DNA of 64,000 bases, taken from IMG/VR virus record IMGVR_UViG_3300030104_002535; one strand, given 5' to 3'. Positions 1-64,000 of this stretch are shown piece after piece. The notes below the pieces were generated by a model. That model saw only the letters and a program-made list of their open reading frames with translations. It ran no database searches and was not told the DNA's origin. The stretch is from an uncultured virus (IMG/VR IMGVR_UViG_3300030104_002535). Taxonomy: Duplodnaviria; Heunggongvirae; Uroviricota; Caudoviricetes. Positions within the stretch are counted from its first letter, which is position 1. Each line of letters opens with the position of its first letter. The translations under genes and the position numbers were made by a program.

Positions 1-1103
1 ACCATTTGTAAATGCTACACCATAATTAGTAGTGATTGAACTTGTTACACTTAATAATCCACCAATATCTATATTAGCACCAGTGACTATACTGCCACTA
101 AAAGTTGTATTACTATTGATATACATTTGTGCAGCACTGCCTGATAAATCTTTAACAGCAATAGCATCTCTACCTAAGTACATTAATCTTGCATTATCTT
201 CAAGTTTTAATAAAGAAGTACTACCACTACCAGTAGTTTTAACATGTAGTTTTGTACCAGGTGATACAGTTCCTATACCAAAATTCCCTGCATTTGTAAC
301 TGCTACTGTTGCTGCACTTGTAGTTCTATTGTATAAATACATTCTTGAAGCATCGTGTTCAATACTAAAAGCATTTCCACCACTTCTTTCAAATCTTAAT
401 TGCTGGTCTCCACTACTATTTAATCTTAATCCAATACCTGTATGAGTAATATCTAATTTATAACTTGGCGAGTTAGTTCCAATCCCAACCTTTCCTGCTG
501 ATGTAATTCTTAATCTTTCAGCACTCGCTGTTTGTAAAGATAGTGCAGCCGAGTCTTGTGCTATTAGTCTAAAATCACCTGTTCCTCTATGTCTAAAATC
601 GGTAGTTGCATTTGCACCACCAAATCTTATAAATCTTGCTCCATAATCTGAGTATGTAGTATCTCCAATTAAGTCTACAAAAGATGTTATATCTCCAGTA
701 GCACCACTTCCTACTTCAATACTTCTACCTGCAGATGTTGCTTTTAGTTCTAATACAGAGCCAGTAAAAATAAGAGAAGATTCTACTGTTGCTTCATCTG
801 AATCTTTGAAAGTAAGAACACCATTAGCAGTTGATCCATCAAATGATATTCCACTACTAAATCCTGTACTATCAAATGCTGTAAGTCTTATTTCGTCTAT
901 TTGTTTTCTTTTAAGTGTGCCATTATCTAAAACTGCTAATTCATCAGTATCTCCAGCTACAAGATCTGTCATATCGGTTAAATAACTTCCAAACTCGGAA
1001 GCATCTAAACTTATTGTAGCAGAATAACTACCACTTGTTGTATTGCTTTGTGATATGTCTAACGGATTACTTGCAGTAATACTTACACCAGTCATATCTC
1101 CAT
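1..1103. repeat. Diverged copy 1 of shared tail-fibre segment (copy 2 at 32607-33753)
   Basis: 1-99 identical to 32607-32705; near-identical to ~250; further similar blocks at ~480-700, ~780-895 and ~1000-1103. Confidence 0.95.
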
Positions 1104-2886
1104 TACCAGTGCCGTAACCAAATGATTCAATTCTGTCATTAATAGCTTTTGCTGTCATTAATAAATCATCACTATCACTAAATGATTCGGTGCTATCTGT
1201 TATATCGGCTGCTAATATTTGGTCTATACCTACTTGTGTTATATATCCATAACCTAAAATTTTATCTTCTACTGCAGCAGAAGTCATAATGTGAGCATCG
1301 TCATTAGTAAATTCACCTGAATCATCAATACCAGTAATAGTATTACCGTCCATTGTAAAACTTGCAAGACTACTAAATGTTTTAGCTCCACTAAATGTTT
1401 GAGTGCCTGACAAATGTGCTGTATCTGCGTCTAAGTATGCACTTGCAACAGTGCCACTTGTTATTAAATTTCCACTATGATTAGGTACGGATGTTAAGTA
1501 AGTTTCATTTGTATCTACTTTTAAACTACCACCTGCATATAATCTTATTCTATCATTAGTTAATTGTATATAAGTATTTGTGTCGCCAACGTGATAAATA
1601 ACGTGTGGAACATATAAATCTGCACCAAATATGGCATCATTATCAGCTTGCAATGTCAAAGATAATGATGGTGTTATAGTTGTTTGACTACCGCCTGTTC
1701 CTTGTGCGTTATTATAAAATTCTAAATCCCCACTACTTTGAAACCTTATTTGAGATGAGCCACCATAAAGCCCTTGTGTATAAGTATAAGCAGATGAGTT
1801 ATCAGTAGTAATAGTTGTATTGAAAGCTTGAATAAAATGTCTTCCACCACTATGTCTTTGTTCATAAAATTGTAATTGTCTATCAGTATTATTACCACCT
1901 CTTTGCAATCTTATTCTTTCTTTTATGCCATATGTGTTTGACGGGTCAGTCCCTTTGAAAAATAAAACACCTGCGTCATAAAGTAAATTAGACTCTGATT
2001 GTATAGCACTTGTTCCATTACCTGTTAATAAAGCGTTTGAAGTTAAAGAAGTTGCCCCTGTTCCACCATTTGCTACAGGTAAAGTTCCTGTAATATCTGT
2101 TGTGAGGTTTACAGCATTTCTTGTTATCTCTTGACCGCTTAATGTTAAATAATCTAAACTTCCTGCTAATGTTACATTTGTAGAGTTATCTGTTCCTGCT
2201 ACATCTACGCCTAAATTAGTTCTTGCGGTTGCAACATTAGTTAAATCAGATAAATTAGAAGCTTTAACTAATTTTTGCCCTAATGAAGTTGCGGTTGTTG
2301 TAGCAAAGTTTGCATCATCTCCTAATGCAGAAGCTAACTCGTCTAATGTGTCTAATGTGCTTGGTGCAGAGTTTACGATATCTGCTACTTCTGCATCAAC
2401 ATAAGTTTTTATAGCTTTGGCACTTGCTAATGTTGTGTGTGTTCCTGCTACTGAACTTATATCAGTATCTAATACCCCTGATTTAAAATTATCAACTTCT
2501 ATGTTAGAAAGAGTATTATTATCAGCATCAATCGTTTTATTAGTAAAAGTTAAAGTATTAGATGCGGTTGTATCTCCGCTTGATGAAATATCAATATTTC
2601 CATTAGTATTATCATAATTAGTTGAAACGTTAGTATAACTTCCTGTGGTAAGCATAGCCCCAACAACGTCTTGAATAAATTCTGTAATAGTATCTGTGCC
2701 TAAAAGAAAGTTCCCAGGCGTTGATATTTTAACTTTATTGCTCGCAATAGATAAATCAGAAGCCGTGCCATCGCCGTCATATAAAACTCTTAAATTTCCG
2801 TCAATACCTGCGGTTTCTCCAGTGTGAATTAACTGAACATACCCCTGATTTACGGGTGTATTCCCTATGTCTGTATTAGCACTCAT
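1..2886 (-). CDS. Tail fibre of phage A (N-terminal ~962 codons, runs off left edge; missing from ORF track)
   Basis: ATG at 2886 overlaps the upstream TAA (TAATG). Hand translation MSANTDIGNTPVNQGYV...APSTLDTLDELASALGDDANFA...NLSDLTNVATARTNLG contains classic fibre motifs. Same frame as the homologous part of ORF 30693-36590. Confidence 0.88.
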   Translation of the reverse strand, partial: MSANTDIGNTPVNQGYVQLIHTGETAGIDGNLRVLYDGDGTASDLSIASNKVKISTPGNFLLGTDTITEFIQDVVGAMLTTGSYTNVSTNYDNTNGNIDISSSGDTTASNTLTFTNKTIDADNNTLSNIEVDNFKSGVLDTDISSVAGTHTTLASAKAIKTYVDAEVADIVNSAPSTLDTLDELASALGDDANFATTTATSLGQKLVKASNLSDLTNVATARTNLGVDVAGTDNSTNVTLAGSLDYLTLSGQEITRNAVNLTTDITGTLPVANGGTGATSLTSNALLTGNGTSAIQSESNLLYDAGVLFFKGTDPSNTYGIKERIRLQRGGNNTDRQLQFYEQRHSGGRHFIQAFNTTITTDNSSAYTYTQGLYGGSSQIRFQSSGDLEFYNNAQGTGGSQTTITPSLSLTLQADNDAIFGADLYVPHVIYHVGDTNTYIQLTNDRIRLYAGGSLKVDTNETYLTSVPNHSGNLITSGTVASAYLDADTAHLSGTQTFSGAKTFSSLASFTMDGNTITGIDDSGEFTNDDAHIMTSAAVEDKILGYGYITQVGIDQILAADITDSTESFSDSDDLLMTAKAINDRIESFGYGTGNGDMTGVSITASNPLDISQSNTTSGSYSATISLDASEFGSYLTDMTDLVAGDTDELAVLDNGTLKRKQIDEIRLTAFDSTGFSSGISFDGSTANGVLTFKDSDEATVESSLIFTGSVLELKATSAGRSIEVGSGATGDITSFVDLIGDTTYSDYGARFIRFGGANATTDFRHRGTGDFRLIAQDSAALSLQTASAERLRITSAGKVGIGTNSPSYKLDITHTGIGLRLNSSGDQQLRFERSGGNAFSIEHDASRMYLYNRTTSAATVAVTNAGNFGIGTVSPGTKLHVKTTGSGSTSLLKLEDNARLMYLGRDAIAVKDLSGSAAQMYINSNTTFSGSIVTGANIDIGGLLSVTSSITTNYGVAFTNG

Positions 2887-3110
2887 TAATCAATATCTAA
2901 TTCTTTATAAAGCTTTTTATCTGACATTCTTTTTGTTCCCCTACCAATATCATCTGAAATAATAGTTGGGCTACTAATTAATCTAATAACATTACTGCTA
3001 TCTTTGCAATCATTTTCAAAATCACTGCATTTTTTAAATTTTTCGTCTTGCATAGACTGTTTGACTATATATGTCTTGTTGCATTCGCATTTATATTCGT
3101 ATAAAGGCAT
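2886..3110 (-). CDS. FmdB-like zinc-ribbon protein
   Basis: MPLYEYKCEC...C...C...RLISSP pattern; AAGGAG RBS upstream of ATG 3110 favours this start over 3170. Confidence 0.75.
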   Translation of the reverse strand: MPLYEYKCECNKTYIVKQSMQDEKFKKCSDFENDCKDSSNVIRLISSPTIISDDIGRGTKRMSDKKLYKELDID

Positions 3111-3143
3111 CTCTATCTCCTTAAAATTAGTTTCGTGAGGGTT

Positions 3144-3172
3144 ATATAGGGCTGAATAAATCAGCCCCATAT
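3144..3172 (-). terminator. Stem-loop downstream of capsid gene (terminator/attenuator or processing site)
   Basis: GGGCTGA-ATAAA-TCAGCCC inverted repeat with AT extensions; no strong U-tract. Confidence 0.5.
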
Positions 3173-3198
3173 ATTCGGTGTTTAGTCAATAAACTCTA

Positions 3199-4071
3199 TT
3201 AATCTACATTAACAAAGTTTACGATTCCTGCTGATGCTGAGTTCGCAGCTTGTGCAAGAACTGCACCAAACAGAACGTCTGCTACAACTGATGTTGCTAA
3301 GTGGTCAATGTCGTATGAACTTTGAACACGTGGAGCAATCTGTTGAGCAAAATAAACTGAATCTCTTTTAAAAATAGAAGCAGTTTCTGAAGTTGATGTT
3401 CCACCCTCGTCCCAATCAGTACTTGCGTAAAGTGGTAAGCCATAAGCAGAAATAATTCTACCTGTAGCATTAGGGTTTTCATTATCTCCACGCTTTTGAG
3501 CTTCTGTGAACTCGCCCAATGAAAGCATAGACATATATGATTTAGGTGAACAATACATAAAGAACTCTCCGTCAGCGTAATCGTGTCCTGCGTCAAGAAG
3601 CTTTTCTAATCCACTTCTAAATAATGCAGTAGTCATTACATCGTCTGTTGATAATCCTACGTTATTTGCACTCGCACCTTTAATAGTTGCGGCAATATAG
3701 CTTTCAACTTTTTTAGCCAAAGCGTAGCCCATTGATTGAGCATATGCGTTGAATAAGTCAGCTGATTCTTGGACTCTTACGATGTCTTCGATTCTTTTAG
3801 CTTCGTAGAAGTGTTGGTCAACTGTTAGTTGTCTTACACCATCTGTATTGTTAGTATATGTCACAGCACTTCCTGCACTTTTTGATGCAGCAGTTTCTTC
3901 TGCGACCTTAGGTATATTTAGTATATCCCCACCGCCTGCTAACATACTTGAGAAGTCGGAAACTTGATTTCTTAACTGAAATTTTCTTTCAGCATAATCT
4001 AAAATCGCATCTCTCCACATCTCAGGTATAAAATTTGCGGCGGTTGTCTTAGTTACATTTCCGTCTGCCAT
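3199..4071 (-). CDS. Major capsid protein, phage A (P22-coat-like, HK97 fold)
   Basis: NFIPEMW..., GDILNIP, ADVLFG motifs; follows scaffold; AAGGAG RBS. Confidence 0.85.
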   Translation of the reverse strand: MADGNVTKTTAANFIPEMWRDAILDYAERKFQLRNQVSDFSSMLAGGGDILNIPKVAEETAASKSAGSAVTYTNNTDGVRQLTVDQHFYEAKRIEDIVRVQESADLFNAYAQSMGYALAKKVESYIAATIKGASANNVGLSTDDVMTTALFRSGLEKLLDAGHDYADGEFFMYCSPKSYMSMLSLGEFTEAQKRGDNENPNATGRIISAYGLPLYASTDWDEGGTSTSETASIFKRDSVYFAQQIAPRVQSSYDIDHLATSVVADVLFGAVLAQAANSASAGIVNFVNVD

Positions 4072-4104
4072 TTTATTTACTCTCCTTAAAGATTAATGGT
4101 TTAA

Positions 4105-4665
4105 TTAGTTGTTATTTTTATAACCCTCTAATATCTGCTTCCAAAGTTTAGGATTCTTTTTAGCTTGTTCTCTATCTTCTTTGGTTAAATCTCCAAATTT
4201 GACATTTTGAGCAAACTTACCAGAACTCACTACTTCTTTTGCGTCTGATACTTGCACTTTATTCTTACTCAATCTTTCAATGTGCTTCTCTAATTTAAGA
4301 GTTGAGAGGTCTTGATATATTTCTTGGTCATCTTCTGAAAGTTGAGAGAGCAGATGTTCTCTTCTTTGCTTTTCCTGCATTTCAAACATTTCTACTTTCG
4401 GCTTTAAAGCTTCAAGTTCTTGTTGAGATGATTCATACAAAGTTTTGAATTCCTCTTTCGCTTCAAGTTGTTTTTTCTCTTGAAGTTTAAGATTTTCTTT
4501 GAGTTCGTTCAACTCAGCTTCTGCACTTTGTGCTCTTGTTCGATACTTCTTGCTTTCTGCAATTAAGCCACCGACTTCATTATTCGTTCCCTCAGGAACA
4601 TTAGTTTCCTTTGTAGCAGTTTCTACTACTTGTTCTTCTACTACGTTTTTATTTTCTTCGGACAT
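4105..4665 (-). CDS. Capsid scaffolding protein
   Basis: Acidic coiled-coil with ESKKYR...AE and EEFKTLYE motifs, directly before capsid gene. Confidence 0.7.
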   Translation of the reverse strand: MSEENKNVVEEQVVETATKETNVPEGTNNEVGGLIAESKKYRTRAQSAEAELNELKENLKLQEKKQLEAKEEFKTLYESSQQELEALKPKVEMFEMQEKQRREHLLSQLSEDDQEIYQDLSTLKLEKHIERLSKNKVQVSDAKEVVSSGKFAQNVKFGDLTKEDREQAKKNPKLWKQILEGYKNNN

Positions 4666-4680
4666 ACTGCCCTCCTGTTG

Positions 4681-5145
4681 TTATTTAATCACAATGTCTT
4701 TTGATGTATATTTTTTTATATTTTTTTCATATAATTTTTCTACATCTCTCATTACTTTTAGCTTATTGCTAAGAGTTAAGTCATAAATATCATATCTTTT
4801 TTGGTTTCCTAAAACTATCTCTCCCCTATCATAAGTAATAATACCTGTATTTTTACGGGAACTTGCACGCATACCTCTAAATGTTCTGCCTGTTAATTTC
4901 ATATTTACAAAAGCAGTTTCGGTGTCGGTTGATTGGTTTTCAAAAGCTTTTAATTTTTTTCCTGTTCTTAAACTTGTCATACCACGGGCTTTGTATTTTT
5001 TATATGCTTCACTTCTATATTGCCTACCGCTTTTGCCGTTTTGAAATTTACCTCTTGAAGCGTCAAGCTGAATTATATCTATAATATCACTTGCCAACGT
5101 TTTCATAAATTTGTTTGACGTTTTTACTACTTCGAATAACTTCAT
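4681..5145 (-). CDS. Putative neck/head-completion protein (virion morphogenesis family)
   Basis: Basic protein with Y...K...VNMKLTG motif inside the head cluster; start chosen at ATGA overlap. Confidence 0.45.
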   Translation of the reverse strand: MKLFEVVKTSNKFMKTLASDIIDIIQLDASRGKFQNGKSGRQYRSEAYKKYKARGMTSLRTGKKLKAFENQSTDTETAFVNMKLTGRTFRGMRASSRKNTGIITYDRGEIVLGNQKRYDIYDLTLSNKLKVMRDVEKLYEKNIKKYTSKDIVIK

Positions 5146-5858
5146 AAAGCTCTTACCCAATCGTGCCTGCAATTATATCCACCACGCCTACCGAAGCCCT
5201 GAAAACCTTTTATTCTTAAAGCGTTAATTTCGCTTATAGTCATTGGACCTTTTTCTTTAACAAGTTTTAAAACTTCTTTACAAGCAGGTCTAACTTTTTC
5301 ATCTTTTGGACCTATGTATGTAAATTTAGCATTAGGAAACTGCTGAAAAGCGTTAGCTCTTACTGTATTACTGAATGTTGCGAAAGCATCGTTTATCAAA
5401 AAAGAAGCTTCACTACTACTAATAAAAGTTCCTACACCAAAGCTTGAACTTAAACCGCTTATAATTTGACGATTAGTTTGCCCTGTTATAATACCCCTTA
5501 ACATAGCATTTCTTAATTGCAAAGTATATTGCCTTGCAGTTCCTGTTAAATAACCTAATTCAAAGTTCTTTAACTCCCTGACGATAGAAATACTTGCTAT
5601 TGGCAATCTTGCTAACTCCCTACTGCTTAATTCAGCATAGATAGAAGCTATCTCTCTTTCAAACGCCTTATTAACATCTTCAATTAAATCATCATACCCC
5701 AAACGACGCATCTCGTTAAAAAAATTAATCGTCTTAGCTAATTGCATTAATTCTGTTCCCTTGGCTTTCTTAATACCTGGAACTATTGTTTGCAGTCTGT
5801 TGATTAATTGTTGTTGAATGGTTTGTATTTCTTTATTATAAAAACCTAAATCAGCCAA
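5142..5858 (-). CDS. Head morphogenesis protein (SPP1 gp7/MuF-like)
   Basis: D..VRP.C and GGYNCRH C-terminal motif; follows portal. Confidence 0.7.
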   Translation of the reverse strand: MADLGFYNKEIQTIQQQLINRLQTIVPGIKKAKGTELMQLAKTINFFNEMRRLGYDDLIEDVNKAFEREIASIYAELSSRELARLPIASISIVRELKNFELGYLTGTARQYTLQLRNAMLRGIITGQTNRQIISGLSSSFGVGTFISSSEASFLINDAFATFSNTVRANAFQQFPNAKFTYIGPKDEKVRPACKEVLKLVKEKGPMTISEINALRIKGFQGFGRRGGYNCRHDWVRAL

Positions 5859-7182
5859 CTTCTTGTCCTAATCTCTCTAATATTGATTGATTCTCATCAG
5901 CTTGTTGTGGTGCTTCTTCGTCAATAGTATCAATCATTTCGTTAATCTCGTCTTCCTGTAAGTCAGGATTCTTTTTTCTTAAATAACTTTTTCTTGTTTC
6001 TAAATCATTAGCAAAAGCCCAGGTGTAATATTGTATTTCCTCGCCCATAGACATTGGCACTTCTCTTTCAGCAAAGTCTATACTAAATTGGTCATCAATA
6101 TTTATTCCGCCTGATACTTCACATATTCGTTGTGCTATTTTAAATTGGTTTCTTTCAAACGGGCGATAAATTTGTTCTATATCACTTCTCAATGCGTCCA
6201 TTAAATCTATTTGACTCATTTTTTTAGATAACCCAGATTCTTGACCTTTATCAGTCCAATTAATTCTTACGTTATTAGCTTGTGCTATACTATCTACCAT
6301 ATACTTTGTAGATTCAATCATACCATTTATATCTGCGTTTGGACTTGCATAACTAAAATTAGCACCCTCGGGAAGAACTAATGCTTTGTCTTGCCCCATA
6401 GATATACGTTGTTCGGTATCTAAACCTGTAAACAATGGTTGCCCTAACATAAATCTTCCGTGTAATGCTAACTCTGTCAATAAAATATTTACACTTCTCA
6501 TACCATCTACTAAATCGTTAGCACCCTCTCTAAAATAATCTCTTGTGTATGCGTGCCTATGTGCTATGTTAAATGGTAAGATATCTCCATACGGGTTTTT
6601 ATTATCAGGAACAATAGAAGTTATTTTACCTCTACTGCTAATCATAAAATGTTTTCCCTCCATATCCTCGGTATCTTTACTCCAAAACATATATTGAGCG
6701 TCTTCACTTCTTGCATTAACTTGACTTTCCGCCTGATACATAATAGCAAACGGCTCATCTTCATTAGGTTTAAAAAATGGTGTAAAAAAGTGGATAGGTC
6801 TATATTTAAGCTTTTGTTCATTGTCGTCCCAATGAGTGTATAGTGCTTCTGTTCCTAATAAATAAGTAAGTTGTTCAAACTGCTTCATAAAAGAATCAAA
6901 TTCTCCAATAACTTCATTATATTTATCATTGTATCTAATCGGGTTTTCTTGATATACCAAAGCCCTGCGACTTATAATATTTCTTACAAGGTTGATATAC
7001 ATAGGTGGAACTTGCGAAAGACTTTCGCTGTTAAAATATTTTTTTAAATCTTGTTCTAAGTTTACTCCCTCATAATAGTCAAGTAAACGTTCTCTCTCGA
7101 CCATTTGATTGTCATAATTTTCTTGGATAGTTTCCATTAGTAAATTATGTAGCATCTGTTCTGTTAAATTATAAATAATCAC
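5851..7182 (-). CDS. Portal protein (SPP1-like)
   Basis: 443 aa, LDYYEG near N-terminus, NPYG..PF, ESG motif; downstream of TerL. Confidence 0.85.
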   Translation of the reverse strand: MIIYNLTEQMLHNLLMETIQENYDNQMVERERLLDYYEGVNLEQDLKKYFNSESLSQVPPMYINLVRNIISRRALVYQENPIRYNDKYNEVIGEFDSFMKQFEQLTYLLGTEALYTHWDDNEQKLKYRPIHFFTPFFKPNEDEPFAIMYQAESQVNARSEDAQYMFWSKDTEDMEGKHFMISSRGKITSIVPDNKNPYGDILPFNIAHRHAYTRDYFREGANDLVDGMRSVNILLTELALHGRFMLGQPLFTGLDTEQRISMGQDKALVLPEGANFSYASPNADINGMIESTKYMVDSIAQANNVRINWTDKGQESGLSKKMSQIDLMDALRSDIEQIYRPFERNQFKIAQRICEVSGGINIDDQFSIDFAEREVPMSMGEEIQYYTWAFANDLETRKSYLRKKNPDLQEDEINEMIDTIDEEAPQQADENQSILERLGQEVG

Positions 7183-7361
7183 GATTCATACCTCTTTTGC
7201 GTTTCTCCTAAACTTTCATCATAGCAGAATCCCTCACTAATTCTATTGATTAATTGTCTTTGTGTTTTATATGCTTCTTTTTGGATATATACTGCATAGA
7301 TTATAAAAGCTATAATAGTTGTTATAATCCCTGTTGTAAATCCTAATAAAAATATTACCAT
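7179..7361 (-). CDS. Small membrane protein
   Basis: N-terminal hydrophobic helix; overlaps both neighbours. Confidence 0.6.
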   Translation of the reverse strand: MVIFLLGFTTGIITTIIAFIIYAVYIQKEAYKTQRQLINRISEGFCYDESLGETQKRYES

Positions 7362-8557
7362 TCAATAATTTCCATATTTCCTTTGAATCCATAGCGATAC
7401 TCCATAGGATACATTAATGCATCTAAATAATGCGATAATGTTTCTGTTTTTGTAATTCTATTGTTTTCAAACGTTGTTAATTCTAAATCTCTTATTAAGT
7501 TCTTGCAAGACGGCTTAATAAATAAACGCCTTTTTCCAGAAGCATCTTCAAGCATTCTGTTTAAAGAGTTTAATCTATCTTTCTGCGTTGGGTTGGCTTT
7601 CTTGCTTATGACTGTAAACCCTGCTTCCTGTAAAATTCTATGGTCGGACTTAGTGCTATTACTTGTTCTTGATTTCCCTGCGGGGTCAGGATAACAAGGT
7701 AAATCAGGTGCAATTTTTTTCATCTTATCTGCTAATTCAAACGTGTTTGAGTTCTGTAAACCTATTTCATCAAAAACATATACTTCGCCTGCTGTATTTT
7801 CACACATTAAAACTGCGGTCATATAAGAAGCTACACCGAAGTCAATCCCCCAGAACATACGTGTTGTAATATCTAATTCTTTGCAGTGTATTTCTCTATT
7901 GAAGTTGTATGCACATTTATTTTGTGCGGTTTCAAAGGAAGCTAAATACTCTTGCCTAAACGTCATTGCGTCAAGGTTTTTTTTAGCACTATCTACTTCT
8001 TCCTGCGGTATAAAACCTCCGTCAATAGTTGTAAATTGCCAACTTCTATAATCGCTATCATCAGACTGACCTTTAACGAACATATCGTAAAAGTGGTTTT
8101 GAATGCCTGTTGGTGTTCCTACAAACAAAGCTTTTCCGCCTGTTTCTGCTAACATAGGTTGAACAATCTCTCCCCATACATTAGGTTTCATAAAAGCGTA
8201 TTCATCTAAGACACATTGTGTTAGTGATACACCACGCAAACTATCCTCTTTATCAGCACCCTTTAACTCTATCTTAGCGTTGTTTTCAAGAGTGATAGAT
8301 AGTTCGCTTTCATTTATCTTAGCGTTTTTTTCCCGAAATATTCTTTTAAGTATATTCCAAGCTACCATTTTTGCCTGACGATATGTTGGGTATATAATCC
8401 AACGTCTTTCATCGGGCTTTAATTCTTTTTGCATTAGCCATAGCATAGAAAAAAACGTTTTGCCCCATCTACGCCCACAAACTAAAACTTTATAACGACT
8501 CCCGTCGCTTAATATTTCTTTTCTTGAAGCATCAATTTTCCACTTCATCAAAATCAA
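7355..8557 (-). CDS. terL: Terminase large subunit, phage A
   Basis: Walker A GRRWGKT, LRG...VLDEYA Walker B, GTP motif, GIDFG nuclease motif, HYLDALMY. Confidence 0.95.
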   Translation of the reverse strand: MILMKWKIDASRKEILSDGSRYKVLVCGRRWGKTFFSMLWLMQKELKPDERRWIIYPTYRQAKMVAWNILKRIFREKNAKINESELSITLENNAKIELKGADKEDSLRGVSLTQCVLDEYAFMKPNVWGEIVQPMLAETGGKALFVGTPTGIQNHFYDMFVKGQSDDSDYRSWQFTTIDGGFIPQEEVDSAKKNLDAMTFRQEYLASFETAQNKCAYNFNREIHCKELDITTRMFWGIDFGVASYMTAVLMCENTAGEVYVFDEIGLQNSNTFELADKMKKIAPDLPCYPDPAGKSRTSNSTKSDHRILQEAGFTVISKKANPTQKDRLNSLNRMLEDASGKRRLFIKPSCKNLIRDLELTTFENNRITKTETLSHYLDALMYPMEYRYGFKGNMEIIEW

Positions 8558-8825
8558 AAACCTTTATTGGCTCATCAGATACATCTTGTATTCCTACAAC
8601 TTGTCTTGGTTTGCCCTCTAATCTATCAGCTATAAAATGCACTGCCCAACTTTCGCCCTGAACAGCAAAGTCAAAAACCTTACGCATAATAAACTCTAAT
8701 TTATCGTGTTCGCTTTTAGCTGATATGTTTTCTGCACCTATCTTCTTAATTAAATTAGCAATAGATGTAGTGCCCTTTGGACGCCCTTTTGGATTACCGC
8801 TTTGCCCTTTTTTAAATTTTGCCAT
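8532..8825 (-). CDS. terS: Terminase small subunit (FKKGQSGNPKGRPKG type)
   Basis: N-terminal FKKGQSGNPKGRPKG motif; overlaps terL start. Confidence 0.75.
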   Translation of the reverse strand: MAKFKKGQSGNPKGRPKGTTSIANLIKKIGAENISAKSEHDKLEFIMRKVFDFAVQGESWAVHFIADRLEGKPRQVVGIQDVSDEPIKVFDFDEVEN

Positions 8826-8846
8826 TTCCCTGTTAATTCCCTGTTA

Positions 8847-9590
8847 TTACAGGTATTTATGTAAACTTCTTTGAAATAATACTTCGTTCTTTCGTTTAGG
8901 GTGCATTTTTAAAGCCCCACCCCATTTTTTTAAAAGATACATCATATTTTTATTTTCTAATTCGTCGTTTCTATAATCAACTACTCCACCTGTATTAGAG
9001 TAATGTTTAAATGTGAATAAATATTTCTGATACCTTTGAACTAAATCATACTCTTTTATGTGTTGTAAAGTATAATCATAATCTTCTTTTAAGCTTAAAT
9101 TTTCATCAAATCTAAGTGAGGTTGGTTTCGCTAACATAAACGAAGCGATGCAGAATGCGTTGTTTTGGACTTCTTTTTTAGCAAAAAACGGATTATTTGT
9201 CGGTGGCATACCAATTAACTTGGCTTTTGAGTTTTCTGCAAAGGATATAAAATCGTTATAAGCTTCCTCAAAAGATACTAAATCTCCCTTTTTACCATCA
9301 AAATTATTAATTCTTACTTCTACTAAATCGTCATCTATTTGAACGCAGTTAGCGTTTTCTTCGTAAGCGTGTTGTAATGCTTGGTTTCTTTGGTCTAATA
9401 AACCTTGACCAAAAATAAACTTTTTAGCTCCATACTTTTTATATTCTTCTTCTTCTTCTTTCCAAATACAAAAAATAGCATTTTCTCTAATGAAAGAATC
9501 CATTTCTGGAAGTGTATGAGCCCTTTTGTAACTCACACAATATAGATTAGTTTGCATATATAGATTCGCCTGCTTGCCTGTTTTTAGCAT
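8847..9590 (-). CDS. GT-A fold glycosyltransferase (GREB1-like/TET-associated)
   Basis: SYKR, RN, QIDDD (DxD), KEDYDYTLQ and GG motifs; adjacent to TET-like gene. Start may be ATG 9557. Confidence 0.75.
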   Translation of the reverse strand: MLKTGKQANLYMQTNLYCVSYKRAHTLPEMDSFIRENAIFCIWKEEEEEYKKYGAKKFIFGQGLLDQRNQALQHAYEENANCVQIDDDLVEVRINNFDGKKGDLVSFEEAYNDFISFAENSKAKLIGMPPTNNPFFAKKEVQNNAFCIASFMLAKPTSLRFDENLSLKEDYDYTLQHIKEYDLVQRYQKYLFTFKHYSNTGGVVDYRNDELENKNMMYLLKKWGGALKMHPKRKNEVLFQRSLHKYL

Positions 9591-10479
9591 ATTCTAAGTT
9601 TTCTTCAGAACTACCGCATTTAATCATATTTTCACGATAATACATAACCAAAGAAAATCTTCTAAAATTTTTTCCATCTCCAACAAGCGGTGTATTACAA
9701 TGCCATTGATGAACATCGCACAATAATAAATCGCAGTTTTGCATATCAACTGCTACTTTCCATTGTGGTAAACAAAAAAGTCCGCCCTTATATTCGCCTG
9801 CTCTTAACACAACTAAATTTCCAAAGCCCTCTTTAAAATCGCCTTTATCTTTATGAACTGCTGTTTGCCAATTACGATTTACAGTCACAGTCGTAAAAGC
9901 TGTATCTTTAATAACAAAGTCTTGATTCGTTTCTTCTGCTATTTTTTTTTGTTTTTTATAATGTTCGGGTGCTAAATCTTTGTAAGATTCGTCAACAAAT
10001 TTTATTAAAGGGTATAATTTTTTAAAATCTTCAAAATTGTTTGCATTAAAAGCAGTTTGCCTGCAATATGGAGTTCTTGTTGTTTTATCAAAATATCCAA
10101 CGATACCACTACCACTTTTAAGCTTTTTCATTTCTTTTGCTTTTTCGCTTTTTAGGTTTACACGTCTTGTTTTTGATTTAACTTGTTTTCCGCTTCTGTT
10201 TGTGACTATGTCTTGTGTTTGTCCTATATGTTTTCCAGAAGCAGTTCCTCTATTATTAAGAGCAAAACCTACTTTTTCACAAGCAGAATATGCTTCTTTT
10301 GCAACGTTCACAGGTATAAAGTTTTTTCTAAACCTGAGTAATGGCTGTTTAGTTTCTTCATCATAAACATCGCAATCATAGTCAATTTTTAATTCATAAC
10401 CATCGTCGCCTATCATTGCCCCCGCAAAATCTTTAAATTCTTCATCAGATATTTGTTTTTTTAAGAATATTTTCCTCAT
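9547..10479 (-). CDS. TET/JBP-family 2OG-Fe(II) dioxygenase
   Basis: NRG.ASG, SGIVGYFD, FTTVTVN.N..TAVHKD (HxD), WHCNTP (distal His), RFSLVMYYRE (2OG-binding Arg). Confidence 0.88.
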   Translation of the reverse strand: MRKIFLKKQISDEEFKDFAGAMIGDDGYELKIDYDCDVYDEETKQPLLRFRKNFIPVNVAKEAYSACEKVGFALNNRGTASGKHIGQTQDIVTNRSGKQVKSKTRRVNLKSEKAKEMKKLKSGSGIVGYFDKTTRTPYCRQTAFNANNFEDFKKLYPLIKFVDESYKDLAPEHYKKQKKIAEETNQDFVIKDTAFTTVTVNRNWQTAVHKDKGDFKEGFGNLVVLRAGEYKGGLFCLPQWKVAVDMQNCDLLLCDVHQWHCNTPLVGDGKNFRRFSLVMYYRENMIKCGSSEENLEYAKNRQAGESIYAN

Positions 10480-11081
10480 TTTACGCCCTGATTTATAATG
10501 AATTGATAAAGAGTGTCGGTTGGGTTTTTAGTTCCATAATCAATTTTTAAAGCGTCAATCCACTTATCAAAAAGCTTTCTTTCTTTAATTGTGAAAAATA
10601 ATTGAATAAGTTTTACTTCGCTATCGTTTATGTCTTCGGGATATTCAGTAAGTTCTACGTCTTCCCCTGTTGCTATAAAATCTAAATCTGCTTTTTTAAT
10701 ACCTAATTCTTGTTCTGCGAAACCCCAATCTAATAGTTCTGTATTATCAAAATTATTAGCAAGAATATCCCAATCCCACTCTCCAGTGTTTTTATTTAAC
10801 CTAACATTTAGTTCTTGTTCTTCTTGCACGTTTAAATCAAGTTCAAAACAAGGAACTTCTTTCATATTTAACATCTTAGCTACTTTATATCTTTGATGCC
10901 CACCAATAATAATATTTTTTCTTTCTTTATTTTTATTAATTATAATCGGGTCTACAAATCCAAATTTTTGAATAGAAGCTTTTAAATCTTCAAATTGTTG
11001 TTCAGTTAATTGCCTTGGGTTGTATTCTGCTTCAATCAATGAATTAATATTTTTTTTAGTTATCTTCATAATATTCTTCAC
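10476..11081 (-). CDS. ParB/Srx-like N-terminal domain protein
   Basis: YNPR, SIQKFGFVDPIIIN, IIGGHQR, LNKNTGEWD; no methyltransferase domain follows. Confidence 0.85.
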   Translation of the reverse strand: MKNIMKITKKNINSLIEAEYNPRQLTEQQFEDLKASIQKFGFVDPIIINKNKERKNIIIGGHQRYKVAKMLNMKEVPCFELDLNVQEEQELNVRLNKNTGEWDWDILANNFDNTELLDWGFAEQELGIKKADLDFIATGEDVELTEYPEDINDSEVKLIQLFFTIKERKLFDKWIDALKIDYGTKNPTDTLYQFIINQGVK

Positions 11082-11295
11082 TCCCTAAACTATAATTTGC
11101 TTCATCAAAAGTTGAGTTGCTATCATCTATCGTAGTCATTTCAATATCTTCATCTCCGTCAGAAAATAAAGTGTTTTCTAAAACTGAGTGATTAAAGTTT
11201 TTAAAATTTTGACTATCACGATATGCTTGATGACCTGCATTTGTGCTATCAATTTCTAAATCAATTTTTTCTAATAATTTTTTTATATCCATCAC
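11056..11295 (-). CDS. Hypothetical acidic protein, first gene of late operon
   Basis: ORF overlapping the ParB gene start. Confidence 0.5.
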   Translation of the reverse strand: MMDIKKLLEKIDLEIDSTNAGHQAYRDSQNFKNFNHSVLENTLFSDGDEDIEMTTIDDSNSTFDEANYSLGSEEYYEDN

Positions 11296-11507
11296 TATTA
11301 TGTGTTTTTTTAGGGTTAAATCATAGGAGAAATATGGCGTGAAGCGATTAAGTGTTGATATTGTTGCATTTAATATTTTTTATCCATTAGGCATTTTTAT
11401 TATTAACCATATTCTTTTATATATTATTGTTTTTATTCTTATTGTAATTAAAAATAATATTTAATAGATAAAAAAAAGTTTTTATTTAATAAAAAATTTA
11501 TTAAGTT

Positions 11508-12074
11508 ATGTGTATGATTAAAAAAACTATAACGAAACCTAATACTAAAAGCTGTGATTGGTATGATAAACTCTATGATGAAATTTATCATTATGAAAAG
11601 TCAGGCGGTTTAATTAGCTTATTTAAAGATAGATATCAAACTTCACTTCAAGAAGATGACGTGAAGTATATAAGGTTATTCAGGTGTTTATATGAACAAC
11701 TTGAACAAACATACCCTTTAATTGATATTCAACAATTTATATATGATGATTACACGCCTGAGTTAATGTATGAATCTATGCATAAATGGGAAGTTCCTTT
11801 GCTTAGTGCGATACGTGGCTCACAAGATAATATCAAACTATATAGAGGACAAATAAAGGGCAAAATAAATGGGTTTAGTTGGACTACTGATAAAAACCTC
11901 GCTTGTTGGTTTGCGACAAGAACAAACACTAAATTTGCCCCAACTTTGATAACCGCTGATGTTCCTACTGATGATATATGGTGTTTTTGGAACGATAGGG
12001 AAGAAAAAGAAGTATTTGCACCGCCAAAGCACATAGAAGAAATAGCGAATAATATAAAAAGCGACATATTATAG
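11508..12074 (+). CDS. Putative ADP-ribosyltransferase-fold protein
   Basis: LYRG...GFSWT...A.WFA...EKEV resembles the R-S-E signature. Confidence 0.5.
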   Translation: MCMIKKTITKPNTKSCDWYDKLYDEIYHYEKSGGLISLFKDRYQTSLQEDDVKYIRLFRCLYEQLEQTYPLIDIQQFIYDDYTPELMYESMHKWEVPLLSAIRGSQDNIKLYRGQIKGKINGFSWTTDKNLACWFATRTNTKFAPTLITADVPTDDIWCFWNDREEKEVFAPPKHIEEIANNIKSDIL

Positions 12075-12246
12075 GTTGGCTACTTTGTTGCTTTTTTAGA
12101 TAGGCTCATAGGTTTTAGACAAGCTTTTATAGAATCCGAAGCTTATGGGCTTATCGTTTTAATGGCATTAAAAAAATATTTATTGCATAAAAACAAAATA
12201 CTTTTATTTTAAAAAAAATGGTTTTAAATTTTGTAAAACAAACTAA

Positions 12247-12450
12247 ATGGAGAATAAAATGAAAATAAACATTAACATACTTAAAGATATTAGAAGAGGT
12301 AAATATAGAGTATTAAATAAAACCGAAAATAAAATTTCTTTGGGTTGGTATCATAACAAAAACGATAATCAATGGCACGCATTTGAATCAATGCGACTTC
12401 AAGATTATTTTCAAAATATTAAAAACCAATACAAAAGTTGGCAAGTATGA
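12247..12450 (+). CDS. Hypothetical early protein (likely start 12259)
   Basis: GGAG RBS before ATG 12259; first gene of a tightly packed operon. Confidence 0.55.
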   Translation: MENKMKININILKDIRRGKYRVLNKTENKISLGWYHNKNDNQWHAFESMRLQDYFQNIKNQYKSWQV

Positions 12451-12641
12451 GAAAAAATTTTGATGAAGTCAATGCTGATATGCTTGAAGAAGCTATTCAA
12501 AAAAAAATCTATAATAAAGTTCAAAAAGAAAACCCTTTGGCAACTAAAAAATACAAGAAAGAACTTTTCACTATTTATAATAATGATAGCAAAATTAGAT
12601 ATCATTACTATAAAGAAATAATGGAGCAATATGAACAATAA
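12438..12641 (+). CDS. Hypothetical protein
   Basis: Overlapping operon gene. Confidence 0.5.
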   Translation: MASMRKNFDEVNADMLEEAIQKKIYNKVQKENPLATKKYKKELFTIYNNDSKIRYHYYKEIMEQYEQ

Positions 12642-12888
12642 AACATATAATGGTTATAAAAACAAAAAGACGTGGAACGTAATGTTGTGGATTAACAATG
12701 ATGAAAGAATATATAACCAATTCAAAGAACTAAATAAAAAAGTTAAATTTACGGCTTTATATGAATCTTGGATTTTAGAATATAAAAAGTATAATCAAAC
12801 AACACCTGACGGAGTTTGTTGGGCGGATAGAAGTATTGATATAGATGAAGTTAATGAACATATAAACGAGTTATTTAGAAATGAGTAA
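12631..12888 (+). CDS. Conserved phage hypothetical (YNG..N..TWNV.LWI.NDE type)
   Basis: Recognisable recurring phage motif; GGAG RBS. Confidence 0.65.
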   Translation: MNNKTYNGYKNKKTWNVMLWINNDERIYNQFKELNKKVKFTALYESWILEYKKYNQTTPDGVCWADRSIDIDEVNEHINELFRNE

Positions 12889-13123
12889 ACCTAAAATAAA
12901 TATAATGGGTATGCCTGTTGCCTTGTTAGATGACATAATACTTTACTTAGAAAGCGGTCAAGGGGATTTAGAATATATTGAAGCAATAGCAAAAGACTTG
13001 AGAAATGTAAGAGAACAATATCAAGATAAGATAAACAAAGAAAAAGAGTTGATACAAAGTAAGCCAAAAGAAGAAGAAAGAATTATTTCGGCTAATCCTT
13101 TATCAGCTGAACACATTGAATAG
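12881..13123 (+). CDS. Hypothetical protein
   Basis: Overlapping operon gene. Confidence 0.5.
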   Translation: MSKPKINIMGMPVALLDDIILYLESGQGDLEYIEAIAKDLRNVREQYQDKINKEKELIQSKPKEEERIISANPLSAEHIE

Positions 13124-13132
13124 GAGAAAATA

Positions 13133-13723
13133 ATGAGTGATAAAAAACCTGAACACTTAAAAGATTATAAGTATGTATGGGAAAGAGTTCGAGATTTTAA
13201 CGAGGATTATCCCAACGGCTCAATAAATAGCACATACGAAATAGATAAAGAATGGCACAACGCAATAACTGATAAAAATTGTAATTGTTTTATAGTAGTT
13301 GCGACTGTGATACCTGATGTATCTAATCCCGATAGGCAAGTTAATGGACTTGCTTATGAAACTGATGATGATGGCTTTGTCAATCGTAAAAACGCATTAG
13401 AAAACTGCGAAACTTCTGCGGTTGGTAGAGCTTTATCTAAGCTTGGATATATAGGTATGGAAGAAGCTATTGATGCACAAGAAATAACACAAAAAGCTAA
13501 ATTAGAATCAATAGGCAAACCGACTAATAGTCAAATAGAAACTCTGAACAATACTATGAAAGAATGTAGAAAAGCGGGATTATTAAGCTTAACCGAATTA
13601 GATAGATATAATGCGAGTCTAAAAAATATGGATATGAAGCTTTGGTCGGATACGTTAAAAGCTTTTGACAATAGATTAATTAAAGATAATCAAAAAAAAC
13701 GTAAAGAAAGCGAGGGCGAATAA
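13133..13723 (+). CDS. Putative single-strand annealing protein (Rad52/Sak-like)
   Basis: Y..V.ERV..F, ALENCETSAVGRAL..LG motif; followed by an SSB-like gene. Confidence 0.6.
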   Translation: MSDKKPEHLKDYKYVWERVRDFNEDYPNGSINSTYEIDKEWHNAITDKNCNCFIVVATVIPDVSNPDRQVNGLAYETDDDGFVNRKNALENCETSAVGRALSKLGYIGMEEAIDAQEITQKAKLESIGKPTNSQIETLNNTMKECRKAGLLSLTELDRYNASLKNMDMKLWSDTLKAFDNRLIKDNQKKRKESEGE

Positions 13724-13974
13724 TGGCAATCAATATTGAAAAAGATAATAGCGGTTTTGCTACCTTAAATAAATATGCTACTACCGAAGCACACCCCAAG
13801 TATAAAGGTGTGGTCAAGGTTAATGATGTTCAAATGGAAGTAGCTTGTTGGATAAAAGAAAGTAAAAAAACAGGCGATAGATATATTTCTTTTCAGTTTC
13901 AAAGCGAAGAAGAGGGAAAGCAGTATAGAAAAAACGAAACGCAAGTTGTTCCTGAAGATGAACTTCCGTTTTAA
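13723..13974 (+). CDS. Small SSB-like protein
   Basis: HPKYKG...ACW.K...YIS and acidic EDELPF tail. Confidence 0.65.
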   Translation: MAINIEKDNSGFATLNKYATTEAHPKYKGVVKVNDVQMEVACWIKESKKTGDRYISFQFQSEEEGKQYRKNETQVVPEDELPF

Positions 13975-14372
13975 TGGCAATTAAAATAACATCATCGGAC
14001 AAGCTTTTTAGTCAATATATTAGAACAAGAGATAAATGGACTTGTCAAAGGTGTAGCAAAAAATATGAGCCACCGACTAACGCCTTGCATTGTTCTCACT
14101 TTCACACGAGAGGAAAGTGGGGCGTCAGATTTGATGATGAAAACTGCGAAGCACTTTGTTATGGTTGCCATAGTTATTTAGGTGGTAATCCAATAGAACA
14201 CGTAGAACATAAAATAAACAAACTTGGTTTTACTAAATTTAAAAAATTGCAACAAAGGTCGCATAAACCTTTGAAAAGTGGTGAAAAGAAATATTTTTTA
14301 TCAAAAGAATTTAGAGCTAAATTAAGGAAAAAATTAAAGAAAGTTGAGGAAAAATGGCTAAACGACAAGTAG
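13974..14372 (+). CDS. NinG/HNH-like nuclease
   Basis: FSQYIR.RD, CxxC, HCSHF, RFD..N...LCxxCH. Confidence 0.8.
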   Translation: MAIKITSSDKLFSQYIRTRDKWTCQRCSKKYEPPTNALHCSHFHTRGKWGVRFDDENCEALCYGCHSYLGGNPIEHVEHKINKLGFTKFKKLQQRSHKPLKSGEKKYFLSKEFRAKLRKKLKKVEEKWLNDK

Positions 14373-14761
14373 AAAATACAATATTTGAAGAAACTTGGTT
14401 TATGGACTTATCAATGGAGTATAAAATATTAGTTTTATATTTCTTTATAACTTCAGACCACGCAGGATTAGGGAATTTAAACTTTGTAATAATTAATACC
14501 ATATTAGGTTATACTTATGATAAAGATGATGTTTTAGTAACATTAGAAGAACATTTAAGAGAATATAAGCCTGGCAAATATCAATTAATTAAATATATGG
14601 ACTTTCACTATACGGAAGATAATAAAAGTAAGATTTATCAATCTGCTTTAAAAAAGCTTAGAAACGAGGGTTTATATAAAACTGAAAACGAGATTGAGTT
14701 TGAAAAGTTTAAAACTAACGGCTTAGTATCAGATAATATGTTAAAAAGGATAAGCAAATAA
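14354..14761 (+). CDS. Putative replication initiator/replisome organiser N-terminal type
   Basis: MAKR...WF..L...K...Y....DHAG pattern seen in phage initiators. Confidence 0.45.
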   Translation: MAKRQVENTIFEETWFMDLSMEYKILVLYFFITSDHAGLGNLNFVIINTILGYTYDKDDVLVTLEEHLREYKPGKYQLIKYMDFHYTEDNKSKIYQSALKKLRNEGLYKTENEIEFEKFKTNGLVSDNMLKRISK

Positions 14762-14762
14762 A

Positions 14763-15062
14763 ATGAAAAATAAAAAACTTAAAGAAGCAATTTATATTGG
14801 TTTAAAAGATAATGTCTATTTAAGAGATTCTGACCATAAATTAGTAGCTTGGATTTGGGGTAAAGAATTAGATGATATGTTTGATACTGATATTTTACAC
14901 CTATTAAACACTAACAGGCTAACTAATTGGGAATCAATAGCAAGGTGTCGCCGTATGCTTCAAGCAGAACACGAAGAACTAAGAGGGAATAATTGGAAAA
15001 AAAGACAAGAAAAGTCTGTTGAAGTTGGTATGAATATTTCTAATTATACGCCCGAACTATGA
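14763..15062 (+). CDS. Hypothetical protein
   Basis: LRDSD..L...IW...ESI.R.RR..Q motif; operon position. Confidence 0.55.
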   Translation: MKNKKLKEAIYIGLKDNVYLRDSDHKLVAWIWGKELDDMFDTDILHLLNTNRLTNWESIARCRRMLQAEHEELRGNNWKKRQEKSVEVGMNISNYTPEL

Positions 15063-15190
15063 AAGAACGTTCATTTAAAAGCAAATTAGCCAATTATTTA
15101 GCTTTTATTATTGTTTTTTTTGGCGTTCCTATAATGGCTTGGTATATATTAGTTTCAATATTAAAATTTTTATATCAATTAATAACATAA
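15059..15190 (+). CDS. Small membrane peptide (43 aa; not in ORF track)
   Basis: MKERSFKSKLANYLAFIIVFFGVPIMAWYILVSILKFLYQLIT; ATGA overlap. Confidence 0.5.
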   Translation: MKERSFKSKLANYLAFIIVFFGVPIMAWYILVSILKFLYQLIT

Positions 15191-15203
15191 TAAAGGGATA
15201 ACT

Positions 15204-15359
15204 ATGACGAAAAAAAAAGAAAAGAGTTTTGATGAGTTGCTTACTATACAAGAAACTATATTAAAAGAATGTTTAAAATTAGATAAATTTGGCTATGAAT
15301 TTATTAGTTTTAACGGAAAAAGCGGTTTTAAGAAAAAAGAGGTCAAAAATGCTAACTAA
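15204..15359 (+). CDS. Small hypothetical protein (51 aa; not in ORF track)
   Basis: AAGGGA RBS; MTKKKEKSFDELL...; fills the gap in the operon. Confidence 0.45.
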   Translation: MTKKKEKSFDELLTIQETILKECLKLDKFGYEFISFNGKSGFKKKEVKNAN

Positions 15360-15675
15360 TCAAGAAAAGTCCTGGATTCAAAGAAAAAAACTCGCAAATC
15401 GGAATCCTAACGTGTCAAAAGATAAAAAAGGATATAACCCTCACTATGAAAAGTTCGGTAAAAATAATGGGGATTTATGGGAAAGAAATGAGCATATTGA
15501 GATACCATTGCCCTTTACAAAAGAAGCAGAACAATGGGAAGCTAATTTTACTGCAAAATATGGGCGTGCCTGGTATTATTTTCAAGGTTGGTCGTTTAAT
15601 AGAAGCCGTAAAAATAAAAATAAAAAATATTGGGTTGAACAATATATGCATAAAAACGAGGAAGACAATGAATAG
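15349..15675 (+). CDS. Hypothetical protein
   Basis: GAGG RBS before ATG 15349 (MLTNQ). Confidence 0.5.
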   Translation: MLTNQEKSWIQRKKLANRNPNVSKDKKGYNPHYEKFGKNNGDLWERNEHIEIPLPFTKEAEQWEANFTAKYGRAWYYFQGWSFNRSRKNKNKKYWVEQYMHKNEEDNE

Positions 15676-15874
15676 TCCTAATGAGAGTGAATTAAAATTA
15701 ACGCAAAATGAAAAAGAACTGCAAATATTAAAAGATTCATATTCAAAAGAAATGTTATCAACTTGTTGTGGTTGGCAACCAGAGGGAAATATTCACTCAA
15801 TCGAGGGTACTTGGTTGGGGTTATGTTCTAAATGTTTAGACCACTGCGATTTTGAGGAAAGCGAATATGAGTGA
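15668..15874 (+). CDS. Small Cys-rich (Zn-finger-like) protein
   Basis: STCCG...GLCSKCLDHC; in-frame ATG 15668. Confidence 0.5.
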   Translation: MNSPNESELKLTQNEKELQILKDSYSKEMLSTCCGWQPEGNIHSIEGTWLGLCSKCLDHCDFEESEYE

Positions 15875-16043
15875 ATTATTAAAATCAGCACAAGCTATTT
15901 TTAAATTAAATTCTCAATGGAATAAAGTCGTTGGGCTTATAAAAGAAATTAGCATAAAACGATACACGCAATCTGAATTTAGAGATTTAATTGATAACAT
16001 AGTAAAAGAGGTTTTTGCCGATGAACGAAATAATGAACATTAA
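15852..16043 (+). CDS. Hypothetical protein
   Basis: GAGG RBS before an internal ATG; operon position. Confidence 0.45.
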   Translation: MRKANMSELLKSAQAIFKLNSQWNKVVGLIKEISIKRYTQSEFRDLIDNIVKEVFADERNNEH

Positions 16044-16290
16044 AATATATCTTGATTTAATGCATAAGTGTTATCACGATATAATGGAAGATATTGTTAA
16101 AATAGATTTTGTTGATATTGTTCAAACTGCTAAAAAAATTAAAGTAAACCCCAATGTAATATATAAAGAAAGATGTAATGAAAGTTGGGCTTACCATTAT
16201 AATAAGTTTGAAAAATCAATTGAAGCGATATTTGGCGATGAAGTTCCTGAACATTTACAACCCCCAAATCAATGTAATGCAGAAGCATAA
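16015..16290 (+). CDS. Hypothetical protein
   Basis: Operon position. Confidence 0.45.
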   Translation: MPMNEIMNIKIYLDLMHKCYHDIMEDIVKIDFVDIVQTAKKIKVNPNVIYKERCNESWAYHYNKFEKSIEAIFGDEVPEHLQPPNQCNAEA

Positions 16291-16357
16291 TTTATTTTCC
16301 TAAAACTCTTTGTATTTCCGAATCTTCGATTTAAATTGAGCTGTAAGCGAAAATAAA

Positions 16358-16597
16358 ATGGAGAAAAAAATGGAAAACCTTACTAAAAAACAATATAAAA
16401 CCTTAATTGGTTTATGCACTAAATACGATGGTTATTTTGTGAAAGCAAAACCAAAGTATATGCCCAACGGATTATTTGAACATAATATTACTATCAAATT
16501 AAATGGTATCAAGGTTGCTGAGTTATACTCAGACAACGATGGTATTGAAGTTTTATTTGGTGGTAAATTTATTCAAGAAAAAATGGAGGGCAACTAA
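16358..16597 (+). CDS. Hypothetical protein (likely start 16370)
   Basis: GGAG RBS and promoter-like upstream region. Confidence 0.55.
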   Translation: MEKKMENLTKKQYKTLIGLCTKYDGYFVKAKPKYMPNGLFEHNITIKLNGIKVAELYSDNDGIEVLFGGKFIQEKMEGN

Positions 16598-16598
16598 G

Positions 16599-17372
16599 AT
16601 GAAATTACACTTAGCAAAAGAAAGAGCAATCACTCTAATGCATAAGCACAATCTTTATGATTGGAAGTTTGCTTGGAATAATAGACAAAAGACTTTTGGT
16701 GTATGTAATTGTTATAAAAAAACTATTTACTTATCAAAAGCTTTAACAGAAGTTAATGAATGGCAACAAGTTAAAGATACAATCTTACACGAAATAGCAC
16801 ACGCTTTAACTCCAGGACACGGGCACGATAACGTGTGGAAAAATATGTGTCGTAAAGTTGGGGCTAAACCGAAAAGACTTTGTTCTGACGGAAAGCTATC
16901 AGTAAGCAAGTTTGTATTACATTGTGATTCTTGCGGAAATCAATACAAAAAATACAGACGTCCTTCAAAAGTTTTCTCTTGCGGAAAATGTGGAACGCCT
17001 AATCGTTGGACGCCTGAAAAATGTATGGTTATAAAAATCAATCCATTGTGGGATAATGAAGCTTCTGAGGAATGTGTTGATATGATGAACTTCTATAATA
17101 GCCAAGTTTTAAAGGCACGTAAAGGCGAAAAGTATAGCTTAAATAGAAAAATGCATTGGAAAAAGAAAGCTGAATTAATGACTGATGAATTAACGTATAG
17201 CGATATTTACGTTTATTTGAACGATGATGATAATACGCCTGATAAGATACTTGAAGAATGTAGGTATCAAATATCACACAATGAAGATTGTGCTGTTGGG
17301 GAAGATGAAAAGTATTTTCTTGAACAAGCGGAATTACTTCAAAACTTTATTAACAAATGGGAGAAAGTATAA
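16599..17372 (+). CDS. SprT-like zinc metalloprotease with Zn ribbon
   Basis: FG.C, ILHEIAHAL (HExxH), GHGH...WK, CxxC...CxxC; GGAGG RBS before ATG 16599. Confidence 0.85.
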   Translation: MKLHLAKERAITLMHKHNLYDWKFAWNNRQKTFGVCNCYKKTIYLSKALTEVNEWQQVKDTILHEIAHALTPGHGHDNVWKNMCRKVGAKPKRLCSDGKLSVSKFVLHCDSCGNQYKKYRRPSKVFSCGKCGTPNRWTPEKCMVIKINPLWDNEASEECVDMMNFYNSQVLKARKGEKYSLNRKMHWKKKAELMTDELTYSDIYVYLNDDDNTPDKILEECRYQISHNEDCAVGEDEKYFLEQAELLQNFINKWEKV

Positions 17373-17668
17373 TGATAAAATCAGATAGGGCTTACGATGA
17401 TATAAAAGAAACTCACGAACAAGTGGATTCATTTAAATATAGATTGGCAAGAAATAAAGTTCTTAAAAATCCTAATAAAATGACGTTTAATCCGCTTGTA
17501 TCTGCACTTCAATATGAATATAGGGTTATGTTAAGGGAAACGAAAGTTATGACGTTTTTGGCACAAAATAGCGATGCAAAATGGTATCTATTCTTCTTTT
17601 TGTATGTTTTATTTGCACTTAACATACTTTTTTGCATATATTTCATAGAATATGCAAAGGCACTTTGA
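17357..17668 (+). CDS. Hypothetical protein with C-terminal TM helix
   Basis: Hydrophobic C-terminus. Confidence 0.5.
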   Translation: MGESIMIKSDRAYDDIKETHEQVDSFKYRLARNKVLKNPNKMTFNPLVSALQYEYRVMLRETKVMTFLAQNSDAKWYLFFFLYVLFALNILFCIYFIEYAKAL

Positions 17669-17948
17669 GTACTACATAGATGATAATTACAAAGAAAATG
17701 AAAACCTCGTTCTGTATGGTAAAGCTATTATGATAGCAAACATACCTGGGCATAAAAACTCTTGGACGCTTAAAGAAAGAAAAGTTTTCTTTTTAAAAGA
17801 TACTTTAACATTTAAGCAATTAGGGGAAACTATGAATGCGAAAGAGCCTACAATTTATGGTATGCATAAAAACGCAATAAAAAAACTTAACCTGATTGTA
17901 AAAAAATTGTTAAGTTCAAGAAGTATGTTCAATGATTTAATTAGTTAG
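17652..17948 (+). CDS. Sigma-70 region-4-like HTH regulator (possible late activator)
   Basis: LKERKVF...LTFKQLGETM......IY.....AIKKL; last early gene. Confidence 0.55.
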   Translation: MQRHFEYYIDDNYKENENLVLYGKAIMIANIPGHKNSWTLKERKVFFLKDTLTFKQLGETMNAKEPTIYGMHKNAIKKLNLIVKKLLSSRSMFNDLIS

Positions 17949-18016
17949 TTAGTTCGTCAATAGGTCAAAAGTCGGTAATGGTTTCTCTTTCTCCATACCA
18001 TACTGACGCTTACAGG

Positions 18017-18047
18017 AAGCCCCACTTATTATTAGTGGGGCTTTTTT
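18017..18047 (+). terminator. Rho-independent terminator between convergent early and tail operons
   Basis: AAGCCCCACT-loop-AGTGGGGCTT followed by T run. Confidence 0.9.
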
Positions 18048-18056
18048 AATATGGAG

Positions 18057-18842
18057 TTATTGAATTTGCTGACGCATTCTAATCTGAGTAGAAAATCTGC
18101 TATCAGCAATTTCTGTGAAGGTCATTGTTCCATCTAATCTTACCCAATGATAATTGCTACCATCGTAATAAAGAAATTTCTTTCCTTGTCCTTTGATATC
18201 ATCTTGCATTGATATAAGATTATTTTTAAAGGTGTTTGAAATATTTTGAAAGCTAATTGTAAAAACCTGTTGCCCTGGATTTACATTAATCGCATATTCT
18301 ACTCCACCTAAACTTTTTTGAACTGAGGTTTCATAATCTTTAGAAGTTTGAATATTTATATCTGGCTCAACTTCAAAATCTAATTTTTTTCCTATAAGTA
18401 TTTCTGAAATATTAGTTAGTGCTTCATTAAACTCTACGCAAAAAATAGTATAACTTCCTACATCTGTATAATTTCCGCTATTATGTATGTTGCTTACAGC
18501 CCAACCACTATCAGTTGAAGCAAAGCTTTTACCACCTGCAGTTAAACTATTTACTGCATTACCTGCTCTGACGGTCATTTCATCGCCATTAGCAGTGACG
18601 CCATCAGCCCCTGCAAAATAAACGGCAATAGCATTAGCAGTTCCACCTGTTCCCAAAGTATAAGCGATAGCATCGTTCGCACTTACCCCTGATAAAGTTG
18701 TTCCTATATTCTGGTCGGAAACTCTTTCGTGGTTTGTTAATGCACTTGAATCAGCAGTAAACCCTGAGCCAAACGTTCCCTCGCTTACAGTGTTATCACT
18801 TCTATATTGGTTTATTGAATCATAAATAAAAAAACTTGCCAT
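18057..18842 (-). CDS. Putative distal tail/tail-tip protein
   Basis: Beta-rich; C-terminal half resembles Dit-like proteins; last gene of tail operon. Confidence 0.45.
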   Translation of the reverse strand: MASFFIYDSINQYRSDNTVSEGTFGSGFTADSSALTNHERVSDQNIGTTLSGVSANDAIAYTLGTGGTANAIAVYFAGADGVTANGDEMTVRAGNAVNSLTAGGKSFASTDSGWAVSNIHNSGNYTDVGSYTIFCVEFNEALTNISEILIGKKLDFEVEPDINIQTSKDYETSVQKSLGGVEYAINVNPGQQVFTISFQNISNTFKNNLISMQDDIKGQGKKFLYYDGSNYHWVRLDGTMTFTEIADSRFSTQIRMRQQIQ

Positions 18843-21170
18843 TTATACCTCTCTACATTGAACTGAAACTTTTCCTACAGTTCGTTTCAAATTTGTTATT
18901 ATAAACTTTTTACCACTCCAAGCTTCGTTAAACAATCTTGTAGGCATCGCAACGAAACTATCAAACGTATCAGAAATAGAACTAAACGGCTCTCCCAACT
19001 CACTAAATAATATTTCCCCAAAATCTAAAAAATCGCCTACTTGCAATAATCCGTATTTTTCTGGGTTTATTAGTGTAGCACTTACATTAGTTTTATATTC
19101 TCCGAATAAACTTTTTCTAAAATTTAACCAACTATTATTTCTACTTCCTGATACCTTAGCTACTTTGTCTATTAAGTGTTCTAAATTAATTTCTTGTTTT
19201 TGTCTTGAAGTGTTATCAAATACCACGCTATGTGATATGTTTTGATTATCAGAAGTAGAAGCTTCATAAGAAGTAGTTTCTAAATATCTATTTTCTACAG
19301 GGTGTCGTTTAAAATTTACAACTACATTGGTTTCTAAATCTTGCGTTGGCGTTATACTTAATTCATAATTTGATATATCGTTTTGAGATAAATCAACATT
19401 AGCGTTAGGGCTGTTAGGTATAGTAAAATACCTCAAAGAAGAAGTTCCTGTAATACCTGTTTGTTGTGCTTGCGGGTTATATTCAAAAAAGAAGCAACCC
19501 TCATATTGTAATTCGTTAAGAATTTTTTCTAATGAATCTTGTTCATAGACTTTTAATCTTGTGTTCCAATGGTGACTGCTTGAACTATCTCTTAAATCTG
19601 CTACACTTTTATACCCTGAATTAACATTGTCTGAATCATCACTTAAATCAAAGCTTAAAAACTTTTTAATTAATTCTCTATGTATTGATACAGGGTTGTT
19701 TAAATTATCGTTTGTTCCTGAGTGTCCTGTAAAAGTTCCTGTGATACAATCATTAGCTAAATACAAATTATCTTGTTCTGAACTTAATGTAGTAGATGCG
19801 ATAGGCTCGTTTGTTGTATCATTTTTATTTTCTACTTCTAAATATATATTTTTAATAACAAGGTTAAAATTATCTATTTGTCCACCCTGTTCATTTCCGC
19901 TATCTCTAAAATCAAAAGTTAAATAAAGTTTATCGGGCATAGTGTTATTATCTAATAAACTTGTTATAACTGCACCATTGACTAATGTTCCGTCTGTATC
20001 ATTAACTTGTGATGGTCCATCTCCCGTTTGAGAATTATTTTCTCCAATTAATTCTATATCCCCACTTGTGCTTGCTTTATCACTACTGACTGATGTGTTA
20101 ATATTACAAAACAAACCGCCTGCATTATCGGGAGTATCATCAAAGCTTAAAGTCATTGTTCCTTTAACATAAACTTTCAATATACTTATTTTACCTGTTT
20201 GTTCTGGAACTCTTAGAACAGCTGTTATCGCACCGCCTGCTGTATGTGAGAAAGTGCAATTATCAGTTTCAACACCGCTAAACATACCTGCTACGTTTCC
20301 TGTTTGCGTTACATTAGGGCTTTTAAAAACTTGCCCCGAAGCCCCTGCTACGCTTTCAATACTATCAGGCAATAAATTATAAACCCTTTTTAATTCTGAT
20401 GCTACGGATAAAGTATGAACATTATCAACAACAACTTCTGTTGTAGTGCTATCAGTCAAGGGAACAAAGCGATTAGCTTGCTTATCATAAAATTCTAATC
20501 TATTAGCTTGGTCGCCACCTGTCATATTTTCAGTATTAGGAACGATATAATGCAGTTGTTTACCAACCGACTTTAAAAATTTGACTGGAAATACATCACT
20601 CCCACTTGAAAAGCCCGATGGGGTGTTGGCTGTATAATCGCCATAGACTAAGGGTTGTATTTTTTGTGCGACATCTCCAGTCGTTTTATTTTGTGGTATA
20701 TCAACGTTTTGAAATGGTCTATTAGATATCACACTTAAAACTATCATATTATTTCTGTATGCGAAGTGCGATATTTTACCACTAAATATTTGTAATGCGT
20801 TATTTGCAGTGTTATCATTATCTATTTGAGATAATACGTTTACGTGCCCATTTAAAAAAGAAGTTCCTAATTGCTCTAATAATGTAGTTCCGTCAATATC
20901 AATATTTGCTAAATTTAAAGTAATATTCCCTGTTCTCGTAGTAAACGATTTTAAATCTAACGAGTAATTTACATTGGGTTTATTTAATATTGCGGGATAG
21001 TATGGTAAACTATTATATGTAGTTTCCGCAAAGCTAAATCTTAAAAAATCAGATTCAGTTGATGATGTTGTTAAAACACTTGAAGCTGTATTTTTAAATA
21101 TCTGAACTATCCAATTTTCAGTAATAGTTGGAGATAATTTTGCTTGATAGTTTGCATTAATAAAACTCAT
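18843..21170 (-). CDS. Putative tail tip/baseplate hub protein
   Basis: 775 aa, IFSG.I, PLVYGD and NP motifs typical of hub proteins; downstream of tape measure. Confidence 0.55.
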   Translation of the reverse strand: MSFINANYQAKLSPTITENWIVQIFKNTASSVLTTSSTESDFLRFSFAETTYNSLPYYPAILNKPNVNYSLDLKSFTTRTGNITLNLANIDIDGTTLLEQLGTSFLNGHVNVLSQIDNDNTANNALQIFSGKISHFAYRNNMIVLSVISNRPFQNVDIPQNKTTGDVAQKIQPLVYGDYTANTPSGFSSGSDVFPVKFLKSVGKQLHYIVPNTENMTGGDQANRLEFYDKQANRFVPLTDSTTTEVVVDNVHTLSVASELKRVYNLLPDSIESVAGASGQVFKSPNVTQTGNVAGMFSGVETDNCTFSHTAGGAITAVLRVPEQTGKISILKVYVKGTMTLSFDDTPDNAGGLFCNINTSVSSDKASTSGDIELIGENNSQTGDGPSQVNDTDGTLVNGAVITSLLDNNTMPDKLYLTFDFRDSGNEQGGQIDNFNLVIKNIYLEVENKNDTTNEPIASTTLSSEQDNLYLANDCITGTFTGHSGTNDNLNNPVSIHRELIKKFLSFDLSDDSDNVNSGYKSVADLRDSSSSHHWNTRLKVYEQDSLEKILNELQYEGCFFFEYNPQAQQTGITGTSSLRYFTIPNSPNANVDLSQNDISNYELSITPTQDLETNVVVNFKRHPVENRYLETTSYEASTSDNQNISHSVVFDNTSRQKQEINLEHLIDKVAKVSGSRNNSWLNFRKSLFGEYKTNVSATLINPEKYGLLQVGDFLDFGEILFSELGEPFSSISDTFDSFVAMPTRLFNEAWSGKKFIITNLKRTVGKVSVQCREV

Positions 21171-21424
21171 CTTTTTCTTTTTCCTCTTATTAAGTCTGCG
21201 TCTGCTTTTCTTGCACCACCTCTACCTGTTGCGAAACTTCTAACTCTTCCTGCCGCCCATTGATGTGCTGATACACCTGGTCTTGAGCCTGAACTATAAT
21301 AAGCACCCAATCCCCTTTTGTAAACTTTTCTTAAAGTAGCAGGACTAAAACCCCTGTTGGCATACTTCTTAATAACAGAAGCCATACCACTTACTCTACC
21401 TTTTTTTCTTTTTGCCACTTGCAA
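21167..21424 (-). CDS. Small basic protein (resembles DUF5824 from memory)
   Basis: LRKVYKRG.GAY...GSRPG....QW...RV.SF; K/R-rich. Confidence 0.65.
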   Translation of the reverse strand: MQVAKRKKGRVSGMASVIKKYANRGFSPATLRKVYKRGLGAYYSSGSRPGVSAHQWAAGRVRSFATGRGGARKADADLIRGKRKR

Positions 21425-21596
21425 CTCTCTTTCTGCTTATAGCGTCCATCATTTTGGGAGTAAGTTTCCCTGCTTTATAAAGCTTTCTTGTTTTTAATAT
21501 TTCTCTTTCTGATTTCTTTTTATTTTTAGAGCCTTTAAGATAAGCTTTCGGAACGCCTTTTTTATTTTTTTTAACTTTTCTAAACTTTCTTACCAT
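21396..21596 (-). CDS. Small very basic protein
   Basis: K/R-rich, GVPKAYL motif; TAATG coupling. Confidence 0.65.
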   Translation of the reverse strand: MVRKFRKVKKNKKGVPKAYLKGSKNKKKSEREILKTRKLYKAGKLTPKMMDAISRKRVASGKKKKR

Positions 21597-21982
21597 TAGT
21601 TTATCTCACGTCTAATTTTATTTAATATGTCTTCTTCGCTAAATTTCATAGAGATACCTGCTTCAAATCTTTTTACTTCTACGCCTTTTTTAAAAATAAG
21701 TATCGTAGGAACTACTTTAATTCTCCACTCTTTTTGAACTACTGCACCTATTGTTTTATTTTCTAAATCAAGATAAGCTACATAACAATCTTCTAATTTT
21801 TCAAGTGCTACGTTATGTTTATAGTTCCAACTTGCATTAACTTGAACTACCGCACATTCCTCATTAGTCATTAATTGTATATCTTCAAAGCTATCCAAAT
21901 TTACCTGTTGCCCAAAGGCATATGAGAATAATAAAGAAAACATAAAAAATAATTTTATAGCTATATAATATATATTCATCAT
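21596..21982 (-). CDS. Exported thioredoxin-fold-like protein lacking CxxC
   Basis: Signal-like N-terminus; VVQVNASWN, IKVVPTILIFKKG.EV.RF; homologous to 39359-39742. Confidence 0.65.
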   Translation of the reverse strand: MMNIYYIAIKLFFMFSLLFSYAFGQQVNLDSFEDIQLMTNEECAVVQVNASWNYKHNVALEKLEDCYVAYLDLENKTIGAVVQKEWRIKVVPTILIFKKGVEVKRFEAGISMKFSEEDILNKIRREIN

Positions 21983-21988
21983 AATTCC

Positions 21989-22255
21989 TCATTTTTCAAG
22001 TAATATTCGTTCAATATTTTTGACGTCGCCTTTAATTTCCTCTACATCATCTTGAGTTTCCATAATAGTTTCTCTTACCATTTGGTCTTTCAAGTCATAT
22101 TCGGTACGGCTAACTTCCGCAACAGGCAATTCTTTAGCTTCTGCTATTTCTCCCAATAAAGTAAAATAAACCCCTATAACCATTGCTATGCTTACAACAA
22201 CTGATATAAGAGTTTCAATCTTTAGAGTAAGTTTTGTGTCTTTACCTAATTCCAT
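21989..22255 (-). CDS. Single-TM coiled-coil protein
   Basis: TM helix then EVSR.EYDLKDQM.R; homologous to 39755-40051. Confidence 0.7.
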   Translation of the reverse strand: MELGKDTKLTLKIETLISVVVSIAMVIGVYFTLLGEIAEAKELPVAEVSRTEYDLKDQMVRETIMETQDDVEEIKGDVKNIERILLEK

Positions 22256-22265
22256 TGTTTTCTCC

Positions 22266-24134
22266 TTATAGTCCTAATTTTTCTGCCCTTTTGATAGCAG
22301 GAATAATCGTTTCAACGACTGTTTCATCTACCAATGGTGCAGATATGTTAATATTAATTGTTCTTGCAGATGGATTGTTTGGCGATGGTAAAGGCGTAAA
22401 ATCTACTCTTTCCATACCGCTTGCATTATCCCCTGCTATTACACCGCTTCCTATTGGTAAAGTAGTTCTACCTCTTGTAATAATACTTCCACCTGTTTGA
22501 AACGATAATAATTTATCTGTTAATTTTCCTATCATAGCACCTGCACCCGCCGCAACAATTAAATTTGCAGGAAACGGAACAGAAGTCATAATACTTGATA
22601 TTAAACCCGCTTGTGCTTCTGCTATTTCTGCTTTTACAACTGAGATTGCGGCATCTTTCGCAGATTGCCCAGATAAAATAGCTGATTGTAAATTTTCCTC
22701 TATCCTATCTTTATGTGCTTTCTTTTCTGCATCTCTACGTTTTTTAGTTTCAGCTTTTACTAATTCTGTCTTTCTTTTTTCAGAAATATCCATAGCATTG
22801 ACTATTGCTTCAAAGTCATCTAAGCTTAATGCAGATATTTTTTCTTCTTCTTGTATTTTTTTTCTGTTTTCAGAAGCTTGTTTTAAAATTTCAGTTTTAA
22901 TTTCTTCTTCCGTCATTACTTTTTCTACATCGTCATCTCCAGGCTTTTTCAACTCGGCAATTTCTACTTCTAAACCTTTTCTTTCTTTTAGTAATAGTAG
23001 TATTGCATTGTCTGCAAATATTTCATCTTGTTTGCCTTTAATAAATTCTCTGTTGAAAAGAATTGTGTCTTCAAGTAATTGCTTTTTTGTTACTGAGCCT
23101 TTATTAGTTAAAACTAACGCATTGGCTTCTTCTTCTGTAAGATTAGCTATTTTTAATTGAATATCAGCGTTAGCTGAAGCTTTATCAACTATTTGTTGCT
23201 GTAAATTACCAATATTATTTAACACTGATTCAGATGTTTTACCACCTAATTGTTCATCAATGCTCATAATTCTAATTTCATTAGACTTAATAGCAAGTTC
23301 TGTAAATTCTCCACCTAATTCTTTTACTAATCTCAATGTGGTTTCTAATTCAGTTTCTCCCAACCTTTTAAATTGTTCTGCCAAAGCGTCCGTAGATGTT
23401 TTTAAAACACTTATAACTCTTTTTATTGTTGGGGCAAGTAAATCACCAATGCTTGCTTGAAGTTGTGATAAACTATCTTGAAAGTTTGAAACTAAACCTG
23501 AAAAAGTTTGTGCTAATAAATCAGTCGCACCTGCAATATTTCCCTCGGGGTCTGTTAAAGTATCCTCTAATGCTTGCCTAAATTCAGGCAATGTTAATTT
23601 AGATAAATCATCAAACCCTGATTTCAATCTTACTTGTGTTAATACACCTCTATCACGTAAAACATCGGCTGCACCTGCACCACCTGCAAAGGCTCTACCA
23701 AATGCGTTTGCGGCATCAACAATATCTGTTCCCATAAATGCGGCGAGGTCTGCAACTGATTTTAAAGTTTTTTCTGAATCAGCACCAAAAGCTTCTAATT
23801 GAGCCCCTGCTTCTACCACGTTTTGAAGTTGGAATGGTGTTGTTTTTGCTATTTTGTTAAAAGATTCAAAAGCTTCTCTACCACCTGCAACACTACCTTT
23901 TAAGGCAACTAATCTTGTTCTAAGTCTTTCAAACTCCGCTGATGTTTGAACGGAAGACTTTACAACTGCCCCCAATGCTGCAGCACCTGCGAATAGAGCT
24001 ACGCCCTTAACTAAACCCTTAAAACCGACTAAAAGCTTATTAGTTTGCTTTTCCGTTCTATTTAATTTAGATATTGCGTCCTTAACTTCTGTTTGAACTA
24101 ACAATCTTATTTTTTTATCAGCCATTTTTCTCAC
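22266..24134 (-). CDS. Tape measure protein
   Basis: A.TPFQL..V, LKSVADLAA, TFSGLVSNFQD tape-measure motifs; follows the chaperone pair. Confidence 0.85.
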   Translation of the reverse strand: MRKMADKKIRLLVQTEVKDAISKLNRTEKQTNKLLVGFKGLVKGVALFAGAAALGAVVKSSVQTSAEFERLRTRLVALKGSVAGGREAFESFNKIAKTTPFQLQNVVEAGAQLEAFGADSEKTLKSVADLAAFMGTDIVDAANAFGRAFAGGAGAADVLRDRGVLTQVRLKSGFDDLSKLTLPEFRQALEDTLTDPEGNIAGATDLLAQTFSGLVSNFQDSLSQLQASIGDLLAPTIKRVISVLKTSTDALAEQFKRLGETELETTLRLVKELGGEFTELAIKSNEIRIMSIDEQLGGKTSESVLNNIGNLQQQIVDKASANADIQLKIANLTEEEANALVLTNKGSVTKKQLLEDTILFNREFIKGKQDEIFADNAILLLLKERKGLEVEIAELKKPGDDDVEKVMTEEEIKTEILKQASENRKKIQEEEKISALSLDDFEAIVNAMDISEKRKTELVKAETKKRRDAEKKAHKDRIEENLQSAILSGQSAKDAAISVVKAEIAEAQAGLISSIMTSVPFPANLIVAAGAGAMIGKLTDKLLSFQTGGSIITRGRTTLPIGSGVIAGDNASGMERVDFTPLPSPNNPSARTININISAPLVDETVVETIIPAIKRAEKLGL

Positions 24135-24501
24135 TCATATAGTTTTTAATTTGATTAATTTCATTTTTGATAACACCCATAATCTCTAATTTAAAAGCGT
24201 CTGTGCTATCTAAATCTCTACCCAAAGGAATATTAAATTCAGTAATGTAATTAAATTCACGCATATAAGTATTATAATCTGAATCTAAAATCCATTTAGG
24301 ATTCATAAATAAAGGCAAATGAAAATAAAGATTCCTACCTAATGAAAATTTATTATCACTCCATTTATCAACAAGTTCATATATTTCTTCCCATACTTGC
24401 TCAATATTATGATATGTTGTAGTTGTTTTAGTTAAAGGGCTTTGTCGTTTGTATGGAAACTCTAATGCTATGTGCGGATATCCCAACTGAGAAAACCACA
24501 C
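24118..24501 (-). CDS. Tail assembly chaperone, -1 frameshift extension
   Basis: Open in the -1 frame from the A8 run of the upstream gene; weak GTG start. Confidence 0.7.
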   Translation of the reverse strand: MWFSQLGYPHIALEFPYKRQSPLTKTTTTYHNIEQVWEEIYELVDKWSDNKFSLGRNLYFHLPLFMNPKWILDSDYNTYMREFNYITEFNIPLGRDLDSTDAFKLEIMGVIKNEINQIKNYMSEKNG

Positions 24502-24515
24502 ATAGCTACAAAGTC

Positions 24516-24776
24516 CTATGAGTCTTTTTTTTCAAGCCCCATATAATCTGTGAAAACTTGTTGTAATAACAAGTCTATTTTGCCCATTGTCAAAGATTTC
24601 ATATCTTTTTCAGTAAGCCCTGATAATTCTTCAACACGATTAATTAATTTAAAATAGTCGTCTTGACTTATATTATCATCTCTAAAAGCGTTTAAGCTTA
24701 ATTGCCACAACTCTCTTTTTTCTTTATAAGTTATGCTATTAACTTTCCACTTTTTATTGAACATATTCACTTCCAT
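24516..24776 (-). CDS. Tail assembly chaperone
   Basis: Between tail tube and tape measure; ends GAA AAA AAA GAC TCA TAG. Confidence 0.7.
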   Translation of the reverse strand: MEVNMFNKKWKVNSITYKEKRELWQLSLNAFRDDNISQDDYFKLINRVEELSGLTEKDMKSLTMGKIDLLLQQVFTDYMGLEKKDS

Positions 24777-24793
24777 ATTAACTCCTGTTTATT

Positions 24794-25885
24794 TTACCAA
24801 CTTGATACGTCTTGCCCGTCAACAACTTTAAATTCAAACGCAGTGCCGTCTATCGCACCTGTTGAATTATGTGTAGGTTGCACAACTTTAAATGGTATAG
24901 TCATAATAGCACCCGTATCTGCATTTAAATCATAATTAACTGCAGTAGAGTATATTTCTGCTACGATTGACATTTCGCCTGCGGCATCAACAGTTCCGTC
25001 GCTTGTTTGCTTTAATGTTAAAGTTGCAGTATTTCCTGCTAAAAAGTCAGATATAACATTATTCGCACCATCATTGAAGTTGTCATCATACATAAAAGAT
25101 AACTCTCCTGTAATGTTTACGCTTGGGATACCAAATGCATAGTTTTCTGCATCGCCATCAGCGGCACGTCCAACTCTTGCAAGATTATTTTCAATAGTAA
25201 AAGACACTCCTGTCATTACTAAATTAGTTGCACTTCCATTAACGTCTAATTGCTTTGTATCAAAATATGATTCAATTTGTGTTGGAGTTCCTGAGTGAAG
25301 TGCAGGCTCTGAGCCTACAGTTTGCCCTACTAAAAACCCTGTTGAACTTGCGAAACCTGAATAAAAGCTTCCGCTTAAAAGCAGTCTTCCGTCAGACATA
25401 TCAAAGTTCATTGTCAAATTTTGTAATACAGCATTTGACATAAGTTTATCTTCTCCACTTCCTGCTCCATATAAAGCAATATCAAACAAAAAAGCAGATG
25501 ATGCATCAAAGTCTGGGCGACTTAATAATGCTCCACTTTTAGCTTGTGTTGTGTGAACTAAATTACTTCCACTTCCGCTTTGCGTGTGGTCTTGTAAAAC
25601 GTTTGTTACTAATCGTTGCGTGAAACCTAATTCAGCAGGAACTTCAAAATCAAGTGTAACAAATCCGCCTTTCCTACTTCTAAATTGGTCCCTATCGAGT
25701 TCAATCATACCTGCATTATTGCTTCGTATCTCCCCTGATTCAATTAAATTGAGGACTGGAGATGATACATTTATTACAGGAAGCAATTTATATGTTCCGC
25801 TTGTTACAGCCATTGTGCCGAATGCACTACCAGTCTTATGTTTTAAGCCGATAGAATATTCGCTTTTTCCATATACCTTAGCCAT
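24794..25885 (-). CDS. Major tail tube protein
   Basis: 363 aa G/S/T-rich; F.IENNL, ITGELSF motifs; synteny. Confidence 0.7.
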   Translation of the reverse strand: MAKVYGKSEYSIGLKHKTGSAFGTMAVTSGTYKLLPVINVSSPVLNLIESGEIRSNNAGMIELDRDQFRSRKGGFVTLDFEVPAELGFTQRLVTNVLQDHTQSGSGSNLVHTTQAKSGALLSRPDFDASSAFLFDIALYGAGSGEDKLMSNAVLQNLTMNFDMSDGRLLLSGSFYSGFASSTGFLVGQTVGSEPALHSGTPTQIESYFDTKQLDVNGSATNLVMTGVSFTIENNLARVGRAADGDAENYAFGIPSVNITGELSFMYDDNFNDGANNVISDFLAGNTATLTLKQTSDGTVDAAGEMSIVAEIYSTAVNYDLNADTGAIMTIPFKVVQPTHNSTGAIDGTAFEFKVVDGQDVSSW

Positions 25886-25886
25886 T

Positions 25887-26099
25887 TTATTTCTCCTCTT
25901 TCATCTTTTTTTTATTTTCAGTAGATAGTTTTACGCCTAAATCTTTAAGCACTACTACTTTTTTTTCATTTAATGCAACTTCTTTACCTTGAATTAAGTT
26001 ATCATATTCTGTTGATGATAAACCTGTGTGCTTCAAAGAAAGATGTCGCAAACCTTTTTTTAATTTTACTTTCATTATACTACCTCGTTTACATTGCAT
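25887..26099 (-). CDS. Small hypothetical protein
   Basis: Between tail terminator and tube genes. Confidence 0.5.
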   Translation of the reverse strand: MQCKRGSIMKVKLKKGLRHLSLKHTGLSSTEYDNLIQGKEVALNEKKVVVLKDLGVKLSTENKKKMKEEK

Positions 26100-26512
26100 T
26101 CAAAAGTTAAAACAAACCTTTTGACTTGTTCTTCTTCTTCATCTCTTTCAAAAATTATATCCATTACTTTGCCATTATACCATTGCGACTGATTTGATTC
26201 TACTAAATCACGATTATTGAAAAAAATTCTTTTTAATTGTTCAGACCTGTTTGTAAGTCTATTAATAGCCCCATCTCTTGTCATTTCTCCACCGCTTCTA
26301 ATCTGATAACTAATTTCGCAAGTAAAAGTTCTGATATGTGCGTTGCTTGCAAACTCTAAAAAAGAATCAGAAGTTGGCTCTAATAAAAAACTTTCTTGTC
26401 CTTTATGTTCATCAAAAAAAAGCGGAACGCTTGGAATAGTTTCTTTAATTAGCTTTTGTATGTTATCAATAACTTGCGTTTTGAAAACATTTGTAAATTC
26501 AACTTGCGTCAT
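26075..26512 (-). CDS. Putative tail terminator/completion protein
   Basis: 145 aa upstream of tail tube; synteny only. Confidence 0.5.
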   Translation of the reverse strand: MTQVEFTNVFKTQVIDNIQKLIKETIPSVPLFFDEHKGQESFLLEPTSDSFLEFASNAHIRTFTCEISYQIRSGGEMTRDGAINRLTNRSEQLKRIFFNNRDLVESNQSQWYNGKVMDIIFERDEEEEQVKRFVLTFECNVNEVV

Positions 26513-26643
26513 TATCCTTGCCCTCTTTTCTTTTTCTTATAATATTTTTTACTAATTTTAGTGCCATATTTAGTTCGCTTGCTTTGTCCTTGTCTTGTTT
26601 TCTTTTTACCATTAGTTCGGTAAAAATTAACACTTTTTTTCAT
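26512..26643 (-). CDS. Basic microprotein, 43 aa (not in ORF track)
   Basis: MKKSVNFYRTNGKKKTRQGQSKRTKYGTKISKKYYKKKKRGQG; homolog at 42090-42236; overlaps both neighbours. Confidence 0.8.
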   Translation of the reverse strand: MKKSVNFYRTNGKKKTRQGQSKRTKYGTKISKKYYKKKKRGQG

Positions 26644-26963
26644 AACACTCTTTTTTGTCTTTTCGGCGGTCTTTTACTTCTACCCCCTGGACCACTCCAT
26701 AAAAACTTATCAGCCCAATATGCAGGACTGCTTGGACCTCTTGCAATATTTCTTTTATGCCTTGCTTTAAAAGATTTTCTTGCGGTAGCACTATAATTAT
26801 GCCCCATACCTTGAGCCCCAAACCTTATAAGCTTTAATTTATGTTTGCCAACCTTAGCTAAAACTAACGCTTTTTTCTTAGGGTGTTTGGGCGTCATCTT
26901 TGGACGATTGACCGCCCTTAACCCGTGTTTCTTCAAAAGTGCTTTTTGCCTTTTTAAATGCAT
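26640..26963 (-). CDS. Basic protein (resembles DUF5754 from memory)
   Basis: KLIRFGAQG...RKSFKARH...SPAYWA...LW. Confidence 0.7.
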   Translation of the reverse strand: MHLKRQKALLKKHGLRAVNRPKMTPKHPKKKALVLAKVGKHKLKLIRFGAQGMGHNYSATARKSFKARHKRNIARGPSSPAYWADKFLWSGPGGRSKRPPKRQKRVL

Positions 26964-27073
26964 TATTTTTTAGCTCTTTTTTTACGTTTTTTATGAGCAG
27001 AGTTCTTCATTAATCTGCCGTCTGGCATATAATGGTATCCTCTTGGTGCTTTTTTACGTTTTTTCTTAGGCAT
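26963..27073 (-). CDS. Basic microprotein, 36 aa (not in ORF track)
   Basis: MPKKKRKKAPRGYHYMPDGRLMKNSAHKKRKKRAKK; TAATG coupling on both sides. Confidence 0.75.
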   Translation of the reverse strand: MPKKKRKKAPRGYHYMPDGRLMKNSAHKKRKKRAKK

Positions 27074-27138
27074 TATTTCTTCTTACCTTTTTTCATTTTC
27101 TTTTTTTTCTTTTTACCTTTTCCATAATGACTTGGCAT
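27073..27138 (-). CDS. Poly-Lys micropeptide, 21 aa (not in ORF track)
   Basis: MPSHYGKGKKKKKKMKKGKKK; AAGGAG RBS; TAATG coupling. Confidence 0.7.
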   Translation of the reverse strand: MPSHYGKGKKKKKKMKKGKKK

Positions 27139-27140
27139 AT

Positions 27141-28127
27141 CTATCTCCTTTTTAATTGTATGCTGTTGATACCACCACCGCTTGTGTGGTCTAAACCTGA
27201 TACTTCTACTTCCCATTCATCGTTAGCCGTGTAAACTCCCTCTGAAAATCTTACATAAACTCCGTGTCCTACCGCCTGGAAACCGCCATCTATAATTTCT
27301 CCATCAGTAGTTTTATTTATTTTCAATCCTGATGTATCTCCTACAAAACTGCTAAAAGTAATTGATGAAGCACTTCCTGGAGTTAATGTTCCCCCAGTGT
27401 TAATCTTTACTTTAATTCTATCATAAGTAGTTTGCGGAAGTCCAAAAGTATCTACGATAGTTCCTGTTGTATTACTATTAATAGATATTTCTTTAACTAT
27501 TTTATCTCTACCATCTTCATCTTGATTAAGTGATACAACGCCTTTTCTTATTAAATCAAGGATTCCTGTTTGTTCTACGGGGTTATAAGCCATATCTTGT
27601 ATTTCAGTTCCTCTTTCGTTATCATAGGGCATAATTGCTAAACTTGCAGATAGTAAAGCAGTTGCTCTAACAATTATTTCAGGGTATTCTCTACCTAAAC
27701 TATCCCCTGTTCCGACACCCTTTATCTTATATACAGGCTTATTAATATAAGAACGCACAAAGTCGGAACTTCTTGATATAAACTCTGTAAAAAGAGTTTT
27801 ATTATCCCTACCTGTCATAACGACAACATCGTAATTTGGATTATTACTTCCTGTTGGTCTAAAATAAACGACATCGTCATCTTCATCAAAATAAAATTTA
27901 TTATCTGCGTTTACATCACTAACTGATGAAACTGATGTTTGTTCAATATCGTTTTCATAAAGCATAGTAAATTTACCTACACTTCCTGCTTTCCAAATTT
28001 GACTACTACCGCTTCCGCTATGACTTACCCAATTATTGATAGTTCGTTTTCTGTCATAATCAAATACAAATGGTGCAACTAATTGAATATCTTCAATAGT
28101 GCAATAATTCTCAAGATAAGTACTCAT
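27141..28127 (-). CDS. Putative head-tail connector/virion structural protein
   Basis: YCT..DI start and S..V.SYI...Y pattern typical of adaptors; AGGAG RBS. Confidence 0.45.
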   Translation of the reverse strand: MSTYLENYCTIEDIQLVAPFVFDYDRKRTINNWVSHSGSGSSQIWKAGSVGKFTMLYENDIEQTSVSSVSDVNADNKFYFDEDDDVVYFRPTGSNNPNYDVVVMTGRDNKTLFTEFISRSSDFVRSYINKPVYKIKGVGTGDSLGREYPEIIVRATALLSASLAIMPYDNERGTEIQDMAYNPVEQTGILDLIRKGVVSLNQDEDGRDKIVKEISINSNTTGTIVDTFGLPQTTYDRIKVKINTGGTLTPGSASSITFSSFVGDTSGLKINKTTDGEIIDGGFQAVGHGVYVRFSEGVYTANDEWEVEVSGLDHTSGGGINSIQLKRR

Positions 28128-28281
28128 TTTTAAATTCTCCTATTAATTCTGGAACTTCTAAATTTTCTATTATGCGATGTAATTCAGGCTCAAAATGTGC
28201 TTTTTCTCTATCAGATATTGTTTTAGCTTTTAACATAGCAGATAGTTCTTTTAATTTTTTTATTGCTTCGCCTAATTCCAT
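28111..28281 (-). CDS. Small hypothetical protein, 56 aa (not in ORF track)
   Basis: MELGEAIKKLKELSAML...; fills the gap in the operon. Confidence 0.55.
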   Translation of the reverse strand: MELGEAIKKLKELSAMLKAKTISDREKAHFEPELHRIIENLEVPELIGEFKNEYLS

Positions 28282-29048
28282 TGTTTTCCCTTTATTATTT
28301 TATTGTTCCAAGTTGTTATTCCATCGTGAATATCTAATGTTATAAGATTAAAATATCCATCATCAAAAAAGTCAATGACGCCTACGTTATGAGTCCAATT
28401 AACTTTTCTTCCTTTTAAAAAATCTTTTTTTATTTTACACAAGCAACCCATACTTTGAGCAATATGCACTCCTGATATATGTTGCACCACACTTCTTTGG
28501 CAATCGTGGGTATGCCCATAGATTATATTACAACCTAAGTTTTGGACTGTTGTCCTGCTATGGTTTATAGAACTATAATGCCCGCCGTGATAAGCGTAAA
28601 GTTTGCTGTTTTCTATTTTAAATATTTCCCCATAAGGATACCAATCATAACCCCTTTCTTTTATTTTAAAAAGATTTTCAGGTTTATATTGTTCTAAATA
28701 AGGGTTTTCTTCAACAAAAGCATTATACCAATTATCGTGGTTTCCCATAGCTAAATACTTTTTTTTGCAACCTACTTCTTTTAAAGCATAATCAATTCTA
28801 TCCATATGCATATTAATTTCTTCTGCTTCTTTATCAATCATTGGTAATTGATATTCTAATGGTGGGCGTTTTCTTCTACTCCAACGCCAATGAGAAACAT
28901 ACTCTCCCTCAGCAAAATCGCCTAAATTAATAAATATGTTTGGTTTAACTTGCTTAATTACTTCCAATGCACAACTAAAAGCTTCTTCATCGTGTAGTGG
29001 AAAGTGCATATCACCAAATATTATTCCAGTCTTTTTAACTTTTCTCAT
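28272..29048 (-). CDS. Calcineurin-like metallophosphoesterase
   Basis: GDMH, LGDF, GNHD, YHG, GHTH motifs. Confidence 0.9.
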   Translation of the reverse strand: MRKVKKTGIIFGDMHFPLHDEEAFSCALEVIKQVKPNIFINLGDFAEGEYVSHWRWSRRKRPPLEYQLPMIDKEAEEINMHMDRIDYALKEVGCKKKYLAMGNHDNWYNAFVEENPYLEQYKPENLFKIKERGYDWYPYGEIFKIENSKLYAYHGGHYSSINHSRTTVQNLGCNIIYGHTHDCQRSVVQHISGVHIAQSMGCLCKIKKDFLKGRKVNWTHNVGVIDFFDDGYFNLITLDIHDGITTWNNKIIKGKQWN

Positions 29049-29518
29049 ACGTCTAATGCCCTCTTATACCAACCATAATAAAATCGTTCTTGTTCTGGTT
29101 GTTGTTGAACTATCTTTGCGTAAAATAAACATCTATACGCCTGTAAACGCCCTTTTGTAAGTTTAACGGCACTTTGTATCGTTATATCGCCGATAAGCCC
29201 GTCAACAGCTATTTTAGAACGTTTATTGCTATTTATAGCTTGTTGAAGTATCTTAGTTGCCCTGGATTTACCTAAATTGACGCACATATCAAAATATGTT
29301 GCCTGTAAATGTTCAGGTAGCTTTTCAGCTTTTGAGGGCTTCCAATAATCTCTATAATAGATTGCGATAGCATCTTCTTTTGATAAATTTTTAATATCAA
29401 CGTTAGGATACCACCTTTTTGATATGCCAAAGTTAGTTTCTCCACCTTTATCAAGTGAATCATTAACATATCCGCCCTCGTGCTGAATTACTTTATTAAT
29501 TATTTCTTCAAAACTCAT
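29045..29518 (-). CDS. Endolysin, GH108 family with peptidoglycan-binding domain
   Basis: HEGGYVND..D.GGETNFGIS, YW, VDG.IG..T, F..GW..R; start MSFEE at ATGA overlap with the holin stop. Confidence 0.9.
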   Translation of the reverse strand: MSFEEIINKVIQHEGGYVNDSLDKGGETNFGISKRWYPNVDIKNLSKEDAIAIYYRDYWKPSKAEKLPEHLQATYFDMCVNLGKSRATKILQQAINSNKRSKIAVDGLIGDITIQSAVKLTKGRLQAYRCLFYAKIVQQQPEQERFYYGWYKRALDV

Positions 29519-29883
29519 ACAGACTTTTTGACTTTTTCGTACGTACGCATTCCCGCCATACCTAAAAGCCCCATCAAGACTGTTGTCAATGTTCCCATAT
29601 CGAACTCTGGAAGTTCTATCTGCATACCATTTGCTGTTAGTATAAATAGCAAAAATGGTTGCAAAACATAATGATATGCGAACGCACTTGCACAAACCCA
29701 ACCTAAAAATGGACGCCACCTTACGAGGATTCCTGTTTGCCCTGCTTCAACTTTATTAACTTCAAGCTGTGCTTTGTTAATCTCTTGCATAAGCTGTGCT
29801 TTTTCTGCTTTGTCAAGTGTAAAGTCATCTATTTTATCTGCTACTTTATCTATGATTCCTGCTACAACATTTAATTTAGGCAT
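29515..29883 (-). CDS. Holin (3TM/GTA-holin-like)
   Basis: NKVEA...WRPFLGWVC...LMGLLGMAGMRTYEK; directly upstream of lysin. Confidence 0.85.
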   Translation of the reverse strand: MPKLNVVAGIIDKVADKIDDFTLDKAEKAQLMQEINKAQLEVNKVEAGQTGILVRWRPFLGWVCASAFAYHYVLQPFLLFILTANGMQIELPEFDMGTLTTVLMGLLGMAGMRTYEKVKKSV

Positions 29884-30100
29884 CTTTTTCTTCTTTCTTA
29901 TCATCTTTTTTATTTACAGATTCAGTAAGCATTTTTACAAAGGCTCCCTCTGCAACGCTTTCTTTATCTATTTGAAACATTAATTGACTTTTATTTCTAC
30001 GACAAGTATCAATGTGTTCTACTAATATTTGTTGTTCCTGTGATAACGAATCAAAATCATAGTCTTTTTCATCAATCGTTATTTTTCTTTCTTCACTCAT
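29876..30100 (-). CDS. Small coiled-coil protein
   Basis: AGGAG RBS; ITID.KDY...LS.EQ pattern, loosely like 51005-51238. Confidence 0.6.
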   Translation of the reverse strand: MSEERKITIDEKDYDFDSLSQEQQILVEHIDTCRRNKSQLMFQIDKESVAEGAFVKMLTESVNKKDDKKEEKDA

Positions 30101-30130
30101 TATTAACTCCTGTTTATTATTAAATAAATT

Positions 30131-30469
30131 TTATCTTGGTAAATGTCCTGCTGTTTGACAACTTCTTCCAACAGGGAACTCAGACATTTTATGTTGGTTG
30201 GGGTCTGTTTGGTCAAATGAGCTATCAAGGTTGTTAGCCACAAGCCAATTAGCTAAATACCCCTCTGATATTGTAATGCTTTCGCCAAACCCCAATGTTT
30301 GAACATTCGGATTACTATTGAAAGACATACTTGGTGTTCCTATTGATAACCCTCTTAAACTGATATCTGTTGTTTGATTTAAATTACAAGATTCAGCAAT
30401 ATCATTTTTTAACCTTAGCCCAACTGAGCCACTTGCCCCTGCGTGATTAGGTATTACAGGTATTGACAT
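30131..30469 (-). CDS. Hypothetical protein downstream of fibre
   Basis: TAATG-coupled ORF. Confidence 0.6.
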   Translation of the reverse strand: MSIPVIPNHAGASGSVGLRLKNDIAESCNLNQTTDISLRGLSIGTPSMSFNSNPNVQTLGFGESITISEGYLANWLVANNLDSSFDQTDPNQHKMSEFPVGRSCQTAGHLPR

Positions 30470-30708
30470 TATTCAGCATCTCTAATTGTTTCTAATTCTG
30501 TAATTTCTTGGTTTACTGCTGCTAATTGTGATTCAATACTAGCTTTTTTTGTTTCGGCATTTGTCAACGCTTCGCTTAAAAGATTATTTTCTGTATAATC
30601 TAATACTTCAATATCATTACCTTCTGCATCTATTGCAGATCTTGTATGTTTAATTTGAACCATTTTGACGTCATCGCCATTTGGTATTTCTGTTATGATT
30701 TTAGGCAT
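30469..30708 (-). CDS. Small coiled-coil protein (possible fibre assembly factor)
   Basis: Overlaps the fibre stop. Confidence 0.55.
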   Translation of the reverse strand: MPKIITEIPNGDDVKMVQIKHTRSAIDAEGNDIEVLDYTENNLLSEALTNAETKKASIESQLAAVNQEITELETIRDAE

Positions 30709-33700
30709 TTTTTTAATTCCTCTATTTCTTGTTGTTGTTCTTGAATTGCTTTAATTAAAACAGATACCATTTTTCCGTAGTCCACTGTTTTAAATTCTTT
30801 TTCTGTTTTAAGATCTTTATGTTCTTTCACTATTTCAGGTATTATTTCTTCTATTTCTTGTGCTATAACACCAATGTCGTGGGCCTTATCTCTTTTTTCT
30901 TTCCAATCATATTCTACTGGATTGATTTGCAATACTTCTTTAAGCCCGTAAGATATTGGCTTGATATTTTCTTTTAATCTTCTATCGGATCCTGTGCTAC
31001 TTGAAAAAGCCACTACGTCATTATCAAAATGTCCTGCACCGCTTGTTGTAAATAAAACTTCTGGTCCACCTAAGGCGTCATCACCAGCATCAAATTTTAA
31101 ATCAGCATTATTAGTATCTATACCAAATCTCCAAGCTACTACACCTTGTCTTTCCATTTTAATATTACACAAAGCATTTCCAGGATTTATATGTAATAAA
31201 GCATCAGGATCATTATGCCCAACCGCTATACGCCCTGTGCCGTCTTCAATTAATAATCTTGTAGCAACACCATTTTCATCTATTTGCAAGTTTCCAGCAT
31301 TATTAAATATGTCATACTGATTTGTAGTTCCTTTAATATGTAAATATGAAGCATTTCCTGATCCAGTACTTTCTATTTTTAAATTAGCTGTATTATTAAC
31401 AACGTGCAGCTCACTATCGGGGCTTCCTGTACCAATTCCTACACGATTATTCCCGCCGTCTACAAATAACATATTAGCATCGCCATTAGATTCAACTCTA
31501 AAATCACAATTTTTACTATGCTCATTAAATACTACATTAGAATTATATACTCCAAAGGTATTAATATCTGCACCATAAAAATAGTCGCCCCTTCCATTAC
31601 CTACTTCTTCTCCCGTTACACTTGGGCTTGATTCTTGTGTTAATGGATTTTCAATACTCCAATTAGGATTATATTTATCTCTTGTAAACATAACACGCAT
31701 TGATTGAGTGTTATTACCTTGATCTGTGCTAACAGAAAAATATGCTTGTAATTCTGTTGTGGATCCAGTTTCTATAATTCTGACTTTTGTAATATCATTT
31801 GTTCTGTTTACAATATTACACCTGTTTAAATTACCGCTCCAATCTACTTCAAAATCACAAGTAAATGTTCTAGGGCTATAATAACCACCAGTAAATCCAA
31901 TACTAATCGTACCGCCACCTCTTGCATTTGCACTAGAAGCACTTGCTATTGTATACCAACCTGACGCTGTTGGGCTTGTTACACCTGCATAATCTGTGAC
32001 TAAAACACTTCTACTTCTGTTGGATCCCATAGCGTCGCCAATATTAATTGGAATTTTTGCAGAGTCTATAATAATAGTTCCGTCCATTTTATAAGAATTA
32101 CCAATGTCAATATGATTTGCAATAGTGACATTTCCAGATCCGTCAAATGTGACTCTATCTGTGCCGTTATCTACATCTCTAAATCTAAGGCTTGCACCAT
32201 TTGTTCCAATAGTAGTGATTGCCCACCTGTCTGTTCCGCTTGTTCTAAATCTTATACCTGCATTACCATTATGAGTTGCGGTTTCGGTTATAATACCGCC
32301 ACTACCAGCACCAGTTCCAGCTTCTTGAACGTGTAGCTTCGCTGCTCCCGAAGTAGTACCAATCCCGACATTACCTGCTGCCATTAAATTAATATCATAA
32401 CCACCATAAGTTCTAATTTCTAAATCATTACTAACTCTATTAATTACAGCATTTGTGTCTTCAAATTCTACTTGGTCGCCATGTCTTGTATTTTTATGTA
32501 TAGTAGTTCTTGTAGTTCCATAGGTTAACAGCATAGCATTATTGGTAGTATCTCTTAGATATAATACATCTTCTCCACTATTATTATATTGAAGAAAGTT
32601 AGTATTACCATTTGTAAATGCTACACCATAATTAGTAGTGATTGAACTTGTTACACTTAATAATCCACCAATATCTATATTAGCACCAGTGACTATACTG
32701 CCACTGAAAGTTGTATTACTATTGATATACATTTGTGCAGCATTATTTGATAAATCTTTAACAGCAATAGCATCTCTACCTAAAAACATTAATCTTGCAT
32801 TGTCTTCAAGTTTTAATAAAGAAGTACTACCACTACCAGTAGTTTTAATGTGTAGTTTAGTATCTGGCGATGTTTCCCCTATGCCCAATCGTCCAGTTCC
32901 AGTAAGTCGCATTTGTTCACTACCTGCTGCATAAAATCTCATTACTTCTGCACTATCTTGAAAGTAAATACCCTCTCCTGCATAACCACCACTATTACCT
33001 ACATGACCACCATTTGTATCTGCTGCTATAATAATTCCTGCGTGAGAACTATCTGTATCATTAAATCTTGCTAAATTACTCCCGTCACTATTTGATACGT
33101 GCAACACTCCTGTTGGGCTAGTATTACCAATCCCAACTTTTCCTGCTGAAGTAATTCTTAATCTTTCAGTACTTCCTGTTCGCAAAGATATTGCAGCTGA
33201 ATCTTGTGCTAAAAGTGTTAAATCACCAGTACCTCTATGCATAATTCTTGTTTCTGCATTAGCACCACCATACCTAATAAACCTACCACCATAATCTGTA
33301 TATGTAGTATCTCCAATTAAATCTACAAAAGATGTTACATCTTGCGTTGCACCTAAACCTATTTCAATTCTTCTATTATCTGTTGTTGTTAAAAGATTTA
33401 ATGCAGCACCGTCAAAAGTAAGTGCTGATTCTACTGTTGCCTCATCTGAATCTTTGTATGTTAATAAACCGTTAGCAGTAGAGCCGTCAAATGATATGCC
33501 TGTACTAAAACCTGTTGCATTAAATGTAGTAAGTCTTATTTCACTCATTGCTTTTCTTTTTAAAGTTGTATCGCCACTATCAATAACTAATAATTCATCA
33601 GCCCCAAGATTGTTAGAAGTCATGTCAGTCAAATATCCTTGAAACTCACTAGCATCTAAACTTATTGTAGCAGAATAACTACCGCTTGTGGTATTGCTTT

Positions 33701-36590
33701 GTGATATGTCTAACGGATTACTTGCAGTAATACTAACACCAGTCATATCTCCACTACTAGAATTAGCATCTACATACGCCTTAACACTTTGTTGTGTAGG
33801 TATATGCTGGTCACTATCAGAAGCCATATCATCTTCATCTTTAGTTGGAAGCCTATCTATATCAAAAGCTCCAGTTGTAATTTTACTTGCTGGTAAACTA
33901 CCTACATAAGCAGCAGCTATTGCTGTTCCTTGCCAAGTACCAGTACTAATAGTTCCAACAGAAGTAATACTTGTTGAATTGTTTGAGTGAAAGATTTTAT
34001 TACCATATCTACCTATACTATCAAAATTAGTTTCACTATCTCTACCAGTTCTAAAATATAATTCATCGCTGTAATGTGCATAAAGTTCTAAACTTCTTGT
34101 ACTTCCACCTACTCCAGTAAAAGAAACTAATAAAGTACTATGTCCAGTTTCATTTACTTGATATAGTCCAGTTGCTTTTGCATTTTCTGTATCAGTTCCA
34201 CCAGTTAAACTGCCAAGATTTTCTTTAAAAATTGTTGAAGGTATTCTTGCTGTATCAAATGTACCTGAAGTTATCTTGCTGGCTGCTAAATTTGCTATTC
34301 TATCTGCTGCTACTGTACCACTCGTAATTAAGTCTCCACTATGGTTTCCTAAATTTAATGTTTGTACGTGATTTCCAGCATTTGTTGTTACACTTCCAGA
34401 TAATCCAGTGCCAGCAGTTATTGCAACTTGTGTAATATCTCCATTGTTATTGGTAAAAGGTAAATCTTCTACAAATATTTTTTTAAGACCTACACCATTG
34501 TCGTGAAACATTAAAGTATCACTTGATGCGTCTAAACTATTAGCTGAAGATAATCCATCTATGTTAACAGATATAGCATCTGTTGCCACGCTAATACCAG
34601 AACCAGCTCCTACGTGGATATTTCTACTTGCTTCTATAGTTCCACCACCTGTTAATCCTGCTCCTGCAAAAATTGTTACTCCACTATGGTCTACGTGCTC
34701 TTCAGCTACAAAGCCACTTAAATTATCGTGCACAATTTCTGAATCGTTAGTACTTACTGAATTTGTTGCAACGCTTATACCAGTACCAGCACCTACTGCC
34801 AAGGTAACTCCACCTGAGCTACCACTACCACTTAATCCTGCACCGCCAGTAATAGATGTAATTGTACCAGAACTATTTGTAAAAGGTAAATCACTTACCG
34901 TTCCTATTTGAACAGAATTAGAATTTGATGCATCAAAAAATATTATATGGTCATTTGCTGCTATATCATCAGATATAGTAGAAAGTGCACTATAAGCTAT
35001 GTCTACTGCATTAGTAGTTACAGCTAAACTACTTGAACCTACTGCAAGTGTCGCTGTACCTGAACTTGTTATTGCAGAACCGCCACCTGTTAGTCCGTCA
35101 CCACCAGTGACTGTAACAGATGTTACTGTACCAGCATTAGATGTAAATCCTGAATCGTTGTTAAAACCAGATAAATTAATATTACCTTTTGTAAGTTTTT
35201 TCTGGGCATTAGAACTATCAACTACTGCAAAAAAGTCTCCGTCTCCGTCTGATACGGATGTGTTAAGTTCTGATAAGTCTACATCTATAGTTGGTGTAGC
35301 TCCCTCTCCACTATTGTTTTGCAAATCAATTAAACTACCTGCAGTCAATGTGGCTACATAATTACCAGTTGTTTTTGTTCCTAATGCTACGCTATTATTA
35401 GCAATCGTTGTATCAATACTTACTGCTGCACTACCATCAAAACCTGCTCCTGGTGTTACACCTGTTATATCTCCAGTTAATGTTATATCTCTAGCATTTG
35501 CAAGCTTAGTTGCTGTTCCTGCATTACCTGAAGCATTACCAGTTACATTACCTTCTAAATCTGCAACTAATGTTCCAGTAGATATAGTTAAGTTCCCAGT
35601 AGCACTTGGTGTTGAGGTTGTTGTACCTAAAGTAAATTTATCAGCAGATTCGTCCCATATAATTGCTGCATTATTTCCAGCACTACCTCTTTCTATAATT
35701 AATCCTGAATCATTTGTATTATTAGATACTCCACGATTTAATCCTATAATATTATCTGATACATCTAAATTTGTTTGGTTTACAGTAGTTGTAGTTCCAT
35801 TAACTTGTAAATCTCCAGTAATAGTTAAGTTATTGTCTAATTGTACTGCACCAGTAAATCTACCAGTTCCATTAACATCTAAAGTATAACTTGGTGTATC
35901 ATCTAAAATACCTACTCTTGAATTTCCAGCATCTCCAAATATTAGTGCATTAAAACCATCATCGAAAACCAAAAAATCATAATCAGCAGCATGTGTATTA
36001 AATTGAGCTCTATTAGGTGTAAATGTCATTCTTGCCTGGTTATGGCTAATAATTTCAAAATTAGTTGAAGTCGTAGTTCCTATTGACCCTAAACCACCTG
36101 CACTTTGCATAATTGTAGTAGCAGGTGTATTATTGCCTACATTATCTGTTACAGATAATCTTGGTGTATTAGCATCAGTAAAATCTATATCTCCAGTAAA
36201 GATAGGACTTGCTAAAGTTTTGTTTGATAATGTTTGAGTGCCTGTAAGTGTTACTACTGTAGAATCAATAGATATATCATCTGCATTAGCATCTATACCT
36301 GTACCGCCAACTACGTCTAAAGTAATCTCTCCAGAAAGACCGCCACCAGTAAGACCAGCACCAGCTATGATTTCATGAATGTTTCCTGTTTCGTCTGTAT
36401 CTGTTGACAAGGTAGGAGATACCTGTGTAAATTCTTGTTGATATACAATACCATTTCTTTTTTCTTGTTTAAATAGTACACCTTTTTCAAGAAAAGAAAT
36501 AGACTCACCTTCTCTTATGTTTGATATAGAAGGTCGTACCTTAAAGAAGGAGTCAATATTGTTGACTAAGTGTTTGCCAGATTTAGGCAT
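30693..36590 (-). CDS. Long tail fibre with C-terminal peptidase S74 intramolecular chaperone (possibly chimeric: phage B N-terminus, phage A/shared C-terminus)
   Basis: AG.GL.G shaft repeats, repeated VGIG...P...LHV units, SDRRLKENIK...IGVIAQE...VDY...LIKAIQEQQ. Confidence 0.9.
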   Translation of the reverse strand: MPKSGKHLVNNIDSFFKVRPSISNIREGESISFLEKGVLFKQEKRNGIVYQQEFTQVSPTLSTDTDETGNIHEIIAGAGLTGGGLSGEITLDVVGGTGIDANADDISIDSTVVTLTGTQTLSNKTLASPIFTGDIDFTDANTPRLSVTDNVGNNTPATTIMQSAGGLGSIGTTTSTNFEIISHNQARMTFTPNRAQFNTHAADYDFLVFDDGFNALIFGDAGNSRVGILDDTPSYTLDVNGTGRFTGAVQLDNNLTITGDLQVNGTTTTVNQTNLDVSDNIIGLNRGVSNNTNDSGLIIERGSAGNNAAIIWDESADKFTLGTTTSTPSATGNLTISTGTLVADLEGNVTGNASGNAGTATKLANARDITLTGDITGVTPGAGFDGSAAVSIDTTIANNSVALGTKTTGNYVATLTAGSLIDLQNNSGEGATPTIDVDLSELNTSVSDGDGDFFAVVDSSNAQKKLTKGNINLSGFNNDSGFTSNAGTVTSVTVTGGDGLTGGGSAITSSGTATLAVGSSSLAVTTNAVDIAYSALSTISDDIAANDHIIFFDASNSNSVQIGTVSDLPFTNSSGTITSITGGAGLSGSGSSGGVTLAVGAGTGISVATNSVSTNDSEIVHDNLSGFVAEEHVDHSGVTIFAGAGLTGGGTIEASRNIHVGAGSGISVATDAISVNIDGLSSANSLDASSDTLMFHDNGVGLKKIFVEDLPFTNNNGDITQVAITAGTGLSGSVTTNAGNHVQTLNLGNHSGDLITSGTVAADRIANLAASKITSGTFDTARIPSTIFKENLGSLTGGTDTENAKATGLYQVNETGHSTLLVSFTGVGGSTRSLELYAHYSDELYFRTGRDSETNFDSIGRYGNKIFHSNNSTSITSVGTISTGTWQGTAIAAAYVGSLPASKITTGAFDIDRLPTKDEDDMASDSDQHIPTQQSVKAYVDANSSSGDMTGVSITASNPLDISQSNTTSGSYSATISLDASEFQGYLTDMTSNNLGADELLVIDSGDTTLKRKAMSEIRLTTFNATGFSTGISFDGSTANGLLTYKDSDEATVESALTFDGAALNLLTTTDNRRIEIGLGATQDVTSFVDLIGDTTYTDYGGRFIRYGGANAETRIMHRGTGDLTLLAQDSAAISLRTGSTERLRITSAGKVGIGNTSPTGVLHVSNSDGSNLARFNDTDSSHAGIIIAADTNGGHVGNSGGYAGEGIYFQDSAEVMRFYAAGSEQMRLTGTGRLGIGETSPDTKLHIKTTGSGSTSLLKLEDNARLMFLGRDAIAVKDLSNNAAQMYINSNTTFSGSIVTGANIDIGGLLSVTSSITTNYGVAFTNGNTNFLQYNNSGEDVLYLRDTTNNAMLLTYGTTRTTIHKNTRHGDQVEFEDTNAVINRVSNDLEIRTYGGYDINLMAAGNVGIGTTSGAAKLHVQEAGTGAGSGGIITETATHNGNAGIRFRTSGTDRWAITTIGTNGASLRFRDVDNGTDRVTFDGSGNVTIANHIDIGNSYKMDGTIIIDSAKIPINIGDAMGSNRSRSVLVTDYAGVTSPTASGWYTIASASSANARGGGTISIGFTGGYYSPRTFTCDFEVDWSGNLNRCNIVNRTNDITKVRIIETGSTTELQAYFSVSTDQGNNTQSMRVMFTRDKYNPNWSIENPLTQESSPSVTGEEVGNGRGDYFYGADINTFGVYNSNVVFNEHSKNCDFRVESNGDANMLFVDGGNNRVGIGTGSPDSELHVVNNTANLKIESTGSGNASYLHIKGTTNQYDIFNNAGNLQIDENGVATRLLIEDGTGRIAVGHNDPDALLHINPGNALCNIKMERQGVVAWRFGIDTNNADLKFDAGDDALGGPEVLFTTSGAGHFDNDVVAFSSSTGSDRRLKENIKPISYGLKEVLQINPVEYDWKEKRDKAHDIGVIAQEIEEIIPEIVKEHKDLKTEKEFKTVDYGKMVSVLIKAIQEQQQEIEELKKCLKS
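32607..33753. repeat. Diverged copy 2 of shared tail-fibre segment
   Basis: Direct comparison with 1-1103. Confidence 0.95.
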
Positions 36591-38719
36591 TATGAAGCTC
36601 TCTTATATTTATTTCTGTATTCTATTGTAATATCATTTATTTCTAATTCGTTAGTGGTATCTGCTCCACTTACATCTAATCTAATAGATTCACAGTCTTG
36701 GTTTACTGTAAAAACAAGAGTTTTAAATTGAGCAGAGTCAATATCTACAGTTTCTGTTGTAGTAAAAGTTCCTCCACTATTACCGTTTAAAAGAGTTTTT
36801 AATATAATACCAGCGCTTGAACCATCATCTTTTGCAGTCACATAAACTTTATATACTTTTTTTACTCTACCTGGTTCATCAAAATCTATATCTTTCGTTC
36901 TAAAAAGCATATGCGAGCCACCGCTATCTCCAGAAGATAGTTTTCTTATAGTCTTATTGTTGCTACTATGTGCATATTCTGCAAAGAACATACCGCCTAC
37001 TGTAGATACTATATTAGACATACCTTTCATACCATTACTATCTACAATATCTTGTCTATTTTGCTGAAACCAAGCTTGTGTGTTAAAGTCGTATACAAAA
37101 AAACTATTAGTTCCATTTGTTCCAGATTCAGTATTTACAAAAACAACTAACTGTTTGTTGATGTTGTTATAAGATATGGCATGAACTTTACCTGCGGTTC
37201 CAGTGTTCCATGAAGAGTCATCTATTTTTACCGTAAGCTCTGTAGGAGCTGATTGTCCGTTATATAAGTATACGCCATTTTCATTCACCCAACATATTCC
37301 AAAAGCAGTTTTTGTTATAGACTCTGGATATTTACAACCCATACCTTCATATTCTGCTTCTAAATACCACCCAGCATCAGAGCTTGATGATACATTTATA
37401 ATATATAATTTATTTTGTTTATATGCTAATAACCTATTTCCCGTACTAGATAAAGCATTAAAAGAATCTCCATCATTAATTCCTATATCTAAGAAAAAAG
37501 ATGTAGGAAATGTTTTAAATCTATTGACAGGACTGTAATGTATTCTGTCATCAAAAACTTCGTCATTAATTCTTACATTGCAAACCCAAGCCCTTCTAGA
37601 ACATACAGTTGCTCCTTTAAATCCTCCGATAGTTCCAAAGTCTAGTCTATCTTCATCTTGAGAATAACCATTAATACTTTCATATGTATCTAGAGCTGGA
37701 GACTGTGCGCTCAATCCAATTACAGAAGCATTCGCTGTACTTCCACTAGCATAAGTTCCTGAAGTAGACCAAGTTTTGTAATCATCAAATAAGTTTGTTC
37801 TTACTCCTCTTTCATAGTCCACGTCTAATAACAGTTGATATCTTTCATTGCTGTTTTGCGCTCTTACATATATTCTTATTCCTTTTTCACCCTCTCTAAA
37901 TGCATTGGTTGTATTAATTTTAAAACCAATATCTTCAAAAAATTGACCAGCAGTTAGAGTGCAAGTGTCAGGACTAGAAAATACATGAGGCAAAGTTTCG
38001 TCTCCAGTATAGTCTACAAAAGTATATGAAAATTCATATGTATCTGCTTCCCAACCGCCTCCTGATGCTCCTTTATCATATATAACTTCGAACTCTCCAT
38101 CTTGGTCTAATGAAGCTGAAAAAGCATCTAAATCAGCAAAGTTTGCAAGGTTTGTTGCTGTATCTGCGACTTTAGCAGAACCTGAAATAAACTTAGCTAC
38201 AGCTACTGTAAATCTAGGTTTTGTAACAAACTGTAAAACTTTAGGATTACTATCAGCAGCTCCAGATACAACTCTTTTATCTGAAACGTACAAGCTTCCA
38301 TCAACAAAATAATATACAGGTTCTACATTTGTAGAGCCACCTAAAGCTATCTGGTTATCAGTTCCTTGGTGTGTAAAATCACCTGTAGCATTATATGCTC
38401 TTGTATAGAATTTTATATTAGTTCCGTCTGGATATGCTAATACTTCTACCGAAGATTCATAATCAGCTCTAGCTCCAGTCGTTCTGCCGATATCATATTG
38501 TGAATTAAAAGAAAATAAACCATTGCCTTTTGCTGCATGATTTAGAGAAGTTACTCCAGAAACAAGGTCTGTAGGAAATGCTGCAGTTCTTAAAGTACCT
38601 GGAACGTTTGTCAATGTGTTAATACATAAAGTTAACTCATTGAGCGCAACATCCCTAGGAGAGGACTTGGTATTAAGTCCTCCGCTAAAGTCATTCAGTT
38701 TTAACATCTGTTTAGGCAC
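36590..38719 (-). CDS. Podovirus tail nozzle/stabilisation-like protein
   Basis: 709 aa; DFSGGLN start, beta-propeller-like body, RTKDIDF..PG..KK C-terminal motif. Confidence 0.6.
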   Translation of the reverse strand: MPKQMLKLNDFSGGLNTKSSPRDVALNELTLCINTLTNVPGTLRTAAFPTDLVSGVTSLNHAAKGNGLFSFNSQYDIGRTTGARADYESSVEVLAYPDGTNIKFYTRAYNATGDFTHQGTDNQIALGGSTNVEPVYYFVDGSLYVSDKRVVSGAADSNPKVLQFVTKPRFTVAVAKFISGSAKVADTATNLANFADLDAFSASLDQDGEFEVIYDKGASGGGWEADTYEFSYTFVDYTGDETLPHVFSSPDTCTLTAGQFFEDIGFKINTTNAFREGEKGIRIYVRAQNSNERYQLLLDVDYERGVRTNLFDDYKTWSTSGTYASGSTANASVIGLSAQSPALDTYESINGYSQDEDRLDFGTIGGFKGATVCSRRAWVCNVRINDEVFDDRIHYSPVNRFKTFPTSFFLDIGINDGDSFNALSSTGNRLLAYKQNKLYIINVSSSSDAGWYLEAEYEGMGCKYPESITKTAFGICWVNENGVYLYNGQSAPTELTVKIDDSSWNTGTAGKVHAISYNNINKQLVVFVNTESGTNGTNSFFVYDFNTQAWFQQNRQDIVDSNGMKGMSNIVSTVGGMFFAEYAHSSNNKTIRKLSSGDSGGSHMLFRTKDIDFDEPGRVKKVYKVYVTAKDDGSSAGIILKTLLNGNSGGTFTTTETVDIDSAQFKTLVFTVNQDCESIRLDVSGADTTNELEINDITIEYRNKYKRAS

Positions 38720-38749
38720 TTAGCACCCGCATCCGCATTCGCAGTTCAT
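38720..38749 (-). CDS. 9-aa Cys-rich micro-ORF MNCECGCGC
   Basis: AGGAG RBS 6 nt before ATG; TAA directly abuts the GTG start of the next gene. Confidence 0.5.
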   Translation of the reverse strand: MNCECGCGC

Positions 38750-38758
38750 ATATCTCTC

Positions 38759-38917
38759 CTATTTTTTATTTAGAGTTTTTTTCACTTCTGCCCATAGTTT
38801 GTCATCTAATTTGTTAGATGATTTAGCTACAAGCCAATCTCCTAGGTGCATAATGATAGCTTTGATAAGCTTCTCTGTACCTAAACTTGTAAGAACTTTA
38901 CCTAATATTGGTCCCAT
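38759..38917 (-). CDS. Small amphipathic protein, 52 aa (not in ORF track)
   Basis: AGGAGG RBS; MGPILGKVLTSLGTEKLIKAIIMHLGDWLVAKSSNKLDDKLWAEVKK. Confidence 0.7.
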   Translation of the reverse strand: MGPILGKVLTSLGTEKLIKAIIMHLGDWLVAKSSNKLDDKLWAEVKKTLNKK

Positions 38918-38932
38918 GATTCCTCCTATTAA

Positions 38933-39235
38933 TTAGCATTTCCATCTTCTACGTGCTTGTCTTATTCTAGAATTAGGATTATTCCTAGTTTTAGCAGAAC
39001 TTCTTTTCAGTTGTCCTAAAGACCTTGCACAATAAGACTTTCTTCTTTTAGCTGCTTTGCTACCTTTCTTTACTTTACCAGTAACAGCAGTTTTTAATTT
39101 ACTCCCAGGATTAGCTCTTCTATAAGCTTTAACGCCTTTCTTTGTCATTCCAGCACCTTTTTTCGTAGGCCTGTAATTAGCGTTCTTACCCTTGGTGGTT
39201 CTTCTTATAGATTTAGTTTTTCTTTTTGCTGGCAT
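38933..39235 (-). CDS. Basic protein (resembles DUF6321 from memory)
   Basis: GMT.KG...YRR.NPGSKLK...RRKSYCARS.G...RWKC. Confidence 0.75.
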   Translation of the reverse strand: MPAKRKTKSIRRTTKGKNANYRPTKKGAGMTKKGVKAYRRANPGSKLKTAVTGKVKKGSKAAKRRKSYCARSLGQLKRSSAKTRNNPNSRIRQARRRWKC

Positions 39236-39359
39236 TTTTCATTTTACCTTTACCATTGCCTTGCTTCATAGCTCTTAGAGCTGCAAAGTCAGCACCAGTA
39301 ATTTTACCAAAAGGTTTGGCTACATCTATATTCTTCATTTTTCCTTTTAATCCTGGCAT
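39213..39359 (-). CDS. Basic microprotein, 48 aa (not in ORF track)
   Basis: MPGLKGKMKNIDVAKPFGKITGADFAALRAMKQG...; TAATG coupling, AAGGAG RBS. Confidence 0.7.
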   Translation of the reverse strand: MPGLKGKMKNIDVAKPFGKITGADFAALRAMKQGNGKGKMKNASKKKN

Positions 39360-39742
39360 TATTGAATCTCCTTCTTAATCTTTTCAAAAACTTCTCTTTC
39401 ATCAAATCTCATACTAATACCTGGTTCATACCTCATAACCTCTTTACCTTCTTTAAGAATGATAATAGTAGGGACAATCTTAATGTTCCATTCTTTTTGA
39501 ATTACTGCGCCAACAGTTTTGTTGTTTAAGTCTACCTCTCCTACGTAGCAAAGCTTAGATAGTTTTTCTACCTTAACCCTGTTTGCGTAATTCCAAGACG
39601 CATTGACTTGAACTACTGCGCATTTTTGTACATTTAACGCTTGTATATCTGCAAAGTTATCTAAGTTGACCGATTGTGAGTACAGCCAAGAGAGCGATGA
39701 GAAGAGCGTTAATGCCAAGTATGATATAAATCTGTTGTTCAT
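39359..39742 (-). CDS. Exported thioredoxin-fold-like protein lacking CxxC
   Basis: Homolog of 21596-21982. Confidence 0.65.
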   Translation of the reverse strand: MNNRFISYLALTLFSSLSWLYSQSVNLDNFADIQALNVQKCAVVQVNASWNYANRVKVEKLSKLCYVGEVDLNNKTVGAVIQKEWNIKIVPTIIILKEGKEVMRYEPGISMRFDEREVFEKIKKEIQ

Positions 39743-39754
39743 CTGTAAACCTCA

Positions 39755-40051
39755 TTATTTGTTATTCATGTCTATAAGAGTCTCAGTAATAGCTCTAGTA
39801 TCTTCTTTAATATCGTCTACTTTCTCTTCAAGCTTATCTACTTTACCCTCTGTGTTTAATATTGAATCACGAATCATTTGGTCTTTTAAATCATATTCCA
39901 TACGTGAAACTTCTGGTTCTGGTAATTCTTTAGCAAGTTCTATTTCTGCTTGTAAAGAATACCACATACCAATAATCATACCTATAGTGACCAGTATGCT
40001 AATAGCTGTCTCTATAGATAATGTAAATTTAGTGTCTTTTCCTACTTCCAT
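39755..40051 (-). CDS. Single-TM coiled-coil protein
   Basis: Homolog of 21989-22255. Confidence 0.7.
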   Translation of the reverse strand: MEVGKDTKFTLSIETAISILVTIGMIIGMWYSLQAEIELAKELPEPEVSRMEYDLKDQMIRDSILNTEGKVDKLEEKVDDIKEDTRAITETLIDMNNK

Positions 40052-40061
40052 TGTTGCCCCT

Positions 40062-40514
40062 TTATCTCATATCTGCTGGAACTACAGCTCTAGTTCCGCC
40101 TACTTTATCGTTTTTCTTCATACCGTATCTACGTACAGCTTCTTTATAACTAGCCATACATTGTTGTGCAGACGCCATTCTAATTTGAGCTAGACCTGGG
40201 TCTGTTGCTCTAGAAGCTGCGTCCATCAAAGCTTTTGATTTTACATAATCTATTAATGCTGGTTGTAAAACATTATCTATATCTATTGTACCAGTAATGC
40301 TTGTAAGTTTATCTGGTTCTGCATAATAAGAAACAACAAGACCATCAATCATCTGGTCTCCAGAAGAACCAAGCTGTACTGCTTTTAGTCTACCTTTATC
40401 TGTTTCTGTTGTACTTCCATCTCCTTCTGTGGTGGCAATAGCTAATCTATCGCCTTCTACCCACCATACAAAAGTTTTACTAGGGTCTTTATATGTGCTA
40501 CTTACAAAAGCCAT
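40062..40514 (-). CDS. Putative head-tail adaptor-related structural protein
   Basis: Y.A.P...I.....ALIDYV pattern; structural operon. Confidence 0.45.
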   Translation of the reverse strand: MAFVSSTYKDPSKTFVWWVEGDRLAIATTEGDGSTTETDKGRLKAVQLGSSGDQMIDGLVVSYYAEPDKLTSITGTIDIDNVLQPALIDYVKSKALMDAASRATDPGLAQIRMASAQQCMASYKEAVRRYGMKKNDKVGGTRAVVPADMR

Positions 40515-40855
40515 TATATCTCCGTCCAGTTTGTATTAGCTGCTGTACTTGTTTCACTGTAGAATTGTTTTATCTCTCCATTTGTTAATCTAGGAATCTT
40601 TATATATTCTCCATCTGAATTAAGTATTGTACATCTAAATAACTTATTAACAGTTATTGATTCATCGTCATCTAATGCATACCATAGTTGGTCATGCACT
40701 AAGTTTGTTTTTGCATTTTCTATTTGATTGGTGTATCTACCCATATCAATTAATGCTTCATTGATTAAGTTTAGTACATAGTTCTCTGATATACCAGGAA
40801 CTGCTTGAAGTACTCTACTGTAAATTTCTTTTGCTGTAAATTCTATTGCAGCCAT
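40514..40855 (-). CDS. Putative adaptor-related structural protein
   Basis: LINEA motif; coupled to both neighbours. Confidence 0.45.
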   Translation of the reverse strand: MAAIEFTAKEIYSRVLQAVPGISENYVLNLINEALIDMGRYTNQIENAKTNLVHDQLWYALDDDESITVNKLFRCTILNSDGEYIKIPRLTNGEIKQFYSETSTAANTNWTEI

Positions 40856-42090
40856 TATAATGCTCCTTGAAGAGTTTGTATTTGTTCTTTATATCTAGCA
40901 TCAATCATTGCATATTGTTTTTCATACCATTGATATTTAGCAATATCTTTTTGCAAGTTTGCACTGTATTCTTGTACTTCATCTGCAACTTGAGCAGAAT
41001 ATTTTTGTATTTCTGAGTTAAATTTAACAAGTATATCATCGTTGTTTTGTATTGCTGCTGCCATAGTTTGTGCTGCATTTTGCAATGCTAATGCTTGGTC
41101 AGCCGCTTTGTTTGCCAAGTCAACTTGTGTTGCCTGTTGTGATTCTTGTCTAGCATCTGCAGCATCTATTTCTGCCTGTCTTAATGCTTTTTGTAAATCA
41201 GAATTATGTTTTGAAATTTCTGCCTGCACATTAGCTTGATATCTTTGATTTTCTTTGTTAAATTCATTAAGCTCATTTTGTATATCAGTTTGATATTCAG
41301 CCAACTCGTTATTCAATCTACCTAATTGTAATTGTGCTAATTCTACATCTTCGTTTGTTTCTAAAAATGTTTCAAACTGTGCTATATCAAAAGTTTGTGT
41401 TGGTTTGGTATAGGTAGGAACATCTCCAGATATATCTGCTTTAGCAACAGTAGCAACAGTTATTGCTCCAATAGAAGTAGCACTGGCATCTGCATTGCTA
41501 GCAGCTGAGTAACTAACAGTTGATATGTTTGGAGCATCTGGTGCACTTACACTAACAGTTAAAGCACTAATTGCATTCATGCCATTCATTAGTCTATTTA
41601 AAGCATTTCTTGCTCCATATAAAACTACTGCTTCCTCTGCTTCATCAGGAAAGTTACCTATTGAACTATCTCCATGTGCTACAGTTGTTGCAGAGTTTAC
41701 AAAAACTACTCTACTATCATTGCTTGCATTGCTACCTGGATATGTATTTAAAACATCATTTTGTATAATATATGCTGGGTCACTTTCTGACGCAGCTTCC
41801 ATATAGTTTGTATCATTTACTCTACCCATCATTGAAGGTGATAATTTTCTACATGGTGTATAAATCTTACTTGCGTGATTGTTATCTTTTCTAACAACCG
41901 CTAAAATCTTTTTTCCCTCTACATCTATATTGTTTGTAAAGTTTTCATTGCTTGCTACTCTCTCTAGCTTATTTAGAGGAAGCACATTCATTACAGAACG
42001 AGCGCCAGCTGACAACCAGTCACTTAATGCTGTGTCGTCAGTGCTTGCAAAGCCTGTCAAATCATCTATTCTTGTTTTAAAATCAGCCAT
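40855..42090 (-). CDS. Virion structural protein (adaptor-like N-terminus plus coiled coil)
   Basis: P.Y......YP...FP...E.AVV.Y then Q/A-rich coiled coil. Confidence 0.5.
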   Translation of the reverse strand: MADFKTRIDDLTGFASTDDTALSDWLSAGARSVMNVLPLNKLERVASNENFTNNIDVEGKKILAVVRKDNNHASKIYTPCRKLSPSMMGRVNDTNYMEAASESDPAYIIQNDVLNTYPGSNASNDSRVVFVNSATTVAHGDSSIGNFPDEAEEAVVLYGARNALNRLMNGMNAISALTVSVSAPDAPNISTVSYSAASNADASATSIGAITVATVAKADISGDVPTYTKPTQTFDIAQFETFLETNEDVELAQLQLGRLNNELAEYQTDIQNELNEFNKENQRYQANVQAEISKHNSDLQKALRQAEIDAADARQESQQATQVDLANKAADQALALQNAAQTMAAAIQNNDDILVKFNSEIQKYSAQVADEVQEYSANLQKDIAKYQWYEKQYAMIDARYKEQIQTLQGAL

Positions 42091-42236
42091 TACTTACCTT
42101 GTCCTCTATACTTTTTTACGTAATACTTTTTACTTGTTTTAGTGCCATACTTAGTATTTACACTATTACCTTGTCTTGTTTTTTTCTTACCGTTAGTATG
42201 CCTTACTTGAGTTCCAAATGTTTGTCTTCTTCTCAT
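42090..42236 (-). CDS. Basic microprotein, 48 aa (not in ORF track)
   Basis: MRRRQTFGTQVRHTNGKKKTRQGNSVNTKYGTKTSKKYYVKKYRGQGK; homolog of 26512-26643. Confidence 0.8.
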   Translation of the reverse strand: MRRRQTFGTQVRHTNGKKKTRQGNSVNTKYGTKTSKKYYVKKYRGQGK

Positions 42237-42508
42237 TTTTTCTTTCTACTTTTTCTTGCAAATGTTCTAACATTCGTTGGTTTACCTCCAACTCCTTGAG
42301 CTTTTGCTCTCTTTCTACTTACTGCACTTCTTTTTTGTGAAGCGCTCATTGTTCTAGCTTTAGCAGCTGGAACACATTTAGGATATTTTCTTTTACCACC
42401 CTTAGCAGATTTACGTCCACACTTCTGGTATTTACCACCTTTTTTCTTAGAGCCGATGTCTACCCAATCTTCTCTAAACCATTTACGTAATCCACCTTGA
42501 TATGCCAT
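42233..42508 (-). CDS. Basic protein (resembles C-terminal part of DUF5872 from memory)
   Basis: GLRKWF.EDWVD...CGR......YPKC.P. Confidence 0.75.
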   Translation of the reverse strand: MAYQGGLRKWFREDWVDIGSKKKGGKYQKCGRKSAKGGKRKYPKCVPAAKARTMSASQKRSAVSRKRAKAQGVGGKPTNVRTFARKSRKKK

Positions 42509-42672
42509 TATCTATAACCGCCTCCACGTTTTTTGTATGTTCTTACTAACCACGCATTTGCGTATGCAGAAGGATACACTTTAAACTTTCTCTTTGCTTC
42601 AGACTTTACTCTTGAATACAAAGAAGAATTAGTTGGCGTAGGACTTCCTTTTTTTCTTTTCTTTTTTGGCAT
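42508..42672 (-). CDS. Basic microprotein, 54 aa (resembles N-terminal part of DUF5872; not in ORF track)
   Basis: PTNSSLYSRVKSEAKRKFKVYPSAYANAWLVRTYKKRGGGYR; TAATG coupling. Confidence 0.8.
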   Translation of the reverse strand: MPKKKRKKGSPTPTNSSLYSRVKSEAKRKFKVYPSAYANAWLVRTYKKRGGGYR

Positions 42673-42818
42673 TACTTTCCTCCATGAGTTTTTACTACTT
42701 TCATAGGCATAGATAGTGAAGCTCCTTTATGTCTTTTAAACTTAGCTCCATGTTTCATCAAAACATAGCCTTTGCCTTTTTTCATGAAGTGATAACCTTT
42801 AGGTGCTTTTACATTCAT
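42672..42818 (-). CDS. Basic microprotein, 48 aa (not in ORF track)
   Basis: MNVKAPKGYHFMKKGKGYVLMKHG...; shares KAP.GYH.M with 26963-27073. Confidence 0.75.
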   Translation of the reverse strand: MNVKAPKGYHFMKKGKGYVLMKHGAKFKRHKGASLSMPMKVVKTHGGK

Positions 42819-42913
42819 TAGTATGAATATCCTCTACTAGAAGACTTTTTCTTCGTAGTTTTTTTCTTCGTAGTTTTTTTAGTTTTTTTAGTTTTACCTT
42901 TTTTCATTGGCAT
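42818..42913 (-). CDS. Lys/Thr-rich micropeptide, 31 aa (not in ORF track)
   Basis: MPMKKGKTKKTKKTTKKKTTKKKSSSRGYSY; TAATG coupling on both sides. Confidence 0.7.
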   Translation of the reverse strand: MPMKKGKTKKTKKTTKKKTTKKKSSSRGYSY

Positions 42914-43167
42914 TACATTACCCTTATTCCTTTCCCACGCGGTGTGGGTTTTGCGTTCTTTTTGCTTTCTTGCATCTTTTTTACACCATCTTCCATTGAC
43001 ATATGATTAATATCAATCTGGTCTTTTCTAATTGCTGTTGCAAAAGGATTACCTTCTCTTATAACAAAATTAGTATTCCATTTGCTAGGAGCTGCTCTTA
43101 GCCCACATGAAGGGCAGTTAAAGTAACCTTCTGGATTAGGTTTGTCGCAGTGTTGACAATTAGCCAT
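42913..43167 (-). CDS. Zinc-ribbon protein
   Basis: CxxC...CxxCG. Confidence 0.7.
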   Translation of the reverse strand: MANCQHCDKPNPEGYFNCPSCGLRAAPSKWNTNFVIREGNPFATAIRKDQIDINHMSMEDGVKKMQESKKNAKPTPRGKGIRVM

Positions 43168-43364
43168 TATCCTTTAGCTACTACTATGTAAGCAACTCTA
43201 GTAGAGTCAAGCTTAACTGCTTGAATATCTACAATAGCATTAGTGCTATCATCTAAAGTTTGAATATAATCATTAATTTCTTTAGCTAATGAACCAGCAG
43301 TTGAATCTGATTTAACACTAAGGTCATTAATAATAATCTTTGTAGTTGTATTATAATTTGCCAT
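43167..43364 (-). CDS. Small hypothetical (possible structural) protein
   Basis: AGGAG RBS. Confidence 0.6.
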   Translation of the reverse strand: MANYNTTTKIIINDLSVKSDSTAGSLAKEINDYIQTLDDSTNAIVDIQAVKLDSTRVAYIVVAKG

Positions 43365-43391
43365 TTTTTCTCCTATTATTTAAAATTCTTT

Positions 43392-43430
43392 ATAGGTTTC
43401 GGAGTGGGACTAGCCCACTCCATAGTACCT
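43392..43430 (-). terminator. Stem-loop after head genes
   Basis: GGAGTGGG-ACTAG-CCCACTCC with outer TAGGT/ACCTA pairing. Confidence 0.55.
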
Positions 43431-43438
43431 AATAACTA

Positions 43439-43873
43439 TTATGATGTTGTAATACCGTCATTGATTGCGCTTAATGCATTAGCATAGTACTCACCATTCC
43501 AGAACAGAAGTTCTACAAAGTCTCCTCTTTGAGCAGCAGCTTCTAAAAGAATATTAGAAACCTGAGTTCCAGCAGTTGAATTAGCAGCGTCTCCGCCTGC
43601 ATCTTTCATTACTAATGAAATGATTGCACTTCCTGCTTTAATTGTAACATCATTAGTAGGTGTTTCTTCATGTACAATAAATTTGTACACAGCTCCGTTT
43701 TGTGCTGTTGAAGCTGTAGGTAGAGTTATATCATAAGCTCCACCTTCAGAAGAAACCATAAAGACCTTACCTGAGTCTGATTCTACTATTGTTTTTGCAG
43801 CGGTAATGTGTTCTACGTTAGCTAGTAAACCACCAATACCACTATTTTTTTCTAGTAATCCACCTTTAGCCAT
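43439..43873 (-). CDS. Putative capsid decoration protein
   Basis: Follows MCP; DSGK.F...ITLP...G..YKF motif; GGAGG RBS before ATG 43873. Confidence 0.55.
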   Translation of the reverse strand: MAKGGLLEKNSGIGGLLANVEHITAAKTIVESDSGKVFMVSSEGGAYDITLPTASTAQNGAVYKFIVHEETPTNDVTIKAGSAIISLVMKDAGGDAANSTAGTQVSNILLEAAAQRGDFVELLFWNGEYYANALSAINDGITTS

Positions 43874-43874
43874 T

Positions 43875-45245
43875 TTATAATCCCTCCACGTTGTATAGAG
43901 CGTGACATTCAGGTAATGAGATTTCAAGACCAGCTTCAGTCATAATCATGTCTTTTCTTAAATCTTCATCCGCACTTTGTACGTTTGTCATGATTTGAGT
44001 GTCACGATTTAAACCGTTACCAACTAATGGTCTGTATGCCAATTTAGACATATCAGCCATAAGCATGAAGCCGCTTGCAATTCCTCTGAATAGAGGTTCT
44101 TTCACTAAGAACATAGAACCGTGTACAGTGTTAATTTCCATTAACTGGTGGCCAAAGCTACCTTGTACGTTGTTCATGTTAACTCTGTATGGCGCATTTG
44201 CATGTCCAACAGAAGCGTCAATGAAAGCACCGTCGCCCATTTTGTTGAAGAATGTAATTACTGGCAATGAAGCTAGTACAAGTCTTTCACTTGAACCGCC
44301 TCTTGCTGGGTCAAATATAACTTCTAAGTCAGCAAGCAATCTATCATATGTAAGTTCACTCTGTGCTACACTTCTGTAGTAAGGGTTACCTGATGAATAT
44401 GAAAATGCTGAATCGTCAATTACTGGTTGAACATTTTTAACAATGTGTCCAACTAGACCTTCAGTGTATTGTACTCCGTTAACACGAGCTTTTTGACCGA
44501 AGAGCATAGCTCTTTCGATATCTACTTTGTGTTCACGTAATTTTTGAGCCCAAATTCTATCGAACTCGTTTGCATAGCCACGGTATCTTGTAGCTATTGC
44601 TGTGTTTGTCATCTCACAAGCTGTTTTAAAGATTTGAGTATAACCAAAGTCATCTTCAATAGTATCTGAGAAAGTGTCAGGAGAACCTGTTCCTTCTCCG
44701 AATGATGTACCAACAATTTGACATTCGTCATTGTCAGCTAATACATTGTATCCTGATACATTTGAATTAGACAATTCAATAACTCTACCTGAGAAGGTAG
44801 TGTTAGCTGATTGTACGTTTGGTGCAGACTCAACTCTAATTAGTGCTTGTCCATAACCGTTTGTGTCATCTACAGTTTTTACAGCTATTACCATTCCTTT
44901 TGTAAGGAAACCAATAGCTGAACCTGCTCCATCATCTACAGTAAAGTCATATAGATTTGGAGATGATACACCGCTACCTCCGTTTACGGCGGCTGCTAAG
45001 CTGAAGTTACGTGCAGTATAGTTAGTGACGGTTCTATTTTCAAGATATCTGAAAATATTGTCGTCAGTAGCTACCTTAGCAACTTGACTTAGATAGACGA
45101 AAAAAGGTGACTCCTCTGGCATAAGTTCTGCAACTCTATCAGAGAAATCATACAGCTTTCTTTGGTCTGGAGCCTGTCCGTAATCCGCGCTTGTAGCAGC
45201 TGCGGTTATTTGTGATGCCTTTAATTGTCCTTGATTAAAAGCCAT
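43875..45245 (-). CDS. Major capsid protein, phage B (DUF5309/SU10-like)
   Basis: P.ESPF, YTQIFK, H..DIE.A.LFG, EAGLE motifs; follows scaffold. Confidence 0.85.
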   Translation of the reverse strand: MAFNQGQLKASQITAAATSADYGQAPDQRKLYDFSDRVAELMPEESPFFVYLSQVAKVATDDNIFRYLENRTVTNYTARNFSLAAAVNGGSGVSSPNLYDFTVDDGAGSAIGFLTKGMVIAVKTVDDTNGYGQALIRVESAPNVQSANTTFSGRVIELSNSNVSGYNVLADNDECQIVGTSFGEGTGSPDTFSDTIEDDFGYTQIFKTACEMTNTAIATRYRGYANEFDRIWAQKLREHKVDIERAMLFGQKARVNGVQYTEGLVGHIVKNVQPVIDDSAFSYSSGNPYYRSVAQSELTYDRLLADLEVIFDPARGGSSERLVLASLPVITFFNKMGDGAFIDASVGHANAPYRVNMNNVQGSFGHQLMEINTVHGSMFLVKEPLFRGIASGFMLMADMSKLAYRPLVGNGLNRDTQIMTNVQSADEDLRKDMIMTEAGLEISLPECHALYNVEGL

Positions 45246-45266
45246 TTTATTTCACTCCTAAATTAG

Positions 45267-46028
45267 TTATTTAGCTAATCTACCAATCTTTCCAGCGCTC
45301 ATAACTCTATCCCACACTTGGTCTGCTTCAGACTTTTGTGGCTGTTCGCCACCCTGAAGTACACCTGCAGGTTTAGGAATTGATTTAGCTTTTTGTACAG
45401 CTTCTAAGTTTTCAGTTTTTTTCTCTACTTTGCCTTCTCCTTCTTTCCACACTTTAATAAGAGTTTCAATAGGTAGATTGGCTTTTGGAGTTGTTGCAAA
45501 CTGTAAAAATTTTTCAGCATCATCTTTTCCAAGATTGTGTTCTGAAACCAATTCTGTTTTTAAGTTATTCATCGCCATCTGATTTTGTAGTTTAGCTAGT
45601 TCGTTATCTACTGTTTCATGTACAAGCTTTTTCTCTTGACTTACTCTAAATTTGTAAGATTCTGAGTCAGGCTTGTAATAGGCGTCCCAAGGGTCAAAAC
45701 TCTCTGGAGTTGTACTCTCAGATTCTGTTGACTCAATAGATTCTCCAGCAAGGCTCTTTTCAATAACATCTACTAATTCAGGTTTTTCAGATAACACTTG
45801 TCTTAACTGAAGTAAGTCATTACTGTCTTTCTTCAGGTTTTCGTGTTCTGCAACCTTTTTATCGTACATGGATTGAAATTTTTTAGCTTCTCCTTCCCAA
45901 TTTACTTCTTCAAATGCTTCCACACCTTCTTCTGTTTGAGGTTCTATTGAAATAGTAGGCTCATTTCCAACTCCCTCAACTATTGGGTCTTGCTGTTCAA
46001 CCTGTTGTTTTTCTTGTTCTGTTGCCAT
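45267..46028 (-). CDS. Scaffolding protein
   Basis: Acidic, KFQS.YDK; between portal and MCP. Confidence 0.65.
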   Translation of the reverse strand: MATEQEKQQVEQQDPIVEGVGNEPTISIEPQTEEGVEAFEEVNWEGEAKKFQSMYDKKVAEHENLKKDSNDLLQLRQVLSEKPELVDVIEKSLAGESIESTESESTTPESFDPWDAYYKPDSESYKFRVSQEKKLVHETVDNELAKLQNQMAMNNLKTELVSEHNLGKDDAEKFLQFATTPKANLPIETLIKVWKEGEGKVEKKTENLEAVQKAKSIPKPAGVLQGGEQPQKSEADQVWDRVMSAGKIGRLAK

Positions 46029-46081
46029 ATTTTTTTTCTCCTTTCGTGATTTAGTCTAAGACTCTGAACCACGACTGATTA

Positions 46082-48058
46082 TTATTCTTCCTCCAAAGAT
46101 TGTCCCATCTGGTCTACCAACATGCCTAATTGCATCACCTTTTCTTTTTCTTTAGCTTTCGTAGAGCTTTTGATTTCACTCAATTGTGATTTAAACTTCT
46201 CAACCTCTGTGCGTTTTCTCGAAGAAACCTGCTCACGTTCAGATGTTTGTAAATCACCACTTAGCTTCTTAACTTGATTTTCAAGCTGTGTGATATATTG
46301 TTGCATTTGTGCCATTTGTCCTTTTCTTTGAAGAACACCTTCTTTGTCAAAGATTTCAGTTTTCTTTAAAACCTCGACGTCATCTACCAGTCCAAGTTTA
46401 TACGCATCAAGATACATGTTGTATTCAGATACCTTGTTGCTAGGCAAAGTTGAACCTGATATAATGCGAATGTCATGTTGACCTAATTGAATATCATTCT
46501 CTATAGTTAACAATTCAGTTCGCTTATCATCGTACAATCTCATATTAACTGAAAATTCAGTAATATCGTTGTTTGGTTGTACAATTCTAAATGTTTTTGC
46601 AAATCTATAATGGTCTTTAGCTAGGTTGTAAACAACCTGACCTACCATTGCTAAACTTGCTTCGATATCTCTTAATTTTGATTTACCTCTAGATTCTCCC
46701 ATTTCTGATAAAAGCATAGTACCTCTAACAGACTCTGGAGCATTGTCTTTAAATCCTTGTAATAATTCTGGTATACCAAAATTTAAATCTATATATTTTT
46801 CCACCCTGTCAATTAAATAATAAAACTCGCTCGTCAAAGGAGCAGGTTGTGGATAATGAGGCTCACCAAATTCTGGGTTATATTCAATTACCGCATTTGG
46901 ATTTGCCCAATCTTTTTCTAATTGACTAACACTGTCTACACTTCCCTCTGGTATTAAAAGTTTTAAACCAGCAGCAGACTGAGCGTGTGACAAGGTCAAA
47001 GAGAATAACTTGTTTAAAAGTCTCTGAGAGTCTTTAACCTTGTTCACATCTGACTTTGGATAGGGAGTATTCGTCCAAATGTTCGTGAATGGAACAATTG
47101 GATAGATATCAGTGTTTAATATACGCTCATAAAGTAGTGTGTCTCCAATGCTACTGCATTGTGCAATTCTTGTTTGTTGTATTTCTTCAACTTGTATAGC
47201 TCCAGATTCTATAGCTCTTTCTGTTTCCTCTTCTTGAATAACTTGAAGATAAACCTCAGGGTCAATTATTTTTTCTGCTCCCGTTTGAGTATTAAACAAT
47301 CTATAATAAGGAACTCTTACTTTGTAAAATCTATCAAGTATTTGATATTTTTGATTTACACTATAATCTAAATCTTTTGCTTCAGCAGGTGTTAAAACAT
47401 TATTACTATTTTTTAAATTAGAAGAAGGATAGTCTTCGCCATATAAAGAATTAACTCCTACTTCTATATCATCAATCATTTCTTCTAATTGTGGATATAA
47501 ATCTAAAACTTGCTGTTTGGTTAAAAAAGTAGACAATATCATTCCTGACGCATCATTAAAAAACCTATCTCTAGATGCTGGGTCTACATATACTCTAAAA
47601 GGGTCTACGTGCGTATATTGTACTTCTCCTCTTCCATAATCTGCATCAGGGTCAACATATACATACATATATCCCAGTCCAGTAACAGCATAATCGTGCA
47701 CTACTTGTTTAAAAGTGCTATCACCGTTTGAAATATCCCATACATATTCTAATATAGTTCTCCAAACGTTTGCTAATTTATTATCAGAATCTTCTCTTGC
47801 AATTACAGAAAACCTTGCTGGTCTAGCTGTAAGTAAAGATTTCAATTTATCAACAGCTGCATATACTCTGTCAATAACAAAGTCAGCTTGCCCTACCGCT
47901 TGCAAAGCATCTGATTCATCGTTGCTATAATGATTCCCTAATGTAAAATCTACTGCATTTCTTGCTTCAGCGTCCCACTGTTCTCTAGCGTCTCTCCATC
48001 GCCTGAATAATTCTTTAGATATTTGTGGTTTGCTTTTATTTTCGTCGTAGTTTGCCAT
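46082..48058 (-). CDS. Portal protein (P22-like)
   Basis: 658 aa; F..G.H, G.GY, YPIVPF, KD.QR..N, C-terminal Q-rich coiled-coil barrel. Confidence 0.85.
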   Translation of the reverse strand: MANYDENKSKPQISKELFRRWRDAREQWDAEARNAVDFTLGNHYSNDESDALQAVGQADFVIDRVYAAVDKLKSLLTARPARFSVIAREDSDNKLANVWRTILEYVWDISNGDSTFKQVVHDYAVTGLGYMYVYVDPDADYGRGEVQYTHVDPFRVYVDPASRDRFFNDASGMILSTFLTKQQVLDLYPQLEEMIDDIEVGVNSLYGEDYPSSNLKNSNNVLTPAEAKDLDYSVNQKYQILDRFYKVRVPYYRLFNTQTGAEKIIDPEVYLQVIQEEETERAIESGAIQVEEIQQTRIAQCSSIGDTLLYERILNTDIYPIVPFTNIWTNTPYPKSDVNKVKDSQRLLNKLFSLTLSHAQSAAGLKLLIPEGSVDSVSQLEKDWANPNAVIEYNPEFGEPHYPQPAPLTSEFYYLIDRVEKYIDLNFGIPELLQGFKDNAPESVRGTMLLSEMGESRGKSKLRDIEASLAMVGQVVYNLAKDHYRFAKTFRIVQPNNDITEFSVNMRLYDDKRTELLTIENDIQLGQHDIRIISGSTLPSNKVSEYNMYLDAYKLGLVDDVEVLKKTEIFDKEGVLQRKGQMAQMQQYITQLENQVKKLSGDLQTSEREQVSSRKRTEVEKFKSQLSEIKSSTKAKEKEKVMQLGMLVDQMGQSLEEE

Positions 48059-48084
48059 ATACTCCCAATTTGTATTTTACGTCT

Positions 48085-48114
48085 AAAATAACAACTTTAC
48101 GACGTTGTTGTCAA
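48085..48114 (-). promoter_or_regulatory. Sigma70-like promoter for portal/head operon
   Basis: TTGACA-N18-TATTTT with TG extension on the minus strand. Confidence 0.5.
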
Positions 48115-48122
48115 GAAAAAAA

Positions 48123-49709
48123 TTATATTTTTTGTCCAGTAATCCAACTTACTGCTCTAGATGCAACGCTTTTTTCTTTATTTGACATTCTTTCTTCAAA
48201 CTTATCTAAATCTAATGCGTTGCTTTTTGGAGGCTTTGCTGTTGTTACAGCATACCATAACCCATCAAGAAGGTCGTCGTTTCTTCCCTTTGGAAACTCA
48301 TACATTTCATCTACTATTTCTTGATGTTCTTTTTTAATGTAAAGCTTTCTGCCATTAACGATAGGACATAACAGTGCTTCTAATCTATCTTCTTTTTTAA
48401 TACCACCAGGAGGTCTAACACCTTGTGATAAACCAGGAGCTAGTTTTCTATCTTTACCTGCTAACTTATTGACATGGTCTTTAATTAATCCTTGTGCACC
48501 AACTTTTTCTACATTAACCCTTCTAACTGGGTGATACCTTCTAGCAATATCTATAATTTGTTTTGGCATATCATACAAAGGAGAATGTTCTCTGTAATAA
48601 TCAATTAGATATATATTTCTTTCACTATCTATTCCGATAGTTACAATTACTTGATAGTCGCTTTTAGCATTTGCTTCATAAGCTAAGTCTACTCCCATAT
48701 ATACGTTTACTGGTATAGCAGCCTCATCTATCATCATATAATTAAAACCATTTCTATTTTCTAAATATCCTCGATAATAATGTATTCTGTCTATTAAGAA
48801 CTTAGCATTTTCTACATCTCTTGCTTCATTTAAATATTCTTGTGCAAACTTATGAACAAGACCCATATCTGTAAATCTGCTTTTAATATCTAGCAGTTTT
48901 TCTTTTGTAAAATAATTTGGCCATAAAGGTATTCCATCTAATATGGCCTTTTTATACATAACAGCCCATGCAGATTTTCTATCATCTTTCTGAGCGTCTA
49001 ACCAGCCGTCGTAAACTCCCTGGAGAAATGAGTCGTAATGGACTATTGTACCAATAAGCCATATGGAACCTTCGTTTTCTTTGGAGTTTTCTAGAGCGGG
49101 TTCTACTGTGGACATTACCCATTCTTTAATTTCCCTTCTTCTATCTGGTGTTTTTGTATTTAACTCTGACTCAAAGTCATCAAGTATAATATTTGTATAA
49201 CGTAATCCCAACTGCGAACGTCCACGCAATCTTTGAGATGTACCTTTTGCAATAATTCTATCTCCTCTTGCTGTAGTAAACTCTTTTTCTGTCCACTTAC
49301 TACCTTTCAAATCACCAAAGTAATATTGTAAAGCAGGATTCATATCAATATGGTTTTGTATGTATTTGATATGGTCAATAGCCTGAGACTGCTCTTCTGA
49401 TACCCAAGCTATAAATTGTTTTTTTTCTGGTGGTGCAAAATACAATTGATACAACAATGCTGTTTTTGCAAGTGTTGATTTAGCATGACCTCTAGGCAAT
49501 ATAATGCAGACTCTTTTTTCATCGCCTAGCAACAGGTCACTTAGCTCGTACTGGTATGGAGCAGGGCTAGACTTCATAAAATCCTCTGGCAAAAACATTT
49601 GTCCAAAAGTTATTATGTCTTTTCTAGCTAATTCTAATGCTTTTTCTTTCTGATTTAAATCAGGAGGTATTATATTAAATTGTTGAGGTTTCTTCGAATT
49701 TTTTTTCAT
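48123..49709 (-). CDS. terL: Terminase large subunit, phage B
   Basis: PRGHAKST, RLRG, IILDD.E, IGT, GVD.A, FP.G..DD..D. Confidence 0.92.
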   Translation of the reverse strand: MKKNSKKPQQFNIIPPDLNQKEKALELARKDIITFGQMFLPEDFMKSSPAPYQYELSDLLLGDEKRVCIILPRGHAKSTLAKTALLYQLYFAPPEKKQFIAWVSEEQSQAIDHIKYIQNHIDMNPALQYYFGDLKGSKWTEKEFTTARGDRIIAKGTSQRLRGRSQLGLRYTNIILDDFESELNTKTPDRRREIKEWVMSTVEPALENSKENEGSIWLIGTIVHYDSFLQGVYDGWLDAQKDDRKSAWAVMYKKAILDGIPLWPNYFTKEKLLDIKSRFTDMGLVHKFAQEYLNEARDVENAKFLIDRIHYYRGYLENRNGFNYMMIDEAAIPVNVYMGVDLAYEANAKSDYQVIVTIGIDSERNIYLIDYYREHSPLYDMPKQIIDIARRYHPVRRVNVEKVGAQGLIKDHVNKLAGKDRKLAPGLSQGVRPPGGIKKEDRLEALLCPIVNGRKLYIKKEHQEIVDEMYEFPKGRNDDLLDGLWYAVTTAKPPKSNALDLDKFEERMSNKEKSVASRAVSWITGQKI

Positions 49710-50079
49710 ATACCCTATCTAACATAATAAGTGTTTTCATTGAATGCCAGTCTCCATCAGGCACCTCTGTAAAAGTTTTGGATTTTTCCCAAAGCTTTGG
49801 TCCAGCTACATATATCCAAGCTTTCTCCGTATCTCCATTGTCCATTTTGACATTTACAGTTGTTCTTATGTACAAACCTCCGTCTACGTTTTCATATTCG
49901 TCATACATATTCAACTCTTCGTCATCTGTATCGATTAACTCTACGACAGCTCCTTTTCCTTTTTCATTCTTTATTATTGCAGGAAAAGACTGTGTTCCAG
50001 GAAATACAAGGCTAAAACCCTCTATTTTTCCTTTGTCTGGATAATCTCTTCTTAGTGTTCCGTATACAGCTAATCTCAT
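49675..50079 (-). CDS. Gamma-glutamylcyclotransferase (AIG2-like)
   Basis: VYGTLR, FPA, D.YE, Y.R, AWIY, GDW. Confidence 0.88.
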   Translation of the reverse strand: MRLAVYGTLRRDYPDKGKIEGFSLVFPGTQSFPAIIKNEKGKGAVVELIDTDDEELNMYDEYENVDGGLYIRTTVNVKMDNGDTEKAWIYVAGPKLWEKSKTFTEVPDGDWHSMKTLIMLDRVYEKKFEETSTI

Positions 50080-50303
50080 GAGTAACCTACCTCTCTAACT
50101 ATTCCTAAGTCAGTTATTTGAAAATTTACATCATACATCGTTAAACAGTTAATACATTTTAACCTATTTGTATCTTTAGTTTTAATATCCCAAATGTATA
50201 CTGCTGTTTTTCTTAAAGGATATGAACAGATGTGACAACGTTTACTTCTCGCGTGTAACTTTAACTTCTTCCAATTTTTTGACTTCTTTCCCTTGAATTG
50301 CAT
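50076..50303 (-). CDS. Small zinc-finger protein
   Basis: CxxC...CxxC. Confidence 0.5.
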   Translation of the reverse strand: MQFKGKKSKNWKKLKLHARSKRCHICSYPLRKTAVYIWDIKTKDTNRLKCINCLTMYDVNFQITDLGIVREVGYS

Positions 50304-50997
50304 TTAGTTGCTCCTTCGTAAATCCTTGAAACAATGTTACAGACTCTGTTTGTTTTTCTGTATCCATCATACCAGAAAGTTTCATTAATGTTGTTATAGC
50401 AGTAAGTTTATCTCTGTCAGAAGTACCTCCTTTATCTATTATATCACGCATTTCTTCTAATAGATATAGTGGTGTTATTTCTGCTTCTGCTAAATATTTG
50501 TCTATTTCTTCTCTAATCAATTTTTTCACCCTATCAGTTTTTAATAATAGTTTTGCTTGTGATTTAGCATAGTCTTCTTTTTTGCTAGGAAAAGCTTTCA
50601 TATATGCTTCAACCACATCATCTCCTTTTGCTACGTACTTACTAAACAAAAATTCTTTTTCTGTTACGTGTTTACGTTCTTTCTTTCTAACAGAAGGAGA
50701 TTTACCTTCAGTTGAAAAGGTGTGCATATTTGTTTTCATTGGGCCTTTCATTTGAACTTTGTCTGAACATATAAAAGAACCTATGATAGTTCTTATAAAT
50801 GTTGTTTCTTTTTTAGATTTTCTTAGAACTCCTAAATGCAAAACCTCACAGACTTGTCCGTCATCAGTTAAAACCCAGTCACCTTTATTAGAATGTCTCC
50901 AATCTCTTACAAGTGGTAGAGTTACATATTTATTTCTGAACTCCTCCACACTCTCAAAAAGGTAGTGTGTCACACCTTTAACAACTCTTTCTAACAT
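50242..50997 (-). CDS. Putative terminase small subunit (C-terminal part) with N-terminal extension
   Basis: F..Y......EAY..AF...A..LL....V...I and RDKL.A...L pattern; near terL. Confidence 0.55.
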   Translation of the reverse strand: MLERVVKGVTHYLFESVEEFRNKYVTLPLVRDWRHSNKGDWVLTDDGQVCEVLHLGVLRKSKKETTFIRTIIGSFICSDKVQMKGPMKTNMHTFSTEGKSPSVRKKERKHVTEKEFLFSKYVAKGDDVVEAYMKAFPSKKEDYAKSQAKLLLKTDRVKKLIREEIDKYLAEAEITPLYLLEEMRDIIDKGGTSDRDKLTAITTLMKLSGMMDTEKQTESVTLFQGFTKEQLNAIQGKEVKKLEEVKVTREK

Positions 50998-51004
50998 AAT
51001 TTAA

Positions 51005-51238
51005 CTATTTTTCTTCTTTTTCGTCAACGTCTTTATCAAGTTCGTCAATTACGAATCTAATATAGTTATTAGCAAGAAAACGTAGTTCATTAGCTTGTTG
51101 GTCTAATCTCATCAGTTGACCAGCAAGTTCATTAGCTCTATTGTACTGAGCTTGTGCTTCTTCTGTTAAATCAGAATATAAGAACTCTATTTCCTTACCA
51201 TCATTCATTATAGTTAGCTTTTCTTCTTTTTTAGCCAT
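51005..51238 (-). CDS. Small coiled-coil protein
   Basis: AGGAG RBS. Confidence 0.6.
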   Translation of the reverse strand: MAKKEEKLTIMNDGKEIEFLYSDLTEEAQAQYNRANELAGQLMRLDQQANELRFLANNYIRFVIDELDKDVDEKEEK

Positions 51239-51249
51239 GTTCTCTCCTA

Positions 51250-51981
51250 TTACAGTGGTCTCACCATTGGTGGTGCATGTTCTTCTAGTTTTCTATGTAA
51301 CAACTCTAATATCTCTACATCTGCGACATTATGGTCATATACATACTTTAAAGACTTTTTATCGCCCCATCTTGCTTTTTGCCAGTATTCTGGTTTGATT
51401 CTTGTTTTCCCATCAATACCAAAAAACTCTGTTGCAGCCTGCAAAGATGAACGATGTAGCTTTAATTTAGACCTAACTACATAATATAGGTCTTTATGTG
51501 ACTTTTGCCTGTACATAGGGAAGTATGTTCCGTGATATAGAGCTCTCGTTCTAATAAACGGAATATCAAACCTAGTACCATAATAAGTCATAATAACATC
51601 GTATTTGTTCATTTCTTCTACTAAAAGCTCAACAATACGTGCATCTGACTTTTCTGACATAAGCTCTTCTCTTGTAATACAAGCACCAGCAACTTTCTTT
51701 ACGCCTCTTCCTTTTATACACCAAGAAAGCATAACGTCAATATTAGCGCTAAACCCAGTAGATTCAATATCTAGGTACCCAATAGTAATCTCGTGCCCAG
51801 TTTTGTATCTCTTAGGTTTTCTAAACCCTAATGATTCTATTTTTCTAGTTACTGCTTTATACGTTCTATTGTATCCTGCTAGCCTTACTTCTTGGTACAG
51901 TTGAAATGCAGACTTGTTTGTCTTTTCATACTGATGTAGTATTACTATTTCTTCATCTGACCATAGTTTTCTTTTAGCCAT
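51250..51981 (-). CDS. RNase H-like 3'-5' exonuclease (YprB/PolB-exo type)
   Basis: LDIESTG, YYG..FD.PF, H.DLY, HN..DV. Confidence 0.85.
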   Translation of the reverse strand: MAKRKLWSDEEIVILHQYEKTNKSAFQLYQEVRLAGYNRTYKAVTRKIESLGFRKPKRYKTGHEITIGYLDIESTGFSANIDVMLSWCIKGRGVKKVAGACITREELMSEKSDARIVELLVEEMNKYDVIMTYYGTRFDIPFIRTRALYHGTYFPMYRQKSHKDLYYVVRSKLKLHRSSLQAATEFFGIDGKTRIKPEYWQKARWGDKKSLKYVYDHNVADVEILELLHRKLEEHAPPMVRPL

Positions 51982-52184
51982 TACTTGCCTCTTTCATTAT
52001 TAGTATAATTTTTATGCAATTCTAATGCAACAGCAGATAAATAAACACAAAGGTCTAATAACTCCTCAATGCTCTCTTTCAGATTGTCTCGAGTTCCGTC
52101 AATCGGCACCTGTTCGCCGTATTTTTTGGCGCCGATGTCAAGCCTATCTTTAATCATCTCTAGTATTTGGTCGTTATTAGTCAT
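51981..52184 (-). CDS. Small all-alpha NTP-pyrophosphatase-like protein
   Basis: R...G..KYG...R..L.E..EE.LD...Y. Confidence 0.45.
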   Translation of the reverse strand: MTNNDQILEMIKDRLDIGAKKYGEQVPIDGTRDNLKESIEELLDLCVYLSAVALELHKNYTNNERGK

Positions 52185-52366
52185 TTCTTAGGAAAATCCT
52201 CCATGTCTGGCCTATCTTCTTGCTCTCTCAGTACTTTTTCGTACCTTTTCCAGTCTAGGTTCTTACTTATCTTTTCAAGAGCATCTAGTTCTTGCTGTAA
52301 TTTCTGTACAATGTCTGTTCTACCTAGACTTTTAAATTTTAAGATTGCTTTTCTGATTTCTTCCAC
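52181..52366 (-). CDS. Hypothetical protein
   Basis: Operon position. Confidence 0.45.
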   Translation of the reverse strand: MEEIRKAILKFKSLGRTDIVQKLQQELDALEKISKNLDWKRYEKVLREQEDRPDMEDFPKK

Positions 52367-52638
52367 AGATAATCTCCTATTCCCAGTTGAAATAAACCAT
52401 TACTTATAGCTTCTATCTGCCTTTCATCGTGTTCTAAGCCAGTATTGTAGAAAATGGCGTGTAAAACCTCATGAATTAGTGTTTCCTGCATTCTAGATGC
52501 TGCTATTTCATCGTTTATATAAATAATATTCTCTTTTACTTCGTGTCTACCGTATAATTCTTTACGTGGGTTTTCGTGTTTTAACTCGTCAACCAGTATT
52601 TCATACGGATGTCCACCTATATTTAATTTTCTAATCAT
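52339..52638 (-). CDS. Small HExxH metallopeptidase-like protein
   Basis: ETLIHEVLHA...E. Confidence 0.75.
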   Translation of the reverse strand: MIRKLNIGGHPYEILVDELKHENPRKELYGRHEVKENIIYINDEIAASRMQETLIHEVLHAIFYNTGLEHDERQIEAISNGLFQLGIGDYLWKKSEKQS

Positions 52639-52814
52639 TTTTACCCTCCCAGTCGGTAAATGTGTACATAAAATCTAGTACGTTTGTCTTTTGTGTATGC
52701 AACTTACATTCATTTTCTTACATCAGTCAAGTAAATAATACAAATAAATAAAAATAAATCTTTAACAACAGGTAAGAAATATCTTGACAACAAAAATTTT
52801 TTCTTTGTACCTTC

Positions 52815-52880
52815 TAATACTCGGTGCTCTTAATTATATAGTGTTATTAAATCTTTTCTTTATATAATACTCGGTGCTCT
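52815..52880. repeat. 16-bp direct repeat TAATACTCGGTGCTCT x2
   Basis: Copies at 52815-52830 and 52865-52880. Confidence 0.9.
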
Positions 52881-53198
52881 AGAGACCCTTTTCAAAATTT
52901 TACCCGCCGAAATTTTTCAAAACACAAAAAAAATAATATTAACAACAAAAAACCAGACCGCCGCACTTGGTTAAAAAAATGGCCAAGATTGTGTGTGCTT
53001 CTTTTATCCACATTAGGGGTCGGGTCTTTTTCCAATTAGAAATTCTAAAATTAGGTTGAAAATTTGGATTTGGTATATATGGTTAAAAATCTCAAATAAG
53101 GGCGTATTTACCCTCATAGAATCATTTATTTGCATATTCCTATTACTTTTGTATATTGTAGCATGATAAATATTAACACTAAACGAAAGGACGTCGAG

Positions 53199-53339
53199 AT
53201 GAGACCTACTATTTCTATGAGTAAGGCCAAAGATAGGGCGATAATATGGAATATTATTAATCGCCATAGTCGTAATACTTTCACCTTAGGTGGCGAAGTA
53301 AAGACTGTAAACTATGATGACTGGTCTAACATTAGATAG
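53199..53339 (+). CDS. Stand-alone small protein (46 aa)
   Basis: Promoter-like TTGCAT..TATATT, AAGGA RBS and its own terminator. Confidence 0.55.
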   Translation: MRPTISMSKAKDRAIIWNIINRHSRNTFTLGGEVKTVNYDDWSNIR

Positions 53340-53356
53340 TACCAAGTACAAAGATA

Positions 53357-53390
53357 GGGCGGTGTGTAACAGCATCGCCTTTCTTTTTTT
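53357..53390 (+). terminator. Rho-independent terminator
   Basis: GGCGGTG-loop-CATCGCC followed by a T-rich run. Confidence 0.8.
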
Positions 53391-53537
53391 ATAATAATAT
53401 TATTTTAAGCAGCTAGACAGATTCGCCGAAATCCTCAAAATAAGGCAAATATGACCCTAAAAAACATATAGACACCTATAATAAAAGGGAGGAGGGAGTT
53501 TTGAAAGTGGTAAATAAAAATAGTAGACACATTTTCA

Positions 53538-53820
53538 ATTATACATAACATATATTATATTCAACTAATTATACATAATCCTTATTATGCTTATTCAATT
53601 ATACATAATATATATTATACTTAAATCATCATAAAAATATATATATCCTTATATAAACCTTAGCTGAATCTTTTTTAAAATTTCAATGTTTTTTTAGTTT
53701 GGCTAGATTATAGACGCATTTTTTAATATAGGGGCGATTATACATAATATATATTATGCGTACTAATATTTTTATCATCTGTGAAGAATCATCTTAAAAG
53801 ACCTTAGCTAAATCTTTTTT
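53538..53820. repeat. AT-rich iteron-like repeat field
   Basis: ATTATACATAA-N3-TATTAT at 53538, 53568, 53598 and 53738; ACCTTAGCTRAATCTTTTTT at 53657 and 53801. Confidence 0.8.
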
Positions 53821-53829
53821 AGTATTAAG

Positions 53830-53863
53830 AAAAACGCCGACCAAAATTAATTGAATCGGCGTC
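53830..53863 (-). terminator. Rho-independent terminator
   Basis: Minus strand GACGCCGAT-loop-GTCGGCGTT then T run. Confidence 0.8.
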
Positions 53864-53900
53864 TTGTGAGATAGGATTAACTGATAATATAGGGTATATA

Positions 53901-54308
53901 TTAGGATTCAGGGGTACTTACTTTGTCCTCGTCTACTATTTCGCAAACAAGTTTTAGTTGTGGCACTCCTTCGGTTTCTATGGTTGAATTTCTTTTCTTG
54001 CGTGATAGTCTTACACCATCAACAATGAAAAGTAAGTTAACGTCTGCAACATCATCAAGCATTTGAGTAATAAGCTTTTTATACTTCTTGTCTACGTTGC
54101 CTAATCTAACTAAGTGAGAATCTAATTTAGTTCCTTTAATTGCGTGAGTGTCTGCAAAACCTTCTTTCATACTTTGCACGACTTCAGGCTTTAAATTGAA
54201 CTTTTTACCTTGCTCATCAAACTTCGCCATTTGAGAGTCAAAATATTCCCTAGATACTTTTGCTATCTCAGGGGCTTGAACATCATTATTTTTATTTTTT
54301 TCACTCAT
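53901..54308 (-). CDS. Stand-alone hypothetical protein
   Basis: AAGGAG RBS before ATG 54308; TATAAT upstream; terminator downstream. Confidence 0.65.
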   Translation of the reverse strand: MSEKNKNNDVQAPEIAKVSREYFDSQMAKFDEQGKKFNLKPEVVQSMKEGFADTHAIKGTKLDSHLVRLGNVDKKYKKLITQMLDDVADVNLLFIVDGVRLSRKKRNSTIETEGVPQLKLVCEIVDEDKVSTPES

Positions 54309-54614
54309 TGTAATAACTCCTTTATAGTAGTGAATATTAACATTATAAGAGAGTTTAGACATAAACGAGCAAAAGTCCAAATAATATATAATAATCAGAT
54401 ACACATACAAAGACACTACATCATAAATATAAAATCATCAGACACTTCAAAATCATAGTCTAGTAATTGATTCTGGAAACCTCATTTTTTAGCTAGATTA
54501 TAGCTAGATAGTAGCTTTTATCTCGGTAAAATATATATAGGTTTTTTCCTTGATAAATATTAATTTAATCAGGGTTATTATATATAAACAATAAAGAAAG
54601 GTAGACGTTAAACA

Positions 54615-55082
54615 ATGACCGACACAATAACAACTTCAAAGACTTGCACTTGTTCCTGTGGACACAAGCACAAAGTCTACGAAACAATAGAAATTAAGAC
54701 GTTGCCACGTAGTATTTCTGTTTATGTTGTACCTAACGACAATGAACAAAAGACGTGGAACGTTATTATTTATAATCACTTCGTTAACGACGAAATGGTA
54801 CACGAAGCGACATCAATGAAAGATGTACATTGGTTTATTAAGAACGTCGCATTTAAAATGCACAGACTTAATCACCGATTTTCAGTAGAGATTGCAAAGT
54901 CTAAATTTGCAACTGCGACAACAATCAACAGACTAGAATTTGATGATTGGTTTAAAGACACGACGAAAGAGCGTGATACAAGACTTGACTGGTACCAAGA
55001 CGTACTAGATAAAGCTAGTCGTAAGCACGTTAGGTTAGCTAATAAGCACGAACGACTAGGATATAACAAGGACTCAAACTAA
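54615..55082 (+). CDS. Hypothetical early protein
   Basis: AAGG RBS; CxCxCGH N-terminus. Confidence 0.65.
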   Translation: MTDTITTSKTCTCSCGHKHKVYETIEIKTLPRSISVYVVPNDNEQKTWNVIIYNHFVNDEMVHEATSMKDVHWFIKNVAFKMHRLNHRFSVEIAKSKFATATTINRLEFDDWFKDTTKERDTRLDWYQDVLDKASRKHVRLANKHERLGYNKDSN

Positions 55083-55111
55083 ATTGAGTCTACAATACAA
55101 GGAACGACTAT

Positions 55112-55396
55112 ATGTTAGATAATGATACTAAGATAAAAATCGACTCGCTAGATAGACGACTAGAAAAAATACGTTCATCTGCGATTGAGTTAAAGTCTGA
55201 TATGAAGACGTTATACTCAGAACTCGGACTCTCTCAGCGTAAGATTAATACGTTAGAGTCTAAATATGGTATGTTAGTCGAAAGAATACTAGACGTTGAT
55301 AGTGTGTTCAATAAACACACAAGACAGACTAGACAAATGCTTACAGAACTAATGTACGAAATGTCCTCAAACTACGAGCTAGACAATAGGGCATAA
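55112..55396 (+). CDS. Coiled-coil hypothetical protein
   Basis: AAGGA RBS. Confidence 0.6.
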   Translation: MLDNDTKIKIDSLDRRLEKIRSSAIELKSDMKTLYSELGLSQRKINTLESKYGMLVERILDVDSVFNKHTRQTRQMLTELMYEMSSNYELDNRA

Positions 55397-55413
55397 CTTT
55401 TATATGAAGACGA

Positions 55414-55549
55414 CACAGACAAACCCAGGGACGTTTATATTAAAATGCAGACGCAGTTTTACTTATTATTTATCTGCGTTGCAGACTCCTTTCACCCTGG
55501 GCGTCTGTGCAAGAATTTTAGGTCGGTACGACAGGTCGGACGATACCGA
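55414..55549 (+). ncRNA. Candidate structured RNA upstream of GATase gene
   Basis: Three nested stems plus a downstream hairpin in an intergenic gap. Confidence 0.5.
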
Positions 55550-55580
55550 GAACGTTAATAATAGAATAGGAGAATAGACT

Positions 55581-56741
55581 ATGTGTGGAATATATGGAAT
55601 GGCTAAGAGCCAACGACCTTACACCAAACAAGATTGGGATGAAGTCAGACGTATTATGCGTATGATGGCTATGGACTCAGAAGTCCGTGGCGCTCACTCG
55701 TCTGGTATTGCAGGCGTCGGTAATCAAGCCACAATACATAAATCACTACTAGAAAGCTCAAGATTCGTCGATACCAAAGAATACAATTCAGTAATCAAAG
55801 GTCTACGTAATGACGTCAATATTATTATTGGTCATACTAGATTTGCGACTGCAGGTAGTATTACTAAGGAAAACGCACACCCATTTAGAGTAGGCAACGT
55901 CGTTGGCGCTCATAATGGTTGCGTATATAATATAGACGAAATGGAAAAGAAGTTAGATAAAAATTGTCCAGTCGATAGCCAATTAATCTTTAAGGCATTA
56001 GACTTAAACGACGATTTTCAATCTGCAATTAGAAATTTCGACAGCGACTTTGCTTTAGCTTACGTCAAAGATAATCCTAATGTCTTAAACTTATGTCGCG
56101 AAACTAATAGACCTTTATATGTTGCTTACGTTAAACATTTACAGACTCTGTTTTTTGCGTCAGAACAAGACTTCGTCGAACAACCTCTGTTTTTATTTAC
56201 AGAGCTAGACGAAAAAGACATTAACGTCGTTAAACTAAATAGAAATAATCTATATAGCTACGACATAAATAACTTTGACAAAGAAGGTAGTAATCCGACA
56301 AAGACTAAATTCAAATACGATTCAAGAGTCTATAGTTATGGTCTTAATAGCTACTATAACAAGAATCTATATTCCTTTAGTAAGACAAAGACTGCAAACT
56401 TAGTCGGCGACACTTCGTATACCTTTAATGGTAATACTGAGTGGGAAATGGCTAACGACTATGCAGTGTTGCCTGACGATTGGAAAGAGAACGAATGGTA
56501 CAAAGACGAACAAGAAAACCTAGCGACTATCTATGGTGGTAGTGCAGAACAATGGTTTTTCGACTCTGAAGAAGGTGTTTGGATGTATGCTACAATAGAC
56601 GGCAGAATACTGCCTGAGTCTGTAGTGTCTAATGTTGGACAAATGAATATGTTTAGTCCTGAAAATGATGAACTCTTAATTGATGATACAGACGACGCAG
56701 TTGCGTTGGACGTTGCGGAAGGTATAGACAATGCCTCCTGA
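55581..56741 (+). CDS. Class II (Ntn) glutamine amidotransferase
   Basis: MCGIYG, RG..SSG, GHTRFAT.G, NAHPF, AHNG, DS. Confidence 0.93.
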   Translation: MCGIYGMAKSQRPYTKQDWDEVRRIMRMMAMDSEVRGAHSSGIAGVGNQATIHKSLLESSRFVDTKEYNSVIKGLRNDVNIIIGHTRFATAGSITKENAHPFRVGNVVGAHNGCVYNIDEMEKKLDKNCPVDSQLIFKALDLNDDFQSAIRNFDSDFALAYVKDNPNVLNLCRETNRPLYVAYVKHLQTLFFASEQDFVEQPLFLFTELDEKDINVVKLNRNNLYSYDINNFDKEGSNPTKTKFKYDSRVYSYGLNSYYNKNLYSFSKTKTANLVGDTSYTFNGNTEWEMANDYAVLPDDWKENEWYKDEQENLATIYGGSAEQWFFDSEEGVWMYATIDGRILPESVVSNVGQMNMFSPENDELLIDDTDDAVALDVAEGIDNAS

Positions 56742-58761
56742 TTACAGAAGCCAATTAGATAGACTTTCAGAAGAAGTCAACGACGCACTTAACGATGAAC
56801 AACAAATAATTGAAGAGTGCGTCCAGTGTGGAGGTAGCGTCGATGAAGATGAAGTCAGACACAACAATGACGACGAAGCTCATTGTGAAGGTTGTTATGA
56901 TACCAACTACTTTAGTTGTGCAGACTGCGGAGAGGAAACAGACTCCGCAGACGAACATACTAACGACAGTGGCTCGTCTATATGTCCTGATTGTTTTGAA
57001 GACAACTACGACTATTGTGATGGTTGCGACGAAACTCTACATAGAGACGACATGGTATGGAACGACTCAAGAGGAGCATATATGTGTACATCTTGCGACG
57101 AAGAAAACCGCGAGTCTCAAGTAGATTGGGAAGTAATGAGCAATAGCTACGTAAGAACAAGGACTGATTTTCTTACTCCGATTAACTCAGGTTATAGTAT
57201 GCATAATGGTAGACTTACCAAGCAAACAGACCCTGAGATGATGACTAATGAACATAGAGTAAAGTCAAAAGCTAAGAAATGGATGAAAGACTCTCACGAC
57301 GTAATTAAAAGTAAACGTTATGTCGGCTTAGAGTTAGAAATTAACTTAGACGATGATATGTATGACTATGATAGCGACTACTACGACGATATACATTATC
57401 TGTTGACAAGTAGGTTGGCTCAGTCTAGACATGTTTTGTCTGGAATTCAACATAAGTACCCTTACTATATGCAAGGAAACTTTGGTTTCAACGTCGTTGG
57501 AGATTCGTCTGTGACTAGTAGCAATCATCCATTAGGGTGTGAAGTCGTTACTGGTCCTAGACGTGGAGATGTTATAGTCGAAGATGTACGTACTATGTGT
57601 AAAGCTCTTAAAGAAGACGCACACGCTTATATAAGCAGTAATTGTGGTCTGCATTTACACATAGACACAAGCGACTTTGACTATAAACACTTTTCAGTCC
57701 TTAGTGCACTTACTAAGTTAATAGAGCCACACGTTTATACGTGGCTTCCGTCTAGTAGACGTAATAGTCGTTGGGCTCAACCTGTCTCTCAAGATTATGG
57801 ACAACTTAGAAATGTCTATGATAGAGATGACTTTATAAATGCCTGGTACGACGGAAATAGTTATTATCCTGAGAAATACCACGACAAAAGATATCATGGA
57901 CTTAACCTTCATTGTCATTTTTATGCCAATCAAGGGTCTGAGATTAGATATCATAGTGGTACTCTCAACGCAGACAAAATCAAACATTGGGTCGTATTTT
58001 GGACGCAAGTCTTTGATACTGCGTATGATATTGCTAATCGTATAGACGATGGACTTCCAGGGTCTAGTTTCTATGAGTCTTTAATTTATCAAAACAAACT
58101 GAAACTCTCAGACAGAGAAAGAAAGTTATTGTCAAGATATGAAAGACACGAAGAAACACTAACAGACTACAGTAAAGTTAAGTCTGACCCTGAATTACAT
58201 ATACTATATCGTAAGTTAAGGGACTTTCATGGACTAAGTACAGATGTAAGTCTGTATGCTATTGTCTATGGGTACCATTATTTAAACCCTTGGTACACAA
58301 GACAAGACAAATGTTTGACGTTTGATGGCATGATGGACTTATTTGACATACCAAAGTCTACAAGAGACTTCTATTACAATAGATACTACAATAGACGAAA
58401 TGATGAATATTTCGACCACAACCACTTAAAACGTTGTTATGGTAAAATCGACCAGTGGTATACATATTGTAAAGCAACAGAAACGTTTACTCTTGTAGAC
58501 GACACTAGCAACAGACTCGTCAAATGGGACGAACTTGGTTGTAGGCGTCCAAGAAGCAATAGAAATTGGAGATACACCTATGACGAAGCAGACGTCCAAC
58601 AACACGTTTGTAGACTAGTAAACAAATACGTAAACCAAACTGTTCAGTCTAATTTAAGGTATACTCAATCAGAGTACGACCTTATGCAACAGAACACAGA
58701 ATGGTTAAGGCGACAATATACTAGAATAGAAAACTATGTAGAGCCTTTGCCGTTTGGTTAG
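56731..58761 (+). CDS. Putative amidoligase (COOH-NH2 ligase, Amidoligase_2-like) with N-terminal CxxC repeats
   Basis: VGLELE, D.S, E.V..P, CGLHLH, RY..LN, EIR.H.GT; six CxxC pairs at the N-terminus. Confidence 0.85.
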   Translation: MPPDYRSQLDRLSEEVNDALNDEQQIIEECVQCGGSVDEDEVRHNNDDEAHCEGCYDTNYFSCADCGEETDSADEHTNDSGSSICPDCFEDNYDYCDGCDETLHRDDMVWNDSRGAYMCTSCDEENRESQVDWEVMSNSYVRTRTDFLTPINSGYSMHNGRLTKQTDPEMMTNEHRVKSKAKKWMKDSHDVIKSKRYVGLELEINLDDDMYDYDSDYYDDIHYLLTSRLAQSRHVLSGIQHKYPYYMQGNFGFNVVGDSSVTSSNHPLGCEVVTGPRRGDVIVEDVRTMCKALKEDAHAYISSNCGLHLHIDTSDFDYKHFSVLSALTKLIEPHVYTWLPSSRRNSRWAQPVSQDYGQLRNVYDRDDFINAWYDGNSYYPEKYHDKRYHGLNLHCHFYANQGSEIRYHSGTLNADKIKHWVVFWTQVFDTAYDIANRIDDGLPGSSFYESLIYQNKLKLSDRERKLLSRYERHEETLTDYSKVKSDPELHILYRKLRDFHGLSTDVSLYAIVYGYHYLNPWYTRQDKCLTFDGMMDLFDIPKSTRDFYYNRYYNRRNDEYFDHNHLKRCYGKIDQWYTYCKATETFTLVDDTSNRLVKWDELGCRRPRSNRNWRYTYDEADVQQHVCRLVNKYVNQTVQSNLRYTQSEYDLMQQNTEWLRRQYTRIENYVEPLPFG

Positions 58762-58920
58762 TAAATAGACGTAATTAAGACATTGACAATATTAATATAT
58801 TAACAAATTAAATAATCTAACGTCGGTGTCTTTTTTACGTCTATAAAATTTTTTTTATTGACATATATATATACTAGCTAGATAGATGTTGCGATTTTTA
58901 AAAATTATTATTATATTGAA

Positions 58921-59034
58921 TTATGGCAGATAGATTACATAAACAATTTAAGCTAGATAAAGGACTAGCCGTATACATAAGTATACCTACCCTTAGCAAA
59001 TGCGTTTATTGGTTGGCGCCTTTGTCTGCCATAA
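58921..59034 (+). ncRNA. Candidate ~110-nt structured RNA with its own promoter
   Basis: 12-bp terminal stem enclosing hairpins; TTGCGA-N17-TATATT immediately upstream. Confidence 0.5.
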
Positions 59035-59062
59035 AGTTTTGTAAGCAACAAAGAGTCTGCAT

Positions 59063-59272
59063 ATGAGCGACTATTTACAATTTTTGTCCACAGAAGAGTA
59101 TGCAGACAACTATGGCATATATACTCCTGCAGTCCAATGCGACTGCGGGAATGCCTGCGACGGCGATGAGCCAAAGATTTATATTAACGAATGTGAATTG
59201 TGCGAGGAGTACAAAGATGAAGAAGATAGTAGACAAGACGTGGTCTATAAAACACGAAGGTCATTTGAATAA
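59063..59272 (+). CDS. Small acidic Cys-containing protein
   Basis: CxC..CxxC; an overlapping alternative frame exists. Confidence 0.4.
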   Translation: MSDYLQFLSTEEYADNYGIYTPAVQCDCGNACDGDEPKIYINECELCEEYKDEEDSRQDVVYKTRRSFE

Positions 59273-59368
59273 AAATAATATTATATTTAATGAAAAGATG
59301 AACAGACTAATCCAAGACTTAGAAAGAGTTAATAATAGTCTAGGACATTTTGTGCTTAGGGAGGGCAA

Positions 59369-59602
59369 ATGGATAAAAGAGCAAAAAAAGCAATAAGATT
59401 GCAAAGAGACATACTTAAATCTACGTCTATGTTACATAGTTTAGGATATAGAATTGAAACTGTATACATAAAAGGCGCAGGTTGGAGTAGTGAGATAGTC
59501 GACAGAAATAATGGCGAAAATCACGAATTAGACGAACACAGTGAACCTAGACCTTTTCCAGGAATGGAAGGCAGGGGAATAGACGGAGGTACAAATGAGT
59601 AA
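59369..59602 (+). CDS. Hypothetical protein
   Basis: GGAGG RBS. Confidence 0.55.
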   Translation: MDKRAKKAIRLQRDILKSTSMLHSLGYRIETVYIKGAGWSSEIVDRNNGENHELDEHSEPRPFPGMEGRGIDGGTNE

Positions 59603-59828
59603 AGGATATGAGCAGTTTAAAAAAGTAGATAAAGAATTAGACGCACTTCTTCTCTATCTAGAGAAGTTAGAAGAAGAGCACGCAAAAGTAATAAGCGATT
59701 GCGACAAAAACTTTAGAAACTATGAAAGGTATAAAAAAGGCTATAATATATTATGTGCTTATTTTGATTACATACCTAATGACGAGAAAGACTCGGTAGA
59801 TAAAAAGTTAATGAAATTGGATTTATAA
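59595..59828 (+). CDS. Hypothetical protein
   Basis: GGAGGT RBS. Confidence 0.6.
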   Translation: MSKGYEQFKKVDKELDALLLYLEKLEEEHAKVISDCDKNFRNYERYKKGYNILCAYFDYIPNDEKDSVDKKLMKLDL

Positions 59829-59874
59829 AGTTTTAAAGTTTATATTGACTATGGTAAAACTTTATAGCTATATT
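59824..59874 (+). promoter_or_regulatory. Promoter with 12-bp inverted-repeat operator
   Basis: TATAAAGTTTTA/TAAAACTTTATA flank TTGACT; TATATT at 59869. Confidence 0.6.
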
Positions 59875-59880
59875 GCACTT

Positions 59881-60063
59881 ATGAAAAACAGATACCAAAC
59901 ATCTTTTGTCGTAGATAAACAACTTTGGATAAAGTTTAAGTCTAAGACATTGAAAGAAGGTGTATCAATTAAAGACAAACTGCATAGTCTGATGACAGAT
60001 TATGTTAATAACAAGGAGACAAAGAATGCCCGCAATTGGTTTTCTCTACCCAAATGGAGATAA
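59881..60063 (+). CDS. Ribbon-helix-helix regulator
   Basis: QTSFVVD..LW..FK.....EG.SI...L..LM..YV. Confidence 0.7.
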   Translation: MKNRYQTSFVVDKQLWIKFKSKTLKEGVSIKDKLHSLMTDYVNNKETKNARNWFSLPKWR

Positions 60064-60907
60064 AGTAACGTTTGAAGACGTAAGGAAGGGCAATGTCGAT
60101 ATTGTTAAAATGGGTATGTCATTACCTACTTTAATTGAAATGTCGAAAGAAAGAGACCCTAATAGAAAGCCGTCTACTACAGAGTTGCTTGTCGGTACAT
60201 GTGAGTCCTACTTAAAGAGAACGAAAGAATATTATGTGAATCCACAAGATAGAGCGTTTTCTTTGGCAGGAACAATGCACCACGCTAAACTCGAGCAACA
60301 CGAGGACGACAGACATATGTTAGAAGAAAAGCTAGAAGAGTTTGATATAACTGGTATAGCCGACTTATATGATAAGGAGACTAAAACATTGCTAGATTAT
60401 AAAAACACTGGCTCTTACAAGTGTGCTCAACTATTAGGGATGACATATAGACTAGTACCAGACCCGTCTGGTGCAAAATACAAAATCTCTGGCAAGTGGG
60501 GTAAAAAAGGTACTCCAAAACAAATAAAAGAATGGTACAGAGATGAAGGTTTAGCAGACTTCGGAGACTGGGGTTGGCAAGTAAATTGGTATAGATATCT
60601 TTTGGAGAAAGCTGGATATGACGTAGAACATATGTATATTCAGGTTACTTTAAGAGACGGTGGACTAGCCGTATCTAGAGATAGAGGGCTAGACAGACAT
60701 ATCTATCTAATAGAAGTGCCAAAGTATGACGACGAAGTGTTAGAGTTTAAGTTTTTACAAGCTAGAGATGATTTATTAAAAGCTTTAGAAACTGGAAACT
60801 TACCTCAACAATGTAGTAAAGAACAAACCTGGGACGGTAAGAAGTGTGAAGCATATTGCGACGTACGAAACTTATGTCCTTACAACAATGGGAGTATAAA
60901 TGGGTAA
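60026..60907 (+). CDS. PD-(D/E)XK (Cas4/RecB-like) exonuclease
   Basis: C, GT..H, ITG.AD, LDYK, Q...Y, C..YC.V...C; AAGGAG RBS before ATG 60026. Confidence 0.8.
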   Translation: MPAIGFLYPNGDKVTFEDVRKGNVDIVKMGMSLPTLIEMSKERDPNRKPSTTELLVGTCESYLKRTKEYYVNPQDRAFSLAGTMHHAKLEQHEDDRHMLEEKLEEFDITGIADLYDKETKTLLDYKNTGSYKCAQLLGMTYRLVPDPSGAKYKISGKWGKKGTPKQIKEWYRDEGLADFGDWGWQVNWYRYLLEKAGYDVEHMYIQVTLRDGGLAVSRDRGLDRHIYLIEVPKYDDEVLEFKFLQARDDLLKALETGNLPQQCSKEQTWDGKKCEAYCDVRNLCPYNNGSING

Positions 60908-61529
60908 AATGAGTGAACTAGATATGTATCAGTCTGATATGGAGTCTTTGCAAGACCAAGCAATGCTTAACACTTCAGATGATATATTGATACGTAAGCA
61001 CCAAAAGGTTTCAGAACAACCTACTCCTCAAGACGTAGTTAAAAGCAAAAATGGTTTTGACTATGTAGATGAAGGATATATGCGTTGGCGACTAAATCAA
61101 CATTATCCTATTTGGTCTTGGGAAGTAGTGAAATATGAGACATTAGGTGATAAAGCTATTGTAGTACATGGACGTCTTAAGATTATGGACGAAGGTGTGA
61201 CACGTAGTTTTGACTCAGTTGCTGCACATAGAATAGCTGTAGCTAGAAGTGGCAGTGGTTATGTAGACTTAGGTAATGACCTAAAAGCTGCAAACTCAGA
61301 CGCATTTAAAGTTGCAGTCAACAGACTATGTAATGTAGCTGATGATGTATATCGAAAGCAATATGTAGATAAGAGCCTTGGTGATGTCCAGGTAAATAAT
61401 CTTATGGATGTTATTGCAGAACTAGATAAAAAAGAAGCAGACCAAGTGTATAATGCACTGAAGTCTGGAAAGATAAACCAGGACAATTACGATAAAGTAA
61501 TGTCTAAACTTACTGGAGCAAAAAAATGA
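60900..61529 (+). CDS. Rad52/Rad22-family (Sak-like) single-strand annealing protein
   Basis: FDYV......RLN......WSWE, KAA.SDAFK.A. Confidence 0.8.
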   Translation: MGKMSELDMYQSDMESLQDQAMLNTSDDILIRKHQKVSEQPTPQDVVKSKNGFDYVDEGYMRWRLNQHYPIWSWEVVKYETLGDKAIVVHGRLKIMDEGVTRSFDSVAAHRIAVARSGSGYVDLGNDLKAANSDAFKVAVNRLCNVADDVYRKQYVDKSLGDVQVNNLMDVIAELDKKEADQVYNALKSGKINQDNYDKVMSKLTGAKK

Positions 61530-62083
61530 GTAATGTGAAAGATATGCTTTCTGACTTAGATTCTAATGTAGCTTACTATAATCCTACAGAAGATACAGCA
61601 GGAAGTAAATACGAAACAATACCCGAAGGAACCTTTGAAGCGAACGTAGTAAAGCTAAATACAAAGAAAGATATCATTGTAAAAGGCAAATATATTAGCG
61701 ACATTTTTGAAGCTATATATACTATTGACGACGCAAACCATCCTACTTTTAAGGGAAGGGAAGTAAAGTCGAAAGGTTACTTCAGATTCAAGACTCCTGA
61801 CAAAAAGAAACATCCTAATCTTGAGGATAATCAAGGCAATAATAAAGGATACATGATTTTTGCAGAAGCTTGTGGATATGAAATGGAAAAAGACCAACAA
61901 GGTAGGTATCAATTACCATATCTTATGGAGTCTGACATTTCAGGTAATCCTGTAACTATCAAAGTCGTTCACGACAAGTGGACTAACAGTGAAGGTGAAG
62001 AGAGGGTAACACCTTTAGCTGTAAATGTCTTTAAATCAAAAGACAGAGTCGCTCCGATGAAAGACGAGGAGCTGCCGTTTTAA
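61526..62083 (+). CDS. SSB-like protein
   Basis: IPEG.F.A.V, G..V.IKV, DEELPF tail. Confidence 0.65.
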   Translation: MSNVKDMLSDLDSNVAYYNPTEDTAGSKYETIPEGTFEANVVKLNTKKDIIVKGKYISDIFEAIYTIDDANHPTFKGREVKSKGYFRFKTPDKKKHPNLEDNQGNNKGYMIFAEACGYEMEKDQQGRYQLPYLMESDISGNPVTIKVVHDKWTNSEGEERVTPLAVNVFKSKDRVAPMKDEELPF

Positions 62084-62313
62084 TGTTTAATTTAAGACTA
62101 AACAAACAAGAATGTATGGACTTGATAGAGATGTTAGAACAACATCGAAGAGAAGGCGAAGATAAAGCCTTAGCTGCACTAAGACATAAAATCAAAAATG
62201 ATTTTCAGTCTCAATTCACATCTGAGGAAAGAGCTTCCAAATTCAGTGAAGAAGACGTCTTAAAAAATGCAGCAGTAGCTATAGGTCCATCTTACTGTGA
62301 AACGTGCGACTAA
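62083..62313 (+). CDS. Hypothetical protein
   Basis: TAATG coupling. Confidence 0.55.
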   Translation: MFNLRLNKQECMDLIEMLEQHRREGEDKALAALRHKIKNDFQSQFTSEERASKFSEEDVLKNAAVAIGPSYCETCD

Positions 62314-62540
62314 TGAAAATATCGACTTGGAACAGAATAATGAAATCTTTTGAAGACCTTATGGGTCATGAAAAAGGACAAAGAGAAGTTGTCATTTTAA
62401 AAAGATGGAACTTTGGTGACAAGGAGATAGACGATATAGGTGAGCGAGAAGAAAAGCTTCTCGTTCACTTACTTCGTATAAGATATAAGGAGATACTTGA
62501 TGAGAAACCTAAAAATAGTCAGAGAGATTCTAATGACTAA
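62304..62540 (+). CDS. Hypothetical protein
   Basis: Operon position. Confidence 0.5.
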   Translation: MRLMKISTWNRIMKSFEDLMGHEKGQREVVILKRWNFGDKEIDDIGEREEKLLVHLLRIRYKEILDEKPKNSQRDSND

Positions 62541-62706
62541 GGGTAGTATATGCGAATGGGAGGCAGCATACAAATATGCAATAACTCCTAAAGAATTGTC
62601 TAGAATAATAGACTTAGTACAAAAAGAAGGTTTTATTATGTCAAAACAAAGATTTTTCTTTGATTTTGAGTACGATGTAGTAAAAATTAACAAAAATTTA
62701 AAATAA
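62497..62706 (+). CDS. Hypothetical protein
   Basis: Operon position. Confidence 0.45.
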   Translation: MMRNLKIVREILMTKGSICEWEAAYKYAITPKELSRIIDLVQKEGFIMSKQRFFFDFEYDVVKINKNLK

Positions 62707-62808
62707 TGAACGAGGATACTCCTAGAATCAATTATACTTATTTAACCGATAGTTATATCAAAAAAATAATTTTACGAGCTTTAAGGGGCATTCTCGAAAG
62801 GAAAAATC

Positions 62809-63210
62809 TTGGAAGACCTGATAAAATATAGAAAAAGGTTTAATCAACCTATAGTTTTCAATGGATTACAAGACGGAGTGATATCTCCTACAGATATCGA
62901 CTTTGTTTTTGAAGTAGACAATAAGTTTTTACTTATTGGAGAATGTAAGGTAGAAGGCAAAGACCTTACTATCGGACAAAAACTAGTATTACAAAGACTA
63001 GTAGACAACTGGACGGCAGCAGGTAAGCTTGCTATTGCATATTATGTAACTCACAACTTTCATCCAGACGATGATGTAGTCTTGTCTGAGTGTAATGTAC
63101 ATTCCGTATATACATCTGGACAGTGGCAAAGAAAAAATATTAAATTCAGAGACAGCCTAATGAAGTTAGCAAAACATTGGGATATAGGAAAATTAAAGAA
63201 TTTAAAGTGA
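62809..63210 (+). CDS. Restriction-endonuclease-fold protein
   Basis: PTDID...E.K...GQ. Confidence 0.6.
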   Translation: MEDLIKYRKRFNQPIVFNGLQDGVISPTDIDFVFEVDNKFLLIGECKVEGKDLTIGQKLVLQRLVDNWTAAGKLAIAYYVTHNFHPDDDVVLSECNVHSVYTSGQWQRKNIKFRDSLMKLAKHWDIGKLKNLK

Positions 63211-63217
63211 GGACATT

Positions 63218-63556
63218 ATGCCAAGTAAGTCTAAAGCCAAAGGTAACAGATTTGAGAAAGATTGTGTCGATATAGCTGAGAGCATGGGATTCAAAGCTAA
63301 AAGAGCTTGGGGCAGTGACGGAAGAAGTTTAGGTCACGACCCTGAGGTAGACGTACTAATCAAATACTTACTAAGCGAGAACCAAGAAAGAGAGATGAAG
63401 GTTCAATGCAAAGTAAGAAATAAAATAGCTCAATATCTTCTACCACCTGATAGTTGCGACATCACTCTTATCAAGCAAGATAGAGGTGAGGTATATGCAA
63501 CAATTAGGTACAAAGATTTGTTAGAGCTTATACAATTAACATATCAATTAAACTAA
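63218..63556 (+). CDS. Holliday junction resolvase-like (Hjc-type) nuclease
   Basis: SK.KG.RFE, D, VQCK.R. Confidence 0.75.
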   Translation: MPSKSKAKGNRFEKDCVDIAESMGFKAKRAWGSDGRSLGHDPEVDVLIKYLLSENQEREMKVQCKVRNKIAQYLLPPDSCDITLIKQDRGEVYATIRYKDLLELIQLTYQLN

Positions 63557-63573
63557 ATTTATAGGGAGTATAA

Positions 63574-63936
63574 ATGAGAATATATTATGACCAAAAGTCT
63601 AAGGACGAGTACGAGCAGGAAAAATCTGCTTTCATGTCCTTATGGAATTACTTTGGTGAAGATGAAGAATGGTTTGACAAACAAGTTGTAGATAAGTATA
63701 TTAGGAACAAGAATAATCCTCATTACGAGAACAACAGAAAGTTTGTACAATACAAAGACATATCAACTACTAGGATTCCTACTAGATGTCCTAAGTGCAA
63801 GCGTGCTTGGGCTATAGAAATGACTGGAAGCAAATTTGAACCTAACATTCTAGACCCTGAAGTTTATAACAATATACCAATGGTAGAAGGAGAATGTCCT
63901 AAACCCATAGATAAAACATGTAAGGAGAAAGAATAA
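63574..63936 (+). CDS. Hypothetical Cys-containing protein
   Basis: GGGAG RBS; CPKC. Confidence 0.55.
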   Translation: MRIYYDQKSKDEYEQEKSAFMSLWNYFGEDEEWFDKQVVDKYIRNKNNPHYENNRKFVQYKDISTTRIPTRCPKCKRAWAIEMTGSKFEPNILDPEVYNNIPMVEGECPKPIDKTCKEKE

Positions 63937-64000
63937 TGGTACCACAAGAATCACTATCTATACATAACCTTGAGACAGAAAAAGCTGTATTGGGCTGTAT
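63936..64000 (+). CDS. Probable DnaB-like helicase N-terminus (partial)
   Basis: MVPQESLSIHNLETEKAVLGC resembles the DnaB HN.E.E.AVLG start; only 21 codons visible. Confidence 0.55.
   Translation, partial: MVPQESLSIHNLETEKAVLGC

Follow-up and report, generated by a model that had tools for sequence, protein, structure and literature searches.

A public viral contig is probably a chimera of two phages joined through a shared tail-fibre module

Haggard-Ljungquist et al. reportedly described in 1992 the horizontal transfer of tail-fibre segments among the unrelated coliphages P2, Mu, lambda and T4. A C-terminal intramolecular chaperone is a feature of endosialidase-type fibres and spikes. The Alteromonas schitovirus A5 and myovirus V22 share host-recognition modules (Nat Commun 2023;14:6517, PMC10579305). 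Chimeric contigs between genomes have been described in short-read metagenome and virome assembly (BMC Genomics 2014;15:989, PMC4247695; PLoS One 2011;6:e19984, PMC3100316).

How does the stretch of DNA analysed here (64,000 nucleotides of an uncultured virus record; the window) compare? It resembles the chimeric contigs in that two genomes sharing a stretch of at least k are joined through it, the contig ends at the repeat, and the path runs through one component for exactly one unit. It differs in that its components can be separated by outside data (scaffold L093, run X5 and protein look-ups) and in that the node in common is a fibre module with biological meaning rather than a generic repeat. 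With A5 and V22 it has in common morphologically distinct phages with homologous fibre modules (with recombination between unrelated phages as the conclusion drawn in both cases), a small ORF behind the fibre, and a C-terminal end of the intramolecular-chaperone type; unlike here, the whole module (fibre plus chaperone) is shared in that pair and was bench-tested, whereas we describe one near-identical shaft repeat module from sequence alone. As in P2, Mu, lambda and T4, high identity is local and lies within fibre genes of otherwise unrelated phages; unlike these, ours are uncultured marine phages whose fibres have GIGT-motif modules and a Peptidase_S74 end. Our preferred reading, to which we give a probability of roughly 0.8, is that the contig is an assembly-graph chimera of a complete 32.6-kb siphovirus-like phage (A) and a partial podovirus-like phage (B). 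The join and the 1965-aa fibre gene that crosses it are probably not real. The layout is as follows:

1..32606, no strand: phage A, siphovirus-like, one unit of a circular or circularly permuted genome (closure in L093 and X5 record 29; collinearity with G008)
32607..64000, no strand: phage B, podovirus-like, partial, continuing to the right of the window (Pfam SU10_MCP and P22_portal)
1..99, no strand: exact repeat S, copy 1, in phage A context at the first base of the window; identical to 32607-32705
32607..32705, no strand: S copy 2, the proposed false join, with A sequence to its left and B sequence to its right
1..1109, no strand: fibre homology, phage A side (families D1-D3; 92%, 77%, 89%)
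32607..33760, no strand: fibre homology, phage B side (families D1-D3 and alignment)

Direct comparison confirmed the observation of an earlier note on this DNA that positions 1-99 recur unchanged at 32607-32705 and that the two copies first differ at 100. Past that mismatch, 36 further bases are identical (135/136 matching). The patchy homology, which had been placed to about 1103/33753, was measured here to about 1109/33760, in three patches: 1-282 versus 32607-32888 (92% identity), 474-773 versus 33122-33421 (77%) and 968-1109 versus 33619-33760 (89%). A 99-nt exact repeat in 64 kb cannot have arisen by chance. The proposal that these 99 nt are a k-mer overlap gained support, since the window begins 99 nt, to the base, ahead of the point where the A and B paths part and two related public contigs have terminal overlaps of 123 and 127 nt, which are typical assembler k values. 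On this basis, 99 would be the assembler's k, and window position 1 would be the first base of the contig. The gene of a 440-aa protein runs from 63936 past the right window end; the longest contig recorded for this protein is 74,946 bp, the same as for the 1965-aa ORF. The contig therefore continues for at least 1.26 kb past that end, as it would if the window had been taken from the contig's start. The shared exact stretch need not stop at 99 nt: because of a loose end and the depth in run X1 (below), the node may extend left, perhaps to ~32365. A search with a 60-mer from S returned 0 viral contigs and 1 metagenome contig, which was phage A's.

The window does contain two unrelated sets of packaging and capsid genes, in line with the earlier note: they fall into different PHROGs and Pfam families. 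The main genes outside the fibres are the following:

3199-4071: phage A MCP (PHROGs/Pfam set A)
7355-8557: phage A TerL (PHROGs/Pfam set A)
22266..24134, minus strand: phage A tape-measure-like protein, 622 aa (PHROG 973, E 3.5e-16, and three more tape-measure families)
24794..25885, minus strand: phage A putative tail tube protein, 363 aa (Atlas clusters; lead only)
29045-29719: phage A GH108 endolysin (PHROGs/Pfam set A)
29515-29904: phage A holin (PHROGs/Pfam set A)
30469..30708, minus strand: 79-aa ORF overlapping the fibre stop, with a homologue behind the fibre in A-type and B-type phages
36590..38719, minus strand: phage B virion protein of 709 aa, encoded next to the fibre on its upstream side (of 18 candidate stretches in viral contigs, 8 gave relatives)
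43875-45245: phage B SU10-type MCP (Pfam SU10_MCP, 2.2e-26)
46082-48058: phage B P22-type portal (Pfam P22_portal, 2.9e-49)
48123-49709: phage B TerL (PHROGs/Pfam set B)
50242-50997: phage B TerS (PHROGs/Pfam set B)

From family matches and leads rather than structures, A appears siphovirus-like and B podovirus-like. Pfam TMP_3 scored 39.1 bits on the 622-aa protein, under its cut-off of 41, and the Atlas clusters nearest to the 363-aa protein (score 0.97-0.98) have PF18906 Phage_tube_2 in 31-35% of their members. The 709-aa protein gave a weak Atlas lead to P22 gp10-like Phage_stabilise clusters (score 0.93). PHROG searches matched no sheath family in the window and no tail tube, sheath or tape-measure family in 32.6-64 kb, where B is incomplete.

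Can phage A close on its own? In an independent 8921-bp scaffold (L093), window 24501-32606 (1 mismatch) is followed directly by window 1-815 (0 mismatches), with S sitting between window 32606 and window 100. Run X5, from a study other than that of X1-X4, makes the same closing joint in a sample without phage B. Its record 29 (3697 nt, depth 37.8) covers 29867-32862, has the copy-1 letters at 32706, 32743, 32745-7, 32784-5 and 32802, and has a loose end at 33542 that corresponds to window 895 onward; depth in this run was 0-2.5 on 34-44 kb versus 30-46 on phage A. A circular relative of 29.9 kb (G008; 94% complete, with a 100-nt overlap of its ends that has one mismatch) is collinear with A over the full circle, the path from 30.9 kb through the fibre to 2.6 kb included, and L065 and L074 have the same gene order as A across the fibre. 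CheckV rates relatives whose capsid protein closely resembles that of A as 94-100% complete at lengths of ~30-34 kb, two of them with terminal repeats, which indicates that A is gene-complete. The earlier note had predicted that joining 1 to 32,606 would give a gene-complete circle with an in-frame fibre of about 1,600 aa, and this is what L093, X5, the synteny with G008, the CheckV relatives and the fibre protein P0121 bear out.

The fibre genes lie on both sides of the join:

1..2886, minus strand: phage A fibre, residues 1-962, running off the left window edge (959/962 residues equal P0121; PHROG tail-fibre matches)
30693..32606, minus strand: phage A fibre, residues 963-1599 and stop, with the Peptidase_S74 chaperone domain (identical to P0121 residues 963-1599)
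30693..36590, minus strand: 1965-aa ORF, a probable hybrid of B fibre (aa 1-1295), S (aa 1296-1328) and A fibre end (aa 1329-1965)
32706..36590, minus strand: phage B fibre, N-terminal part (anchor at 36185-36590 common to B-type relatives)

The 2886 nt at the left edge make 962 codons, and codon 1329 of the long ORF begins at 32606, so that closure gives 962 + 637 = 1599 aa. P0121 is a 1599-aa protein of exactly this predicted make-up, and the intact 1599-aa A fibre (P0121, P0214) occurs on at least three other contigs. A look-up among ~15 billion proteins found the exact 1965-aa ORF on one contig only (74,946 bp), which supports the earlier suspicion that it is chimeric. That the N-terminal anchors are unrelated was confirmed by BLASTP, in which the A fibre and the 1965-aa ORF aligned only from A residue 564 and B residue 918 onward; the other segments were weak motif matches (E 1e-4 or worse). 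Pfam PF13884 (Peptidase_S74) matched ORF residues 1868-1922 (E 3.8e-18) and is also found in most of the fibre relatives. The match suggests a C-terminal intramolecular chaperone like that of endosialidase-type fibres and spikes, with the differences that the domain belongs to the A fibre end, not demonstrably to B's, and that autocleavage and trimer folding are only predicted.

The fibre repeat modules open with a GIGTxSPxxKLHV-type motif, and motifs of this type appear to bound the shared shaft module. High identity begins at GIGETSPDTKLHI (aa 1236) in B and at GIGTVSPGTKLHV (aa 870) in A. The 135/136 match and the 92% identity over 282 nt lie inside the fibres of otherwise unrelated genomes; outside the fibre, A and B share only ~70% identity over one gene pair. 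Judged by this identity, a siphovirus-like and a podovirus-like phage do share a near-identical shaft module, the product of recombinational exchange between unrelated phages. The claim that the two carry locally identical fibre DNA holds for a near-identical module. This repeat module lies in the middle of the fibre (aa 1236-1409 of the 1965) and is not the distal tip. Since the module is mid-fibre and not the tip, an exchange of receptor-binding modules and a shared host would be suggested at most. GC content was 0.328 versus 0.351 (A versus B), and the tetranucleotide correlation r was 0.92. Searches identified no host for either phage.

We then compared phage B with its relatives. The match to G001 covers 46320-64000 and continues beyond, synteny with G002 and G003 spans 36.2-54.1 kb, and L085 and L086 are syntenic with B down to ~36185-36197 and then diverge. 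B-type contigs without A exist, namely G001 and the 40.6-kb contig with the exact 709-aa protein. The end of B-type fibres is a homologous S74 domain, with an 81-82-aa ORF behind it. Behind the fibre, G003 has ORFs of 82, 105, 181, 276 aa and so on, and G002 has ORFs of 81, 356, 519 ... 2901 and 927 aa. Compared with the A genes left of the fibre, these post-fibre genes gave no homologue save the 79-82-aa ORF and one thioredoxin-like paralogue (window 21596-21982 versus a 127-aa ORF of G002). The 79-aa ORF is 45% identical to the 82-aa ORF behind the G003 fibre, and its region has DNA homology to L085, L086, L045 and L065. Left of the B fibre, the window has only genes syntenic with A-type phages. 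The earlier statement that lysin and internal virion genes of B are missing to the left of its fibre is correct for the window; as an argument it is weaker than it sounds, because a circular B would carry these genes past the right end of the contig. We infer that B has a fibre end of its own, which was not recovered.

Under the chimera reading, A (32,606 bp, siphovirus-like) and the larger, podovirus-like B would be separate phages co-occurring in the sample, and their near-identical fibre module would form one de Bruijn node with two entries and two exits. The assembler would start at the node's last k-mer (99 nt), go once round the A circle, re-enter the node and exit into B. Such a walk would produce the exact terminal-to-internal 99-nt repeat, exactly one A unit, and the 1965-aa ORF as a fusion of the B fibre front to the A fibre end. 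We consider a chimera most likely because A closes alone, its fibre is intact elsewhere, the hybrid ORF occurs once, and B relatives keep their own post-fibre genes.

It is unlikely that the junction is real, that is, that a siphovirus and a podovirus recombined at a GIGT-motif module to give either a cointegrate or a B-type fibre with A's whole distal half. If true, host-recognition parts swapped across morphotypes would have been caught in the act, at an abundance equal to that of the parents. Depth in public runs bears on both forms. Runs X1, X3, X4 and X5 were examined as Logan contigs rather than reads. Such contigs stop at repeats and are unable to span S in either arrangement; no listed X1 piece covers 32269-33687, and none of the pieces listed for X1, X3 and X4 (X3 and X4 list the same pieces and were counted as one) crosses S copy 2. 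A and B co-occur in X1 and X3.

The form in which the 1965-aa ORF is real is distinctly unlikely. Here B would recently have gained the whole distal A fibre (30.7-32.7 kb), and only the continuation into the rest of A would be a walk through a shared stretch of ~2 kb. Fibre segments are indeed swapped freely in this group: window 35520-35816, in the B fibre, is 82-90% identical to fibres of at least ten A-type relatives, and relatives of the B fibre middle are encoded in 104/124 candidate stretches in viral contigs. The homologous S74 end and 81-82-aa ORF of B-type fibres also agree with it. The X1 piece at 31140-32269, however, has a depth of 67.7, like A pieces (72.1, 68.8) and unlike B or A plus B, where ~150 would be expected for a segment present in both; we count this for the chimera. 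At 32365 an X1 loose end departs from the window sequence and continues in frame as a new module start, IGEVSPETK, at the next motif of the GIGT type; this end is not assignable to B. The only X1 contig over 32706 has a depth of 131.8, about A plus B, and the bin at 32004-32670 (111.2) fits a doubling only from ~32365 onward. Moreover, the exact ORF is on one contig, yet the identical 709-aa protein encoded upstream is on four others, the longest of 40,607 bp.

We regard as highly unlikely a true cointegrate, in which a single crossover between two circles, at the fibre module they share, joined A and B during co-infection of one cell. The layout would be B-left, S, A, S, B-right, with the assembly broken at the repeated S. 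One A unit between direct S copies and then B is the exact outcome of a single crossover, but two circles and a cointegrate yield identical de Bruijn graphs, and the layout therefore favours neither. Near-equal A and B depth in X1 (68-72 versus 78-88) and X3 (5.8-8.0 versus 5.5-6.8), as one molecule would give, speaks for a cointegrate and against a chimera, although among the X1 pieces listed the B pieces outside the fibre (78.2-88.5) and the A pieces (67.7-72.1) occupy separate ranges. Similarly, an uninterrupted B fibre was on no contig found: B's own path through S (B fibre end joined to S) did not appear among viral and metagenome contigs, which also runs against a chimera, and protein searches gave no near-identical B fibre. 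Against a cointegrate, A's closed joint is present at 99.99% identity in L093 and in X5 without B, the hybrid ORF is on a single contig, and the second hybrid joint (B-left, S, A-start) was not seen, the one hybrid joint being only in the window. Under head-full limits, a 32.6-kb insert would not fit the B capsid, nor the B genome the A capsid, and a molecule of A plus B would be larger than either holds. The cointegrate remains the less likely alternative, as the earlier note had ranked it.

Two adjacent prophages in a bacterial chromosome are scarcely credible: two complete-looking virion modules do share one contig, but no integrase, tRNA or host gene was found in the 64 kb, the MCP had no relative in the genomes of 185,579 species, A makes up exactly one unit with the fibre repeat rather than attachment sites at its borders, and its relatives are free 30-34-kb viral contigs with terminal repeats.

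Taken as a chimera, the 74.9-kb public viral contig is probably two phages and its 1965-aa "fibre" probably a fusion made by no virus; any genome size, completeness, taxonomy or host range called from the contig would be wrong. The case is a worked example of how a ~100-340-nt module common to co-occurring phages can give a lollipop-shaped contig, and of how outside contigs and exact protein look-ups can expose a chimera without reads. The remaining biology is modest: one more case of the known exchange of fibre modules between unrelated phages, here in marine ones.

The first 99 nt of the window recur at 32607-32705 with 100% identity; the first mismatch falls at base 100 and is followed by 36 more identical bases. 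Patchy homology continues over 1-1109 against 32607-33760, with identities of 92% (1-282), 77% (474-773) and 89% (968-1109), and the window contains no N. Sequence comparison confirmed the exact repeat as an earlier note had described it, and the patchy homology, placed there at about 1,103/33,753, held as well. The ORF map and searches of PHROGs and Pfam also bore out the claim of two unrelated terminase/portal/capsid sets, one in phage A (1-32606) and one in phage B (32607-64000).

Virion genes of the two sets in the window (basis in parentheses)
Set A, start 2886, fibre ORF that leaves the window at the left edge (ORF map)
Set A, 3199-4071, MCP (PHROGs/Pfam)
Set A, 7355-8557, TerL (PHROGs/Pfam)
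Set A, 22266-24134, tape-measure-like protein (PHROGs/Pfam)
Set A, holin and GH108 endolysin (PHROGs/Pfam)
Set B, 30693-36590, minus strand, 1965-aa fibre ORF (ORF map)
Set B, 709-aa protein adjoining the fibre, upstream (ORF map)
Set B, 43875-45245, SU10-type MCP (Pfam)
Set B, 46082-48058, P22-type portal (Pfam)
Set B, 48123-49709, TerL (PHROGs/Pfam)
Set B, TerS (PHROGs/Pfam)

The alignment of the A fibre with the 1965-aa ORF begins only at A residue 564 and B residue 918, in agreement with the earlier statement that the N-terminal parts are unrelated.

Can phage A close on itself? Window position 1 is the end of A fibre codon 962 and 32606 is the start of codon 1329 of the long ORF, and joining the two yields an in-frame fibre of 1599 aa. 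Four independent lines of evidence revealed that this joint exists, as proposed earlier for a 32,606-bp circle with a fibre of about 1,600 aa. A 60-mer of the repeat led to L093, an independent 8921-bp scaffold, which follows window 24501-32606 with 1 mismatch and then 1-815 with 0 mismatches. In the public sequencing run X5, which belongs to another study than runs X1-X4, record 29 of the Logan contigs (3697 nt long, at depth 37.8) spans window 29867-32862, carries the letters of the first repeat copy at 32706, 32743, 32745-7, 32784-5 and 32802, and has a loose end (the point of departure from the window) at 33542 that corresponds to window 895 onward. Because depth in X5 is 30-46 on phage A versus 0-2.5 on 34-44 kb, phage A was found there closed and without B. 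The 1599-aa fibre protein P0121 matches the product of 1-2886 at 959 of 962 residues and is identical to residues 1329-1965 of the ORF; P0121 and its twin P0214 are present on three contigs. Finally, the A-type relative G008 (29,896 bp, 94% complete by CheckV) has a 100-nt overlap between its ends, with one mismatch, and is collinear with A all round the circle; it keeps the order tail block, lysis, 30.9 kb, fibre, 2.6 kb, head, as do contigs L065 and L074. Runs X6 to X9 contain 0.45-0.46 of the words of 28500-37500, of which the A share is 0.456; A-only presence is demonstrated for X5 alone. A second X5 loose end, at 28271 (window 22215 onward), was considered as a 6-kb deletion and rejected, given the 38-nt repeat D4 and a comparison covering 24000-43999 only.

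Relatives of the A MCP were found in 295 of 298 candidate stretches in viral contigs. The five records examined range from 29.9 to 34.3 kb, with a completeness of 94-100%; two of the five have terminal repeats. The direct terminal repeats recorded for the complete 34-kb A-type relatives G004 and G005 are exactly 123 and 127 nt long and have the look of k-mer overlaps that an assembler leaves on a circular path, not of biological repeats; presumably these lengths match the final k values of common assembly pipelines.

We consider the join of A to B and the 1965-aa ORF to be assembly artefacts, with a probability of roughly 0.8, in support of the earlier reading of the 99-nt overlap as a k-mer overlap and of the ORF as chimeric. 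Only one contig, 74,946 bp long, has the exact ORF; four other contigs, the longest of 40,607 bp, have the identical 709-aa protein encoded upstream. A gene that starts at 63936 and runs past the right end encodes a 440-aa protein; the longest contig recorded for this exact protein likewise measures 74,946 bp, so that the contig reaches to the right of the window. The window would then be its first 64 kb and position 1 the contig start, exactly 99 nt before the A and B paths diverge. Such a start fits an edge leaving a shared graph node, which would begin with the last k-mer of that node: the assembler may have started at the final 99-mer of the shared node, gone round A, entered the node again and left it into B. 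On such a walk, the node may extend more than 99 nt to the left. Searches of viral contigs gave 0 matches to an exact 60-mer of the repeat and 0 to one loose-end consensus string from the runs; a second such string led to contig L174, which was set aside as not the same phage, with only a short S74-domain motif in common with the window.

Three features of run X1 point weakly to such a longer node. One of its contigs departs from the window at 32365, in frame, into IGEVSPETK, where the window has GIGTTSGAAKLH; the next fibre module begins there, and the loose end is not assignable to B. The depth of bin 32004-32670 (111.2) fits, by our own arithmetic, a doubling from about 32365 onward. Among the pieces listed, the only contig over 32706 has a depth of 131.8, approximately A plus B.

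Depth in listed Logan contig pieces (eight listed per run; 291 pieces in all left out)
X1: A 72.1, 68.8, 67.7; B 78.2, 83.9, 81.4, 88.5; B fibre piece 59.6
X3: A 7.97, 5.76, 5.9; B 6.1, 6.2, 6.81, 5.5; B fibre piece 6.06

The pieces of X4 repeat those of X3, and X4 is not independent; uncovered stretches in Logan contigs (for example, X1 32743-32802) prove nothing. Could the hybrid fibre of B be real, with only its continuation into A false? In X1, the supposed B fibre end (31140-32269) is as deep as A alone, not as deep as A and B together, which argues against B truly having that stretch beside free A. This explanation is highly improbable. A true cointegrate of A and B is less probable still. 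Its main point is the nearly equal depth of A and B, which would also be the condition under which coverage-aware assemblers cannot separate two paths; its graph would be the same as that of a chimera, and the layout does not discriminate. Against it speak L093 and X5, both with the parental joint of A, a hybrid ORF that occurs only once, the X1 depths of A and B, which do not overlap among the listed pieces, and the packaging limit, and we keep the lower rank that the cointegrate had been given. Tandem prophages are barely conceivable, as integrase, tRNA and host genes are all absent from the window and the MCP has no relative in bacterial and archaeal genomes.

If the join is an artefact, what belongs to phage B? 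Relatives of the 709-aa protein were found in 8 of 18 candidate stretches. Two B-type relatives, G002 (71.6 kb, 100% complete) and G003 (34.9 kb, 74%), keep synteny with window 36.2-54.1 kb; within the fibre gene the resemblance ends after a few hundred bases. The genes that follow the fibre in G003 (82, 105, 181, 276, 217 aa etc.) and in G002 (81, 356, a 98+127-aa pair, 519, 392, 99, 438, 168, 470, 2901 and 927 aa) have no counterpart at that position of the window. Only two have a homologue among the A genes left of the fibre, namely, a 79-82-aa ORF and a thioredoxin-like paralogue (window 21596-21982 versus the 127-aa ORF of G002, 54% identity). A third relative, G001 (28 kb, 59% complete), is 95-99% identical to window 46320-64000 and extends past it. 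Phage B is therefore partial: in the contig, the whole of A takes the place of the B fibre end and of the genes downstream of it. Protein searches gave no near-identical B fibre, full or partial (best non-A match, 78% identity over 39% of the region), and the nearest relative of the B portal is one uncultured record at only 22% identity.

The 74,946-bp contig has the exact 440-aa protein of G001, but the 90% clusters of the next G001 proteins (84, 1522, 614, 282 and 181 aa) do not include this contig. Up to 64000 the DNA is 96.5% identical to that of G001, yet the end of the B late block (contig ~65.3-74.9 kb) differs from the G001 one. We therefore dropped the idea, drawn from G001/G003 collinearity, of a contig ending just short of the B fibre stop and a B genome of ~45 kb. 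Phage B may measure either ~47 kb, like G001 and G003, or ~72 kb, like G002. At the late-block end, G002 encodes a 2901-aa and then a 927-aa protein (30428-39133, minus strand); the 614- and 1522-aa proteins of G001, in the corresponding place, have no detectable similarity to these and matched no Pfam family. PHROGs matches in B to a gamma-glutamyl cyclotransferase-like protein (49675-50079), a glutamine amidotransferase (55581-56741) and an amidoligase (56731-58761) suggest a small-molecule or peptide-modification set.

Phage A is probably siphovirus-like, judging from tape-measure matches (PHROGs; Pfam below cut-off) and a tail-tube lead, and B probably podovirus-like, judging from its SU10-type MCP and P22-type portal; no tube, sheath or tape-measure family of PHROGs was matched in B. 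The A order is terminase, portal, capsid, fibre, holin/endolysin, metallophosphoesterase, tail tube, tape measure, distal tail. Such a placement of the fibre and lysis genes, between the head and tail modules, is unusual; G008 has the same order. On the minus strand of A, genes for a glycosyltransferase (8847-9590; PHROG of beta-glucosyl-HMC-alpha-glucosyltransferase), a 2OG-Fe dioxygenase of the Tet_JBP type (9547-10479; Pfam E 1.2e-25) and a ParB-like/DNA-methyltransferase-N-terminal protein (10476-11081) follow one another and resemble a cassette for cytosine hypermodification. Another cassette, of two genes (127/128 aa plus 88/98 aa), occurs on the minus strand in A (21596-22255) and B (39359-40051) and twice in G002 (45676-46059 and 56224-56607), with no PHROGs family matched. 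Its larger proteins, 57% identical between A and B, have an N-terminal hydrophobic stretch and read by eye like a putative thioredoxin fold without CxxC.

Both fibres are chains of modules, each opening with a GIGTxSPxxKLHV-type motif (B aa 1153, 1236 and 1718; A aa 801 and 870). The near-identical part starts at B 1236 and A 870. The earlier claim that the two phages carry locally identical fibre DNA holds. Relatives of the B fibre middle were found in 104 of 124 candidate stretches, on viral contigs of 4-297 kb; window 35520-35816 in the B fibre is 82-90% identical to fibres of at least 10 A-type relatives, and the junction-spanning stretch is ~90% conserved in P0240, the fibre of another phage. 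From these sequence comparisons, GIGT-motif fibre modules appear to move widely. The 79-82-aa ORF abuts or overlaps the fibre stop in sipho-like and podo-like lineages (window 30469-30708, minus strand; L085 17570-17815; L086 18932-19180), and the G003 copy is 45% identical to the A copy and 77% to that of G002; the ORF matched no Pfam family and may be a fibre assembly factor.

Megablast of window 1-25000 and 25001-50000 gave no match to cultured phages, and the nearest cultured relatives of the A MCP, in cyanobacterial podoviruses, are remote (24-27% identity); no host could be named. Because what the two fibres share belongs to the shaft, not to the distal tip, a common receptor or host is a candidate only; all that speaks for one is co-occurrence, similar composition (GC, 0.328 versus 0.351; tetranucleotide r, 0.92) and the common paralogous gene pair. 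The closest published parallel comes from Alteromonas phages A5 and V22, which share a host-recognition module (PMC10579305). What remains for biology is a new example of an already known kind of fibre-module exchange.
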